From Blastocladiella emersonii ATCC 22665 (taxonomy: Eukaryota; Fungi; Blastocladiomycota), in NCBI GenBank assembly GCA_025594325.1, contig JANHCV010000003.1:372001-436000 (forward strand): a stretch of 64,000 nucleotides of DNA, given 5' to 3'. The position numbers and the translations under genes are program-made. Below the pieces are notes generated by a model, which was not told the origin of the DNA, made no database searches, and saw only the letters and a program-made list of their open reading frames with translations. This document shows positions 1 to 64,000 of this stretch, one piece after another. How positions within the stretch are numbered: position 1 is the first letter of the stretch; each line of letters begins with the position of its first letter.

Positions 1-68
1 GAGAGCGAGCCGAGGCCGACCAGGTGCTGCATGAGCTCGGGCGGGCACCGCTCGTACAATGTTCTCAT
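1..68 (-). CDS. 5' end of the mirror copy of the F-box-like gene (continues beyond window start)
   Basis: Mirror of 19188-19255; ATG at 68 on the minus strand. Confidence 0.55.
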   Translation of the reverse strand, partial: MRTLYERCPPELMQHLVGLGSL

Positions 69-1326
69 GGTGGCGCGGGACTCGACTTGGGGTTTGCAGA
101 ACGAGTTGTGCGTTGGTTGGTCGAAGAAATGGTGCGGAGCTACACGTGCCGAGCGACAGGACCAGCGGGTTAGCAAATCTGTCTTTCCGTCTGCCAGCGA
201 GCCAGGCAGACTCGAGCGGTCGACCGAGTTCTATTACTGCAGACGCGTACCAATCGCGAGCACGGTCGTAGGCGTGCGAGGAACTTGACGAGGATGCCCG
301 ATGGACGACACTCAGACGATGCAAAGGTCGCCACGAGATTTGACGGCAATGAACGCGATGGCGCAGACGAGGGTGCAGATGAAAAGCTTGCCGGAAGAGC
401 TATAAATGATGTGGTGCAATGAGCGGATATGGGACGCGCGGAACCGGCTTCGTGAGTGGACAATCCGCAGAGAGTACAGCAACGCGACAGTCGGCGCGCG
501 CCGCGTCTTATGAGCAGCAACCGGCGAGCCAGTACCCGTGCATGGACCGAGTCCGCATAGCAATGAGCAAACATGCGTACCGTCGATGGACGAAGATGCG
601 AACTCGCCGAGCCCTGCGTGGCTGGGCCGGCAGCTGTCAACGGTCGAGCCAAAGCGGGGAGCGCGATCAGAAGGCGACGGGCGAGGCGAACGAGCTGGAA
701 GTTGCACGGGCGGCCGAGTTTGTGTGGCCGTGCGCGGATGCGCATGCGTGTGTAAAAGAGGAGGGGAGGGTTCGACGACGAGGCAAAGGTCGAGAGGGCG
801 ATGCGGCAGAGAGTCGAGAGGCGCGCGCGTCGCGGCGAGCGGCGAGCAGCGATTGCGCAAATGCGAGGTAGCAATGAGCAAAAGGGCAGAGTCACGGGGG
901 CGACGCAAGTCGGGCAGACGAGGTGAGGAAGAGGAGAGTTGGGGAAGCGACGACAGCAGTCAGCTGCGCGTCGACCTGGCGGCGGCGGCGGGGCTTCGGC
1001 GATGGTGGACGCTTCGCGAGGGCGGCCGCTTTCGACAATGTCGCCGTGCTCAAACCCTGTGCTTCATCGCCGTGAATGCCTTGCGTCACGGCAGCAAGTG
1101 GGAGGCGGCCGGGACGCCGTTGCGAGAAGAAACACGCGCCGCCGACGCGCGGGCAACCCGGCCATGTGACGCCCACACGCGCCGCCGCGCGCAAATCGTG
1201 TGGGTCATTTGCACGCGAGTCTGCGTGAGTGGCGCCGCGGTGGTCTCGCGCACCATATGCTCGTTTTCCACTGTACCCATCCCGTACGAATCCCGAAGCT
1301 GAAGAGGACGCGCACACGCACGCACA

Positions 1327-2418
1327 TTGCAACGCATCAACAAACCGCACCCAACTCGCGCAACGGCCATCACTACGCGCCGCTGCCGCTCGACCACCAC
1401 CACCACCACTACCAGCAGCACCTCCCACTCCACCATGCTCGACTTTGCTCTGACGACCGGCGAACCCGCCATCCTGCTGCCGACCGACGAGGTCCGCCTC
1501 GAGACATCGGAGGGAACGATCGTCACCACGACCGTTGCGGTGATCGGGCAGTCGGCGCTGCTCCACAACATGCTCTGCAGCATGCTACCCGCCGCCAAGG
1601 GGCTCGCGATCCCGCTGCCCAACGTGTCCGAGGCGGCGCTCGCGCGCGTGCTCGAGTGGCTACGCGCGCACATTGCCGACGACGGGTACACGGCGCCGCA
1701 CGAGTACCAGAGCCGCACCGAGATCATGGAGTCGCTGCGCAACGCGACCATCTCGGAGCGGGACGAGGCGCTGTTCGAGAAGCTGTCCGACGAGCAGATC
1801 ATCGACCTCGCGCTGGCGGCCGACTACCTCCAGATCCAACCACTCGTCAACCTCGTGTGCTTCGTCATTGCCCGCGAGCTGAGCGCGTGACGCGGCGAGC
1901 AGAAGCTCCGCGACCGGTTCGGCCTGCCCGACGACCTGTCCGAGGAGCGCAAGGCCGAGATCCGCGCCCGGTTCGGCCTGCTCGACCCCGTCGCCAGCAG
2001 CTGCTCGCCCCCGGACGCCGCCGTCAAGTTCTTCGACTTTGACCTGATTGCGTCGTATCGCGCTCGTGCGCATGCTCATGCTCAAACCCAAGCTCATGAT
2101 GACTGCGCCGAGTTCGCCGACTCGGACAGCTCGTGCTACTCGGGCGGCACGCTCTCGCTCGACGAGTCGGTTGAAGATGGTAGCGCGTGCGCGTCTGCGT
2201 CGGAGGGCGACGAGTACGACGGCTCGGAGGGCGACGAGTGCGCGTCCGAGTCGGAGGGTGGCGAGTACGACGAGTGGGAGGGTGGTGAGTGCGACGACGA
2301 CGCGGAGGGTGGTGAGTGCGACGACGACGTGGAGGGAGGCGAGTAAGACGACGACGACGACGACGTGGAGGGAGGCGAGTACGACGCCGACCTGGAAGGT
2401 GACGAGTGTGACAAGTGA
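1327..2418 (+). pseudogene. SKP1-like (POZ plus dimerisation domain) gene with acidic repeat tail and two in-frame stops
   Basis: VRLETSEGTIV, IPLPNVSEAALARVLEWL and LSDEQIIDLALAADYLQIQPLVNLVCFVIAREL match SKP1 motifs. The same frame continues past TGA 1888-1890 as RGEQKLRDRFGLPDDLSEERKAEIR (SKP1 C-terminal helices), then EGGE(C/Y)DDD repeats broken by TAA 2344-2346, ending at TGA 2416-2418. The real start may be ATG 1435. Confidence 0.85.
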
Positions 2419-3628
2419 GACTGGCCGGGCACCCATCAAAATACACTCCCGTTCATTGCATCGCTCCACCGACCGTCTGCGAGAATGGGATTGACGAGCG
2501 CAAGCGGGTTCCTCACGAGGACGATAGAGCAACAAAGTAGCAACGTGGGCGGCAGGTCGCTCGCCGCTGCCGAGCCATTCCGCGGGCAGCGCCGACCGAG
2601 ACCGCGTCGCGAGCTCAGAGGAGCCGGAAATCGGCCGGGCAAGCGGTCGAGACCGGCTCGGCGCTCGCGTCGAGGCGACCGAATCGCGCGAGGGCGGACG
2701 CGGCGTTCATGCGCACGCGGCGGGGCTGTCGCGCGCGTCAACCGGCGGGATGACATCACCGCGCGCCGCCGGAGGCGCGTCCGCACCGTCGTCGCCTTCT
2801 CCGTCGCCCTGCGCGGCGGCGGTGCGGTTCCAGCACAATCAGCGCATACGCACCACTCGCCGCAATGCATCGACACCCGCAAGACCGCCTCCAGCTCGCG
2901 CGACCGACGCCGGCCGGGCGGTGCCGGCGCGGCGACGCGGGGGACGCGGGCGACGCGGGCGAGGTCGGACGGGCGGGGCGCGTCGCCGGCCGCATCCGCG
3001 AGTCTGCTGCATGTCGATGGGGTCCGAGTAGCTTCCATTGCGGTAGCGGAGCGAGGGCGGGGAGCGAGGGAAGTGCGGGGGAGCGGCGGTGGGCGCCCGA
3101 TCGGCAACGCGTGGGAGCAGCGCCTCGCGCCCGCTGACCGCACCCTCCATCATCAGCCGCCCATCACTCGGTCGGTCACCATCGCGCTCGCTGGCCTGCC
3201 CTGCCTCGCCCCGCCTCGTACTTGTCCTCGTCCTCGTCCTCGTCCTGCCGAACCGATGGTCCCCGCGCCGGACCGAGCCCGCAGCTGACGGTGGTCGCCG
3301 ACTCGCCGACGCGTGCCCGTCCCCTTGCATCGAGTCGCTGTGCCGATTCATCGTCGAACTGCATCACCGTCGGCGCCCGTCGAGGGCGCGCGCGCGCGCT
3401 GCTGTTGCGCGCCGCCAGAGCGCTCGCCGGTCGCGGTGGGTGGCGTGACGGCAGCCGACGTCGCCCTCGCCGTGTCTCCCACCGATTCCGCTCCGCTTCC
3501 AGCACCTCGTACCGCCGCCCGCCTCGCCCGCCAAACCCACACGCGCGCGCGCCAAGTCTCCACCCGAACGTCTCGCACCGCGACGCGTCCGGCACGCGTC
3601 GCCGCGGCCCGCATCGCCTCCGACGGAC

Positions 3629-6600
3629 ATGATCCGGCCGCCGGCCATGATCGTGCACCACACCACACCACGGCGCGCCAGTGCCCGCAGGCGCTCGTGC
3701 TCTCGTCCCAAGTACGCCAAGGACCTGATCCGCCCGGTCCTCCATCATCGCGCAGCCGCTCGGCGACGCGACCCACGCCGTGTCCAGTTCACTAACTCGC
3801 ATTGCGTCGCCCTCGTTCTGCGTAGCGTCGTCGTCGTTATCTGGCACCAGTCCGGCCGGGTTTCGGCAGGGATACTCAGCGGCTGCCTCCGTGATCTCGG
3901 CGCGCCTGGTCTCAGCGACGACCGTCTGCATCATCGACATCATTATCAAGACGCTCAAGCTGTGCAAGAGGAGATGCACCAGTCGCTCAACAAGATGCTC
4001 AAGGGTACGCGTCTTCTCACGCGACGCTCGCCGCGGGCATGACTAACAAGCAGTCTCGCTTCGGCAGTCTGTACCGGCTACTCCAGATCGTGCCCCGCTC
4101 CTCGCTCTCGGTATCGCGACCTTCGTTGCTGCGGTCCTGCCGTGGTCGCGCCGGCCCCCGTCATGTTTGACTCGACTCGATCATCCTGGCCGCCATCATT
4201 ACCGCACCCGCACCATCACTCTGTCTACACCAAGCCCGCCTTCCACGACGACTCGAATGACGATCGCGAGACGATGCGCTTCGGTACGCTCACTCGACGC
4301 GTTCATGACCGCACGCGCCGCGCTCCCACTCACTCAGCCCAATTCGACGTGTAGTCCGCCACTCGACCACCTCCCGCGTCAAGTCGCCGCGCGTCAAGCT
4401 CGACATGACCGAGGCCGCCGCACTCCTGTGGTTCCGGTTCCGCACGCGCGGTTCCCGCTCGGCCACAACTACGAGAGAAGACGTGGCCCTGTCAGCTCGA
4501 CTGGTTCGCCGTCATCTTTTCGAGGGCAGGTCGACGACGTACGTGCCTCGGCCTGCCTCATTGACAAGACCCAGCCCGCGCACAAGGTCGACGACATGCT
4601 GCACCGCCGCGACGCGCCTCCGCGGCCTGTTCCAGCCCCGACGTTCCGCCCACGGTCGTGCCCGGCGGGCCCGAGTTCCTCGCGCACGCCGCGCGGCTCA
4701 TCATGGCCCGCACCGACAGCGGCCTGCTCGAGCCCGTCTCAACTTCACCGATGTGTTCGTGATCAAGTCGGTCCCCGTCACCATCCCGTTCGCCATCGCG
4801 GGCGGGCGCCGCGCCGTGGCCTCCGAGAAGCGCAAGCAGTACGCGCCGCTGTATGCGGCCACCGACCCAGACCACCAGTACCTGCCCAGCGGCAATTTCT
4901 GCAACGTCGCGCTCTACATATCGGCCTGCCGCACCACGTCGAGGCCGTCTTCGTCATCGCGGCCCTCATGCTGCTCCTCCCGGTACGTCGATCCCGCTCC
5001 TCGTTACCTACGCAACGTTCACTAACGCTCTGTCTCGCGTGCCTCACAGCGACGAGTTCGAGCGCACCGAAGCCAAGGTCAAGTAGTTGGGGCGCGGGTC
5101 GGAGTAACGGGTCTCGGTCTCGTCGTGCGCCAACTGCGGATCATGTACGCTTCCCTTGCCACACCGCTCCCGTGTTCAGTACACTGACTCGCATCGCGTC
5201 GTCGTCGTACCATAGCGTCGGCGGTATCTGGGACCGGTCCAGCCGGTTTTTGGAAGGGACGTTTCGGCGGCTGCAGCTCCGTGATCTCGGCGCGCCTGGT
5301 CTCAGCGACGATCGTCCGCATCGTCGACATCGTCATCAAGGCGCTCGGCGTGCACATCAAGGGCACCAGCAGCGGCGCGGCGCGGCGCGGCCAAGGCCCA
5401 GGAGTACGCTTTGTCGTGTTCGGTCCCCGCTTTTTGCCCAACTTACGGTATGTCTCACTTCTGTAGTCTGCGCGATCTGCGCCGCGCATTCGGCAACATT
5501 TGCATCAACCATGGTACTAGGCACGCGGCGCCGACGATCAACTACGGGTCCAGGTACGGCTCGTTTCACCGTTTCTCCCAGTTCGATACGAGCACGACTG
5601 ACATTTCCAAATCTCGCTCCCATAGTTTGCGGCAGCTCTTCGACGCCGCCAGCAACATGAACATTATGGACTAGCGACAGACACGCGCGCGTGTCGCCTC
5701 TGGGTACGGCACTTTTTCACTTGACTTCCGTGACTCAAGTGCGACTAACGTCGCACCCCTACTTTTACAGTTCGCGCGCCAGCGTCTCGGTCAAGGCGAC
5801 GAGGTCACGTACCACCAGCGCCAGCGTCTCCCGACCGCTCGCGGCGGGCCCAACGCGTGTGGTTCTCGGGTGGGCGGCGCAGATCACGCGGTGGATGGTC
5901 AAGTTCGAAGTTCGTGGCGAACGCCATGCCGTGCCCGTGTCCATCGGCCAGTGTGGGATCACGCCGCTTCGAGTCCTGATCCGGTGCAGCATCATCTCCT
6001 CCTCGCCCGCGGTCCAGTTCGCCGTGCTCACGGTCCTGCCCATCTCGTTTGTGCGTGGCCAATCTAGCTGCTCATGGTCACCATCGAGGCCGGTCGCACC
6101 CTCGCGCCGCTCATCGCCGCCAAGTTCATCGCGTTTCCACATGCTGATCAAGGCGTCGTCGCTCTCCAAGCTCGGCGAGGGCCATTCTGCCGCCTGTCGT
6201 TGCTGCGCTGTCGCTCATTGTTTTCATTCAACTCGGCCGTCCTTTATCGCCACTGTTCCTGCTCCTACCACGCCACGCGCTACGTGAGGTCCGCCATCAA
6301 CGACTCGCACCACGACCGCTGCGAGATGCGCTTCGGTACGTCTTTGCGACGCGTCGCGTCCGCCACCCGATGTACCGCCGCTCACTCACCCCGATTCGAC
6401 GTCTAGTCTTTGGTCCGGCCATCCTCCCGACGTCGCCGCCCACCACGACCCGCGTGTCAAGTTCAACGTGACCGAGGAACATGCCCATCAGGTTCCGGTA
6501 TGACGTGGGGTACCCGTTCGGCTGCATCGGCACGACCCGGCCCGCGTACGATGCTGTCAACGTGTTGCACGGCCCGTATCACGGTACGTTTCCCCATCGC

Positions 6601-7500
6601 CGCATTAATCCCGCCGAGGCCTGATCACTGATCCACATCGCTTCTTCCCAAATCGTAGCGTCGTCGCCATCGGACCAGTTTTGGCCGGGCCCCGCTGGTG
6701 ATACCCGGCGGCGTATCCGTGCTCATGGCGCGCGTCTCGCCTCGGCGACGATCGTTGTGTGCACCACCTTCGATACGCTTGACGTGTACATCAAGGGCAG
6801 CGCCAGCAGCTCGGGCAAGGCCGAGGGGTACGCGATGTCTCGCTCAAGCTCCACAACAACATGAGCAGGACTAACGCCCTCGCTTTCCCGCTCAGTACAC
6901 CCTCAACCCAACTTCTCAACGTCGCCGGCAACATGAACGCCACGGGCAGCAACAACTATGCGTTTATGAATCATGGGTACGGTTCGTCGTGCTCGCGCTT
7001 TCCAATGAAGACTACTAACGCTCTCCTGCCTCTATCCCACAGTTCGCACCAGCTGCTCGCTCGAATCAACGAGACCATGTCCCGCGAGCGCCTCGGTCAT
7101 TCGCGCAGCGGGCTCAACGCGCAGGCAGTCCTCGCGAGGAGCGAGGACGGCTCAAGCCGCGCGGTCGCTCGCCAAGTTCATGACGGCCGCTGCCGTGCTC
7201 GGGCTCATTGGCGAGTGCGAGGCCGCGGCAGTCCGGGTTCTGCCATTCCGGTACATCATCTCGCTCGCGGTCCAGTTCACCATGCACCTGGTCCTGTTCA
7301 TCAAGGACGTGGTTCGGCTGATCGAGGTCATTGTCAAGGCCATGCGCATCCTCGCGCCGCTCATTGCCAAGGTCATCGCGTTCCGCACGTCGTCGTTGCC
7401 CTCGGAGCTCGGCGAGGTCCACTCGGCCGCGGCCGCCGCCAACGGAGCCAAGATCATGGTCTCGGTACTCGGCGAGGAGGTGCAGCAGCTCGAGTCCCCA
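3629..7500 (+). pseudogene. Intron-rich gene or gene array of unknown family built from three diverged ~1.4-kb units
   Basis: CCGTGATCTCGGCGCGCCTGGTCTCAGCGACGA at ~3889 and ~5279, diverged at ~6717. GATGCGCTTCG|GTACG..TTCGACGT.TAG intron at ~4280 and ~6330. Helical block VQF..L..I..A.R.LAPLIA at ~6010-6190 and ~7270-7430. Several GTACG..ACTAAC..AG introns; frames are broken. Confidence 0.55.
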
Positions 7501-8656
7501 AGTTCGCCGCCATCAACGCGGCGTAGCAGCGACGGCTCATTGACGACTACGCGCGCGCGCGCGCCGCGCGGGTTCGCGTACACGGCCGTGCAGTCTGGCA
7601 TTGCCGCGGACGAGTGGTGGTACGAGGCCGACAAGTCGGAGGGAAGCAACTACAACAACGCAGGCTCGGTCGACGACGGTCATCCTGCAGTCGCGCGAGG
7701 TCCGGCCAGGTTCGAGTACCGAGTGCCCGCGCGCGAGTACGGCACCTCGGACCGGACCCAGCCCTCGCCGTCACCACACCAACTGCACCTTCCACCCGAG
7801 CGACGGCAAATAACCACCGTACGTCGCGGCCCACGACCGCTGACCCGACCTTGCATCCATCCTCGCAACTCCCTGTCCCTGCAGCTGGCGCCTCGTGTCT
7901 CGCTCGCTCCGATTGCTCACCGAATTGGCCTGTCGGTGCCCGTTGTGGTGCCATCTTCTCTTTCTCTGAGGGCCCGCGGACGCGTACGCGTCCACGGACC
8001 TGTGGACGGGAATTGAAGCGGTCATGGTGTGCATGAAGAGCAGGCGTGAAACTTGTGCAATCGGACGCAGGTTCGGCGGCATACGCGCGAGGCTGGACGC
8101 TTGGCGCATCGCGGTCGGTGCTGGTCCGGACCGTGACGCGCACGCTCGGCTGGTCGCAGCAGTCCGACACGCTGGCGTCGCATCGGTCGCCGAGTTCAGC
8201 TATCTGCGCTCCTCCTCGTGGCCGTCGTCGTCATCCGCTCCTCCCTCGTTGCTCCACAGTGTCGCGGTCGGCGGCACCGGCGCTGCGGCCCTCGCAACAA
8301 ACGATGGCAGGGGCGCGGTCATTTGGCGACCGAGACGACGCGCGCGAGCGAGCGATCAATTTCCTTTGTTTTTGTTCTTCATATTGTTGATGGATGGCCC
8401 ACTTTCTGTATCATTCGCGAAGTTGTGGTCGAGTGGTCTGGGCTGGCGTCTGCTGCAAGAGTTGAGCCCTGTTCCGCGGCGCAGCCTGCGATTATTATCC
8501 CTTGGAGACAGACAGTTCGGTCCGCAAGCACGACCTCATGTGAGCTCAGATAATATTATTCAGCGCGTGTATGCGTTACAACAATCGACGGCTCGCGGGT
8601 TTCTCGCGCGCGAGCTTGGTCGCAGCGAGGACTTCGACCTCGTCACAGCGGGAATT

Positions 8657-8683
8657 CTCAGCTGTAGCTTTAGCGAAGCTGAG
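8657..8683. other. Short hairpin exactly at the arm/spacer junction
   Basis: CTCAGCT (8657-8663) and AGCTGAG (8677-8683) form a perfect 7-bp stem with a 13-nt loop, starting at the first unpaired base. Confidence 0.7.
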
Positions 8684-8944
8684 TTTCTGTTTGAGCAATT
8701 GAAACCTATCAGAGACATCAACCTGCACGTGAACCAAGCTTCGTCTGCAGTTCTAGCCCCCGACCCCACTCTCTTGGTCTAGCTCTCATTCCAAGTCCCC
8801 GACTCCCCGCATTGGCCTCAGCTCTGTGTAATAAAAATTCTGACACTGCTTATTTGACGAGGCGACCTACTTGAAAGTCCTCAAATGTGCGTCAACCTGG
8901 AGTGACAGTGGAGCGGTCGGTCGGTGCTGTCTCCCACTGCTGCG

Positions 8945-8973
8945 CCACCCGCTGAGCCACCCGCTGAGCCACC
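8945..8973. repeat. 12-bp tandem repeat CCACCCGCTGAG x2.4
   Basis: Read directly from the sequence. Confidence 0.85.
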
Positions 8974-9085
8974 GCCCTCAATGTGCCTGATGATCAATAC
9001 ATTTTGTTCCTCCCTATATCTTTCTCGTGGACCCTGAGCGAAGCTGGAGCGTGAGCTGACGAACCTATATTGAATTTTTCCTGGG

Positions 9086-9261
9086 CGTTTTGAAGGCGAT
9101 AACAGCGTTTATAGCCTTTAAAAGCGTGCGCAGCCTTCAAAGGCGGGGGAGTGCTTTTGAAGGCGGGGGAGTGCTTTTGAAAGCTGGTGGGTGACTTTAA
9201 CGGCCGGACATGGCTTTTGAAAGCACCGCTTGCCTGCGGTGCCTTAATCGCCTTCAAAACG
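9086..9261. repeat. Array of quasi-palindromic GC(C/T)TT(T/C)(G/A)AA(A/G)GC motifs bounded by a 15-bp inverted repeat
   Basis: CGTTTTGAAGGCGAT 9086-9100 is the reverse complement of ATCGCCTTCAAAACG 9247-9261. Internal copies at ~9114, 9133, 9153, 9173, 9213. Perfect 20-bp tandem AGGCGGGGGAGTGCTTTTGA at 9141-9180. Confidence 0.85.
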
Positions 9262-10329
9262 ACCAAAAAAAATCGTGATGAAGCTTGCTGTTCCACGCCG
9301 TCAGCCTGTGAAAGAATTTCGTCTGACGTTGCAAAAAGTTAGGGTCTAGTTTCATTCGTTTTGCATGTAGGTTGGTCAGGTCAGCGGGAGAACAGGAGCA
9401 AGCGCTTAGTCCCGAAACGAGGCAAACGCCGGCGCCCTGGGTGATGCCAATCATGTGAGGCGGTCGCAAATGAGGGGCGCGTCCCCGCCAAGGATGCCCT
9501 CAACTGCTGCTCTCTACAACATCTATGTGTAACGTGGCTCCATACGATAGAAGTTGTGGGAGGCTAGCGCTGCGCAACACCATTCGTGCCAAGATCGCTG
9601 TGACGAGTCGCGGCAGATGATTGAAGGTTCGGCGAACCTCAAGCAATTGGTAAAGATTTAAGTGACAAGCAACACTATGTGCGAGCCGCGATCAAGTCTG
9701 TTGGCATCGACTAGTCGCGCCCGTCAACTACGCCACGAGTAGCTCACCGGATACGCCAAGTCGCGGCGACAAGGGCCGCGCCGTCGCCCATCACGTCGAC
9801 TCGCGCACGACGCGCTCAAGTTCGCGCGGTAAGGTTCTTCCTATTATCGTTCTCGACGCGATTCGCGCTGCGTGGAGGCGCCGCCGAGCTTCAAGTTCCC
9901 GCGCAAATTTGCTCGTGCCGTCGGCCTGGATCGCAGCGACGCAGCGCACGCTCTCGCGTCGACTGTACTCTTCCTCGCCTGACCATTTGCTCACTCGTCT
10001 CCGCCACGTCGCCCACAGCCTCGGTCACCCTCGACAAACTGCTCTCCCCCATCGACTGGCCGGCGCTGCCCTCGAGCTCGTACTCGGCCGCGTAAACGTT
10101 CATGGTCAAGGTACGAAACTCGCCCACGCCCAGCACGGTCTCCGACTTACGCCGATGATTCTCTCCTGTGTAGTACATTGCGGGCACCGTCACAATCCAA
10201 TGGTCGTGGTCGATGGCGCCGAGTGAACCAGCTGCGGGTGCAAGGACGGGTTTAAGAATCACCCAAGGCGTGTTGTCTCAGTGCTGACTGACTTTGCGCT
10301 CACAATGATCTCTCCTCCGCATCGCAAGC

Positions 10330-11026
10330 TGCTTCAGAACTCGTCAATGCCTCGCAGTTCCTTGCCCGACACGAGCTGGCAGCGACGCTCGCAGCGACGC
10401 TGGGGTCATGCGGCGACGAACAGCGCGTCCCGCTTGCGTTCTAGAAGCTGATTCCTCACGGTGTGCTTGCTGGCATCAAGGACTCGAGCTGGATCGCAGA
10501 CATGCACGTCAAGCACCGGCGCAAATCGTTTGATCAACGGTCCTCGCAGTTGCGAAGGAGCTCCGACGTGTTGCGCCGCTTGTTGCACAAGCCGCTTGAA
10601 ATTCCCGCTGTGACGAGGTCGAAGTCCTCGCTGCGACCAAGCTCGCGCGCGAGAAACCCGCGAGCCGTCGATTGTTGTAACGCATACACGCGCTGAATAA
10701 TATTATCTGAGCTCACATGAGGTCGTGCTTGCGGACCGAACTGTCTGTCTCCAAGGGATAATAATCGCAGGCTGCGCCGCGGAACAGGGCTCAACTCTTG
10801 CAGCAGACGCCAGCCCAGACCACTCGACCACAACTTCGCGAATGATACAGAAAGTGGGCCATCCATCAACAATATGAAGAACAAAAACAAAGGAAATTGA
10901 TCGCTCGCTCGCGCGCGTCGTCTCGGTCGCCAAATGACCGCGCCCCTGCCATCGTTTGTTGCGAGGGCCGCAGCGCCGGTGCCGCCGACCGCGACACTGT
11001 GGAGCAACGAGGGAGGAGCGGATGAC
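10330..11026 (-). pseudogene. Decayed LRR-like gene remnant crossing from the right arm into the spacer
   Basis: Translations LRLLSLGD, SELLRNCED and ARNCEALT (DNA repeat CCTCGCAGTT at ~10350 and ~10542) resemble Cys-containing LRRs; many stops. Confidence 0.3.
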
Positions 11027-11755
11027 GACGACGGCCACGAGGAGGAGCGCAGATAGCTGAACTCGGCGACCGATGCGACGCCAGCGTGTCGGACTGCTGC
11101 GACCAGCCGAGCGTGCGCGTCACGGTCCGGACCAGCACCGACCGCGATGCGCCAAGCGTCCAGCCTCGCGCGTATGCCGCCGAACCTGCGTCCGATTGCA
11201 CAAGTTTCACGCCTGCTCTTCATGCACACCATGACCGCTTCAATTCCCGTCCACAGGTCCGTGGACGCGTACGCGTCCGCGGGCCCTCAGAGAAAGAGAA
11301 GATGGCACCACAACGGGCACCGACAGGCCAATTCGGTGAGCAATCGGAGCGAGCGAGACACGAGGCGCCAGCTGCAGGGACAGGGAGTTGCGAGGATGGA
11401 TGCAAGGTCGGGTCAGCGGTCGTGGGCCGCGACGTACGGTGGTTATTTGCCGTCGCTCGGGTGGAAGGTGCAGTTGGTGTGGTGACGGCGAGGGCTGGGT
11501 CCGGTCCGAGGTGCCGTACTCGCGCGCGGGCACTCGGTACTCGAACCTGGCCGGACCTCGCGCGACTGCAGGATGACCGTCGTCGACCGAGCCTGCGTTG
11601 TTGTAGTTGCTTCCCTCCGACTTGTCGGCCTCGTACCACCACTCGTCCGCGGCAATGCCAGACTGCACGGCCGTGTACGCGAACCCGCGCGGCGCGCGCG
11701 CGCGCGTAGTCGTCAATGAGCCGTCGCTGCTACGCCGCGTTGATGGCGGCGAACT

Positions 11756-14700
11756 TGGGGACTCGAGCTGCTGCACCTCCTCGCCGAGTACCGAGACCAT
11801 GATCTTGGCTCCGTTGGCGGCGGCCGCGGCCGAGTGGACCTCGCCGAGCTCCGAGGGCAACGACGACGTGCGGAACGCGATGACCTTGGCAATGAGCGGC
11901 GCGAGGATGCGCATGGCCTTGACAATGACCTCGATCAGCCGAACCACGTCCTTGATGAACAGGACCAGGTGCATGGTGAACTGGACCGCGAGCGAGATGA
12001 TGTACCGGAATGGCAGAACCCGGACTGCCGCGGCCTCGCACTCGCCAATGAGCCCGAGCACGGCAGCGGCCGTCATGAACTTGGCGAGCGACCGCGCGGC
12101 TTGAGCCGTCCTCGCTCCTCGCGAGGACTGCCTGCGCGTTGAGCCCGCTGCGCGAATGACCGAGGCGCTCGCGGGACATGGTCTCGTTGATTCGAGCGAG
12201 CAGCTGGTGCGAACTGTGGGATAGAGGCAGGAGAGCGTTAGTAGTCTTCATTGGAAAGCGCGAGCACGACGAACCGTACCCATGATTCATAAACGCATAG
12301 TTGTTGCTGCCCGTGGCGTTCATGTTGCCGGCGACGTTGAGAAGTTGGGTTGAGGGTGTACTGAGCGGGAAAGCGAGGGCGTTAGTCCTGCTCATGTTGT
12401 TGTGGAGCTTGAGCGAGACATCGCGTACCCCTCGGCCTTGCCCGAGCTGCTGGCGCTGCCCTTGATGTACACGTCAAGCGTATCGAAGGTGGTGCACACA
12501 ACGATCGTCGCCGAGGCGAGACGCGCGCCATGAGCACGGATACGCCGCCGGGTATCACCAGCGGGGCCCGGCCAAAACTGGTCCGATGGCGACGACGCTA
12601 CGATTTGGGAAGAAGCGATGTGGATCAGTGATCAGGCCTCGGCGGGATTAATGCGGCGATGGGGAAACGTACCGTGATACGGGCCGTGCAACACGTTGAC
12701 AGCATCGTACGCGGGCCGGGTCGTGCCGATGCAGCCGAACGGGTACCCCACGTCATACCGGAACCTGATGGGCATGTTCCTCGGTCACGTTGAACTTGAC
12801 ACGCGGGTCGTGGTGGGCGGCGACGTCGGGAGGATGGCCGGACCAAAGACTAGACGTCGAATCGGGGTGAGTGAGCGGCGGTACATCGGGTGGCGGACGC
12901 GACGCGTCGCAAAGACGTACCGAAGCGCATCTCGCAGCGGTCGTGGTGCGAGTCGTTGATGGCGGACCTCACGTAGCGCGTGGCGTGGTAGGAGCAGGAA
13001 CAGTGGCGATAAAGGACGGCCGAGTTGAATGAAAACAATGAGCGACAGCGCAGCAACGACAGGCGGCAGAATGGCCCTCGCCGAGCTTGGAGAGCGACGA
13101 CGCCTTGATCAGCATGTGGAAACGCGATGAACTTGGCGGCGATGAGCGGCGCGAGGGTGCGACCGGCCTCGATGGTGACCATGAGCAGCTAGATTGGCCA
13201 CGCACAAACGAGATGGGCAGGACCGTGAGCACGGCGAACTGGACCGCGGGCGAGGAGGAGATGATGCTGCACCGGATCAGGACTCGAAGCGGCGTGATCC
13301 CACACTGGCCGATGGACACGGGCACGGCATGGCGTTCGCCACGAACTTCGAACTTGACCATCCACCGCGTGATCTGCGCCGCCCACCCGAGAACCACACG
13401 CGTTGGGCCCGCCGCGAGCGGTCGGGAGACGCTGGCGCTGGTGGTACGTGACCTCGTCGCCTTGACCGAGACGCTGGCGCGCGAACTGTAAAAGTAGGGG
13501 TGCGACGTTAGTCGCACTTGAGTCACGGAAGTCAAGTGAAAAAGTGCCGTACCCAGAGGCGACACGCGCGCGTGTCTGTCGCTAGTCCATAATGTTCATG
13601 TTGCTGGCGGCGTCGAAGAGCTGCCGCAAACTATGGGAGCGAGATTTGGAAATGTCAGTCGTGCTCGTATCGAACTGGGAGAAACGGTGAAACGAGCCGT
13701 ACCTGGACCCGTAGTTGATCGTCGGCGCCGCGTGCCTAGTACCATGGTTGATGCAAATGTTGCCGAATGCGCGGCGCAGATCGCGCAGACTACAGAAGTG
13801 AGACATACCGTAAGTTGGGCAAAAAGCGGGGACCGAACACGACAAAGCGTACTCCTGGGCCTTGGCCGCGCCGCGCCGCGCCGCTGCTGGTGCCCTTGAT
13901 GTGCACGCCGAGCGCCTTGATGACGATGTCGACGATGCGGACGATCGTCGCTGAGACCAGGCGCGCCGAGATCACGGAGCTGCAGCCGCCGAAACGTCCC
14001 TTCCAAAAACCGGCTGGACCGGTCCCAGATACCGCCGACGCTATGGTACGACGACGACGCGATGCGAGTCAGTGTACTGAACACGGGAGCGGTGTGGCAA
14101 GGGAAGCGTACATGATCCGCAGTTGGCGCACGACGAGACCGAGACCCGTTACTCCGACCCGCGCCCCAACTACTTGACCTTGGCTTCGGTGCGCTCGAAC
14201 TCGTCGCTGTGAGGCACGCGAGACAGAGCGTTAGTGAACGTTGCGTAGGTAACGAGGAGCGGGATCGACGTACCGGGAGGAGCAGCATGAGGGCCGCGAT
14301 GACGAAGACGGCCTCGACGTGGTGCGGCAGGCCGATATGTAGAGCGCGACGTTGCAGAAATTGCCGCTGGGCAGGTACTGGTGGTCTGGGTCGGTGGCCG
14401 CATACAGCGGCGCGTACTGCTTGCGCTTCTCGGAGGCCACGGCGCGGCGCCCGCCCGCGATGGCGAACGGGATGGTGACGGGGACCGACTTGATCACGAA
14501 CACATCGGTGAAGTTGAGACGGGCTCGAGCAGGCCGCTGTCGGTGCGGGCCATGATGAGCCGCGCGGCGTGCGCGAGGAACTCGGGCCCGCCGGGCACGA
14601 CCGTGGGCGGAACGTCGGGGCTGGAACAGGCCGCGGAGGCGCGTCGCGGCGGTGCAGCATGTCGTCGACCTTGTGCGCGGGCTGGGTCTTGTCAATGAGG

Positions 14701-15627
14701 CAGGCCGAGGCACGTACGTCGTCGACCTGCCCTCGAAAAGATGACGGCGAACCAGTCGAGCTGACAGGGCCACGTCTTCTCTCGTAGTTGTGGCCGAGCG
14801 GGAACCGCGCGTGCGGAACCGGAACCACAGGAGTGCGGCGGCCTCGGTCATGTCGAGCTTGACGCGCGGCGACTTGACGCGGGAGGTGGTCGAGTGGCGG
14901 ACTACACGTCGAATTGGGCTGAGTGAGTGGGAGCGCGGCGCGTGCGGTCATGAACGCGTCGAGTGAGCGTACCGAAGCGCATCGTCTCGCGATCGTCATT
15001 CGAGTCGTCGTGGAAGGCGGGCTTGGTGTAGACAGAGTGATGGTGCGGGTGCGGTAATGATGGCGGCCAGGATGATCGAGTCGAGTCAAACATGACGGGG
15101 GCCGGCGCGACCACGGCAGGACCGCAGCAACGAAGGTCGCGATACCGAGAGCGAGGAGCGGGGCACGATCTGGAGTAGCCGGTACAGACTGCCGAAGCGA
15201 GACTGCTTGTTAGTCATGCCCGCGGCGAGCGTCGCGTGAGAAGACGCGTACCCTTGAGCATCTTGTTGAGCGACTGGTGCATCTCCTCTTGCACAGCTTG
15301 AGCGTCTTGATAATGATGTCGATGATGCAGACGGTCGTCGCTGAGACCAGGCGCGCCGAGATCACGGAGGCAGCCGCTGAGTATCCCTGCCGAAACCCGG
15401 CCGGACTGGTGCCAGATAACGACGACGACGCTACGCAGAACGAGGGCGACGCAATGCGAGTTAGTGAACTGGACACGGCGTGGGTCGCGTCGCCGAGCGG
15501 CTGCGCGATGATGGAGGACCGGGCGGATCAGGTCCTTGGCGTACTTGGGACGAGAGCACGAGCGCCTGCGGGCACTGGCGCGCCGTGGTGTGGTGTGGTG
15601 CACGATCATGGCCGGCGGCCGGATCAT
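11756..15627 (-). pseudogene. Mirror copy of the triplicated intron-rich gene
   Basis: Inverted copy of 3629-7500. Confidence 0.55.
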
Positions 15628-16837
15628 GTCCGTCGGAGGCGATGCGGGCCGCGGCGACGCGTGCCGGACGCGTCGCGGTGCGAGACGTTCGGGTGGAGAC
15701 TTGGCGCGCGCGCGTGTGGGTTTGGCGGGCGAGGCGGGCGGCGGTACGAGGTGCTGGAAGCGGAGCGGAATCGGTGGGAGACACGGCGAGGGCGACGTCG
15801 GCTGCCGTCACGCCACCCACCGCGACCGGCGAGCGCTCTGGCGGCGCGCAACAGCAGCGCGCGCGCGCGCCCTCGACGGGCGCCGACGGTGATGCAGTTC
15901 GACGATGAATCGGCACAGCGACTCGATGCAAGGGGACGGGCACGCGTCGGCGAGTCGGCGACCACCGTCAGCTGCGGGCTCGGTCCGGCGCGGGGACCAT
16001 CGGTTCGGCAGGACGAGGACGAGGACGAGGACAAGTACGAGGCGGGGCGAGGCAGGGCAGGCCAGCGAGCGCGATGGTGACCGACCGAGTGATGGGCGGC
16101 TGATGATGGAGGGTGCGGTCAGCGGGCGCGAGGCGCTGCTCCCACGCGTTGCCGATCGGGCGCCCACCGCCGCTCCCCCGCACTTCCCTCGCTCCCCGCC
16201 CTCGCTCCGCTACCGCAATGGAAGCTACTCGGACCCCATCGACATGCAGCAGACTCGCGGATGCGGCCGGCGACGCGCCCCGCCCGTCCGACCTCGCCCG
16301 CGTCGCCCGCGTCCCCCGCGTCGCCGCGCCGGCACCGCCCGGCCGGCGTCGGTCGCGCGAGCTGGAGGCGGTCTTGCGGGTGTCGATGCATTGCGGCGAG
16401 TGGTGCGTATGCGCTGATTGTGCTGGAACCGCACCGCCGCCGCGCAGGGCGACGGAGAAGGCGACGACGGTGCGGACGCGCCTCCGGCGGCGCGCGGTGA
16501 TGTCATCCCGCCGGTTGACGCGCGCGACAGCCCCGCCGCGTGCGCATGAACGCCGCGTCCGCCCTCGCGCGATTCGGTCGCCTCGACGCGAGCGCCGAGC
16601 CGGTCTCGACCGCTTGCCCGGCCGATTTCCGGCTCCTCTGAGCTCGCGACGCGGTCTCGGTCGGCGCTGCCCGCGGAATGGCTCGGCAGCGGCGAGCGAC
16701 CTGCCGCCCACGTTGCTACTTTGTTGCTCTATCGTCCTCGTGAGGAACCCGCTTGCGCTCGTCAATCCCATTCTCGCAGACGGTCGGTGGAGCGATGCAA
16801 TGAACGGGAGTGTATTTTGATGGGTGCCCGGCCAGTC

Positions 16838-17929
16838 TCACTTGTCACACTCGTCACCTTCCAGGTCGGCGTCGTACTCGCCTCCCTCCACGTCGTCGTC
16901 GTCGTCGTCTTACTCGCCTCCCTCCACGTCGTCGTCGCACTCACCACCCTCCGCGTCGTCGTCGCACTCACCACCCTCCCACTCGTCGTACTCGCCACCC
17001 TCCGACTCGGACGCGCACTCGTCGCCCTCCGAGCCGTCGTACTCGTCGCCCTCCGACGCAGACGCGCACGCGCTACCATCTTCAACCGACTCGTCGAGCG
17101 AGAGCGTGCCGCCCGAGTAGCACGAGCTGTCCGAGTCGGCGAACTCGGCGCAGTCATCATGAGCTTGGGTTTGAGCATGAGCATGCGCACGAGCGCGATA
17201 CGACGCAATCAGGTCAAAGTCGAAGAACTTGACGGCGGCGTCCGGGGGCGAGCAGCTGCTGGCGACGGGGTCGAGCAGGCCGAACCGGGCGCGGATCTCG
17301 GCCTTGCGCTCCTCGGACAGGTCGTCGGGCAGGCCGAACCGGTCGCGGAGCTTCTGCTCGCCGCGTCACGCGCTCAGCTCGCGGGCAATGACGAAGCACA
17401 CGAGGTTGACGAGTGGTTGGATCTGGAGGTAGTCGGCCGCCAGCGCGAGGTCGATGATCTGCTCGTCGGACAGCTTCTCGAACAGCGCCTCGTCCCGCTC
17501 CGAGATGGTCGCGTTGCGCAGCGACTCCATGATCTCGGTGCGGCTCTGGTACTCGTGCGGCGCCGTGTACCCGTCGTCGGCAATGTGCGCGCGTAGCCAC
17601 TCGAGCACGCGCGCGAGCGCCGCCTCGGACACGTTGGGCAGCGGGATCGCGAGCCCCTTGGCGGCGGGTAGCATGCTGCAGAGCATGTTGTGGAGCAGCG
17701 CCGACTGCCCGATCACCGCAACGGTCGTGGTGACGATCGTTCCCTCCGATGTCTCGAGGCGGACCTCGTCGGTCGGCAGCAGGATGGCGGGTTCGCCGGT
17801 CGTCAGAGCAAAGTCGAGCATGGTGGAGTGGGAGGTGCTGCTGGTAGTGGTGGTGGTGGTGGTCGAGCGGCAGCGGCGCGTAGTGATGGCCGTTGCGCGA
17901 GTTGGGTGCGGTTTGTTGATGCGTTGCAA
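16838..17929 (-). pseudogene. Mirror copy of the SKP1-like pseudogene
   Basis: Inverted copy of 1327-2418 with the same stops. Confidence 0.85.
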
Positions 17930-19187
17930 TGTGCGTGCGTGTGCGCGTCCTCTTCAGCTTCGGGATTCGTACGGGATGGGTACAGTGGAAAACGAGCATA
18001 TGGTGCGCGAGACCACCGCGGCGCCACTCACGCAGACTCGCGTGCAAATGACCCACACGATTTGCGCGCGGCGGCGCGTGTGGGCGTCACATGGCCGGGT
18101 TGCCCGCGCGTCGGCGGCGCGTGTTTCTTCTCGCAACGGCGTCCCGGCCGCCTCCCACTTGCTGCCGTGACGCAAGGCATTCACGGCGATGAAGCACAGG
18201 GTTTGAGCACGGCGACATTGTCGAAAGCGGCCGCCCTCGCGAAGCGTCCACCATCGCCGAAGCCCCGCCGCCGCCGCCAGGTCGACGCGCAGCTGACTGC
18301 TGTCGTCGCTTCCCCAACTCTCCTCTTCCTCACCTCGTCTGCCCGACTTGCGTCGCCCCCGTGACTCTGCCCTTTTGCTCATTGCTACCTCGCATTTGCG
18401 CAATCGCTGCTCGCCGCTCGCCGCGACGCGCGCGCCTCTCGACTCTCTGCCGCATCGCCCTCTCGACCTTTGCCTCGTCGTCGAACCCTCCCCTCCTCTT
18501 TTACACACGCATGCGCATCCGCGCACGGCCACACAAACTCGGCCGCCCGTGCAACTTCCAGCTCGTTCGCCTCGCCCGTCGCCTTCTGATCGCGCTCCCC
18601 GCTTTGGCTCGACCGTTGACAGCTGCCGGCCCAGCCACGCAGGGCTCGGCGAGTTCGCATCTTCGTCCATCGACGGTACGCATGTTTGCTCATTGCTATG
18701 CGGACTCGGTCCATGCACGGGTACTGGCTCGCCGGTTGCTGCTCATAAGACGCGGCGCGCGCCGACTGTCGCGTTGCTGTACTCTCTGCGGATTGTCCAC
18801 TCACGAAGCCGGTTCCGCGCGTCCCATATCCGCTCATTGCACCACATCATTTATAGCTCTTCCGGCAAGCTTTTCATCTGCACCCTCGTCTGCGCCATCG
18901 CGTTCATTGCCGTCAAATCTCGTGGCGACCTTTGCATCGTCTGAGTGTCGTCCATCGGGCATCCTCGTCAAGTTCCTCGCACGCCTACGACCGTGCTCGC
19001 GATTGGTACGCGTCTGCAGTAATAGAACTCGGTCGACCGCTCGAGTCTGCCTGGCTCGCTGGCAGACGGAAAGACAGATTTGCTAACCCGCTGGTCCTGT
19101 CGCTCGGCACGTGTAGCTCCGCACCATTTCTTCGACCAACCAACGCACAACTCGTTCTGCAAACCCCAAGTCGAGTCCCGCGCCACC

Positions 19188-21482
19188 ATGAGAACATTGT
19201 ACGAGCGGTGCCCGCCCGAGCTCATGCAGCACCTGGTCGGCCTCGGCTCGCTCTCGGTCGACTACATGTCGACGTGCGAGATGCTGCACGCGCTGCTCGC
19301 CGCTGACATTGACGTGGCGGCCAAGGTCCGGATCGCCCAGTGGCTCCTCGAGAACGCGACGGTCGCGGTCGGGGCGCGCATCTACGTCCGCTGCAGCATG
19401 CGCTACTTTCGGTGGACCCTGCCCGACAGTCTGCTGCGGCTCCTCTACGAGCTTCGCCGCGGCCTCGCCCTCTCGACCAAGTGCGACCACGCGACGTGCG
19501 CCAGCGTCAGTGTCGCGGAAGCGGTCGAGAACCTGTCGCACTTTGTGCTCCTCGACCTGCGCAGCCATCTCGTTCGGGTCGGCGTTCTGCCCGCCGTACT
19601 CGTGTCGAATGGCGAGTTTGGCGTCGCGCGCACGTTCGAGGACGACGTCGGCGCCGATACCGGTACCGGTACCGCTCCTGATACCACCGACATTGCCGCC
19701 AGGCGTGCCATCATCAAGGGCCGCATCCGCCAGTTTGTCCTCGCGGGGCAAATGTCCGACGTGCCGCACTTGCCCGAGTCGCGGTCGCAGTCCCGCCCGC
19801 TGCTCGGGTGGCTCGGGTCGCACAACATGCTCGGCGGCTTCGTGTCCCTGGTGCAGTGCGCCATCCAGGACCGGGCGTGCGGGTCCTCGCTCGGGACGCT
19901 ACTCGGGGGCGCCTTCGAGCGGTGTCGCCTGCTCCTCCACGCGTCGCTCGAGTGGGGCGACTGGGACATGTCGCGGCTGACGCGGCACCTGGCTCCTGCC
20001 GCCTACCACCCGAGCCCGCTGCACCGAGACGACGACGAGGACGACTACGACGTGGGGAAGCAGGCGTGTACGGGTCAGTGCCACCCGCTCTTCTTCCAGG
20101 ACCTCGTCACGATCGGGCCAGGCCGAGGCGGACACGGCCACGGCCACGTCCATGGCAGGGCGCAGGCCGGCGGCGAGAACGGGAACGGCGGCGATGATGA
20201 TGATGATGATGATGATGACGATGATGATCCGTTCGACGAGGAAGAGTACGCCCACTTCGAGTCCGGCATGATCGAGGAGTACATGGAGACCGCGCAGGCC
20301 CTCGCGTCCATGATCGTCGACGGCAACGGCGCGCTGCCCGAGGTGGTCATTCCGCCGCGCCCGGGATTCGCGTCCGACACGGCGTCGTACGCGATACCCG
20401 ACCCGCGCGACGAGTCGACCGGCGACTCGAACGTCGGCGGCAGCCTGACGAACGGCGTCGGCGGCAGTCCCGCCACCCGTCTCGCCGCGCGCTCGCCGTG
20501 GCCGAACCGCGAGTGCACCTTCTCCGTGTACGCTGTGGTCGCCTCCATCGTCGAGGGCAACTGGCCCGCGCTCGCCGCGTGCAGCATCGTCGCTCGCGAC
20601 AAGCCGGCCACGCCATTCCAGCAGTTTATGGAGTCGGACCCGCACGCGGGGATCCCGGCCGTCCTCGCCATGATCGCCGACCCTGTCTCGGTCGAGTTCC
20701 TGCTCGCGCACATTGAGAAGCATTTTCGGCTCCCATCATCCTCATCTTCTTCACCGCAATCTCGACTAGCTGGACCAGCTCGGCCAGCTCGGCCAGCATC
20801 AGCACCAGGAGCGGCGCCGGCCTCGGACCAGCAGTCCGAGTCCCACTCCATTGACCTCGACTTTGTGAACGTGCTCGTGTGGCTGCTCGTCCGTGGGTGG
20901 CCCGGTCCTGCGGCGGGGCAACGACCATCCGCTGTGCCCGCGTCGCCACCGCCGCCGCCTCCCGAGATTCTGACGCAGCTCGGGCTCGTCGACGCCGCAG
21001 CGAACACCGCCGCGACGGCACCCGCCGTGCCCGACCTCGACGCGCTCCTCCCGCAGTGGCGCCGGCGCATCGCCAAGCTCCTGTTCTTGGGCAACGACGT
21101 TGGCGAGTCGCTCGCGGTCCTCGCCCACATCGCGTCCACGCACCCAATGGTCATCGTCGACTACTTTGACGCGGGCGACGACCACGGCCAGAAGATGGTC
21201 CAGCTCGCCGACCGGCACCCGGACCTGCTGTACCGCGTCGTCGACGCGGCGCTGGCGGCAGGGAAGCGCGACCTGGCCGCCGAGCTCGTCAAGGACTTTT
21301 CCGAGGAGCAGTGGCGGGCCTTTGTCGACGCGGCGCTGCTGGCAGATTGCGCGGTCTCCACGCTGCAGTTTGCGTGCAGCAGGTTCGGTCTCGACAACCT
21401 CGAGAGCCTCGCGCGCCAAGGTACAGCCGTTCGTTCGCCCATTATGACTTGCTAACTGTGTTCACGGGCACTCACAGACTAA
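19188..21482 (+). CDS. Putative F-box-like protein with poly-Asp tract and C-terminal helical (possibly ankyrin-like) repeats
   Basis: GCCACCATG start at 19188 and a long GC3-biased ORF. N-terminus LYERCPPELMQHL..L....STCEMLHALL resembles an F-box. Terminal intron GTACAG..GCTAAC..CAG 21421-21477, then TAA 21480-21482. Gene is likely real; the F-box call is tentative. Confidence 0.55.
20193..20228 (+). repeat. (GAT)n microsatellite encoding poly-Asp
   Basis: GATGATGAT.. in frame, giving 12 consecutive Asp. Confidence 0.9.
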
Positions 21483-21575
21483 CACGACGATGCCCTCCTC
21501 TCCTTCCACTTTCAAGTCATTCTGCAGACGACGACGACAACGGATGCCGCGAGCTCAACATCATCATCGTCGTCA

Positions 21576-22961
21576 TTGCCGCCCAGCAAGAAGAGCGGCC
21601 GCGCCCCCCGCCGCGGTCCTGCTCTCGGCCGGCGCCTGCGCTGGCTCCGCGTCGCGGCCGTGATCGGCAGGCTCGGCCCTTTTGCCGCGTCGACGCTCGG
21701 CACCAGGACTGCCGGCCAACCCGGGTCGCTGGCCGCGGACATATTCGGCGCCATGGCGACGGCCGACGTCGACGCGCTCCCGCTCTTCGCGGCGCTCGTG
21801 TCGCTGCTCAAGGACCCCGCCACGCGCAGCGCACTCTCGGGCGCGAGCATCCGCTTCTACGTGTCGTGCGCGTGGATCCCCGTGGCGGTGCTGACGGCCG
21901 ACGACAACAAGAACGGCGGTGACGCGACCAGGCCGAGAGCCGTGCAGCGCATGACCATCAAGACCGCGGCGGGCTCGTCGGCCTCCTCGTCGCCGGCAGC
22001 GACATTTATGTTCGAGTGCATCATGTACGCGACGTGTCTCGAGGTCGGCCACGCAACGTACCAAAATGGTGTGTTCGGCTGCGAGGGCAACAGCAAGAAG
22101 AAGCGCGAGAAGGGCAACGGCGGCAACGAGGACGACGCCATCGCCAGCGCCAGCGGCTCCGAGCACGTCGTCGGGTGTGAGAACGAGTGCTTCGCGCTCC
22201 TGCAGCCGTGCTGGTCCGGCTCGCTCGCCAAACTCGTCGCGCACTTCCCGCACGTGGTCGCGCAGGCGAGCCCCGACGTCTGGCGCGCCGCGCGCAAGTA
22301 CGTCAAGACGGGCCCGGACGACGTCAAGGGCTCGGCCTGCCTCGCGGTCGCCATCAACTTTGAGCTCGACCCGGACGGGACGGGCGACGACAGCGATGGC
22401 GGTGTCGGCGGCCAGGCGACCAACGAGTGCTGCATCGGCGAGTACCCGTCGTGCGGCATCTTTGTCGGCATCGCGTCGATCGACCCGTTTGGCCTCGCTC
22501 GGTGTCTCCGGCTCACCGTTGCGGACACGACGCCGACCGCTTCGACGCCAACGCCGACGTCTTGCCACGGGACGGCGGCCGTGGGGGTGGCGACGGGCGA
22601 CCACCAGTCCATCTCGATCGACGCCAAGCTTGCTGCCGGAGCGGCCGCGACCAAGTCGGGCGCGCTTGTCAACGCGCGGTGTCGGCTCGCAGCCTACGAG
22701 GAGGCCCGCGCCGCGCTCTGCGAGCTCGCCAAGCTCGGATCCACGTCGTCGCTGTACGCGTCGGCCGTGAAGCGGGTCGCCAAGTTTGCGCTGTCGCTGC
22801 TCAACGACAACAACAAGGTCTCGGACGCGCGCGCGGCACCGACGACCCCGCTCTCGTTGCAGTCCACGGCGACGGTCACGGTCATCGACTCGGCGGACAT
22901 GCCCATGGATGTCGACGCGCCCGCCGCGATGACGGGGGACAGTGTCGTCGCTGCAGAGTGA
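21576..22961 (+). CDS. Hypothetical protein (461 aa ORF, unknown family)
   Basis: Long ORF with C/G third-position bias and a globular-looking Cys-containing core. A GTGAGT donor at the apparent stop suggests a further exon. Confidence 0.55.
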   Translation: MPPSKKSGRAPRRGPALGRRLRWLRVAAVIGRLGPFAASTLGTRTAGQPGSLAADIFGAMATADVDALPLFAALVSLLKDPATRSALSGASIRFYVSCAWIPVAVLTADDNKNGGDATRPRAVQRMTIKTAAGSSASSSPAATFMFECIMYATCLEVGHATYQNGVFGCEGNSKKKREKGNGGNEDDAIASASGSEHVVGCENECFALLQPCWSGSLAKLVAHFPHVVAQASPDVWRAARKYVKTGPDDVKGSACLAVAINFELDPDGTGDDSDGGVGGQATNECCIGEYPSCGIFVGIASIDPFGLARCLRLTVADTTPTASTPTPTSCHGTAAVGVATGDHQSISIDAKLAAGAAATKSGALVNARCRLAAYEEARAALCELAKLGSTSSLYASAVKRVAKFALSLLNDNNKVSDARAAPTTPLSLQSTATVTVIDSADMPMDVDAPAAMTGDSVVAAE

Positions 22962-23174
22962 GTTTGTGCCTTTTCGATCCCGCGAGCGTGTGCGCGCTTT
23001 GTCATTCCCCCCTCCCATCTCTGTTTTCCACCGTATACCATCCCATTGCTCTCTTGGCGAATCTCATTGTTGTCGAAAGGCGGACCAGGCGAGCAGCCAG
23101 CTCATTCATTGAGAACGTTTGTGCATTGGGATCGGCGGGCAGCGAGCAATTACAGCGAGAGACCCATCGATCAA

Positions 23175-26100
23175 TCACTTCCACAGCGCGCGCGTGCGCT
23201 GCTCGGTGAGGGCGGCCTCGATGGTACCCGTGGCCGCGAACCGCACAACGTGAACGGTTCCGCGAACAGTCGAGATGGGGGCGCCCGGTACGACTGCGGC
23301 CACGTCGTGTGGGCCAGGCGGATCGGGGGCGGGCGACAGTATTCCGGTGGGAGCAATCGGAACAACTGGATCGTGGACGCGGGGCACCGCGCCGAGGACG
23401 CGCATCTCGAGGTCGTGCGCCGCGCCGTCCGTCTCGGCCAGCAGCGGGTGCGCGAACAGGACGTGGTTGACCGTGATGGCGGCGGGGTCGGGGGCGGTCG
23501 TGGCCGCGGTCGTGGCGAAGCTGCAGTGGAGGAGGTACGTCTCGGGGTCGAGGCAGATCACGGCCGCGGCGGGGGCGGCGGTGGTGGTCGCGGCGTCGTT
23601 GTTGCCGCCGTCGCCGTGGGCGGCCTCGGAACCCGCCGCAGGAGCGACTGCGATCCGCTCAAACTCGAGGCAGGCGGCCTTGGACACGGCGACCGTGACC
23701 GCGGCGTCAGTGGCAGGAGAGGATCCGGGCGCGACGGTGCCGTTCACGCCGCGGATCCCGTGCTCGGCAAGGGCGGCGACGAGGAGCGCGGCAAAGCGCG
23801 GGAACTGGGTCCAGACGACCATGCGAGTCGCGGTGGCCGGGCTGCTACTAGTACTGCTGCTGTGGTGGTGGTGAAGAATGTAGGTAAGGACCGCCGCGAG
23901 CTTGGAGCCGTACCGCGCCGCGGTGACACCGGGAACAGAGAGCGGGACGACACTGCTCGTCGGATGAGTGTCGTCGGTGCCGTCGCTGGAACTGACCACG
24001 TCGCGGGTGGCCGAGTCGGTGCTGCTGGAACTGACCACGTCGTGGGTGGCCGCCGAGCCCGCAGAGCGCGCGGAAGACACCGAAGTGGTTAAACCCTTGG
24101 AGCTCGCGGGCGCCGCCGAGGTGGTGGTGCCCTTGGAGCGCGCGGACGACGCCGAGGTGGTGGTGCCCTTGGAGCGCGCGGGCGACGCCGAGGTGGTGGT
24201 GCCCTTGGAGCGCGCGGGCGACGCCGAGGTGGTGGTGCCCTTAGAGCGCGCGGGCGACAGCTTTGGTGGGCGCCCGCGGCGGCGCGGGTTGTGGCCGGGC
24301 TGCTGCTTGACTGCGGGTTTCGGCGTGGGCCTCGGCGTCGGCGTGGAGAGTAGATGGAGACACGGCGGGAGGAGCGCTGGAGCCGGTGCGTGATCACCGC
24401 CAGCGCTGGGGACCGCGGGATCGGCGTCAGCGGGGCACCACTGGCTGATGCAGTCGATTTCGAGAAGCTCGCGGCACGCGGCGCACGCGGCACTGGTGGC
24501 CGGTACCGAGGTCGCGGCTGGCACTGCGTCGTCGTCGGCACGCGGGTGAGGAAAAGAAGGTGGCGGGAGCGTCGACGGGCATGCGCGGCAAAAGAGGTGG
24601 TAGCACGGCGTGACGGAGAACGGGTCGCGCGCAACGTCAATGGTGGTCGAGCACGAAGCACACGCGTGGTCAGCTGCTGGTACGGCCGCAGTCGCTGCCG
24701 CCGCCGGGTCGACCGAGTCAGCGGCGGCGAGCTGGTGGTCGTGGTCACGGTGCTGCAGGCCACCAATGAGCTGGCGCAGAGCGTACCCTCGAGGAGGCGA
24801 AGTGAACCCGCGCGAAGCCGCGACAAAGTTGGCGCGGGCGGAAGCAGCCGACGCGTGCGCACCCAAAATCTCGGAAGCAAGTGGCGCGACTGCACCGACG
24901 TGGTACTTCATGTCAAACGGCAAGGACGCGGTCAGCGTGCCCTCGGGGACCGCGCGAATCGCGTGCTGCACGAACCCGATCCAGTCTGCATCACCGCGCA
25001 GATGCGGAAGCGGGCCCAGCGGAAGATGGCTCAGGAGGGTGCGCAGGCCAGCGGCGCTGAGCCTGTCGATCATGCTCGGCACGGTGTAAGCGGCCGTTGT
25101 ACCAAAATACGTCGGGGACACGACCTCGTACTTGAAGGCGCCGCGCAAACCGGCGAGAATCTGGTGCAGCAGCACGCTCGGCCGCAGGTCCTTGAGCTGC
25201 TCCAGTTGCTCCTGCACGACCGCTCTCGCGGCGGCGACCCGCGCCGCGTGACCCGGCCTGGCCCCCACCTCTGCCTCGAGACGGCGAACCTCCGCCCGAC
25301 TGCGGCCAAGGGCGGATGCCAGCGCGAGGTGCTGGCCGACGCGGTCGTGCCAATCCCTGACTCCTGGAACCACGCCCGTCGCAAGGTGAGAGCCAAACAA
25401 GAAGATGCGGTGGAACTGGACGCGCTCAAAAACGACCTCGCCGCGGGTCAGGCCGTACGCAGCGGGACCCGACGCGATCAGCGCCGCCGTGTGCTCGGCG
25501 AGACGGAGCGCAAACTCGTGCCGCGCAGGCGAAATTGCCGCACGGCCAGCGTCGTGATCGATGGGTCCGAGAAACGGAGCGGGGCCGTGGTACTCGTCGG
25601 GTCCGGATTCGGGGTGCCCGACCAGAGAAGCAACGCGGGCCCAGTACTCGGCCGCACCCAGGACAGCGCCCATCGAGACAAAGACCAAGTCGGCATTCAC
25701 AATGTCGTCCCACGACGCGGCAAGGTACTGGGTCATACCCGAAATATCGACGACGCGCAGCGGCTGCTGAAGCGAGGAGAAGGCACGTGCACTCGTGCCA
25801 CGAGCGGCCATGCTATTTGTCTTGATCAGGTCGAGCCAGCCTTGCGGGACGCGGTCAATGACAAGTAATGTTGCCCGCGATAGAATCAGCGGATTCGTCT
25901 TTGGATCCAGTCCGGAAGCAATTGTCGGGAGTACATGCTGTTGCGGCGGCCGCACCTGGACGAGCTGGAGAATCGACGCAAACAGCTCGTCGGACGGTCT
26001 CGATAAGATGGCGCCGGCGCGTACTTCGCAGCTCGCTGGCGGGTTCAAGGGAAGCGGTGTTGGTGCTGTTGTTAGCCGAGGAAGGGCGGATCGCATAGTG

Positions 26101-27621
26101 TCGGGCAAGGCCATGGTCGTCCAGTCCGCGGGAAGGGGCGAGGGAGCCGGGGACCACCACACGTCCGTCTCGGCCCACTCGCCTAGATCGAGGTTGTAGA
26201 GGACGCCGCCGGGCCCGAGGCGCACGAGCGGCGGGGCGAGCGAGGTGCCGCCCGCGCAGCTGTACGAGGGCAGCGCGAAACCGGAAACGGGCACGGGCAC
26301 CGATCCGGATCCAGAGCGCGGTCGCGAAGAAGTGGTGGCAAGGAGATGCGCGTACGGGTCGTTCTCGAGGTGTACGAGCCACAGGGCGAGCGTTGGCCGA
26401 GTGTTTTTCGAGTCGAGCGGCGGCGGGCACCACGTCGGTTTCCAGTGCGAGATGGACTGCGGCGGCAGCGCGGCAAAGGTGCCGTTGGACAGGGCAGCCC
26501 GCGACGGGATCGGGCGGTGCGACCGGAGCAGCCGGCGGACCGCGCGGTAAACGCCCGGCTCGGCGCAGCGCAGGTCGCGGCTCGCCACGTCGGCGCGCAG
26601 GTACACATCGAGCGTGTACCGGTACAGGGCCTTGAGCTTTCGCGTGCCGCGGCGCGTGCGCTCCCCGCGGACGGAGACCAGAAAGTAGGGCGCGGCGGCG
26701 GGGTCCTTGAGGTGGGCAAAGGCGGCCCGCGGTTCCGGGTCCGAGGCAATGAACGGGACGAGGTCGCGCTGGAAATCGGCGCCAAAAAGCACGGCGGTGA
26801 GCGGGTCGGCGCCCGTGGTCGTGGTCGCAGGCTGCGCGGGCAGCGGAAGCTTTGGGCTCTGCGGCGCGACCAAGTACGTGGCGAGGAACAAGTCTAATCA
26901 ATACACGGCGGGCGAAGAGGGTGGGTGGCAGCAGGGGGAACGTTAGTTGACTTGGAGCGTGACAAGTACTGTTGCGGGTCCGCCTAGTTGCAGCAAACCA
27001 GGAGCGAGGCACGCCCCGCCAATGCGAAATCGAGTAGCACGTACCGTGGCTGTGATCGTGCGTGCGCTCGTCGTAGCTGCGCTCGCGGTCTCCGCCACCG
27101 CGTCCGCGGCTGTCCGCGCGGCCCGGGGCGGTGGAGGTCGATGAAGGAGGCGAAGACGGTGACGCGGACACGGGCGTGGCACCGTTCAAGCCAAGTAAAA
27201 GGGACGCGGGATCGATGCTGTCGGGACCAGCCAAACCTCGAGTCTGAGAGCAACTGGACAGGATCCGCTGGACCTCCTCGACTTCGAGTCCGGGCCCACC
27301 ACCGACGCCGCCACGGGTAAGCTGGAGCAGCAGCGACGTCGGCGTGTGCGGAAAGGGGCACCACCAGCCGCGGGCCGCGCGCTCGGCAAAGACCCGCCGA
27401 TCGAACTCGGCCGTGTCGGACGGCGGGCCGCACTCGGGCAGTGCGGGCGCGGGATCGTCAATGGCAAGTGTGCGAGGTGCGAGTAGACGGCCGCCGCCGT
27501 CGTGCGGGCCGAGGTCGGGCGCGGCGCCGTGGGGGCGCGGGTCCCGAACCGCCGCCGTCTCGGGTGCTGCCGCGTCCGCGTTCAGTTCCATTCGTTGCAT
27601 CAAGTCTGGCGAGGTCTCCAT
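23175..27621 (-). CDS. RAD5/RAD16-like SNF2-RING architecture protein with degenerate ATPase motifs (2 exons: 27621-27045, 26893-23175)
   Basis: C3HC4 RING CASC..PCYHLFCRAC..CAAC. HELICc-like SKLAAVL..RMVVWTQF..L...GI, NHVLFAHP, VHVVRFAATGTIE. SNF2_N-like ATLLVI..W..I and HRIFL. Intron GTACGT..ACTAAC..TAG 27044-26894 joins the two ORFs in frame (CAC G|AC TTG). Confidence 0.72.
24079..24258 (-). repeat. Coding 36-bp minisatellite (SPARSKGTTTSA) x4 plus one diverged unit
   Basis: GCCGAGGTGGTGGTGCCCTTGGAGCGCGCGGGCGAC repeated 24115-24258. Confidence 0.92.
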
Positions 27622-27960
27622 TGCGGGCGTGCTCGTTCGTGAGGGGAGGAGGCCAGCAGAACCCGCGGCTCACCGTGGGAACCCGTTCCGCTGAAACGCC
27701 ACCCGCGCGTGCGTGGCGCAACGCGGCCGCGAACCTGAAACACGACGCGTGCGCTTCACCGGTAAGCGCATAAATGAATTGCGAAGAAGAAAAGTATGCA
27801 AAAATGTCGATTTTTCCTTGCGCGTTTCTCTCGTGTGTCTTGCTTTCCCGCCTCTTCCCGCCTTCACCTTCCTCTTCCCGTTCCCCTCCTCCCCCCGGCG
27901 GCCATGTGTTATTCACCGACGCTACCAGACAATGCCCCACTGTGCCCGCAGGCGTCAACG

Positions 27961-28058
27961 TGGAATGGCCGGGATTCGAACCCAGAGTTCCATGGGTGGG
28001 ACCATCTCATCCACGCGGTGGTCCGTGCTGGCGCAGGCCGCTCCGCCAGCACAGGACC
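27961..28058 (-). pseudogene. tRNA-like remnant (T-arm and acceptor 3' half, A-box-like motif, GC hairpin)
   Basis: Minus strand CTGGG-TTCGAAT-CCCGG-CCATTCC-A (27985-27961) is a T-arm plus acceptor strand. TGGCGGAGCGG at 28048-28038 is A-box-like. No complementary 5' acceptor strand found, so not a complete tRNA. Confidence 0.35.
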
Positions 28059-28899
28059 TAGACGAGGCAGCTGACGTGGCCAAAGTACCCTCTAGACAAC
28101 GTTCGGTTGCTTTACACCGCCCCGCACGCCGCCGCAGTGGGGCGGCCGACTCAGCAAGCTGCCTTCTCGTAACTCTCGTGACCGACCGTTTCAATGCCAC
28201 TCGATTCCCTACACATGATCGAACCACAACCTTCGTCGCACAGGTTCGATCATGTACGGGCTGGTCTCGAGCCGGGTCAGCCGTGGATCGAGAGTGGGGA
28301 CAGCGATAGGAGCCTCGGAGGGCGCCGGTTTGAGTGACACGACCCACAGAATACTACCAGCGAGTGCAAGTCGATGAATCTCTAACGAGTGGGACCTCGT
28401 TGCAAGCATCGTCGTGCAACAAGAATGCGGGTGTTGAAAGCGGGGATTTTAGACGGAAGCAGCCAAGAGACACTCCCCAAACCGGAACACTGAAGTTATG
28501 TTGCATGTTCGGTGGGCGCGGTACATCCGCGGGCTCGAGTTTGTGTCCATGTCCATTCCTCATTGACTTTGCTTGAGCGCAAGTTCGACCGATTTCCAGG
28601 TGGCCCAACGTCGCTTAACCCAAGGTCGTTGGTTTCGGTGTTCGACTGGCGGGGGAAGCACGCGGGCGGACGCACGAAACGTGAGGGCCACGAGGGCTTC
28701 CATGGAAGCGAGTCTAAGCCGTGGAGTTGCGGGAGATTAATGCCGGGGAAACAGGCATGTTTAGAAGCGTGGACGAGAACGAGCGTTTCGAGCGCCCCAG
28801 TATCCTAGCCGCGTCGTTGTCGTTCACGGCCGAGTCGCGGGAGTTCGAACGATTGGTTCAGAATTGCCAGGTTGCCTCCCGGTCTCCTTATAGTCTGTT

Positions 28900-30900
28900 T
28901 AGTGGCGTGGAATAGTAGCAGTGTCGACGGTTGGAATCAGCAACTTCGAGGTGTGGATCTCGTCAAAGGTCGGGGCTGTGCAGTATAGTCAGCTCGCGGC
29001 GACCATAAAAGCAAGCACTCGGAGCTTGGAACCTGAGAGTGCCCACGAAATGAATTTCGTTGCAGTGTGGCGAGCTCGCTGTCAACGACAAAGCAGCTGC
29101 AGTGGCGGTCGTCGAGTCGGCGAATCGGCCGAGCTGCGACTCATGGCCGACATGCAGTCCGAAATCGCCGTGTCCATTCGTTGCATAGAGTTTTTTTTTG
29201 TGCGTAAGTGCGCTACATGAGGTTGGTGCAGGAGCGGAAGCGCGACGCTGAGAGTCGTGAAGGCGGCTGGAGGCGTGGCGGCGCCCACCACGTGCGCTTG
29301 TGCGACGCGAACATCGCGTTCGAGTCTGCAACTGGCAAAACGATCAACCCTTTCCTCATTTCCGCAACATGGGCCTTGATGTGAATGCGTGACGCTACCC
29401 GCCATGCTCCCCTCCACTTTATGTGACTATTTAACCATTTGGGTCTCTGGAGTCGTCCTTGGGGGATCGATCCGGAGTTCCGCAAGGGGGGAATGCAGAA
29501 CTTGCACGTACGCGCCCAGCGGAGGTGGAGGCCAATTCACCAACGCCCGGCGTTGCCTAGGCTTGGAAGCTGACAGATATGAACAGCTACCGGTTGACTG
29601 GTACGTTGGCGGGGCACCTGTGTAGGCGCGGTACATCTCGCCACCGGGGGTTCTGCACCAGCTCCGAGCGGAAACGTTTGTCAGGACGACGGCAGACCGG
29701 AACTGTGTCGTAATACAGCAGCACCACATCGAGTATCGGCGTGAAAGTTGTGATACATTCTATATTCCCCCAGCACATGCGATCCCATACGACAAATAGT
29801 CTAAAGGTGACAAGCGGATCGTTGTTCGTACGCGAGAACGACATGCGACGTCAAGCAAAAGTAGTCCTGAAGAGAGTTCGGATCCCGCGGCTAAGCACAG
29901 CTCGAGGAGCGTCAAGAGTACCCGCAGGGACTACGCGAGCGGCGCGGGAAGCTTTTCACGACGCCCGCGCAGCCGCTGCGCTTACAAGGGAGGCTTCCCG
30001 GTTGTCTTGATCTGATCCTTGTCCTCGACGGGGGTTGAAATGGAAGTCAAGCCGCTGTGGTGGTGAAGGAGAAACCAAAATCGCCGTGGACGAACTCGAG
30101 TCCACGGGAGCCAACGTCGCTGACGCGGTTGGCACCGTCAGATACAAGCTGGCGTCTGACGCCGATCCGCTGCGCCACTAAACGCAAGCTGTACACGGAC
30201 ACCTTGGACAGATTCACGTCAATCCGCTCCAGGACGCGATGTGCGCGTCCGAGCTCGCTTGTTGAAAGTTGCAGCTCATAGTTCGACGGTAGCGCAATCT
30301 GAATGCGGACTTGAGGCGCAGAACGGATCGCAGCGCTCTCCTTATAGCCAAGAATGGAGACCCAGATTGACTCTTCCTGGTCCGAGATCTGCTCTTGGCG
30401 TTCAGGATTGGGACATTCCCGCAGATATACCTTGGGTGTCGGTCCTAAGCATGGCTCCTCGAACGCGCCGACCAAATCATGGAGCGAGGCATTGGAAATT
30501 TGCATGCGAAGTGGTATTTTTGTGCTCCGAGAGCCTTGGGATAGGCATGGGCACAACCGGGGGCGTTGCACAAGCGAGTCGGGTTCGGCAGCAAGTTTAC
30601 CGGAGCAAGTTGGCCCGTTCGTAAATTCAGCATGGTCTCCATTCGTTGCATCAAGTCTGGTGGTCATTCTAGGGTTGCGTCGTAGGGCCATGAGGGAGAA
30701 GGGGTCGTTCAGCGCCAAGGGCGGGAGCTCGGTCGCGGGCTCGGTGCGCCACACCACGGCGGGCCTCACGTGCGCCTGTCCACCGCGTCCGCGCTCTGTG
30801 CTGAGTGCCGTGCGAGTACGCCAGGGGTGCAAGGTTGCTCATGCGATGGAGAACGGGCTCGACTATTGTCCGGCCGTGCTGCAATGCCCACTGCTCGGGT
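28900..30900 (-). pseudogene. Two tandem decayed LRR-like (possibly F-box/LRR) gene remnants
   Basis: Fragments YLRECPNPER, LHRCPANV, LAELRIDP, FRSCTNLM*, LSGSKLRVLAF in shifting frames. Shared module CATTCGTTGCAT at 29175 and 30640. Confidence 0.4.
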
Positions 30901-31081
30901 ACTCGGGCAACTACTGCTGGCCCTGCGTCGTGTCAAGAGTCAGGCATGAGCGGTGTGCGGGAAGAAGAGAAAGAATGTATTGCAATGTGGGCGACCTCGT
31001 CGTCGCTACCCGTCATCAAAGCGAGAGCCGCAACCGCCAAGAAGCAAGCAGGGCCGAGCGCGAGCGTTGTCGACCTTGACC

Positions 31082-31700
31082 TTAGAAAGGCCCGTTGTTG
31101 AAGCCGAACTCGTTGCGGTCGTTGAAGCGGTACTCGCCCTCGTCAAAGATCCACTCGTCGTCGGCGAACCCGTATTTGCTGCCGCCGTCCATGGGGTCAA
31201 ACCCGAACGGGGCCTTCTTGCCGTCCCGGAACGCGTCCGTCCGCATCTCGCATCTCGTACATGAAGAGCTTGTGCATCTTGGCGGCGATCCGGTCCGTGG
31301 CGCGGTCCGCATCGGTCTCGCGCGCAAAGTAGCGGGACATGAGGTTGGAGAGCGGCGGGATCGCGAGGAGGTCGGCGGCACGGCGCAGCTCGACGCGCAC
31401 GTCCCGCGACAGGAGCGTCGTGAGCATTCATGCGTCCCACTCCGAGATCGGCGTGCCGGGCTCGGGGACGAACGACGGCTCGTCAATGTGGAAGCCGAGC
31501 CACTCGAGGATGAAGTCGAGCGTCACCTCGGAGATGGACGGCAGGACGACCTCGATCTTGACGCCCTTGGCGATGCACGCGGCGGCCGCGTCCTCGATGA
31601 AGGCCGACTTGGAAATGACGGCGAGCGTCGTGACGACCGTCTTCCCGTCGGACGTGTTCGATTACTCTTGTCGTCTCCCCTCTGAATGGGATGCTCCAAG
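31082..31700 (-). pseudogene. SKP1-like pseudogene (two stops, 7-bp duplication frameshift) with Phe/Gly/Asp-rich tail
   Basis: TSDGKTVVTTLAVISKSAFI..LPSISEVTLDFILEWL..ISEWDA*..ELRRAADLLAIPPL. CATCTCG is duplicated at 31244-31257. Confidence 0.85.
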
Positions 31701-32559
31701 TCGTTCATCGCTTTAGCGCAGCTGTAACACCACATTGTGGTTGTTTTCAAGCACGGTACCAGGAGTCCGGTGCTTGAGAATAAGACTATCGACGACAAGA
31801 ACAGCGTGTGCGAGCGATCGGGTCGAGAACAACCTGCGCGTGCAGTCGACGCCCAGCCCGCGACTCGTCTATGGTACCACGAGAAGAAGCGTGCGTAGGA
31901 ACACAGGCTTACGGATGGCGGCAAGCGCAGCCAAGTGCTTGATGGGGCCGCCGCCAAAGTGGGTCGGGTCGTAGGCGTTAATCGGGCGCACCACGCCCGC
32001 AGCGAATGCCGCGCGGATCGTCTAGAGCTCGGAAGCACCACGCTGCTGTCACAATACGAAAAGGAACTGGGCAAGCAGTAGGATTGACGGGCACAGGATG
32101 TCGTGAAGCCGTTGTCATATGAGAAGCCGTTGAGATCGTCCTGCGAGCCAGCGACCAAGAGCGGCCGAGAGGGGAGCGGGACGGTCCGGGTTGGGATCGA
32201 GCCGACACGGCGTTGACGTTGACTGGACACATAAATAGACGTCGAGCAGGGTGCATTGCATGAGGTGCCATTCGAGAACTGTCCAGACTCGGCCGTTCTG
32301 TGACTAGAGCGCGTCCAGATGGCGAGGCCGCCCGCCACGCAGTGAGCGCGCAGCTCTTCTCGCCTCACTGCGTGCGACGCGCCCTTCCTTCCCTCTCGGC
32401 GTCGCGGATGCACCATTAACATCCGAGTGTATTCAATCGGGGATGCGCGCGCGACCGACCGCGGCGAAGCGAGCTGGTCGCCGAGCCGTGGGTCTCGGGC
32501 ACGGCGTCGCCGGACGGCTTACCGTCAGTGGCGGTGCTGGCAGCGAGCACGAGGTGGGC

Positions 32560-33300
32560 GGTCGCGCTGGCGCGGGCACCGTGACCGACCGCCGCGTTCC
32601 ATCCATCGGTTCACGGTCGTCATCCACGGGCCGCGGTCGAAGACGCCGCCGACCTGCGAGATACCGTTGCACGCCGCGGCGTGAGCGACGAGCGCGCGCC
32701 GAGTTGTAGCTGCAGGTTCGGCGCGGACACGTCGTAGCCGACCGCCTTGAAGACGGGCTGCTTGTGGCACTGGATCGCGCGCCCACACTCGCCGAGGCGC
32801 GCGGGGAGCGGCACGCGCCGATACCGAAGAGCAGGAACGCAGCGAGCGTGGGCTCGCTGGCAATCGGGCCGGGCCGAGCCCACGAGTTTCTTGACGCCGA
32901 GCCAGTCCGTGATCCCGGTCCCGCCGATGGCCCAGATGTGCAGGACACGCCCGTCGCGCTGTCGACGACGCGCAGGACCGTGGCCGTGACCGAGCTGTAG
33001 TCGTGGTCGAAGTCGCGCCGCGGCTCGTGATTCTTGAGCGCCGAGTAGGAGCACGGGAACGAGCGACATGTTCTCGAGAAACCCGAGCGCGGGGCTCGCG
33101 AGGATCGACCCGTGGCAAAACCTCCTCGCCAACGACGAGGCCAAGCGGCTCAGCGCGCGGCGTGACGCGCAGGTACGGGGCTCGCACGGCGCGGCCGCGA
33201 ACACGTCGCCATGCTGCAGACCAGCCAGAGCGGACGATAGCGAGCGAGGGCACGAGGGCGGCGATCAGGACCCATGGACCAGCCGCGCGGGGCACGCGGG
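32560..33300 (-). pseudogene. Multiply frameshifted gene of unknown family
   Basis: Codon-biased segments YSALKNHEPRRDFDHDYSSV, VLHIWAIGGTGITDWLGVKKL, IQCHKQPVFKAVGYDV and GVFDRGPWMTTVNRW lie in different frames. Confidence 0.4.
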
Positions 33301-34361
33301 CGTCGTGATCTCAGCGAGCGAGCCGCGCGACCGTGTGGAGCGTCTTGGCGCCAGCGGGAAGCCCGAGGTGCGGGTGCCGCGCGCCCGGTCTTGAGCGAGC
33401 GCCACTTCGAGACTGCTGCAGCGCGGCGGATGGTACAGGCCGGCCGACCCGCGTGCTGTCGCCGCGAGCGTGCTGTTTCCGATACCGAGGTTGCGGGCGG
33501 GGACTTGGCGAGCAGAATCGAGGACTTGTCGCGCCGAGCAGGTTGAGGGCGAAGGTGCGGCAGCACCGCGTGCGAAAACAGCGAAGTGGTGGTGGTGGAC
33601 CGTGAGGGCGTAGCGGGGCAAAGGCAGCACGTCGAGGGTGAAGTGAGCCTGGCGCTGACCGTCGGGTCGGGATCGGGCGCATGGTCACCTCGTGGAGCCC
33701 CGCGATGGCGAAACGTCGGGCCGCGCGGCGGCGGCGAGGGCGCGCGTCACGTAGGACGACTAGCGGCACTGCTCCCGACCGCGGACGACCTGGTCGCGGC
33801 GCTGCCGCCGAGCTTAGCGGCATGGACCACCGAAATCACCATGCCCCCAAAGTCGGCCGGGTCGATGGCGGCGGCGGCCGTCAGGCGACGACCTCCTCGA
33901 CCGTGTGCTGGTGGTGGCACAGGGACGAGCGGCCGCGACCAAACAGGGAGATGGCGTTGCGGTTGGGGGCGGGTGCTCGGGTGGAGACCTGGATCGCGTC
34001 GAGGCAGCCTCGTTGGCGGTGCTGATCGGGGTTGGAGCGTGCGAGGTAGACGGGCCACGCGATGCACGCCAGCGGCGAGGTGCGCGCACGGGCAGGGTGT
34101 TGCGGAAAGCGGCGGGTACGTGGTGCTCGCCCGGCGGGTAGGCCGGCCGCTGCTGCCGCGGCTGACGCGGCCCTCGGAAACCGTATCCTAGGTCTGGTAG
34201 AGCGTTTGCGGGCAGCGAGAAAAGTGAGAATCGGCTCAAATGCTGAACGGGGGACGCAGCAGCCGCGTACCGTGACAAAGCGGGTGGCCTCAAAGGTCAA
34301 GGGCTCGGCGGGCTGCTCAATAGCGTCAATGGCGGTACCGCGCATGAGGTAGAGTGTCTCG

Positions 34362-34930
34362 GGCGACGTCGGCCAAGCCGTCGGCGCGGCAGGCGTCCGC
34401 GTCGTGACGGCGTGGCCGACCGAGGTCACACGGCGACGGGGACGGTGCGCAGCGACTCGGCGGGCACGGCGGAGAGGTGTATGTTGGCGCGCGCGTGCTG
34501 GTAGTGGCGCAGGAACCGCCCGCGACCGGGATGGGGTCACGGCGGGTGGCGAGGGCCGGGGCGCGCGTGCGGTAACACCGAGTCGCCCAGTACGGCAGAT
34601 GGCGCGCGCCGGCCCAGCATACGGGCAGTGCGAGGAGTTACATGGCGATCAGAGTTGCGCATTGCAGCGAGTGGAGGTCGGGAGGGAGAGAAGGAGGAAG
34701 GGAGCTGGGCCAGCGTGGAGGCTGGGCGAGGGGACCAGAAGCGGTGACTCACGGTGGCGCTCCGCAGCGGCCCACGTGTGGGTTGACGACGCGTCTCGCG
34801 AACGCGTCAAGCGGGCGGGAAACCGGTCGCTCGCTCCCGCGCAAGAGCGCCTCAAGCGGGCCACGATGAAGAGAGACAGTGTTTATGCAGAGTGAAAACG
34901 ATGGGAGAGGGATGGGGCGGGATGCGGTGG
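34362..34930. repeat. Conserved non-coding block duplicated at 40862-41300
   Basis: Shared words GCAGGAACCGCCCGCG..GATGGGGTCACGGC, CGCGAACGCGTC..GCGGGAAAC, CGCCTCAAGC and ACAGTGTTTATGCAG..GAGGGATGGGGCGGG occur in the same order. Confidence 0.8.
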
Positions 34931-35011
34931 CGGTGCCTTTTGGCGGGGAACCAGTCGAGCCCGCTGGCCGACGCGCGGAACCCGCCGTCGTCAAGCGTCA
35001 CCGCGGGCAGC

Positions 35012-35626
35012 TTAGATGAAGGACGGGCGGGTGTCCGGACGGCGGATCCGGGCCGGAACTGGCGCCCCGCTCGGGCGGGTCATACCAGGAACGCCGACCT
35101 GGCGCAGCTGGTCACGGATAGCCTGCTTGGTGGTACTGGCGCGGAGCTCGCGCCCGAGCAGCTTGGCCGCGAGGTAGTGGAGCGGCATCACCTGCATGTA
35201 GCCCGCCGCCTGGAACAGCTGGACGCGCTGCGCCGGTGTCGGGATGCGCGCGTAGAAGGCGAGGTCCCACTGCGAAACGATCTTGCGGCGCTCGGTCTCG
35301 TACACCTCGAACTCGTGCACGTCGGCGGGCGGCTCCACGTACGCCTCGTGGGCGTGGTACTCGAGCCACTCGAGGATACGGTCGAGCGTCGCCTTGGTGA
35401 TGGTCGGCAGCGGGAGCTCCGAAATCCCGGCGCCGCCCGCCGTCTCACCGTTGTCCGAGGCCGCCGCGGAGGGCGAGGCGGGCGCTGCGGGCACGGTAAA
35501 GTACGACTTGACGAGGCCCGACTTGTACATGGCGGCGAGCGTCGTCTTGACCTCGTAGTCGTCGGACGTCTTGAGAGTAACCACCACCTGGTCGGCGGCG
35601 ATCGAGGCGGCAGCGGTCGCAAACAT
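35012..35626 (-). CDS. SKP1-like protein (intact, ~204 aa)
   Basis: VTLKTSDDYEV..SGLVK..LPLPTITKATLDRILEWLEYH..SQWDLAF..LFQAAGYMQVMPL. No introns or stops. Confidence 0.85.
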   Translation of the reverse strand: MFATAAASIAADQVVVTLKTSDDYEVKTTLAAMYKSGLVKSYFTVPAAPASPSAAASDNGETAGGAGISELPLPTITKATLDRILEWLEYHAHEAYVEPPADVHEFEVYETERRKIVSQWDLAFYARIPTPAQRVQLFQAAGYMQVMPLHYLAAKLLGRELRASTTKQAIRDQLRQVGVPGMTRPSGAPVPARIRRPDTRPSFI

Positions 35627-36896
35627 GGTGGTGCGGGCAGTCGGTCGTTGATGCGTAGCAGTGTGCGAGGGAGGAGGGCTCGGTTGTGTGGACCGACTCG
35701 CGAGAGCAGACGCGCGACGAGCCAAGCACCGTGTGCGTCGCCGCGCCGTGGCCCGGCCGCAACCACGCCGAGATGAGCAACCTCGTCGCGTGTGCGTGGC
35801 GCGCAAGCAGGTGGGGGTCACCTGTCTCGTCACCACGGCACACGGGACGCGGGAGACGCGACCTGGTTCTGTTGTTCGCATGCGGCGCCGCCACGGTGCG
35901 TGCGCGCGAACAGGCAAGAAGTGTCTCCCTCCGGCCGTGCTGAAAACGGCGGCGCAGAACCGGCTGGCGGGGAAGTGCGGCCAGAGGGATGCGTCTCAGA
36001 CACATGCCGACGGCACGCGGCCGCGAGCGCGAGCGAGTCCGCTGGAGAGGGTGTGCGGTCGGCCGCCCGGCGGTCGCTTTAGCGGCAAGAAGAATTTGGG
36101 GGCGTGCGGGCACGACGCTCGATCGCGCGAGCGGGCGGCGAGGAAGGGAGGCCAAGCGACGCGCGCGTTCGGGCGCTGGGCGGCGACCACCGCCGCTCCC
36201 ACCCACCCTCGCTCCCTCTCCTTTTCTCGCCCGCTGCCCAGCCGCCCAACCGCACCCCAACTGCACCCTTGCACCACCCATCCGTCGAGACTAGACATTC
36301 TCGCCATCCCGCCGTCGCGCTCCGGCCGACCGCGACACGCACTCTTGCACACGCGCAGCACGGACGGCAGCCCGTCGGCCCTGCAGCCCGCGCGGCCCGC
36401 GTCACTGCCCCCGTCCAGGTTCCACTCGTACTGGTTGCACATTGCATATCGCTCGATCGCTGCGCTCCCGAGGTCCCAAGGTGCGTTCCGTCCTTCACGA
36501 ACGGGCTGCGGCCTGACGCGCACGACGCGACGCACGCGATGCGCTTCGAGCGGCACGCGCGCGTTCGCCGACTCGCGCGTCGCTCGTGCGGGAACCGGAC
36601 GCTGACGCGCGGCACCCGCCTCGATGTGACTCGTCTAGTATCTCGCGCTATACTTCTACGGCTCGATCCCGGTACCACTACACCTGTACGTGAGCGCGCG
36701 CTCGAGTACGGCATCCACGCTGCGCGCGTCAACGGCGACCGTGACCATCGCGGCGGCCAAGTGGGCTGTTTTCGCCACGCGCGCCGACCTGCGACGCGTG
36801 TGACCGCGACCGCCAGTCGTCGACCTCGCCACCTTCTCTTACCTTCCGCTGCGGCTGCGCCAAGTCGTGAGGTACGCCCAATGATCTGACCGTGAC

Positions 36897-37328
36897 GTGA
36901 TGCGACCGTACAAGGATTGCTTGCTCACCATTGTTCCCTCCCGCCCCCCATCAACTCCATCACGTTCCACACGCCTATGTAGAGATCAGGTCTTTTCTGC
37001 ACCACGGCCTACCGGTACCACGCCGACTCGCGCACCAGGACCTCTTCCTCACGTTCTCAACGGCGACGACGGCATGCCCGACGTCAGCGGGGCTGCGCTC
37101 GCCGCGACGGCGGCCACACTCGGTGACGAGCTCAAAAATCTCTCCGATGAGGACCTGGCGTCCATTTACACGCTCGCGCCGCCAGAAACGGTCTCCAGCG
37201 TCCACGAGGGCGACCGTTCCAACGCGACGCTCAAGTCGGACCTGTACGCCGCGGCCGAGCGGCGCATTGCCGTGTGGCTCGCCCAGCACGCGCCCGCCGT
37301 GCTCGCGGCGCGCTACAACGCCGGGTAA
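36897..37328 (+). CDS. Small ORF, possibly a very divergent SKP1/BTB-like remnant
   Basis: MPDVSGAALA resembles LPNVSEAALA and LKNLSDEDLASIY resembles FEKLSDEQII in the 1327 copy; weak. Confidence 0.3.
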   Translation: MMRPYKDCLLTIVPSRPPSTPSRSTRLCRDQVFSAPRPTGTTPTRAPGPLPHVLNGDDGMPDVSGAALAATAATLGDELKNLSDEDLASIYTLAPPETVSSVHEGDRSNATLKSDLYAAAERRIAVWLAQHAPAVLAARYNAG

Positions 37329-37699
37329 CAAGCGGCGTTGCCTCGCGAGAAAGTCCGTGTGCCGGCTGCAGCAAGCAAAATCTTGCATCGCAAGACGGTA
37401 ACTCCTTGGCGCGGCGAAGTATCAGATACAGCTGCCGAGAATGAATGGGCGGCATGGCATTACTTGAATGGTTCCAATGTAGGCGAGGCAGCGAGAAACG
37501 ACAAAGTCCTAGTGTTCTTGTGGACCGACAATGCTTTCCTGGTCGAATCACACAGAGCAAACGCTTGCTGTAGAGCAACGACAATACCAAGGAGTGGATG
37601 GAAGGTTTACAGGACGAGCGCGAGTAGCTGCGTGGTCGCCGCGTTGCCCGCATCCGACCCAAGGAATGATGAACCGGTTTTAAAATCTGGTCGGCTCGG

Positions 37700-40250
37700 C
37701 GTGTATGTTGTCGATGCCGAGCAAAAGGCTCGGTCCTATTCGGGAGCGAGGAGCTGAAATTCCCGCGAAACCTTGGAGATGCAAGCACGGCTATGTACCA
37801 GTTTCACAAACGTAATCTGCTGTCCGCGCGAGGTGATCCAAGTGCCGAGAGTACGCGTACTACTCACTAGCCGAAGGACGCTGCCGCCGTTGTCGTCCAG
37901 CGCTTGGCGGCGGGGTAGACCAGCAGCGGCTCGATTATCGATTCAAGTCGAGAAGGTGACAGGCCCAACGTCCCGAGAAACCGTGCTGGGATGTAGTGAC
38001 AGAGGTTTGAGCGACTCGGGTGTGAGCGAGAGTTGGCACGGGGGTCAGCCGTGTGTCGTCAAAGCAACTTCACTGCCTTTGACAGCGGCGCAGCGTGCCA
38101 AGTTGTCAGAGCCGCCGACGAGAGTTCATGAAAAGTGAACAGGCGACATCGGCCGTGGGCCCACACACCAAGCGCCTGCCGTGAAGGACTTGCAGGAACC
38201 GCGGCTGAAAGCGGCGCATCCTCAGTCGAGACGCGGTGGTCAAAGTAGGCAGTATTGCACGACAAACCAGGGATGCGGCAAGCGTCGGTCCGATTCCTCC
38301 GTGGCAAGTCTACTCGGCAGTGGTCGTCGTGTCCGTGGGCGTGCGGGTGAGGTACTCGAGTGACGGGGCGACCCGCGCGGCAACCGGAAGGCGGTCGGGC
38401 GCCGCCGTGTTCATTCGTTGCATGAAGTAATAATGTGTTTTGAGGATTTTCATGGGAATGCGGTGAGTCCGAGTGCGGAGAGAGGCTTCCTCCCGGGAAG
38501 AAAGTCCGGTGCGAGTGGCGCCAGACCGACTGACGAGCGCCACTCAGAGCGCCACCACGTGCGCTTGTACTGCACGCGTGCCGAGTGAGCGCAAAATAAT
38601 GGGAAAAGAAACGGGCTTCGCAGCTCGCCATTTCCTCGCTTGGTAGGATTGACTTGATTTTCCCCAATTCCTTTTTTAGTCTTCGCAGTCCTTTGTAGTC
38701 GAGTCGTGGCACATTTTGAATGCGCTGCGCTATCAGGCAGGCTTCCCTTCACCTACGTGTTTTGCATCCATTACAGCTGATCCGGTCGCTTGTGAGAGTC
38801 GAACCAGAGGCCATGGGGGGAAGATCACCAACATCTGCGCGCGCGCCCAACGGAGGTGGAGGCCAATCCACCAACGTCCGACCTGGTCTAAGCAAACAAT
38901 TTGAGAGTTGTTCCCACGTACGCGTCGGCATGTTGCCCGCGGACACCGCTCCCGCTTCGAGTTTACGATTCTACCTCGCGTATTCGCGTACGCGTCTGAA
39001 CAAACAAAGATTTGGCGTGGGCTGTTCCTTTGCTCAGGTATTTCGATCCGCCTCCACCGTGCGGCCATCTAGTTAGCCTCGTGCGAGAGCTTGACCCAAT
39101 CGGACCGTCATGATAAGCTCCCGAACGAAGCAGTACAGCTGTTGCCCACCATTCTACAGATCGCCTTTACGCAAGCCCGCATTCGCGTCAGGTAGTGCTG
39201 TATGGCAATGGAAGGGGAGACTAAGCGGAGACTCGCTTGCTCGTAAATACGCAAGAAACGCTCACTTTATTTCTCGGTCCACCCAATGCAGGGCGACAAC
39301 AGATCCAGCGCGAGTGTACGACTCGTGACGCATCAAGAATTCCCGCAGCGGCCGGGCGGGCGGCGCGGAAGCTTTTCACGGCGCTCGCGCGGTCGCTGCG
39401 CTTCCAGAGGAGGCTTTCCGTCCGACTCGCACTGGTCGTCGCCCGCAATAGAGCGTTGACGTTGAAGTGAGGCGTTTTGAAGATGAAGTTGTTGATGTCA
39501 ACGTGGACCGACGATACGGGCTCCATGGCGTTGGCCGCCTCGACCGTCTTAAAGCACTACGCTGGCGCCGGGATGAAATCTTTGTCGCATGTCGAGATAT
39601 ACATGCGAATCCAAACGCGCGGTCGATGTCGGAGCCGTCGGAGATAAGCTCCACGTGTCTGTTCTACGCTGCGTATCCAACCAACATTCTAGTGGTAGGG
39701 CTCTGTCTCGTCGTCCCGACATGCTGCAGGTTGTGTTGCGCGTCCAACTCGTGTGTCTAGAGCCGGCACCCGAGATTGGATGCGGGGTACGACCTCGATT
39801 GATTTGGCCGCGTCGAGCAGTCACATTTATCCTGAGCTTCAAGCCGGTGGGCGAACCCACTCGCCCAGGCCCTGAAACGTGAGTGCGTTGAGGGCGTCGC
39901 CTAGGCGAGTCGGTCCGGCCGCAAGGTTGGCGAAGCAGGTTGGTCCGTTTCGAATATTCAGCGTAGCTTCGGTTCGTTGCATCAACTCATTCCATAATTC
40001 TAGGATTGCGTCGTAAAGCCATGAGGGAGAAGGGGTCGTTCAGCGCGAAGGGCAGGCGCTCGGTCGCGGGCTTGGTGCGCCACTCGGCTGCAAGCTCCAC
40101 GTGCGCCTATCCAACACGTCCGCGCTCTGTTTGGGCCGCTGTGAGGGTGTACAGTACCAGGCTTGAGGTCACCCATGTGATAGATAGAAAGCAGGATCGA
40201 CTGTCGTCCGGGCGGGCCACCATGCCCACGACCCACGCACCCGAGTGACT
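37700..40250 (-). pseudogene. Two tandem decayed LRR-like remnants, paralogous to 28900-30900
   Basis: Colinear DNA matches: CGGAGGTGGAGGCCAAT (29519/38849), GAAGCTTTTCACG (29949/39368), GCCATGAGGGAGAAGGGGTCGTTCAGCGC (30687/40018), TTCGTTGCAT at 38414 and 39973. Confidence 0.5.
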
Positions 40251-40398
40251 GCCGCTGGCCTCGCGCCGAGAGACGGACGTAAACTGTGGCGAGGGGTGAA
40301 CGAATGTATTGCAATGCGGGATGATGGTGCGCCACTGAGGGACCCTCGAGACTATCTGACGCGGAAAAACGACGTGGCGCGCCCATCCTCGACATCAA

Positions 40399-40860
40399 TC
40401 AAAAGGGCCTGTTGTCGACGCCGAACACGTCGCAGTGCTGCAGGCGGAGCACTCGGAGCTCGCCCTCCTTGAAGCAGAAGGGCTCCTTGTCGTCGTCGAA
40501 GACAAACTCGCCGTAGTCGAAGCCGATCGTACCGCTGCCACTGGCCCGCTGCGCCTCAAAACGCATGCTGTACGCGTGCAGCCGCTCGAGCTTCTTGGCG
40601 ATGCGGTCCACGTTGCGGTGCTCGTTGACTCTGCGCGCAAAGATGCTGATCATGAGATCCGACAGCGGCAGGATCTTGAGGTAGTCGGCGGCGTTGAGCA
40701 GGTCCACGCGCTCGGGTTGCAGCGGGATGCGCGCGATCAGGTCCTCGTCCCACTCCGAGATGGGTGTGCCGCGTTCGGGGACGAGCGACGGCTCGTCGAT
40801 GTGGTGCACGAGCCACTCGATGACGTGGTGGAGTGTCGGTCGGCAGGTCGACCTCGGCGA
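40399..40860 (-). pseudogene. 5'-truncated SKP1-like pseudogene, paralog of 31082-31700
   Basis: EVDLPT/TLHHVIEWLVHHIDEPSLVPERGTPISEWD..VDLLNAADYLKILPLSDLM..RPF. N-terminus absent; small internal deletion with frameshift. Confidence 0.85.
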
Positions 40861-41369
40861 AGCGGCGACGTTGGCGGTCTCGCTTGCACGGCGCCGGGAT
40901 CGGTGCGAAGCGACTCGTGACGGTGATGAGATTTACGTTGGTGCGTGTTTCGGCGATGGTTGCAGGAACCGCCCGCGGTGGAGATGGGGTCACGGCAAGT
41001 GGCAACGTCCAGCGCGAGCGCGATGCTGCCAGCTCGCTTACATGTCGATCGGAGGCACCCGTGCAACAAGTTGCGTTCGACCGAACGATAGGGGATGGAT
41101 CGAGGGTTGAGCGCGGCGCCGCCGCTACAAAAAGGGCGACTTGGCGTCCAACGTTCGCGTTAGCGATGCGGCTCGCGAACGCGTCGGGCGGGAAACGGGT
41201 CACTCACTCCCGCGCACAAACGCCTCAAGCAGACCACGATGGAGAGCGACAGTGTTTATGCAGGGTGGAACGCAAGGCGAGAGGGATGGGGCGGGGGTGG
41301 GGTGAGGTGAGGTCGAAGGTCGCAGGTGCTCCTCAACGACTGTCCACTGGCCACCACCGTCCGCTCAAA

Positions 41370-41987
41370 TCAGACAAATCTCGGAACGCAGCCCGATCTG
41401 CGCTCTTCGCTGCTATCGCCAGGGCGCGGAGCGTAGATGAAGGACGGCCGGGCGCCCGGGCGGCGAGTCCGCTGCGGCGGGGCCCGCGCCGCGCTCGGGC
41501 GGACCTGGCCAGGAACACCGAGCTGCTCGAGCCGGTTGCGGATGTCCTGCTCGCTGCAGCCAGCAGCAAGGGAGCGGCCGAGGATCTTGCACGTGAGGTA
41601 GTACAGCGGCATAATTTGCAAGAATTTGGCGGCGGTGAGCAGCTCGATGCGGTGCACCACGTCCGGGATGCGCGCGAAGAAGGCGAGGTCCCGACCCGTC
41701 ACGGGCGTGCGGCGCTCGGCCTCGATCACCTCGAACTTGTCCGCGTCGGCGGGCGGCGGGTAGTACGGCTCGTCGATGTGGTGCATGAGCCACTCGATGA
41801 CATGGTCGAGCGTGGCCTTGGAGATGGTCGGCAGGTCGACCTCGACCTCGACGCCCTTGGCGGTGCAGGCGGCCGCTGCGTTCATGACGAAGGCCGACTT
41901 GTTCACGACGGCGAGCGTTGTGACGACGACTTGGCCGTCGGACGTCTTGAGGAACACCTCGCGGTCGGTGGCAGCGGTGACGGACAT
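41370..41987 (-). CDS. SKP1-like protein (intact), paralog of 35012-35626
   Basis: EVFLKTSDGQVV..KSAFV..LPTISKATLDHVIEWL..ELLTAAKFLQIMPLYYLTCKIL. The position of the paralog's stop (SFI-TAA) is TAC here (41433-41435), giving a 21-aa extension. Confidence 0.87.
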   Translation of the reverse strand: MSVTAATDREVFLKTSDGQVVVTTLAVVNKSAFVMNAAAACTAKGVEVEVDLPTISKATLDHVIEWLMHHIDEPYYPPPADADKFEVIEAERRTPVTGRDLAFFARIPDVVHRIELLTAAKFLQIMPLYYLTCKILGRSLAAGCSEQDIRNRLEQLGVPGQVRPSAARAPPQRTRRPGARPSFIYAPRPGDSSEERRSGCVPRFV

Positions 41988-42535
41988 GGTAATGCAGCCA
42001 GTCGTTGATACGTTGCAATAAGTGAGGGTGGAGTTCAAGAGCAAGAGCAGGATCGCGCGCGGATGACAGCTGAGCGACGCGCGTCGCGCCCATCGGCTGA
42101 GCTCACGTGGAGTGATCGACGCGTTGAGTCGAGCATCTCCTGTTTTGCGGTTCTGGCTCGTAACCTTGTTATAGGGTAGCATGTGGTTTGAGGTACTGGC
42201 CAACGTCGCGCTCATGCCTGTGATGTGTGCGTGGTTCACCTTGACGGATCAGAGCAGCCGTGGCCGCTTCAACTGGTCGCGGACGCTGGAGCCTACGACT
42301 AAGTTCGAGAAGCTTGAAGCATGACTCTGGCCCTCATCGATTCCTCCGTGATAAGCGTCGACGCCTATCACTGATACGACGTGATCACATTCCTCTGACG
42401 CGTCGTGCCGCGGGTCTCGACCGCACGGTCCAGCCCGCCCTCACTCGCTTCACCTCCTCTCCACCCCTGAAATCTCCCCGCAAATTCACAAAGCACTGCT
42501 TTCATTGTTTACTGCTACATCCACCCACTGCGCGC

Positions 42536-43405
42536 TCACGCCCGCGCGAGCTGCACCGTGTTCCCGCTGGGCACGCACTTGGTGCCGGCGGCGACGGGGA
42601 TGTCGACCCACTTGTCGAAGACGCACTGGCGGATCGTCTTGCCGCCGGCGCCGCACACCATCTGGCCGTGGTTGGCCGCCGAGCACGACCCGTTGTCGCC
42701 GTTACCGCCGTTCGAGGGAGGCTGCGGGATCGGCGCGGACGTGGGCGTCGGGTCCTGCTGGCCCTTGCCCGGGTTGCGGGTAGCCGTCGGACGGGGCGGG
42801 CGCGGGCGCGGGTTGGGGCGAGGCGAGGGCGAGGGCGACGGGGCCGGGTCGACGTCCGTCGGGACGGGCGCGGGCGGGTTGGGGCCGGGCGCGGTGCCGC
42901 TGCCGCCGGTCAGCTTGACGTCGACGCACGAGTCGTAGAACTCGGGGAAGTTAGCGCCGAGGTGGGTCGCCGTGACCTTGATCTTGACGACGCACTCGTC
43001 GCACGTGGTCGACGGGAGCTTGACGGTCATGGCGTCGCGGCGGTTGACGCAGTTCTCCTCCTTCCCAATGTCCTGGGTCGCGCCCGTCTTGAGGTTGATG
43101 AGCTGCGCGGTGCAGGGCCCGACGTGGCGCGCGTTGTTGCCGATCTCGAACCCGAACACCTGCGTCGAGCCCGCGGCGAGCGTCGCGACCTGGCGGCGGG
43201 GCAGCTTGAGGCAGTCGAGGACCGGGCGCAGCGTCGACCCGCCCGCGATCGGCCAGTACCGCCGGTTGTCGTTCGGGTACTCTTGCTTCTCGCGCGACGC
43301 GACGGGCGACTGCAGCGTGAAGTGCGCGTCCGCGGTCGGGGAGAGCGCGGCGAGGATCAGGGCCAGCTGAACCAGGAGCGCGATGCGGAGCGGCGAGGAG
43401 ATCAT
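42536..43405 (-). CDS. Secreted His-brace LPMO-like protein (AA11-like) with Pro-rich linker and CBM19-like chitin-binding domain
   Basis: Signal peptide ends TADA, mature protein starts H-FTLQSP. Second His in HVGPC, EFYDSCVD motif, P/S linker, C-terminal C..HGQMVCG..IRQC..W..VAAGTKC. Confidence 0.75.
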   Translation of the reverse strand: MISSPLRIALLVQLALILAALSPTADAHFTLQSPVASREKQEYPNDNRRYWPIAGGSTLRPVLDCLKLPRRQVATLAAGSTQVFGFEIGNNARHVGPCTAQLINLKTGATQDIGKEENCVNRRDAMTVKLPSTTCDECVVKIKVTATHLGANFPEFYDSCVDVKLTGGSGTAPGPNPPAPVPTDVDPAPSPSPSPRPNPRPRPPRPTATRNPGKGQQDPTPTSAPIPQPPSNGGNGDNGSCSAANHGQMVCGAGGKTIRQCVFDKWVDIPVAAGTKCVPSGNTVQLARA

Positions 43406-44023
43406 AGTGGTGGAGGGTCAGGGTCTGTCTAGCAGGTTCTTCTAAAGGTCGGTCGGTCTACGACGGCACTCGAAGAGTGTTGATGGTGTTGGTTGGGAGG
43501 TGTTTCGTTGTCGAGGGCAGCGGGGGAGGACGAGGGCGATGGCCGCGTCTTATACCCCGCCGACCGTGGCCACCGCCTCTCGCTCCGGCCTTCGCCTTCT
43601 CCCCTCCTCAAATCACTGAAGCTTGGCAACGTGCGGCGGTGGCGACAGCGGCGGTGGCGCAGTTGCACGGTGAAACCCGATCAGGGACCACGGCGTCGTC
43701 AAGCCCTTCCTGGCGACCATGAGGCGGCCACTCACGGGTCGCCGGGCGGACATGAGCCACACGGCCCGCGTCGACCCGCGTGTCAGGCGCCCTGACGTGC
43801 AGCACCGCGTGTTGCAGCCATGATTCGGCGTCACTGGTGATGCAAATTAAATCGCGCGTTGGTCAGCGGCGCGCTGTTTCGGTGCACTGAGTGCTCAGGT
43901 TAGAGCACGGCGGCGGCATTTCGATCTCTTCCTCTCCACACGGTTGTCATGAGCGGGGACACGGCGGAGGGTAAAAAACGAGTGATCCATTACACATCTC
44001 CTCCTAACCCGCCAACCGAACTC

Positions 44024-44767
44024 TTACAGCCGCCCCTTGCCGCCGTATCCGCGGAAGAAGGTGCGGACGACGTAGACCTGGAGGACGGCCATGGCGACCA
44101 TGAGTGCGGACTCGAGGATGGCGAACCACCAGATACGGCGCTCGGTGGACTCGACGGTCGAGAGAGACCGGCGCTCGCGGGTGTGGTAGTACTTTTGCGA
44201 GCGCGAGTAGCTGTTCATCTGCGAGGAGATGCGGAAGATGGTCTCCTCGGACACGCTGGTGTCGGGGACCGAGCCCTTGGCCAGGTTGGGCTTGGGCGCC
44301 GGGATCGAGGCGCGCGTCAGGTGCTCGCCCTCGACCGACAGCTCGATGTCGATGATCTTTTGCGCGAACGTGGACATGCCTGGTTTGCGGGAGCGTCAGC
44401 GTGCGCACCGGGGTAGCCGCCGCCCAACGAGCACCGTACCGTTGGAGAAGCAGAAGCTGTACTCGCCCTTCATCTGCGCGGCAAACACAAAGTCGCCCTG
44501 GCGCTCCTTCTCGCCCGAGATGACCACGTTGTAGTCGGGGTCGGACACGAGGAAGTCGATGTCGAAGGTGCCGCCGGTCTGCACGGCAAAGTAGAAGGAG
44601 ATCTTGGTGCCCTGCTCGGGCGCCATGACGTAGTAGCACAGGTTCTCGTGCGCGGCGATCGGGAACGTGAGCGCGGTCGCGTCGGCTCGCGGCACTAGGC
44701 TCGCGAGGACCGCCAGCACCGCGAGCGCCGCGGCGACGAGGGCGTGGGGCAGCAGCGGCCGATACAT
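44024..44767 (-). CDS. p24/emp24/gp25L GOLD-domain cargo receptor (intron 44439-44380)
   Basis: Signal peptide; LTFPIAAHENLCYY, AVQTGGTFDIDF, GEYSFCFSN|GMSTFAQKII; coiled coil; C-terminal TM plus FF motif. Confidence 0.93.
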
Positions 44768-44991
44768 TACGAAGAGTGGGGTTGCTGGTTCAGGCGGGAG
44801 GTCGACGCGTGGGTTGAGAGGGGCGGCGAGGGAGTGTGTGGCGGCGAGGTCGCGCGGCGCGAGGTTCGGCGGGGCGATCCGCCGCACACGCGCCGCCGAC
44901 ACGCGTGGCAGGTCTCTTTTCATCTGAAATCGACGCGATGCCCCGCCGTCGGTCCCTTCTCTCCCAACGTAACGCAACCCCCGCCCTGAAA

Positions 44992-46458
44992 ATGATGCAG
45001 TCCAACTCGATGCAGCTGCTCGACAAGTGGAAGAGCGCCAAGGACGGGCTCATCCACGCGCCGCGGCCGCCCCTCGCCGGTGGGTAGCCCGCCGCCGCTG
45101 CCGCTCGCTCCACGGACCATCGACTGACCGGCCGCTGGCCCGACCCAGGCAAGCACACGGGCACTTTCGCCTTCTACACGATCCGCGACCGGATCCCCGT
45201 CATCCTGACCAAGGTCATCAGTGCGTAGCCGTCCACCGCTCCACTGCCCGACCGCACACTTATCCGATCCCCGTCTGCAGACGACGTGAACCAGGCCCTG
45301 TTCAAGCTCCCCGCCGACGCGCCGCCCGCGACGGCCGAGGAGGGCAAGGCGGTCATTGAGCGGCTCGCCGCCCTGCGGTACCAGATGCAGCGGGACCACC
45401 CGATGCGCCCGCTCGAGGACTCGCTCCCCGACGCGCCCGTGTGGAACGAGTTCCTCGCCACGTACTGGCCGAACGCCGGCCACTTCCAGGCTGCGTGGCT
45501 CGCGCAGGAGTGCTACGTGTACCGGCGCATCCGCGAGGCCCTCGCGCTGTCGCCCGCGTGGGCCGACTACGACCCGTTCCGCCTCGACAAGGCCATCTCG
45601 CTCGAGAAGAGTATCCCGGTTCTGACGCTCCTCTCGGCGCACGTCGATGGGCTCGTGCAGCACGCCGCGGCCGACGCGGCGGATGAGCATGCGCGGGCGA
45701 CGGCGCTCGGCGAGCTCATCATGTTCAGCCTGTGGGGCAACGCGGTCGACCTGAGCCTGCTCGCCGGGTCGCACTCGCTAGACACGGCGGCGCTCGGCGA
45801 CAAGATGATCCGCGAGGCCGCCGCGGGCGTCGTCGTCAACGACCTCGACCGTGTCGTCCGCGCGCTCCTGGCGCTACGCGGCGGCCGCGTCGACTTTGTC
45901 CTCGACAACGCCGGGTTCGAGCTGACGGCGGACCTGCTGCTCGCCGAGTGGCTCGTGGCCGCGGGACTCGCGTCGCACGTCGTGTTCCACGTCAAGGCGT
46001 TCCCGTGGTTCGTGTCTGACACGACGACGGCGGATTTCGCCGAAACGCTCGACACGCTGGCCCCGCACCTCCCCTCCCGCGTTGCGCACTGGCGCGCGCT
46101 GCTTTCGGAGGGGAAGTGGCGCACGCACGTCGACCCGTTCTGGACGCTCCCGCACGCGTACTACCACCTGCCGTCGTTCCCCGTCGCCGACGAGCTGCGA
46201 ATGGCCGATTTCGTGATCTTCAAGGGCGACCTCAACTACCGCAAACTCGTCTTCGACTGCGCGTGGGACGTGACCACGCCGTTCAACGAGGCCATCGGCC
46301 CGCTCGCCGTCCCCGGCGTCCTCCCGCCGTTCGTCTCGCTGCGCACGTGTAAGAGCGACGTGTGCGTCGGTTTGACGGCTGAGACCGCCGCCGCGCTCGA
46401 GGGGGTCAAGGACTGGATGGTGTCGGGCAAGCATGCCGTGATTTCGTTCAAAGAGTAA
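44992..46458 (+). CDS. ARMT1: Damage-control phosphatase ARMT1/DUF89 family (2 introns)
   Basis: Spliced LAG|KHTGTFAFYTIRDRIPVIL; SLWGNAVDLS, VDFVLDNAGFEL..D, FHVKAFPWFVSD, IFKGDLNYRKL, SLRTCKSD. Confidence 0.92.
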
Positions 46459-46466
46459 TATGTATT

Positions 46467-48703
46467 TCAGACGATCGGCGACTCGACAAACTGCGGCATC
46501 TCCGCGGGATCCCCACTCACCACCTCGTCGAGCGTCGGCATCCCCTGCCCGCGCGCGAGCCGCGCCATGCACTCGCGGACCGCGGCCGCCGGGACCCCAG
46601 ATGGCGGCGCGCACGCCGCCGCGTCGTTGAGCGATTGCAGGCACGCGTCGCGGTCGCCGCGCGCGTCGTAAGCGTACGCCGCCAGGTAGTGGAACGTCAG
46701 CTCGCCCGGGTGCGCCGTGCGGAGGTCGGTCAGCAAGGGTAGCGCGGACTATACGGCGCACGGGTGTGAGAGAGGGCATGAGTGAGTGGGGAGATCGTAG
46801 TAGTACCTCGACGTCGTCCAGGTACAGGTGCGCCTTGACCGCGCCGGCCTTGCACGCCGGGTTCGCCGCGTCGAGCTTGAGCGCGTGCTGGAACACGCCG
46901 AGCGCGTCGCGCCACTTGGACTGCGCCAGGAGCGACTACACTCGGTCGAAAAGGTCAGCGCGCGCGTTCGCGGATGTGAGCACAGCAGCCGTACGTTGCC
47001 GACGGAAAGGTACATGGTCGCCGACGCGTTGATCTTGGCCGCGCGGACGTAGTGGTCCTGCGCCGCGGCGTGGTTGCCCTCGCGCTCGTACACGAGGCCG
47101 AGGCCGTTCCTACACTCGCCGCGAGTCAGATGTCGGCGGTGACTCGGCGCGCAGCAGTGGAGCGTACCATGCGTTGTAGCTGTTCGGGTCGAGCGCAACG
47201 GCCTTGCGGAACGCGGTGGCCGCCGCGTCGAGCCGGTCCATGGCGAGGTACTCGTGCTACACACCACCGCTTCGCGTCAGTCCCGCACCCCGTCCATCAC
47301 CCGCCGATGCGACGTACCCCAAGCATAACCCTCGCATACGCGTACGCCTGATCCACCTCGCCCGCACGCACAAACGCCGCGACCGCCGCTTCGTGCTTCC
47401 CCTGCAGCGACGCGAGGTTACCCTGGACCACGCCGACCTCCCTCGCCCCCGGTGCGACCCTACTGACCTCCGCCGCCAGCACCTCGAGCTCGGCCTTGCT
47501 CCCGAGCAGCCACAGCGCCGTCGAGTAGTAGTCCGCGCCCTCGCTGACACTCCACGGCTCAACCTTCCGCGCGCGCGCGAAATGGTCCCGGGCGGCGTGG
47601 TCGCGCCGGTCCAGCATGCACGCGCGCGCGAGGTGCCGCTGCACCCAGCCCGACGCCTGGTGCGTGGCCGGGAGAGAGAGGAGGTGGTGCCGCGCGGACG
47701 ACGGTTTGCATTGCGCGAGCGCGCGGACGGCGGAGGCGAGGGTGGTGAGGTGGGAGAGGAGCGGGGCGAGGCCCGAGGTCGCCTCGAGGGAGGCCTTTTT
47801 GGACGGAGGAGCGGGGGCAGAGGCGGGTTTAGGAGAGGACTCGAGGGCGGCGGTAGTGGCGAGCCGCTTCGACTGGCTCCGCGTCACGCGCGCGAGGTCG
47901 AGCCCGGCGTCGCTCGCGGTGCGTTTCCGCTTCGGCGTGCCCGTTGCCGCTGGCGCGGGCGCGGGCGCCGACTCCGTTAACGGCGCCGGTGCCGGTGTCG
48001 GCGGAGCTGGTGCGAGCGCGAGGATCCCACACGGCCGCGCATCGCGCACGAGCTTGAGCGCAGCGCTCGCCGCGTCGACGGTGAACGCGGACTTGATGAG
48101 GGATGCCGCCGAGGTTGCCGCGCCTACACTCTCCCGAATATCAGCCCGCTGTCCCACGACACCGACTTCGACGCGCGTACCCAGTTCGCACACCGCGGTG
48201 AACGAAGTCCACTGGAACGGCGACCCCGCGACCGCGCGCGCGTGGCAGTGCGCGGCGACCGCGGGCCGCTCAGTCCGTCGATAAATGTCGCCGAGGAGCG
48301 TCCAGACGGCGGCGGGCGCGGGCGGCTGCACAAACGACACCCCGTTCCCTTTAACCCCCTTGACAGGCCGCAGGACCACCGCCCCAGTCTTGGCATCGAC
48401 GCGCGCGACGAGCGCGGCCTCGGCGTCGTGTAACTGCCCGGCAGCGACGCACGCGCGCGCGTATAGGAAGCGGCACGCGGCGGAGACGCCGATAAAGTCG
48501 CGTAGGGCGAGTGCGGCGGCGGCGGGACGGTTTTGGTGGAACAGGGTGCGGGCGAGCCAGTACCGTGCGTCGGGGCGCAGCGGGAAGAAGGCGACGAGGC
48601 GGTCGGCGAGGAAGTGCGCCGTGGCGAAGTCGAGGTGGTCGAGCGCTGACTGGATGGCCAGCGCGAGGTGGGTGCCGAGAGTCATCGGGGTTGATTCGTC
48701 CAT
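46467..48703 (-). CDS. CDC27: Anaphase-promoting complex TPR subunit CDC27/APC3 (about 4 introns in the 3' part)
   Basis: AIQSALDHLDFATAHFLADRL (ANAPC3 N-terminus); YYSTALWLL, GNLASLQGKHEAAV.AF.RA..D.AYAYA; TPR exons end at TGA 46467-46469. Confidence 0.88.
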
Positions 48704-48858
48704 GGGAGTTGCATTTACGGGGGGAAGTGGAGAGAAGGAGCGCGACGACCGACGCGTTCGGACCTGTGCGACCGCGTAGACCGACCACCGAGTCCAGAGA
48801 GCAGAAAAAAATTCAACTGTATATCTCCTCGAGCGCGACAAGCGACACGCGCGCCCGC

Positions 48859-49751
48859 TCACGGCTGGTTGGCGCCGTAGCCGCGGATGGACTCGGCAAA
48901 GCCCCACTCGGTGGGCATGGCCATGGGCTCGGAGACGGTGACGCCCTTGTCGTTGACGGTGGCGACCTGGAACTTGTTGATGGAGCGGGCGTCGCGGTAG
49001 AAGAGGACGCGCATCACGTTGTGGATGATCTTGCGGGCCTCGTCCTCGGTCAGCGTGTCCTCGCGGCCCTCGACGGCCTTGCGCAGGATGGGCTGGGCGA
49101 GGTGGGCGCCGAACCCCGTGGCGATGGTCGAGGCCGAGTACGTGACGCCCTTCATGTCGACGCACCCGAGAAACTTTTCACCGTCCTTGATCCCACCCAC
49201 GACCAGCGTGTTCCACAGGAAGTTGAACTTGGACCGGCGGTGGTACATGACGCGGTGCAGGTACTCGTACACGTTGACGGGGCCCAGGGCGTGGCCATCG
49301 TCGGCCTCGTTCTCCTCGATCATGAGCGTCTCGAGCTGGTGCTTGATGTACGCGAAGTCGGACACGTCGCCCGACCCGCCCACCACCGTGTAGTCGCCGA
49401 CGGGCGTCATGCGCTCCATGTCGCGGAAGCGCGCGAGCGAGCCGTACGAGGCTACACTTATTGCGGGTCAGTGCGGTGACCTCAAAAAGCAGAGCACCGA
49501 GAGGAAAGCGCACCCAGGCAGTCGGTCGCCATCATGACGCCGTCCTTGTACTTGATGGCGACGACCGAGGTGCCCGTGACGACGGGGCTCGACGTGTGGG
49601 TGGTGGCGCCGCCGACGGCGTAGTCGGCCGACACGCCGACGTTCTCGTGCGCCGTCGGGTGGACGGGCGCGCGGCCGGGCGTCACCAGCCAGTTGTGCTC
49701 CTCGGCGCCGGGCGCGCGCTGCTTGCCCCAGTTGAGCGGGAAGTAGTCCAT
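48859..49751 (-). CDS. PRE4: 20S proteasome subunit beta-7 (PRE4/PSMB4), 1 intron
   Basis: PVVTGTSVVAIKYKDGVMMATDCL|ASYGSLARF; YHRRSKFNFLWN; VLFYRDARSINKF; WGFA..IRGYG. Confidence 0.96.
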
Positions 49752-50008
49752 GGCGTTGCGTTGCGGTGGGTGTTGATTGCGTTGCAGCGTGCGTGTTGCT
49801 GGTTCGGGCGGAGGGGCGAGGAAGAGGCGGCGAGGTGAACGACGCGCGCGCAGGCCGCGATGACGCTGCCCGCTCCCGCCGGTCATGTGCCCCCCACACG
49901 CCGCCCTCGGCCCACGCGTCGCTCATGCCGATCGCTCCTCTCTTGCCGGGCCGCTCGGAGCCTTCGCTCCCTCTCTTCGCGCATGCAACGAGACCCATGT
50001 AACGCACC

Positions 50009-51061
50009 ATGCTCGGCGCCGCCACCCCGCCGCCCACCCCGCCGTCGCCCGTGTGCCTCATCGGCCACTGCTGCCACGGTACCCGTCACCGCCGCCGCCG
50101 CGCCGCACCCACCCCCCTCACACCCCAAGACTCCACCCACCTAGACACGCTCGTCCTGCGCAACGGCGACGGCCACCACCGTGTCCTCGGCGGGTCCGTC
50201 GCGTACATGGCGCGCTTCCTGCACGCCGCGGACGTGCCGTACCACCTCGCGACCGCCGTCGGCGCCGACTTTGCGTTCGCCGGCGCCGCCCGCCCGGCGT
50301 GGCTCCCGCCACTCGCGCCCACCGGGAAGCTGCCGACGACGCACTACGTCAACGACTTTTCAGCCACCCGAAACGCGCTTGCGGACGACCGCGAGGAACA
50401 CGTCCGCGCGCGGTGCGCCGACCTGACGCCCGCGCTGATCGCCGCCTCGCTTCCCTCCTCTCCACCCGTGCTCGATATCGCCTGCGTCGTCCCGATCGTC
50501 GGCGAGGTCTCGCTCCCCACGCTCGCCTGGATCCGCCGCACCGCGCGCCTCGTCCTCGCCGACGCCCAGGGCCTCGTGCGCCGCGTCCCTGCTTCCATCT
50601 CACCCACTTCCCCCGCCCGCGTCGAGCGCCGCGCTATCGACCCCGCGGCCTACGCGTGCATCGACTTCCTCAAGGTCGGCGACGCCGAGGCCCAGTACGT
50701 GTGCCGCGCCGCCGCCGCAACCGCCGGGTGCACGCTGCTCGTGACGCACGGCGGGTCGCCAGCACCCGTCCACGCCCGCGCGGGGCGCGCGGTCCCCGAG
50801 TGCGAGATCTGCCTCCCCGACGGGTCCACGGTCATCGTGCCTGGATTCGCCGTGCCCGCGGACAAGTGCCGCGACCCGACGGGGTGCGGCGACGCGTTCC
50901 TCGCGGGCGTCGTGGTCGGTCTGCGCCGCGGGTTGGGGGTGGCGGAGGCGGTGCGTGTCGGCCACTCGTTCGGCGCGCTCAATGTCCAGCATGTCGGGAT
51001 CCCGCCCGACGGCGCGTTGCCGCCGCTGCTGCTCGGTGTGGTGGAGGGAGGGGTGGTGTGA
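50009..51061 (+). CDS. PfkB/ribokinase-family carbohydrate kinase
   Basis: GGSVAYMA..L..VGAD N-terminal signature, DFLKV, DPTGCGDAFLAG C-terminal signature. Confidence 0.85.
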   Translation: MLGAATPPPTPPSPVCLIGHCCHGTRHRRRRAAPTPLTPQDSTHLDTLVLRNGDGHHRVLGGSVAYMARFLHAADVPYHLATAVGADFAFAGAARPAWLPPLAPTGKLPTTHYVNDFSATRNALADDREEHVRARCADLTPALIAASLPSSPPVLDIACVVPIVGEVSLPTLAWIRRTARLVLADAQGLVRRVPASISPTSPARVERRAIDPAAYACIDFLKVGDAEAQYVCRAAAATAGCTLLVTHGGSPAPVHARAGRAVPECEICLPDGSTVIVPGFAVPADKCRDPTGCGDAFLAGVVVGLRRGLGVAEAVRVGHSFGALNVQHVGIPPDGALPPLLLGVVEGGVV

Positions 51062-51126
51062 GGGAACTAGGGGTTGTTGCGTGCCATGTATATCAATTAT
51101 TCGGTCCAGTATCGCGAACGAGCGAG

Positions 51127-52450
51127 CTAGTGGATGCCCATGTCCTTGAGGTACCGCGCCACCGCCTGGTACACGAGCTCAAACTGGCCCTACACACACC
51201 AGATGTCAGTCCAGCTCGCACAGCCTCCTCCTCCAAAGACAACCGTACCCTCGTCTGGACCATCTGCACGCGCTGCGACCGGAGGTCCGCGACGACGGCC
51301 GCGACGATATCCTCGTGGCGGTCCCACTCGGGGAACGCGAGTTTCGCCTCGAGGTACCGCGTGATCACGTCGACCGCGATGAACGTGCCGGTACGCCCGC
51401 ACCCGGCACTGCAGTGGACGACCATCGGGTTGCGCAGCGACGGGCTGACGAACCGCGCGAGCTCCATGAGGCTGAGCAGCGCGTCAACATCGACGGTGCC
51501 GTGGTCGGGCCACAGCGGCGCGTCGAGCTGCCACACCGTCGTCGTGTAGTCGCCCTGCTCGGGGCACTTGTACGTCAGGTCGAACTTGCGCAGCGTGACG
51601 CCCGCGAGGTTCGCGACGGTGCCCGCCGCCGCCTCGGTCGCGCGGTACCGGCGGCCGACGGCGAGTTGGCGCTGGTACGACGCGAGCATGTCCCCCGGCG
51701 CCTCGGGGGTCTCGATCGCGACGTGGTCGACCGTCAGCGTCGCCGCGCCGCCCATGGGCACCTCAAAGTCGCCGTCCTCGGCCCAGTACTGGTCGTACTT
51801 GACGCGCCGCGACTCGACCTGCTTCGTCAGGCACACGATTAGGCGCACCTGGCGCTGGTACACCATCCGCCACACGTTGCCCACCGTGTGCGGCTGCGGG
51901 CCCTGCATCGCAATGTACGCGTTGTCGCGCATCATGGCATTTGTCTAAACGTGGGAGAAGAAAGCGTTAGTGGAGCCGTGGGGTGGGGCGGCGGTGAGAC
52001 CGTACCAGCGGGACCTGGATCACGGACGCGTTGATGTAGTCTCCGCCCGCTGCGTTGGCCACGGGCACGCGGTTCACGTCGACTACACTCAGCCATAGCG
52101 TTAGCCACCGCAATGAGATCCACGCTCTGAGCTCCCGGCCGTACACGGAAAGATGTTCGAGTACCGGTTATGCGGCAAGTTCTCGGGCCGCTGCGACTCG
52201 AGGGCGCAGAACCGCGACCCGGGGACCGCGCACTCGCGGTCGACGGCGAGATCGATCGGGGCCGTCACATCCTACACTCCCCTTCCAGCAACAATCAGCG
52301 ACCTCGCCCACCCGCGATCGAGAGCGCGCAAACTGCAACGCACGCACGCACGTGGAACGTCTGCGCCGTGTACTGCGGCCCGCGCACGGGGTCGTTCGCG
52401 ACGGCGCGGATGTAGTTGACCTGCGGGCGGCCCGAGGGCGAGTTGGACAT
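51127..52450 (-). CDS. Classical protein tyrosine phosphatase (multi-exon)
   Basis: HNRYSNIFP, DYINAS, YIAMQGP, WPDHG, VVHCSAGCGRTGTF, LRSQRVQMVQT|.QF motifs. Confidence 0.93.
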
Positions 52451-52869
52451 GGCGGCGGCGAGGCGCTGGAAGCGGACGGCGGGCGGCGGGGACGGAGCGC
52501 GGGCACGGCGGAGGCACGCCTGCAGGCACGATTGCATCAAGTCAAGGGCCGCAGCGGCGCTTCATGGAAGTCGGGTTCGGGCGACGGCGGGGAAGGGGAG
52601 CGGGGAGGGCCGAGAAAGGAGCGGCGACGCCGAGCCACACGTGAGGCGCGCCGTGGTCTCGCGCGGGAGACACTCGCGCGAGACACTCGCGCGAGACGCG
52701 TCTAATTTTGCCTCTTGCCCCCCGCCGCGGCTGGCTGCCCGCTGCGCACCGCCGCCGTGAGATGTTAGAGTGCTGCTCTCTCTCCTCGATCCGACACAGC
52801 GGTCCATGAAGCATCTGATCTGACCGGACCGACTGCCTGCAACGAGATCCCACCGCCGCCGCTGCCGCC

Positions 52870-54900
52870 ATGTCGTGGCTACAGAAGCTCAAGACCAAAA
52901 CCAAGTCCAAGGACAACCTCGGCTCCGGCGACGGCGCCGCGGGCAGCATCCCGACCAGCCCCGTCAACAAGGTCGCGCCCGACGCGACGGGCGACGGTTC
53001 GGGCAAGGCGGCAGCGAGCCGCACCGCGTCCGAGAATGCCCTGAACATCAACACCTCGGCCGTCTCGGCACCACCGGCGGCCGGCGGCGCCCCGGCAACC
53101 GTCGCCGCGATCGAGGCCGGCGTCGCCAACATCAAGCTCAAGGCCGTGCACCCGACGCAGGGGACCAACGCGCAGGTCGCGCAGGCGCTGTCGGCCAAAG
53201 CCGTGTCGGGCCTGCTGCAGATCCGCGTCCTCGAGGGCCGCGACGTCGTGGTACCCTCGCGCGTGCTCGAGGAGCTCCGCGGCGGCGGCAGCGCGTCATC
53301 CAACGCGCAGTCCGGCACGCCCGCGCACCTGCCCTTCATCGTGCTGTCGTACGACAAGAACGAGGTGGTCGTCAACGCGTCGGCCGGCTCGCTCGTCGCG
53401 CCCGTGTGGCGCAGCCGCGCGACGTTTGACCTCACGCACGAGACCGAGCTTGGCGTGCACGTCTTCATCCGCATGGCGCCGTCGTCCTCGTCGCCCACGG
53501 GCGCGCACCCGCACGGCGGCGACGGTGATCAGCAACGCGTCGGTCTCGACGCGCCGCACCCGCACTCGGGGACCAGCGGGCAGATGTCGCCCGGGTGCAT
53601 GCCGTCGGACGTGCACCTCGGGTCCACGGTCGTCGAGTACTCGACGATCCCGACCAAGCCCGGCGAGGCGCGCGACTTGTGGCTGCCCGTCTACCTGCCG
53701 ACGTCGACACACCCGACGGCGCACGTGCACCTGCAGCTGACGCACCGCGCGCTGGTCGGGTCGGGCGCGACCATCTCGATCGACGACTTTGAGCTGCTCA
53801 AGGTGATCGGCAAGGGCAGCTTCGGCAAGGTGATGCAGGTGCGGAAAAAGGACACGGGCCGGATCTACGCGCTCAAGATCCTCAAGAAGTCGCACATCGT
53901 AAGCCGCGAGGAGGTGACGCACACGCTGAGCGAGCGCAACGTGCTCATGAAGTTGCGCCACCCGTTCATCGTCAACCTCAAGTTCTCGTTCCAGTCGTCG
54001 GCCAAGCTGTACCTCGTGCTGCCCTTCATCAACGGCGGCGAGCTGTTCAAGCACCTGTCGCAGGAGGGCCGGTTCGAGGAGGAGCGCGCCCGCTTCTACG
54101 CCGCCGAGCTCACCACCGCCCTCGAGTGCCTCCACTCGTACGACATCATCTACCGCGACCTCAAGCCAGAGAACATCCTGCTCGATTACTCGGGCCACAT
54201 TGCCCTGTGCGATTTCGGCCTGTGCAAGCTCAACATGGGCGACGGCACCCGCACCAACACTTTCTGCGGCACCCCCGAGTACCTCGCGTGCGAGGTCCTG
54301 CTCAGCAACGGGTACACCAAGTCGGTCGACTGGTGGACGCTCGGCGTGCTTCTCTTCGGTACGTTTCTCGGCCATGACTCGCGCCCGCATCCCTCTCACC
54401 TCTTGAATTGTATAGAAATGCTCACGGGCCTCCCGCCGTTCTACGACGAGAACCTGAACGAAATGTACCGCAAGATCCTGTACGCGCCGCTATCGTTCCC
54501 GTCGTTCCTGTCGCCGACGGCGCAGTCGCTCCTGTCGGGCCTGCTCGACCGCGACCCGGAGCGGCGGCTCGGCAGCGCGAACCGCGGCGGCGCCGCCGAG
54601 ATCAAGGCGCACCCGTTCTTCGCGACCGTCGACTGGCGCGCGCTGCTCGAGAAGAAGATCACCCCGCCCTTCAAGCCCGCCGTCGAGAACGCCTTCGACA
54701 CGTCCAACTTTGACGAGGAGTTCACGTCCGAGGTCCCCTGCGACTCGGTCGTCAACGACTCGGTCCTCTCGCAGACGGTCCAGGGCCAGTTCGCCGGGTT
54801 CACGTATATCCCTGGCAACGACCTCACGGGCGCCGCCGGCGGGACGTACCAGGCGCCGTCGTCGGTCATTGGCGCCGGGGGGAGTCTGCTCTCGCCATGA
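52870..54900 (+). CDS. YPK1: AGC Ser/Thr kinase Ypk1/Gad8/SGK type with C2-like domain (57-nt in-frame intron 54359-54415)
   Basis: IDDFELLKVIGKGSFGKVMQVRKKDTGRIYALK, YRDLKPENILLD, DFGLCK, TFCGTPEY, TSNFDEEFT, hydrophobic motif FAGFTY. Confidence 0.93.
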   Translation: MSWLQKLKTKTKSKDNLGSGDGAAGSIPTSPVNKVAPDATGDGSGKAAASRTASENALNINTSAVSAPPAAGGAPATVAAIEAGVANIKLKAVHPTQGTNAQVAQALSAKAVSGLLQIRVLEGRDVVVPSRVLEELRGGGSASSNAQSGTPAHLPFIVLSYDKNEVVVNASAGSLVAPVWRSRATFDLTHETELGVHVFIRMAPSSSSPTGAHPHGGDGDQQRVGLDAPHPHSGTSGQMSPGCMPSDVHLGSTVVEYSTIPTKPGEARDLWLPVYLPTSTHPTAHVHLQLTHRALVGSGATISIDDFELLKVIGKGSFGKVMQVRKKDTGRIYALKILKKSHIVSREEVTHTLSERNVLMKLRHPFIVNLKFSFQSSAKLYLVLPFINGGELFKHLSQEGRFEEERARFYAAELTTALECLHSYDIIYRDLKPENILLDYSGHIALCDFGLCKLNMGDGTRTNTFCGTPEYLACEVLLSNGYTKSVDWWTLGVLLFGTFLGHDSRPHPSHLLNCIEMLTGLPPFYDENLNEMYRKILYAPLSFPSFLSPTAQSLLSGLLDRDPERRLGSANRGGAAEIKAHPFFATVDWRALLEKKITPPFKPAVENAFDTSNFDEEFTSEVPCDSVVNDSVLSQTVQGQFAGFTYIPGNDLTGAAGGTYQAPSSVIGAGGSLLSP

Positions 54901-55084
54901 TGATCGAGGTCGGTGTGGTGTACGGGGGTCGAATACATGGATGAACTTGGGTGACAACCGACTGATCAGCGCCGCGATCACGGCCATGGGCCTGTCCGTC
55001 GAGGACAAAAACGCGTCAATTCATTCAACTGACCGGCTCCACGGAAATTCGTTGGACAAATGCCGGCAGTAACTTGAGACGGGA

Positions 55085-55411
55085 GTGAGCCTCGTTCAAA
55101 TAGCTGGAGGCTGCTTCTTTCGTCGCGCTCCTTCTTCCAGCCGACTGCTCCCTGAGTGCCTCATCAAGATAAAGAACATGATCACCAATAAAAAAGCAGT
55201 CCTGCTTGCCGTGTGCATGCTCTTCCTCGTCCTGCATCCCCCGAGCCAGTGGGGTTTCTACACGGGCGCCCTCTTTGGATTCATCATCATGGTCATGATC
55301 GTCTACGCTTGCGGGTACGGGATGAGCGAGCTTGTCGAGGTTGTCAAGCGGAACAGTATGCGGAGTACGTGTGTCTCGCCTGCTCGATTCATCCTTGGGA
55401 AAGAAACCTGA
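55085..55411 (+). CDS. Possible small two-TM protein
   Basis: Two hydrophobic stretches (VLLAVCMLFLVL; LFGFIIMVMIVYA) followed by a GTACGT donor-like site; weak codon signal. Confidence 0.3.
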   Translation: MSLVQIAGGCFFRRAPSSSRLLPECLIKIKNMITNKKAVLLAVCMLFLVLHPPSQWGFYTGALFGFIIMVMIVYACGYGMSELVEVVKRNSMRSTCVSPARFILGKET

Positions 55412-56115
55412 CAACCGATCTCAGACAACCGGCGGTAGAGCCTTTCAACGTGTGCCGCGGTGCGTCCGATGGATCGAGTGAGCAAGTGCCAAGCTGCCGT
55501 CTGTCGCTGGGATTTCATGGGCAACGTTTGTTTTTGTTGAATTTGGAAACCTAGAGTGCTCAAACATAACGAATTACTTGCTGGTCAGCATCTGATGGTT
55601 GCGTAAAAGCGATGGAACGATGTTTGCACGTTGATCAAGTCTTGGTAGCGCGCTGAGAACCAAGCTTACGACATCCTAAACGTTGCGTCGGTTGAGTCGG
55701 AATGAGCTGATTGTTGCTCGGAGCGCTTTGGCTGCGAGAGATATCCTCCAGACAAGATCGAAACCAGTCAAAACTGGTCGAACATGTAGCGCATCACATA
55801 CGCACTAAGCGCTAACGGTGGCGAATCGCCAAATCGCGCTTCCACAGCAGGCTGGTAATCGCGGCGCTAGCGCCTTGATCCGGACCTGTCCTCCAAAAGT
55901 CGATTGCTGACAGCTGGATCTGATCATGATGATTGCCCGCAGTTCGGATCGTGGACATTTCGATGACACATTTCTTCCGAGAGACTGACCACTAGCAAAC
56001 ATGTTTGTCCAGCGTTTGTCCCTCAAGACCCGCTTTCAATTAGCCCGCCTGTCAACTTTCAAAAGGTCGGCCTCCCGCCTTTCATGTTAGAGCGGTTGCT
56101 TTCCATTAAACTGCC

Positions 56116-56815
56116 ATGAAAATTCACATCATCATCGCGGCTTGGCTGCTGCTCGTGCTCGCAACTTTGACGCATGCTCAGTCGTGGTGGTTTCGCGATC
56201 GAGTCTTGCTCAAGGAAGTCGAGCTCCTCGTCTTTCGACAGGGCGAGAAGACAACAGGTCACCGAAACCCTTCAAGTCCACAGCTCCTGTGCGTTGGAGG
56301 CGACGCGTGTTCGGGATTCCAGCCGCGGGAAATGCAGTGCCGGGTGCGTTCTCACACCCCTGGATTTGACTTGTCCCATCACATTAACTCTAGATTACAT
56401 GTAGAATCTAGGCCAAGACGTCAAGGGCGTCGTGTGGTCCTGCATGATTGAGCCCAACGATGCGTACGAGCTCGGCAGCACGATCGTTTCATGCGAAGGA
56501 TACGAGCGCGACGATGGTACGCTCGCTCATGCAACTGAATGTAAACAACCCTCATGAGTTGACCCTGTGATCGCAGACGAGTACGTCCTTGAGGGCTCGT
56601 GCCGCGCCAAGTACGAGCTACATGCCAAATCCACGTGGAAGGCGCAGGAGCAACCGAAACCCAGTCAAGGGAGTTTCTGGTTTGGGCTCTTGTTTGGGCT
56701 ATGTGCTGCTGCTGGCCTCGCGTTCCTTGTGATGCTCTGTGCCAGCGGTGTTTTTGTCGCAGCTGCGGCGCACGAGCAACACGTCCTCGCAGTCTGTACG
56801 TGCAGTTCGGTGTGA
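56116..56815 (+). CDS. SARAF: SARAF/TMEM66 (DUF1183)-like membrane protein, 2 introns
   Basis: Signal peptide; VLLKEV.LL..TT.R..PQL.CVGG.AC..P..MQC|NLG.D..W.C..VSCEGYE.DD|EYVL.GSC..Y.L; C-terminal TM. Confidence 0.8.
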
Positions 56816-57471
56816 TCTCACTCGAAAGCTAGAGCTCATTGAATAACGTACCTGTAGATAACCAACAAAACCTGATTGGGAACTAGGGTCTGCCCAGCTC
56901 GGGACAATGAGTGCCAAACGGATCTGTGTGCGTCGAATTCAGTGTTCATTGTCGTGCCTCAAGTGCGGGAATAGAAGAAGCCTTTCATCGCTGCAAAGTC
57001 CATTGTGGTTGCTTGCGCCTGCAGCCCCAAACCGCGAGACTTTCGGGACGCTTCGTCGACGCGTCGAACAATCACGTGACCGCGTGAGACATCTCGAGAC
57101 GTTCCGTTCCGAGCGACAAACCGAGGAGAAGATTTGAAGAACACACTTTTCTGTCTTGCTTGATGATTTTTCTTTCATTATACTTGAGGCACCTAAACGC
57201 TTCGCGTTTGGTTTTCAATCGAGGGCTAAAGCCCCCGCCACGTATGGTGCACGAGTGGTGGAGGTGCTGTCGCGTGCGTCCCGCACAGGAGATTTAGGTG
57301 ATCGAGCTATGGAAATCGTGCTATTGATGGATTAGATGATGGAATACACTACGTTAATACTCTACTGTGTTTTCTGTTTCTTGGCGTTCTGTGAGCCGTC
57401 CTCGCCTCCAGCACGTTTCTTGGCCAATCGCCGAAACCTTGCGTTGAGAGCATCGGATGCGCGCTTGGCGA

Positions 57472-60290
57472 CTAGATTCTCAGCCGCGTGCTGGCGCGAG
57501 AAGAGAATCGGGCGTCGTCGAAGAGTTTAGCGATGCGCGGGTCGTCTGGCGCGATGGCTGTACCTTGATCGAAAGCGGTCTTGGTCAGCTCGTCGAGCAT
57601 CTGGAGCCGCTTGTCCTCGGCCACTGCGAGTGGATCCGGCTTCATGGACTTGAGCACGGCTCTTGGGATCGGCTGAAGCACCCGCAGGTACTTTGAGCGA
57701 CGAAGCCGCGGTAACGCCACGTACAGGGAAGTGCCGCTGATGAGACGCTCCATGCCCGCGGGACGCGGATCTGCCAGGGCGATGGCGTTCTTGGTCACGC
57801 CTTGAACCCCGTGGACCGTCATGGCGAAGGCTGGCACCATCGGGTACTGCTCGATGTGCGCGACGACATGATTAGGATACTTGCTCCTGTTGGTCTTGGT
57901 GTTGTTGACACAGAGCGGGATGGAACCGCCCGCCATGTACAGGAAGTTCTTCTTCTCCACGGCAAGCGGGATGACCGTGTCAGGCCACGCGGCCGGCATG
58001 CCCGGGAAGCAAGGGCCACGAGGAGCGTCGGGCAGGTCGATCCACACGTTGAGTGGAGCGCAGGATGGCCGGTACATGTTGGACGCGGTTCGCGTGAACG
58101 TGGTCTCGGGCTTCCAGTCGATGTGGTGCACGACGCCAACCGCACCGCTCGCGCACCCCTTTGCTACGCACTGGTTGGTCTTGACGCGCATCTCCATTCC
58201 GACGAAGAGCTCGAGGATGGCCGGCAGTTCAGTCGTGGTTTCTGGCTCTCCTCCGAGGCGGAACACGTCCTTGTCGCAGATGGCAACGCGTTCGCGCGTG
58301 CGGCGCCTATCACGCGGGCGTGTGATGTTGCCCTTGATCTGGAACACGATGCGGTTCGGGTTTGCTGCTGTGAGCCGCGTGTAGAGCAGGTTGAAGGCGT
58401 GGCGCGTGTGGTTGTCAGGCGCGATAACCGTGAGTCCGGGCTTCTTGAGGGTCTCCTTGAAGACATTGTTGCCGTTTTCGTCGACCTGCTGCCGAAGCTG
58501 AGTGGTCGTACGCGAGTTGATCAGGTCGCACAGCGTGTCCGACGCCTCGACGAGGCGGAGCGCGTCCATTTCGTTGCCCCATGGTGGATCGTCGACAAAT
58601 CGGTTGCTCTTCACGAGACGAACAGCGCGTGTAGTGCGCCAGTACGCGACCTGGCCTCGATCCACGTGCTCGGGGACCGTCAATTGATTTGACGTCATGC
58701 GCAGGTAGAACGAGTCCGGCGCGTCGTTGAGCACGGCGGGCACCTTGTACAGGGCAGCTCCGTTGACGGGAGGCAGCTGTAAATGATCGCCAGCGAACAT
58801 GACGATGCACCCGCCGAATGGTTCGTCGCACCGCCGCAGGAGGCGCAGGTTCGCGTCGATACGGCCGAGTAAAGTCGCGTCGCACATGGAGAACTCGTCG
58901 ATGACGACGCCGAGACGCCCTTTCCACGCGATGGCAACCGCAGGATCGGTACGCAAACGGGCCACGTCCGGGCTGTTTTCTTTCGGCCTTAGCGAAAAAG
59001 AGAACGCGGCGTGGATGGTCGTACCGCCAATGTTGGCGGCCGCGATCCCGGTCATGGCCATGACCATGAGGCACTTTTCCCGGTTCCAGGACGCGAGGAA
59101 GTATCGGATTGCATCGACGACGCGCGACTTGCCCGTGCCGCCCGAGTCGGTGAGGATGATCGGCGTCCGGTCCTTGCTCATGGGCGGGACGGCCGCGGTG
59201 CCGACGACATGTTGGACGTCGTCGCGGCCCAACAGGATCAAGTTCTGCTCGGCCGAGGCCGCAGCGTCTGCGATACCCGCGTTGCCGCCGATGAAGGTGT
59301 CGATGAGCGGCGAGCTCGGCGTTTTCGCGATCGCGAAGCTCGCGGAACTCGCGAGCGCCGTCAAGGCTGAAGTAGTACTCTTGCGCGTACTCGAGATGGT
59401 CGAGCGTGGGGTGGCCAGGTTCGAGCGTCTCCTTGAACGCCTTGAACTTGCCGATCGCGGAGCCCTGCGCGTCGAGGATGTCGCTCGAGACGCGGAAGTG
59501 CTGGAGAAGCAGTAGCGCCACGCGGCAGTACATTTCCTCGGACCCAGCGACGTCGGCAAACTTGCGCGGGTCGGGGAGGTGCGGACCAGCAATTTTGGGC
59601 ACGGCCTTGACGTCCTTCTTGCGCAGCTCGAACGTCTTGGCGAGCGGATGGTCGGCCATGAAGCAGAGCTTCGTGCCGGGCGGGATCTCGGCGCCGGGTT
59701 CGAGGTCTGGTTGAGCGGGTTCCACACGGCCGCCGTCGGCCAGGACCTGGCCCATCTTCTTGGGCATGAGGACGCGCGACCACGTGCGGACAAGGTCGTA
59801 CCACGACAGCCGCTCGAGTTGGGCCGGCCGGAAGATGTAGTCGTGGAGCGCGACGTTTAGCATGGGCTTGCCGTCGACGTTAATGAGCGACGCGATGCAC
59901 TCGACGTCCTCGTTGGTCGCCTCGCCGGCAGCGACGCCCGCGAGTTCGACCCACTTGATGCCCTGGTAGAGCAGCAGCGGCGCAAACTTGTGCGAGAAGA
60001 TGCCCGCGGCCGACGTGTGCAGGAACAGGGCGGCCATGGTCTCGGGGACCTCCATGCAGTTCGCCGACATGAGGTACGCGAGCGAGAGGAGCTTCTTGTG
60101 CCCGCGCGAGAAGGCGTCGGGCTCGGCGTCGAAGCGCAGGTGCCGCGCCTTGTACGCGGCGATGATGGCGGCGTGATTCTCGATAATGTCGCGCGCCTTG
60201 GTCGAGTACTTGGTCGCATCGAACGCGACGATGGACGTGCCGAAAGACGTGAGGAACCGTGCGTCCATGTTCGAGTGAATCATCATCGGC
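57472..60290 (-). pseudogene. Helitron RepHel C-terminal part: PIF1-family helicase, frameshifted near 59310, Rep catalytic domain missing
   Basis: SGGTGKS (Walker A), TGIAA.NIGG.TIH, VIDEFSM, FAGDHLQLPPV, AMTVHGVQG.T, SLYVAL.R. Upstream frame NMDARF..DATKYSTK and MAALFL..SHKF matches the post-Rep region. A stop lies just upstream of 60290. Confidence 0.85.
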
Positions 60291-61347
60291 TCCCAGTGGG
60301 TCTACGCGTTCAAGGCCGCCAAGGACATCTTCAAGGCGCGCCTCGTCGCCGGGCCGGGTCGCAACCTCGAAGACGCCGTCGTGGAGGCCGCCGGCCACGC
60401 GCGTCGCCCTGTCCGCCGTGCAGTACACGCAACCGCAGGAGCCCAAGTACACGGGGCCGCCGACCCCGACGACGCCAAGCACGGGTCCGGCTCGCGCGAC
60501 GCTGACGGCACCGCCGCGGCCGCGGTTCCTCTGCGACGTGAACGCGTCGGACTCGTCAGAATCCGACGACGAACCGGGCTTCCCCGGCGACGAGGCCTTC
60601 ACCTCGGCAGGCGTGCCGCGCACGATGAAGGGCATGCGGGCCGAGCTCAACGAGGCCACGGAGGTGTACCACGAGTGCATGCGCGACGGCCACGAGAACC
60701 TTGTCAAAAACCTCGCCGCGCACCAGGCCGCCCGCGCCGCGGCAAACGGCGTCGCATCGGGCGCCGCTGGTCACGGTGTGCAGCAGGTCGCCGCCTCGAT
60801 TGCCGCGGAACCCGCGGCGCAGCAGCTCACGATCCAGCAGCCCGTCGACATCTCGGCCGCCGTCGTCTCGCCCGCCGCGGCGCCCGTGACGCAGGAGCAC
60901 GCGATCCAGGCGACCGCTGTCGTGTCGCCCGCCATCAACTCGCCCGCCAACACCAAGAACGCCGGCAGCAAGAACACCGGCACCAAGAAGTACGGCGGCT
61001 TCCCGAGCTGCGCGGACCCCATTTGGACGCACTCGTTCATCGCGATCGGAAGCATCGACAAGATCGTCGTGGGGGTGCCGGACTCGAACTCCGTGTCGGT
61101 CGGGTGCGACATGGACGACGCGGCCGCGGCTGCGGCTCCGACAACCGCTGCGCTCGCGGCGTGCACGCCCGCCGCCATCGGTGACGACCAAGCCGGTGTC
61201 CCGACGTCTACCGCCAACGCGACGAAGCGCACGGCGGCGACCGCCGCTGCGGCCGCCGAGGAGGAGCACGAGGAGTGCGTCGTCAACGACGAGCACGAGG
61301 CGCAGCCCAAGCGGCGCCGCAGCGGCCGCCTGTCCTCGTCGACCTGA
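60290..61347 (+). pseudogene. 5'-truncated passenger ORF inside the Helitron, opposite strand to RepHel
   Basis: Codon-biased WVYAFKAAKDIFKARL.., frameshift near 60400, then ..MRAELNEATEVYHECMRDGHENLVKNL, Ala-rich region and basic QPKRRRSGR tail. No own start or promoter. Confidence 0.5.
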
Positions 61348-62576
61348 TGCACTCGCTCCCGCCCCGACTCTGTTCATTCCCCTCGCGCAGGCTCACGCAG
61401 ACTCTTGTTTCCTCCCGCACAAAGATATACTTTTCGTTCTCCTACGTTCACATCGCTCCGATCCTCTTGAACTCAGAAGCTCGCGAAGCACGCGAGTCGG
61501 TGCAACGCGCTCCGCTCGCCCTGCCGCTCGCCCTTGAGTGGTTGGCGCCGCGCGGCGCTTCCGCGGGTTGGGCCGAGGCCGATCACGTGCAAGGCCAGGA
61601 CGCGTTGCGCCACAGCAGTCACATGAGAAACGACGCGTCTGTCACGCGTTTTCGGGTCGCTCACGTGGATGGCGCTCACGTGAGCGTCGGCACCCTATCC
61701 GGCAGCGACCCGGTCTAGAAAGAGGGCTTTAGCCCTCGACAAGGCGTTCCGGTAGTGCGCGTATTGTCGTGGATGAGGGGGGTCGGTCGAGGATTGCAAG
61801 TGCCCGTTTCGCTGGACGTTATGACTGGAGTCAGCTCGGAGAGCTGAAAATGTTGTTCAAACCCATCTATCTGACAGTAAATAGTGCCTAGATCTTCCCC
61901 GGTCGTTGTGGGACGGTTTTGTCCAATGCAGTTGAAGCACGCACTCGACTGAGTTTGTTGACGTGAAAGTCCCCAAGAGCTCGTTGTGCTGCGACTACGG
62001 CATTCAGTACCGAGTCTCCAGTGCCGACAACTTTCGATCCTTAGGCTCAATTCCTTCATTCTCTAGGTGCATGGTTCACTCCCATCGGATCTGCTCAAAA
62101 GGTCTGACACTGGCACATGGTTCGTGCCGCTGGCCAGTCTCTTGTCGACCCAAGCCGCCATGTTCTACACGGCGGGGTTCGACACGTTATCGTGCAGCTT
62201 CTTCATGCTCTTTATCAAATTCATCCCCAGTGGCACGTTCGTGCTCGACCCGACATCGCTCGACGATGACGAGTACATCTGCCCTTTTCAAGGCCACGAC
62301 CCACGCGGTCGCGCTCACGCCCGACGGGCGCAGCGTCATCGTGAGCGCCGCGCTTGGGGATGCAGTGGCCGCTGTCAAGGCAAGGAGTGGTCCCTGCCTG
62401 CCGTCGTGACTCATGTACCTTGTTGGCGCGGTGGCAAGCGGCAACTCGCTCACACAAGGGGGTCAAGGCATGTGCGCACACGAGCCCGTCGGCCGCCGCT
62501 GGTGTTGGAGAATCTGGCGGCGGATGATGGTTAAGCTCGCCGTGTCCATCACCAAACCGCGCCTGCCGAGGGCCCA

Positions 62577-62685
62577 TGGATCCAGGGTGGATCCACTTCG
62601 AGCCTTCCAGCGCTGGATCCAGCATTAATCTAGCGCTGGATCCAAATTTCGCAGACTGGATCCACCATCATGAAAGGTGGATCCA
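62577..62685. repeat. Six perfect TGGATCCA palindromes in 109 bp, with degenerate (G/C)T(G/T)GATC(A/C)AC copies to ~62830
   Basis: Copies start at 62577, 62588, 62614, 62637, 62657 and 62678. Confidence 0.93.
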
Positions 62686-62869
62686 GCCTTGACTGAGATG
62701 AGCTGGAATGAGCTTCGCGGCGACCTGGATCGAGACGTTGATCAACTTTCAACAATGTGGACCCACACCTTGATCCACGCGCCCTGGATCAACTTGTTGT
62801 AAATGTAGTTCTAGGCGTCGATCTACGTCTATATCCAACTCTTGCTCAGGCAGAACCAGGGGCTGATCG

Positions 62870-63400
62870 ACGGTGAACGTGGTGGTGAAGAAACACGTGC
62901 GAAAATGTATCGAAATAGTCGCAACGACCCAGCAAACCATGCGAGGAAGCCGAACGCAACTAGACGTGTTCGTGCTGCTGCAGGATGAGCTCGAGCCCGT
63001 CGCCAAACGTCGTGTTTGCGCCGCCAGGATCACGGCGGTCCACAAAGTTGAGCGAGTTGGCGATCTGCGGCATCATGAGCAGCGTGACGCTCGCAGCGTC
63101 GTCGTACACGTTGATGAGGTACTCGGTGTACCCACCCTGGTGCGCCGACGATGGCCGGTTCCCGTTCGGCGCGACGTGAAGGAAGGCCGAGATGGCCGAC
63201 AGCGGCACGATGTGGAACTCGCACGTGGCGGGTTGCGTGGGACGGAGAGAAACGTCTGCCCGGCGTTAAGGCCCGGCGGAACGACGTGCGGCACCGACTG
63301 GTAGAGGTGGAACCGCTCGACGAGCGTGATCTCAAGTTCAATGTCGTCCAACTTCAGGTCAGAGGGCCAGGTGCGCGTATACCGCTTGGCGACGCGCATC
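62870..63400 (-). pseudogene. Broken ORF of unknown family
   Basis: MRVAKRYTRTWPSDLKLDDIELEITLVERFHLY and CEFHIVPLSAISAFLHV..YTEYLINVYDD lie in different frames. Confidence 0.3.
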
Positions 63401-64000
63401 CGAGGCCATCAGCAAGCTCGATGTCTTAGCTGAGACTCATAAAGCTTCAAGATGCGAAAGCTCTCACGACCGCCGTTACGACTCTTCACGCGAGGGGAGC
63501 GCTGCGGCGGCGCGGCTTGCTCGCCGACCAGGTCCGTCTCGGTCCACTTCCAAAGCTCACGGCACGGCCACACGCTTGCAGCGAGTGATTCATAGATTAT
63601 TCATAGGATGCAACGTCGCGGTACCGTCGCAGGGAGAAGAGAGCGCGGCGCTGCAGCGAAGCGCGAGCCGCAAAACGCGTCGAAGCCAACGTCACGTGAG
63701 CGCGTCGATCGTTTCAGCCGCGTTCGCTTTTCGCGGACTTCGCGCCGCGGCGGCTCGCACTCCCTCGCCCCACCACCAACAGCCATGCTATCGACCAACT
63801 CGACATTTGCGACCTAGCGCAACCGCCTCCTCCGTCACCCCTCAACCTCCATGTACCTCATGTCGACGCGCATCCGCCCGACGCCGCCACGGGCCCGCTC
63901 CGCTCGGTGACTTCCACGGTTCGCGTCTCTCGCCTTCTCCGCACCTTGTACTTCCCCGCGATGTGCATCCGCAGTCACGCCTCAACTCCGCCGACACGCT

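What the first reader, a model, noticed from the sequence alone, without database searches (positions are those of the whole stretch)
1327..41987. Birth-and-death island of SCF/ubiquitin-ligase parts: 6-7 SKP1-like genes interleaved with F-box-like, LRR-like and RING genes
Seen: SKP1-like loci at 1327, 16838, 31082, 35012, 40399, 41370 and possibly 36897; two intact, four broken, all intronless and mutually very divergent. Between them lie an F-box-like gene, at least five LRR-like remnants and a RING gene, and the island ends abruptly at the conserved block (42.5 kb). Knowledge: fungi usually have one conserved SKP1; large SKP1/F-box expansions are known from nematodes and plants and are linked to host-pathogen conflict. 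Inference: a candidate undescribed clustered, fast-evolving SCF-based defence, non-self-recognition or effector system.
Basis: partly seen in the sequence, partly recalled or inferred. Interest (0 to 1): 0.82.

Follow-up and report, generated by a model that had tools for sequence, protein, structure and literature searches.

The report
Decaying cluster of extra SKP1 genes

Summary
The window is Blastocladiella emersonii ATCC 22665, contig JANHCV010000003.1. The SKP1-like loci are real. There are seven in the window, six of them distinct, and an eighth lies 11 kb upstream.

- **Copies:** two are one gene mirrored in a palindrome whose arms run 19.6 kb and are virtually identical. Nothing SKP1-like lies at 36897.
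- **Origin:** the copies form one clade nested beside this species' own canonical SKP1 (support 100/98). No closer relative appeared among 1.84 billion representative proteins.
- **State:** only B and C in the window are intact. Both keep the SKP1 fold through helix 7 but replace the last F-box-gripping helix with a disordered tail.
- **Copy A:** it keeps that helix, but behind an in-frame TGA at a conserved cysteine codon.
- **Copies D, E, G:** these are pseudogenes.
- **Selection:** B and C diverge about as fast as their non-coding flank, so constraint is weak.
- **Neighbours:** no F-box or LRR was found in about 34 ORFs or ORF segments. One neighbour has a RING-like finger.

Best reading: local duplication, paralogue recombination and decay of SKP1 copies, not a demonstrated SCF toolkit. 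The scan had already noted this locus in an overlapping window of the same genome.

The parts
1435..1887 (+). SKP1-like copy A: 151-codon ORF covering the POZ domain plus helices H5-H6. It is the paralogue closest to the canonical SKP1 (45% identity).
   Evidence: Pfam Skp1_POZ E 3.8e-7, above the cut-off. Human SKP1 E 6e-9, residues 3-126. Tree.
1888..2343 (+). In-frame TGA (1888-1890) at the position of a conserved Cys codon, followed by an H7/H8-like stretch and an acidic repeat tail that is still open and coding-like.
   Evidence: Sequence. The canonical tail matches 1897-1986 at E 1e-8. The stop aligns with the canonical Cys. GC3 0.83. The mirror copy's TGA is confirmed by a run X3 contig with no differences.
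16913..17821 (-). Copy A': exact mirror image of A, including the TGA at 17366-17368.
   Evidence: 100% inverted repeat. tblastn.
1..8656 (.). Left palindrome arm as seen in the window. It continues 10.9 kb upstream of the window.
   Evidence: the repeat finder I1. L001:10435-20585 equals window 30197-20047.
8657..10599 (.). Unique 1.94-kb spacer at the palindrome centre.
10600..30197 (.). Right palindrome arm, 19.6 kb. It is identical to the left arm over the 18.8 kb that could be compared, except for 4 mismatches in its outermost 21 nt. About 0.8 kb of the left arm was not fetched.
19188..22961 (+). No domain was recognised.
   Evidence: ORFs and GC3 0.84-0.89. Intron signals. Gene model. 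No Pfam, PDB or atlas match. AF2 pLDDT 42.
23175..28216 (-). Gene with a RING-like finger (C3HC4 spacing at residues 744-806 of the long ORF). It has no other recognised domain.
   Evidence: zf-RING_5 E 8.8e-4, below the cut-off. Cys/His spacing read. No PDB relative. Gene model.
30050..30622 (-). Copy G: a strongly degenerate SKP1-like relic. The palindrome's outer boundary (30197) lies inside it.
   Evidence: P0002 matches it by tblastn at E 2e-32, though about a quarter of that alignment is the tail shared with P0002. E matches it at E 0.006. It keeps 4 of 21 conserved SKP1 columns. GC 0.55.
31197..31661 (-). Copy D: a pseudogene with no start codon, an internal stop and a frameshifted tail.
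   Evidence: The annotators' model needs introns to skip the breaks.
35012..35626 (-). Copy C: intact 204-aa SKP1-like ORF with an Arg/Pro-rich tail in place of helix H8.
   Evidence: Skp1_POZ E 4.5e-3.
40399..40833 (-). Copy E: only the C-terminal half is in frame. The N-terminal half, up to about 41000, is frameshifted and shortened.
   Evidence: The annotators fused it to B as P0001.
41370..41987 (-). Copy B: intact 205-aa SKP1-like ORF. The predicted SKP1 fold covers residues 10-155, and residues 160-205 form a disordered Arg/Pro-rich tail.
   Evidence: Skp1_POZ E 3.4e-4. AF2 pLDDT 84. The 50 Foldseek matches listed are all SKP1 chains.
42536..43405 (-). Border gene: a 289-aa LPMO-like protein (AA9 plus CBM_19, weak matches). 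A near-identical inverted copy lies at the other end of the island.

Best explanation
The island is a species-restricted family of duplicates of Blastocladiella emersonii's own SKP1 gene. It was built and reshuffled by local tandem and inverted segmental duplication and by recombination between the paralogues. Most copies are now decaying.

Shown:
- All copies descend from the canonical B. emersonii SKP1 lineage and evolve many times faster than it.
- The region from one LPMO-like border gene to the other (about 57 kb) is an imperfect palindrome with virtually identical 19.6-kb inner arms.
- The outer arm boundary lies inside SKP1-like coding sequence, and the upstream copy P0002 is a B/E/G mosaic.
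- D, E and G are pseudogenes, and A carries a nonsense codon.

Inferred:
- A tandem array of B-type, E-type and G-type copies was duplicated as a block and then inverted.
- Unequal recombination between paralogues deleted about 11 kb from the left half.
- A's TGA is a recent one-base change from a Cys codon.

B and C are at most weakly constrained. If made, they would be SKP1-fold proteins that keep the cullin-facing POZ core and helices H5-H7 but lack the last F-box-clamping helix. They would then be poor general F-box adaptors. They could act as specialised or competing cullin binders, or do nothing. There is no evidence that the neighbouring genes are SCF parts.
For: Origin and restriction to this species:
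- Careful maximum-likelihood tree: the paralogues are monophyletic (99/86) and join the B. emersonii canonical SKP1 (100/98). Catenaria and B. britannica SKP1 fall outside. The canonical branch is 0.13 against 0.2-1.0 for the paralogues.
- A full HMMER scan of 1.84 billion representatives ranks only this locus's proteins and the canonical B. emersonii SKP1 (1.5e-39) above generic SKP1s of unrelated taxa, which start at 7e-26.

Rearrangement:
- Palindrome structure.
- Mosaic make-up of P0002.
- Shared downstream flanks between the copy blocks.

Decay:
- Stops and frameshifts in D, E and G.
- A's TGA, present in a contig of a separate run from the same sample.

Weak constraint on B and C:
- Divergence by codon position is 0.33/0.28/0.28.
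- Coding identity is 74%, against 76% and 69% in the two 300-nt stretches downstream.

Loss of the F-box-binding end:
- PF01466 is found in the canonical SKP1 (9e-16) but in no paralogue.
- An H7/H8-like tail is found only behind A's stop.
- The AF2 model of B ends its helices at residue 155.

Neighbours: no F-box or LRR.
Against: Signs that B and C are still under some selection:
- Both ORFs are open, of equal length, and share a tail. Simulated neutral substitution alone keeps such a frame open in only 2-4% of trials, before counting indels.
- B-C identity is higher at columns conserved in canonical SKP1s (0.59 against 0.48, p 0.011). D and G show no such excess.
- B keeps strong codon periodicity (GC3 0.83 against GC2 0.50) and gives a confident SKP1 fold.

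Limits of the evidence:
- No RNA run was listed, so expression is unknown.
- Short, divergent F-boxes are often missed by Pfam.
- The last homology search for the orphan gene was swamped by its poly-Asp run.
- Only annotated proteins of this genome were searched, so unannotated copies elsewhere in it cannot be excluded.
Confidence: 0.6

Rival explanations
1. B and C, and perhaps A through UGA read-through, are working SKP1-derived adaptors under diversifying selection. Their new C-terminal tails would recruit new partners or block CUL1, and the palindrome would keep them by gene conversion, as with amplified gene families in sex-chromosome palindromes.
For: - The ORFs are intact and of equal length, and share a tail. 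The chance of staying open under neutral substitution is 0.02-0.04.
- Conservation is enriched at structural columns (p 0.011).
- The SKP1 fold is predicted with confidence.
- A's stop is UGA followed by C, and the 151 codons behind it are still open and coding-like.
- The arms are virtually identical over 19.6 kb.
Against: - Divergence is equal at all codon positions and no lower than in the downstream flank.
- Near-invariant SKP1 residues are lost. The Asn of the AANYL motif is replaced in every copy, and the Trp of the WD motif in A and B.
- B and C lie outside the identical arms.
- Half of the family is broken.
- No expression data were available.
Confidence: 0.28
2. One reading: a co-evolving SCF toolkit of SKP1-like, F-box, LRR and RING genes that serves defence, non-self recognition or effector functions.
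For: - A and the 1225-aa gene are arranged head-to-head, 1.37 kb apart.
- That gene's N-terminus has a 'PPELMQHLVGL' stretch and three predicted short helices.
- Language-model features point weakly to ankyrin proteins, including plant SKIP35, at score 0.79-0.80, which is below the level that counts.
- A RING-like finger lies nearby.
Against: - No F-box family appears even at E 10.
- No LRR by Pfam or by pattern.
- No PDB relative.
- The AF2 model has pLDDT 42.
- The intact SKP1-likes lack the F-box-binding end.
- The only copy that keeps that end is cut by a stop.
Confidence: 0.05
3. Part of the picture is an assembly artefact. The 19.6-kb identical arms are longer than the mean 10.5-kb HiFi read, so the second arm, and with it copy A', may not exist.
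For: - The arms are identical apart from 4 mismatches at the edge.
- The mean read is 10.5 kb.
- The short contigs I could lay down do not span the arms.
Against: - A unique 1.94-kb spacer and two different outer flanks each need their own arm.
- Coverage works out at roughly 186-fold HiFi, from the 6.37 Gb and 34.27 Mb given in the genome paper.
- Fold-back artefacts rarely have a long unique spacer (my own knowledge).
- The SKP1 family remains real either way.
Confidence: 0.1

Closest known systems
Canonical SKP1 (SCF adaptor; Pfam PF03931 + PF01466), including B. emersonii's own copy on contig JANHCV010000001.1
   Same: The fold is the same: the BTB/POZ core plus helices H5-H7. The copies descend directly from the species' own SKP1, and copy A still aligns to it through H8.
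   Different: The paralogues lack a detectable PF01466 domain. H8 is replaced by a disordered Arg/Pro-rich tail (B, C) or a Phe/Asp-rich tail (D, E). Near-invariant residues are lost, branches are up to about 8 times longer than the canonical one, and several copies are broken.
Lineage-specific SKP1 families of plants and nematodes, such as the Arabidopsis ASK family, described as showing adaptive and degenerative evolution (PMC6463862, title and abstract only). That C. elegans skr genes and ASK20/21 have altered C-termini is my own recollection.
   Same: There are many local duplicates of SKP1 with very uneven rates, pseudogenes and members with altered C-termini.
   Different: This family is in a fungus, where I know of no reported expansion (my own knowledge). 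It is confined to one palindromic locus. No matching F-box expansion was seen in the window, and no member has been shown to be expressed.
Large near-identical palindromes carrying amplified gene families, as on mammalian sex chromosomes (my own knowledge)
   Same: The arms are tens of kb long and essentially identical, with a unique spacer. They carry duplicated, fast-evolving genes, and the breakpoints lie within paralogous sequence.
   Different: Gene conversion between the arms is not shown here. The intact copies B and C lie outside the identical arms.

Membership tests
SKP1 family | N-terminal BTB/POZ domain of the Skp1 type (PF03931) | tested here: met
   A scores 30.6 bits and P0002 23.9 bits, both above the 21.9 cut-off. 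B scores 21.2 and C 17.6, just below it. The AF2 model of B has pLDDT above 90 over residues 10-140, and the 50 Foldseek PDB matches listed are all SKP1 chains.
SKP1 family | C-terminal Skp1 domain (PF01466: helices that grip the F-box, including H7-H8) | tested here: not met
   The canonical B. emersonii SKP1 scores 8.7e-16. No match for B, C, P0002, E or G. For A the match lies only behind the in-frame TGA, at E 0.15. The tblastn search with the canonical tail finds only A. H5-H7 are still modelled in B, but H8 is absent.
SKP1 family | Descent from SKP1 rather than from Elongin C or a generic BTB protein | tested here: met
   The copies nest with the species' canonical SKP1 at 100/98 support. 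The PDB sequence and fold matches are SKP1, not Elongin C.
SKP1 family | Binds CUL1 and F-box proteins | not testable with these tools
   Indirect only. The near-invariant Asn of the AANYL motif is replaced in all copies. From memory, this Asn faces CUL1.
SCF gene island (SKP1 with F-box/LRR and RING neighbours) | A neighbour carries an F-box | tested here: not met
   No F-box family for the 1225-aa gene or its N-terminal 100 or 300 residues, even at E 10. No PDB relative. The AF2 model is too poor to judge.
SCF gene island (SKP1 with F-box/LRR and RING neighbours) | Neighbours carry leucine-rich repeats | tested here: not met
   No LRR family in the 20 ORFs scanned between the copies at E up to 1. 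The LRR core pattern occurs 14 times in six frames of 64 kb and never twice in register.
SCF gene island (SKP1 with F-box/LRR and RING neighbours) | A RING gene related to SCF function | tested here: inconclusive
   C3HC4 spacing is present, but zf-RING_5 scores 19.6 bits against a cut-off of 27.9. Nothing links the gene to SCF.
Birth-and-death multigene family | Repeated local duplication, with intact, diverged and pseudogenised members side by side | tested here: met
   Eight loci lie within about 57 kb. They share flanks, one is a mosaic copy, and three are pseudogenes.

The most novel reading that the evidence does not exclude
B and C, and A by UGA read-through, are expressed SKP1-derived proteins that have swapped the F-box clamp for new tails. 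They would form a private, rapidly diversifying cullin-adaptor or cullin-blocking system in a zoosporic fungus, renewed by recombination in a palindrome and perhaps driven by genetic conflict.
Probability: 0.15. Interest if true: 0.7.

Novelty: new member of a known kind. Interest (0 to 1): 0.4.

Why it matters
To my knowledge fungi keep a single, slowly evolving SKP1. A private burst of SKP1 copies in an early-branching fungus shows that the birth-and-death pattern known from plants and nematodes can arise there too. It also offers natural SKP1 variants that lack the last F-box-clamping helix.

The locus is a clear case of paralogue-mediated rearrangement: a 57-kb imperfect palindrome whose breakpoint sits inside a gene copy.

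It is also a warning for users of this annotation. Several models here splice across stop codons or fuse neighbouring genes. If the copies prove silent, the finding is ordinary genomic decay.

Tried and rejected
- **RNA evidence:** no RNA run was listed for a housekeeping gene of the window, so expression and the disputed introns could not be tested.
- **Laid runs:** X1 and X2 gave only pieces of 22-28 nt. Only X3 and X4 were usable.
- **Homology search for the 755-aa ORF:** it returned nothing, not even its own annotated protein, probably because the poly-Asp run filled the candidate list. It is uninformative.
- **AF2 of that ORF without an alignment:** pLDDT 42, so I ran no fold search on it.
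- **Atlas look-ups:** the 755-aa ORF and the ORF at 7180-8013 gave only sub-threshold leads.
- **dN/dS:** the counting methods give about 0.75-1.1, while the likelihood method gives about 0.3 for every pair among copies B-E, pseudogene pairs included. Extreme GC3 bias makes both unreliable, and YN00 mostly failed. I relied on per-position distances, flank comparison and a conserved-column test instead.
- **RIP-like mutation of copy G:** rejected. Transitions are only 47% of changes, with a general drift to AT.
- **Retroposition as the origin of the intronless copies:** rejected as an argument, because the canonical gene is intronless too.
- **Hidden H8 exon downstream of B, C, D or E:** none found.
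- **Annotators' 45-nt 'intron' that removes A's TGA:** rejected as unlikely. It is GC-rich, has no CTAAC branch site and deletes conserved helix H6. The credible 96-nt intron at 21421-21516 looks quite different.
Full report
**Where the window comes from.** A protein search with one SKP1-like ORF returned proteins of Blastocladiella emersonii ATCC 22665. Look-ups by exact protein placed the window on contig JANHCV010000003.1 of GCA_025594325.1, with record position = window position + 372000. The genome paper says the assembly was made from PacBio HiFi reads (mean 10.5 kb), polished with Illumina reads, and annotated with ab initio gene predictors in funannotate. Its text does not mention RNA-seq (PMC9730499).

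**Checking the observation.**
- tblastn with the first SKP1-like ORF, and later with all copies, finds these loci:
  - A at 1435-1887(+)
  - its exact mirror A' at 17369-17821(-)
  - D at 31197-31661(-)
  - C at 35012-35626(-)
  - E at 40399-40833(-)
  - B at 41370-41987(-)
  - an unlisted degenerate copy G at 30050-30622(-)
- Nothing SKP1-like lies near 36897.
- Pfam gives Skp1_POZ for A (3.8e-7), B (3.4e-4) and C (4.5e-3).
- A matches human SKP1 over residues 3-126 at E 6e-9.
- A and A' are one gene seen twice, because window 1-8656 is the perfect reverse complement of 10600-19255.

**State of each copy.**
- B (205 aa) and C (204 aa) are intact and start with ATG.
- A stops at a TGA (1888-1890). 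The same frame then continues with RGEQKLRDRFGLPDDLSEERKAEIRARFGLL, which matches the canonical H7-H8 region (E 1e-8), followed by an acidic repeat. The stop aligns with a Cys that is conserved in the canonical B. emersonii and Catenaria proteins and in B, so one base change from a Cys codon explains it.
- A contig of run X3, from the same sample, covers the mirror copy's TGA and the stop at 21453 with no differences.
- D has no start codon, an internal stop and a frameshifted tail.
- E keeps only its C-terminal half in frame.
- G keeps 4 of 21 conserved SKP1 columns and has drifted to 55% GC.
- The public annotation hides these defects. P0001 splices B to E. P0003 removes A's TGA with a 45-nt GC-rich 'intron' that deletes helix H6. 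P0004 bridges D's breaks.

**Origin of the family.**
- A profile of A, B, C and the upstream copy P0002 was scored against 1.84 billion representative proteins, giving 1755 hits at E<=0.001.
- Only this locus's proteins and one further B. emersonii protein (P0006, 1.5e-39) stand above generic SKP1s of unrelated taxa, which start at about 7e-26.
- The last 183 residues of P0006 are the canonical SKP1 of the species (Skp1_POZ 5e-14, Skp1 PF01466 9e-16). In the annotation they are wrongly fused to a DHHC gene on another contig. That gene is intronless too.
- A careful maximum-likelihood tree makes the paralogues one clade (99/86) and joins it to the B. emersonii canonical SKP1 (100/98). The internal order is A, then (B,C) and (D,P0002). 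Catenaria and B. britannica SKP1 fall outside.
- The canonical branch is 0.13, against 0.2-1.0 for the paralogues. The family therefore arose in this lineage and evolves much faster than its parent.

**Structure and lost parts.**
- AlphaFold2 with an 83-sequence alignment gives B a mean pLDDT of 84. The model is near-certain from residue 10 to 140, has helices up to residue 155 (the H7 equivalent) and a disordered tail over 160-205.
- The 50 Foldseek matches listed, out of 94 at E<=0.001, are all SKP1 chains.
- No paralogue matches PF01466.
- B and C share an Arg/Pro-rich tail. D and E share a Phe/Asp-rich tail.
- Several near-invariant residues are changed. The Asn of AANYL is replaced in all copies, and the Trp of the WD motif in A and B.

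**Are B and C under selection?**
- Divergence between them is equal at the three codon positions (0.33/0.28/0.28).
- Their coding identity (74%) is no higher than that of the 300 nt downstream (76%). The next 300 nt are 69% identical, and upstream sequence is unrelated.
- Against pure neutrality:
  - Substitution alone would leave such a frame open in only 2-4% of simulations.
  - Their identity is higher at columns conserved among canonical SKP1s (0.59 against 0.48, p 0.011). This excess is absent for D and G.
- dN/dS estimates disagree between methods under this extreme GC3 bias.
- I read this as weak or recently relaxed constraint. I put the chance that B and C are working genes at roughly 0.3-0.4.

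**Architecture of the island.**
- The DNA upstream of the window (L001) shows that the palindrome arm is 19.6 kb. L001:10435-20585 equals window 30197-20047 apart from 4 mismatches, all within the outermost 21 nt.
- Outside the arms, L001:8158-10223 matches window 43830-41765 in inverted orientation at 98.4%. This segment includes a 289-aa LPMO-like gene (AA9 2e-4, CBM_19 9e-4).
- The whole stretch from record 358782 to 415830 is therefore an imperfect palindrome, and its right half holds about 11 kb more than its left.
- The upstream copy P0002 (H9P43_002959) is a mosaic. Its start is B-like, codons 48-155 are E-like (94.7%) and its tail is G-like.
- The arm boundary falls at homologous positions of E-type and G-type coding sequence.
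- Downstream flanks shared between B-E and C, and between E and D-G, point to a duplicated block of tandem copies.
- Recombination between paralogues is the simplest explanation. This step is inferred, not shown.
- I could not check the palindrome with long reads.

**The neighbours.**
- The 'F-box-like' gene is a 1225-aa orphan (19188-22961) with a credible 96-nt intron at 21421-21516, which has a GTACAG donor, two CTAAC sites and an AG acceptor.
- It has no Pfam match, including F-box families at E up to 10 on its N-terminal 100 and 300 residues.
- It has no PDB relative. Language-model similarity to ankyrin and SKIP35 clusters is only sub-threshold (0.79-0.80). The AF2 model has pLDDT 42.
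- Twenty further ORFs between the copies gave no LRR or F-box match at E up to 1.
- A scan for the LRR core pattern found 14 scattered hits in six frames of the whole window and no pair in register.
- The RING gene (23175-28216, minus strand) has C3HC4 spacing but a sub-threshold Pfam score and no PDB relative.
- Ab initio models in the two identical arms differ from each other, which shows how soft these models are.

**Verdict.** The cluster of SKP1-derived genes is real, private to this species in present data, and a textbook case of birth and death by local duplication and recombination. The count needs correcting: one gene was counted twice, one locus is absent, and two were missed. The surrounding 'SCF parts' are not supported, and a defence or recognition role has no evidence behind it. 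Comparable SKP1 families are known from plants and nematodes (PMC6463862; otherwise my own knowledge), so this is a new member of a known kind. Its interest is moderate and would rise if B, C or read-through A prove to be expressed and to bind CUL1.

Noticed in passing
window 1-30197, and L001:10435-20585: The palindrome arms are 19.6 kb long and identical wherever they could be compared, except for 4 mismatches in the outermost 21 nt. The spacer is 1.94 kb. The arms are longer than the mean HiFi read, so the structure deserves a check against long reads.
   Followed up: partly
L003:8001-10567 (contig JANHCV010000001.1): KAI9188851.1 is named 'eukaryotic peptide chain release factor GTP-binding subunit'. 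It is really a DHHC palmitoyltransferase model fused to the species' canonical, intronless SKP1.
   Followed up: partly
window 40399-41987, 1435-2346 and 31082-32422: The public gene models splice across stop codons or fuse neighbouring copies: H9P43_002973 joins B and E, H9P43_002967 skips A's TGA, and H9P43_002970 bridges D's breaks. Models also differ between the two identical arms (922 vs 1036, 1225 vs 1200, 251 vs 250 and 242 vs 264 aa).
   Followed up: yes
window 42536-43405(-), and L001:8583-9452: A 289-aa gene with very high GC3 (0.97) and weak AA9/LPMO and CBM_19 matches is duplicated in inverted orientation at both borders of the island, within a segment 98.4% identical.
   Followed up: partly
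window 23175-26891(-): The long ORF with the RING-like finger also holds a tandem peptide repeat (SPARSKGTTTSA-like units, about residues 880-930). It has no detectable SNF2 or helicase domain by Pfam or PDB sequence search.
   Followed up: partly
window 57472-59793(-): A PIF1-like helicase ORF (PF05970, 3.6e-23) lies in a lower-GC stretch.
   Followed up: no
window 19143: A contig of run X4 reads G where the assembly has A. The site lies inside the palindrome, just upstream of the 1225-aa gene's start codon. It may be a difference between the arms or between alleles that polishing hid.
   Followed up: no
window 3778-3956 vs 5170-5346, and 5908-6193 vs 7174-7430: Diverged direct repeats (81% and 66% identity) lie in the unexplained 2.4-8.6 kb part of the arm. 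Only 7201-7650 shows clear codon periodicity. The ORFs there match no known family.
   Followed up: partly
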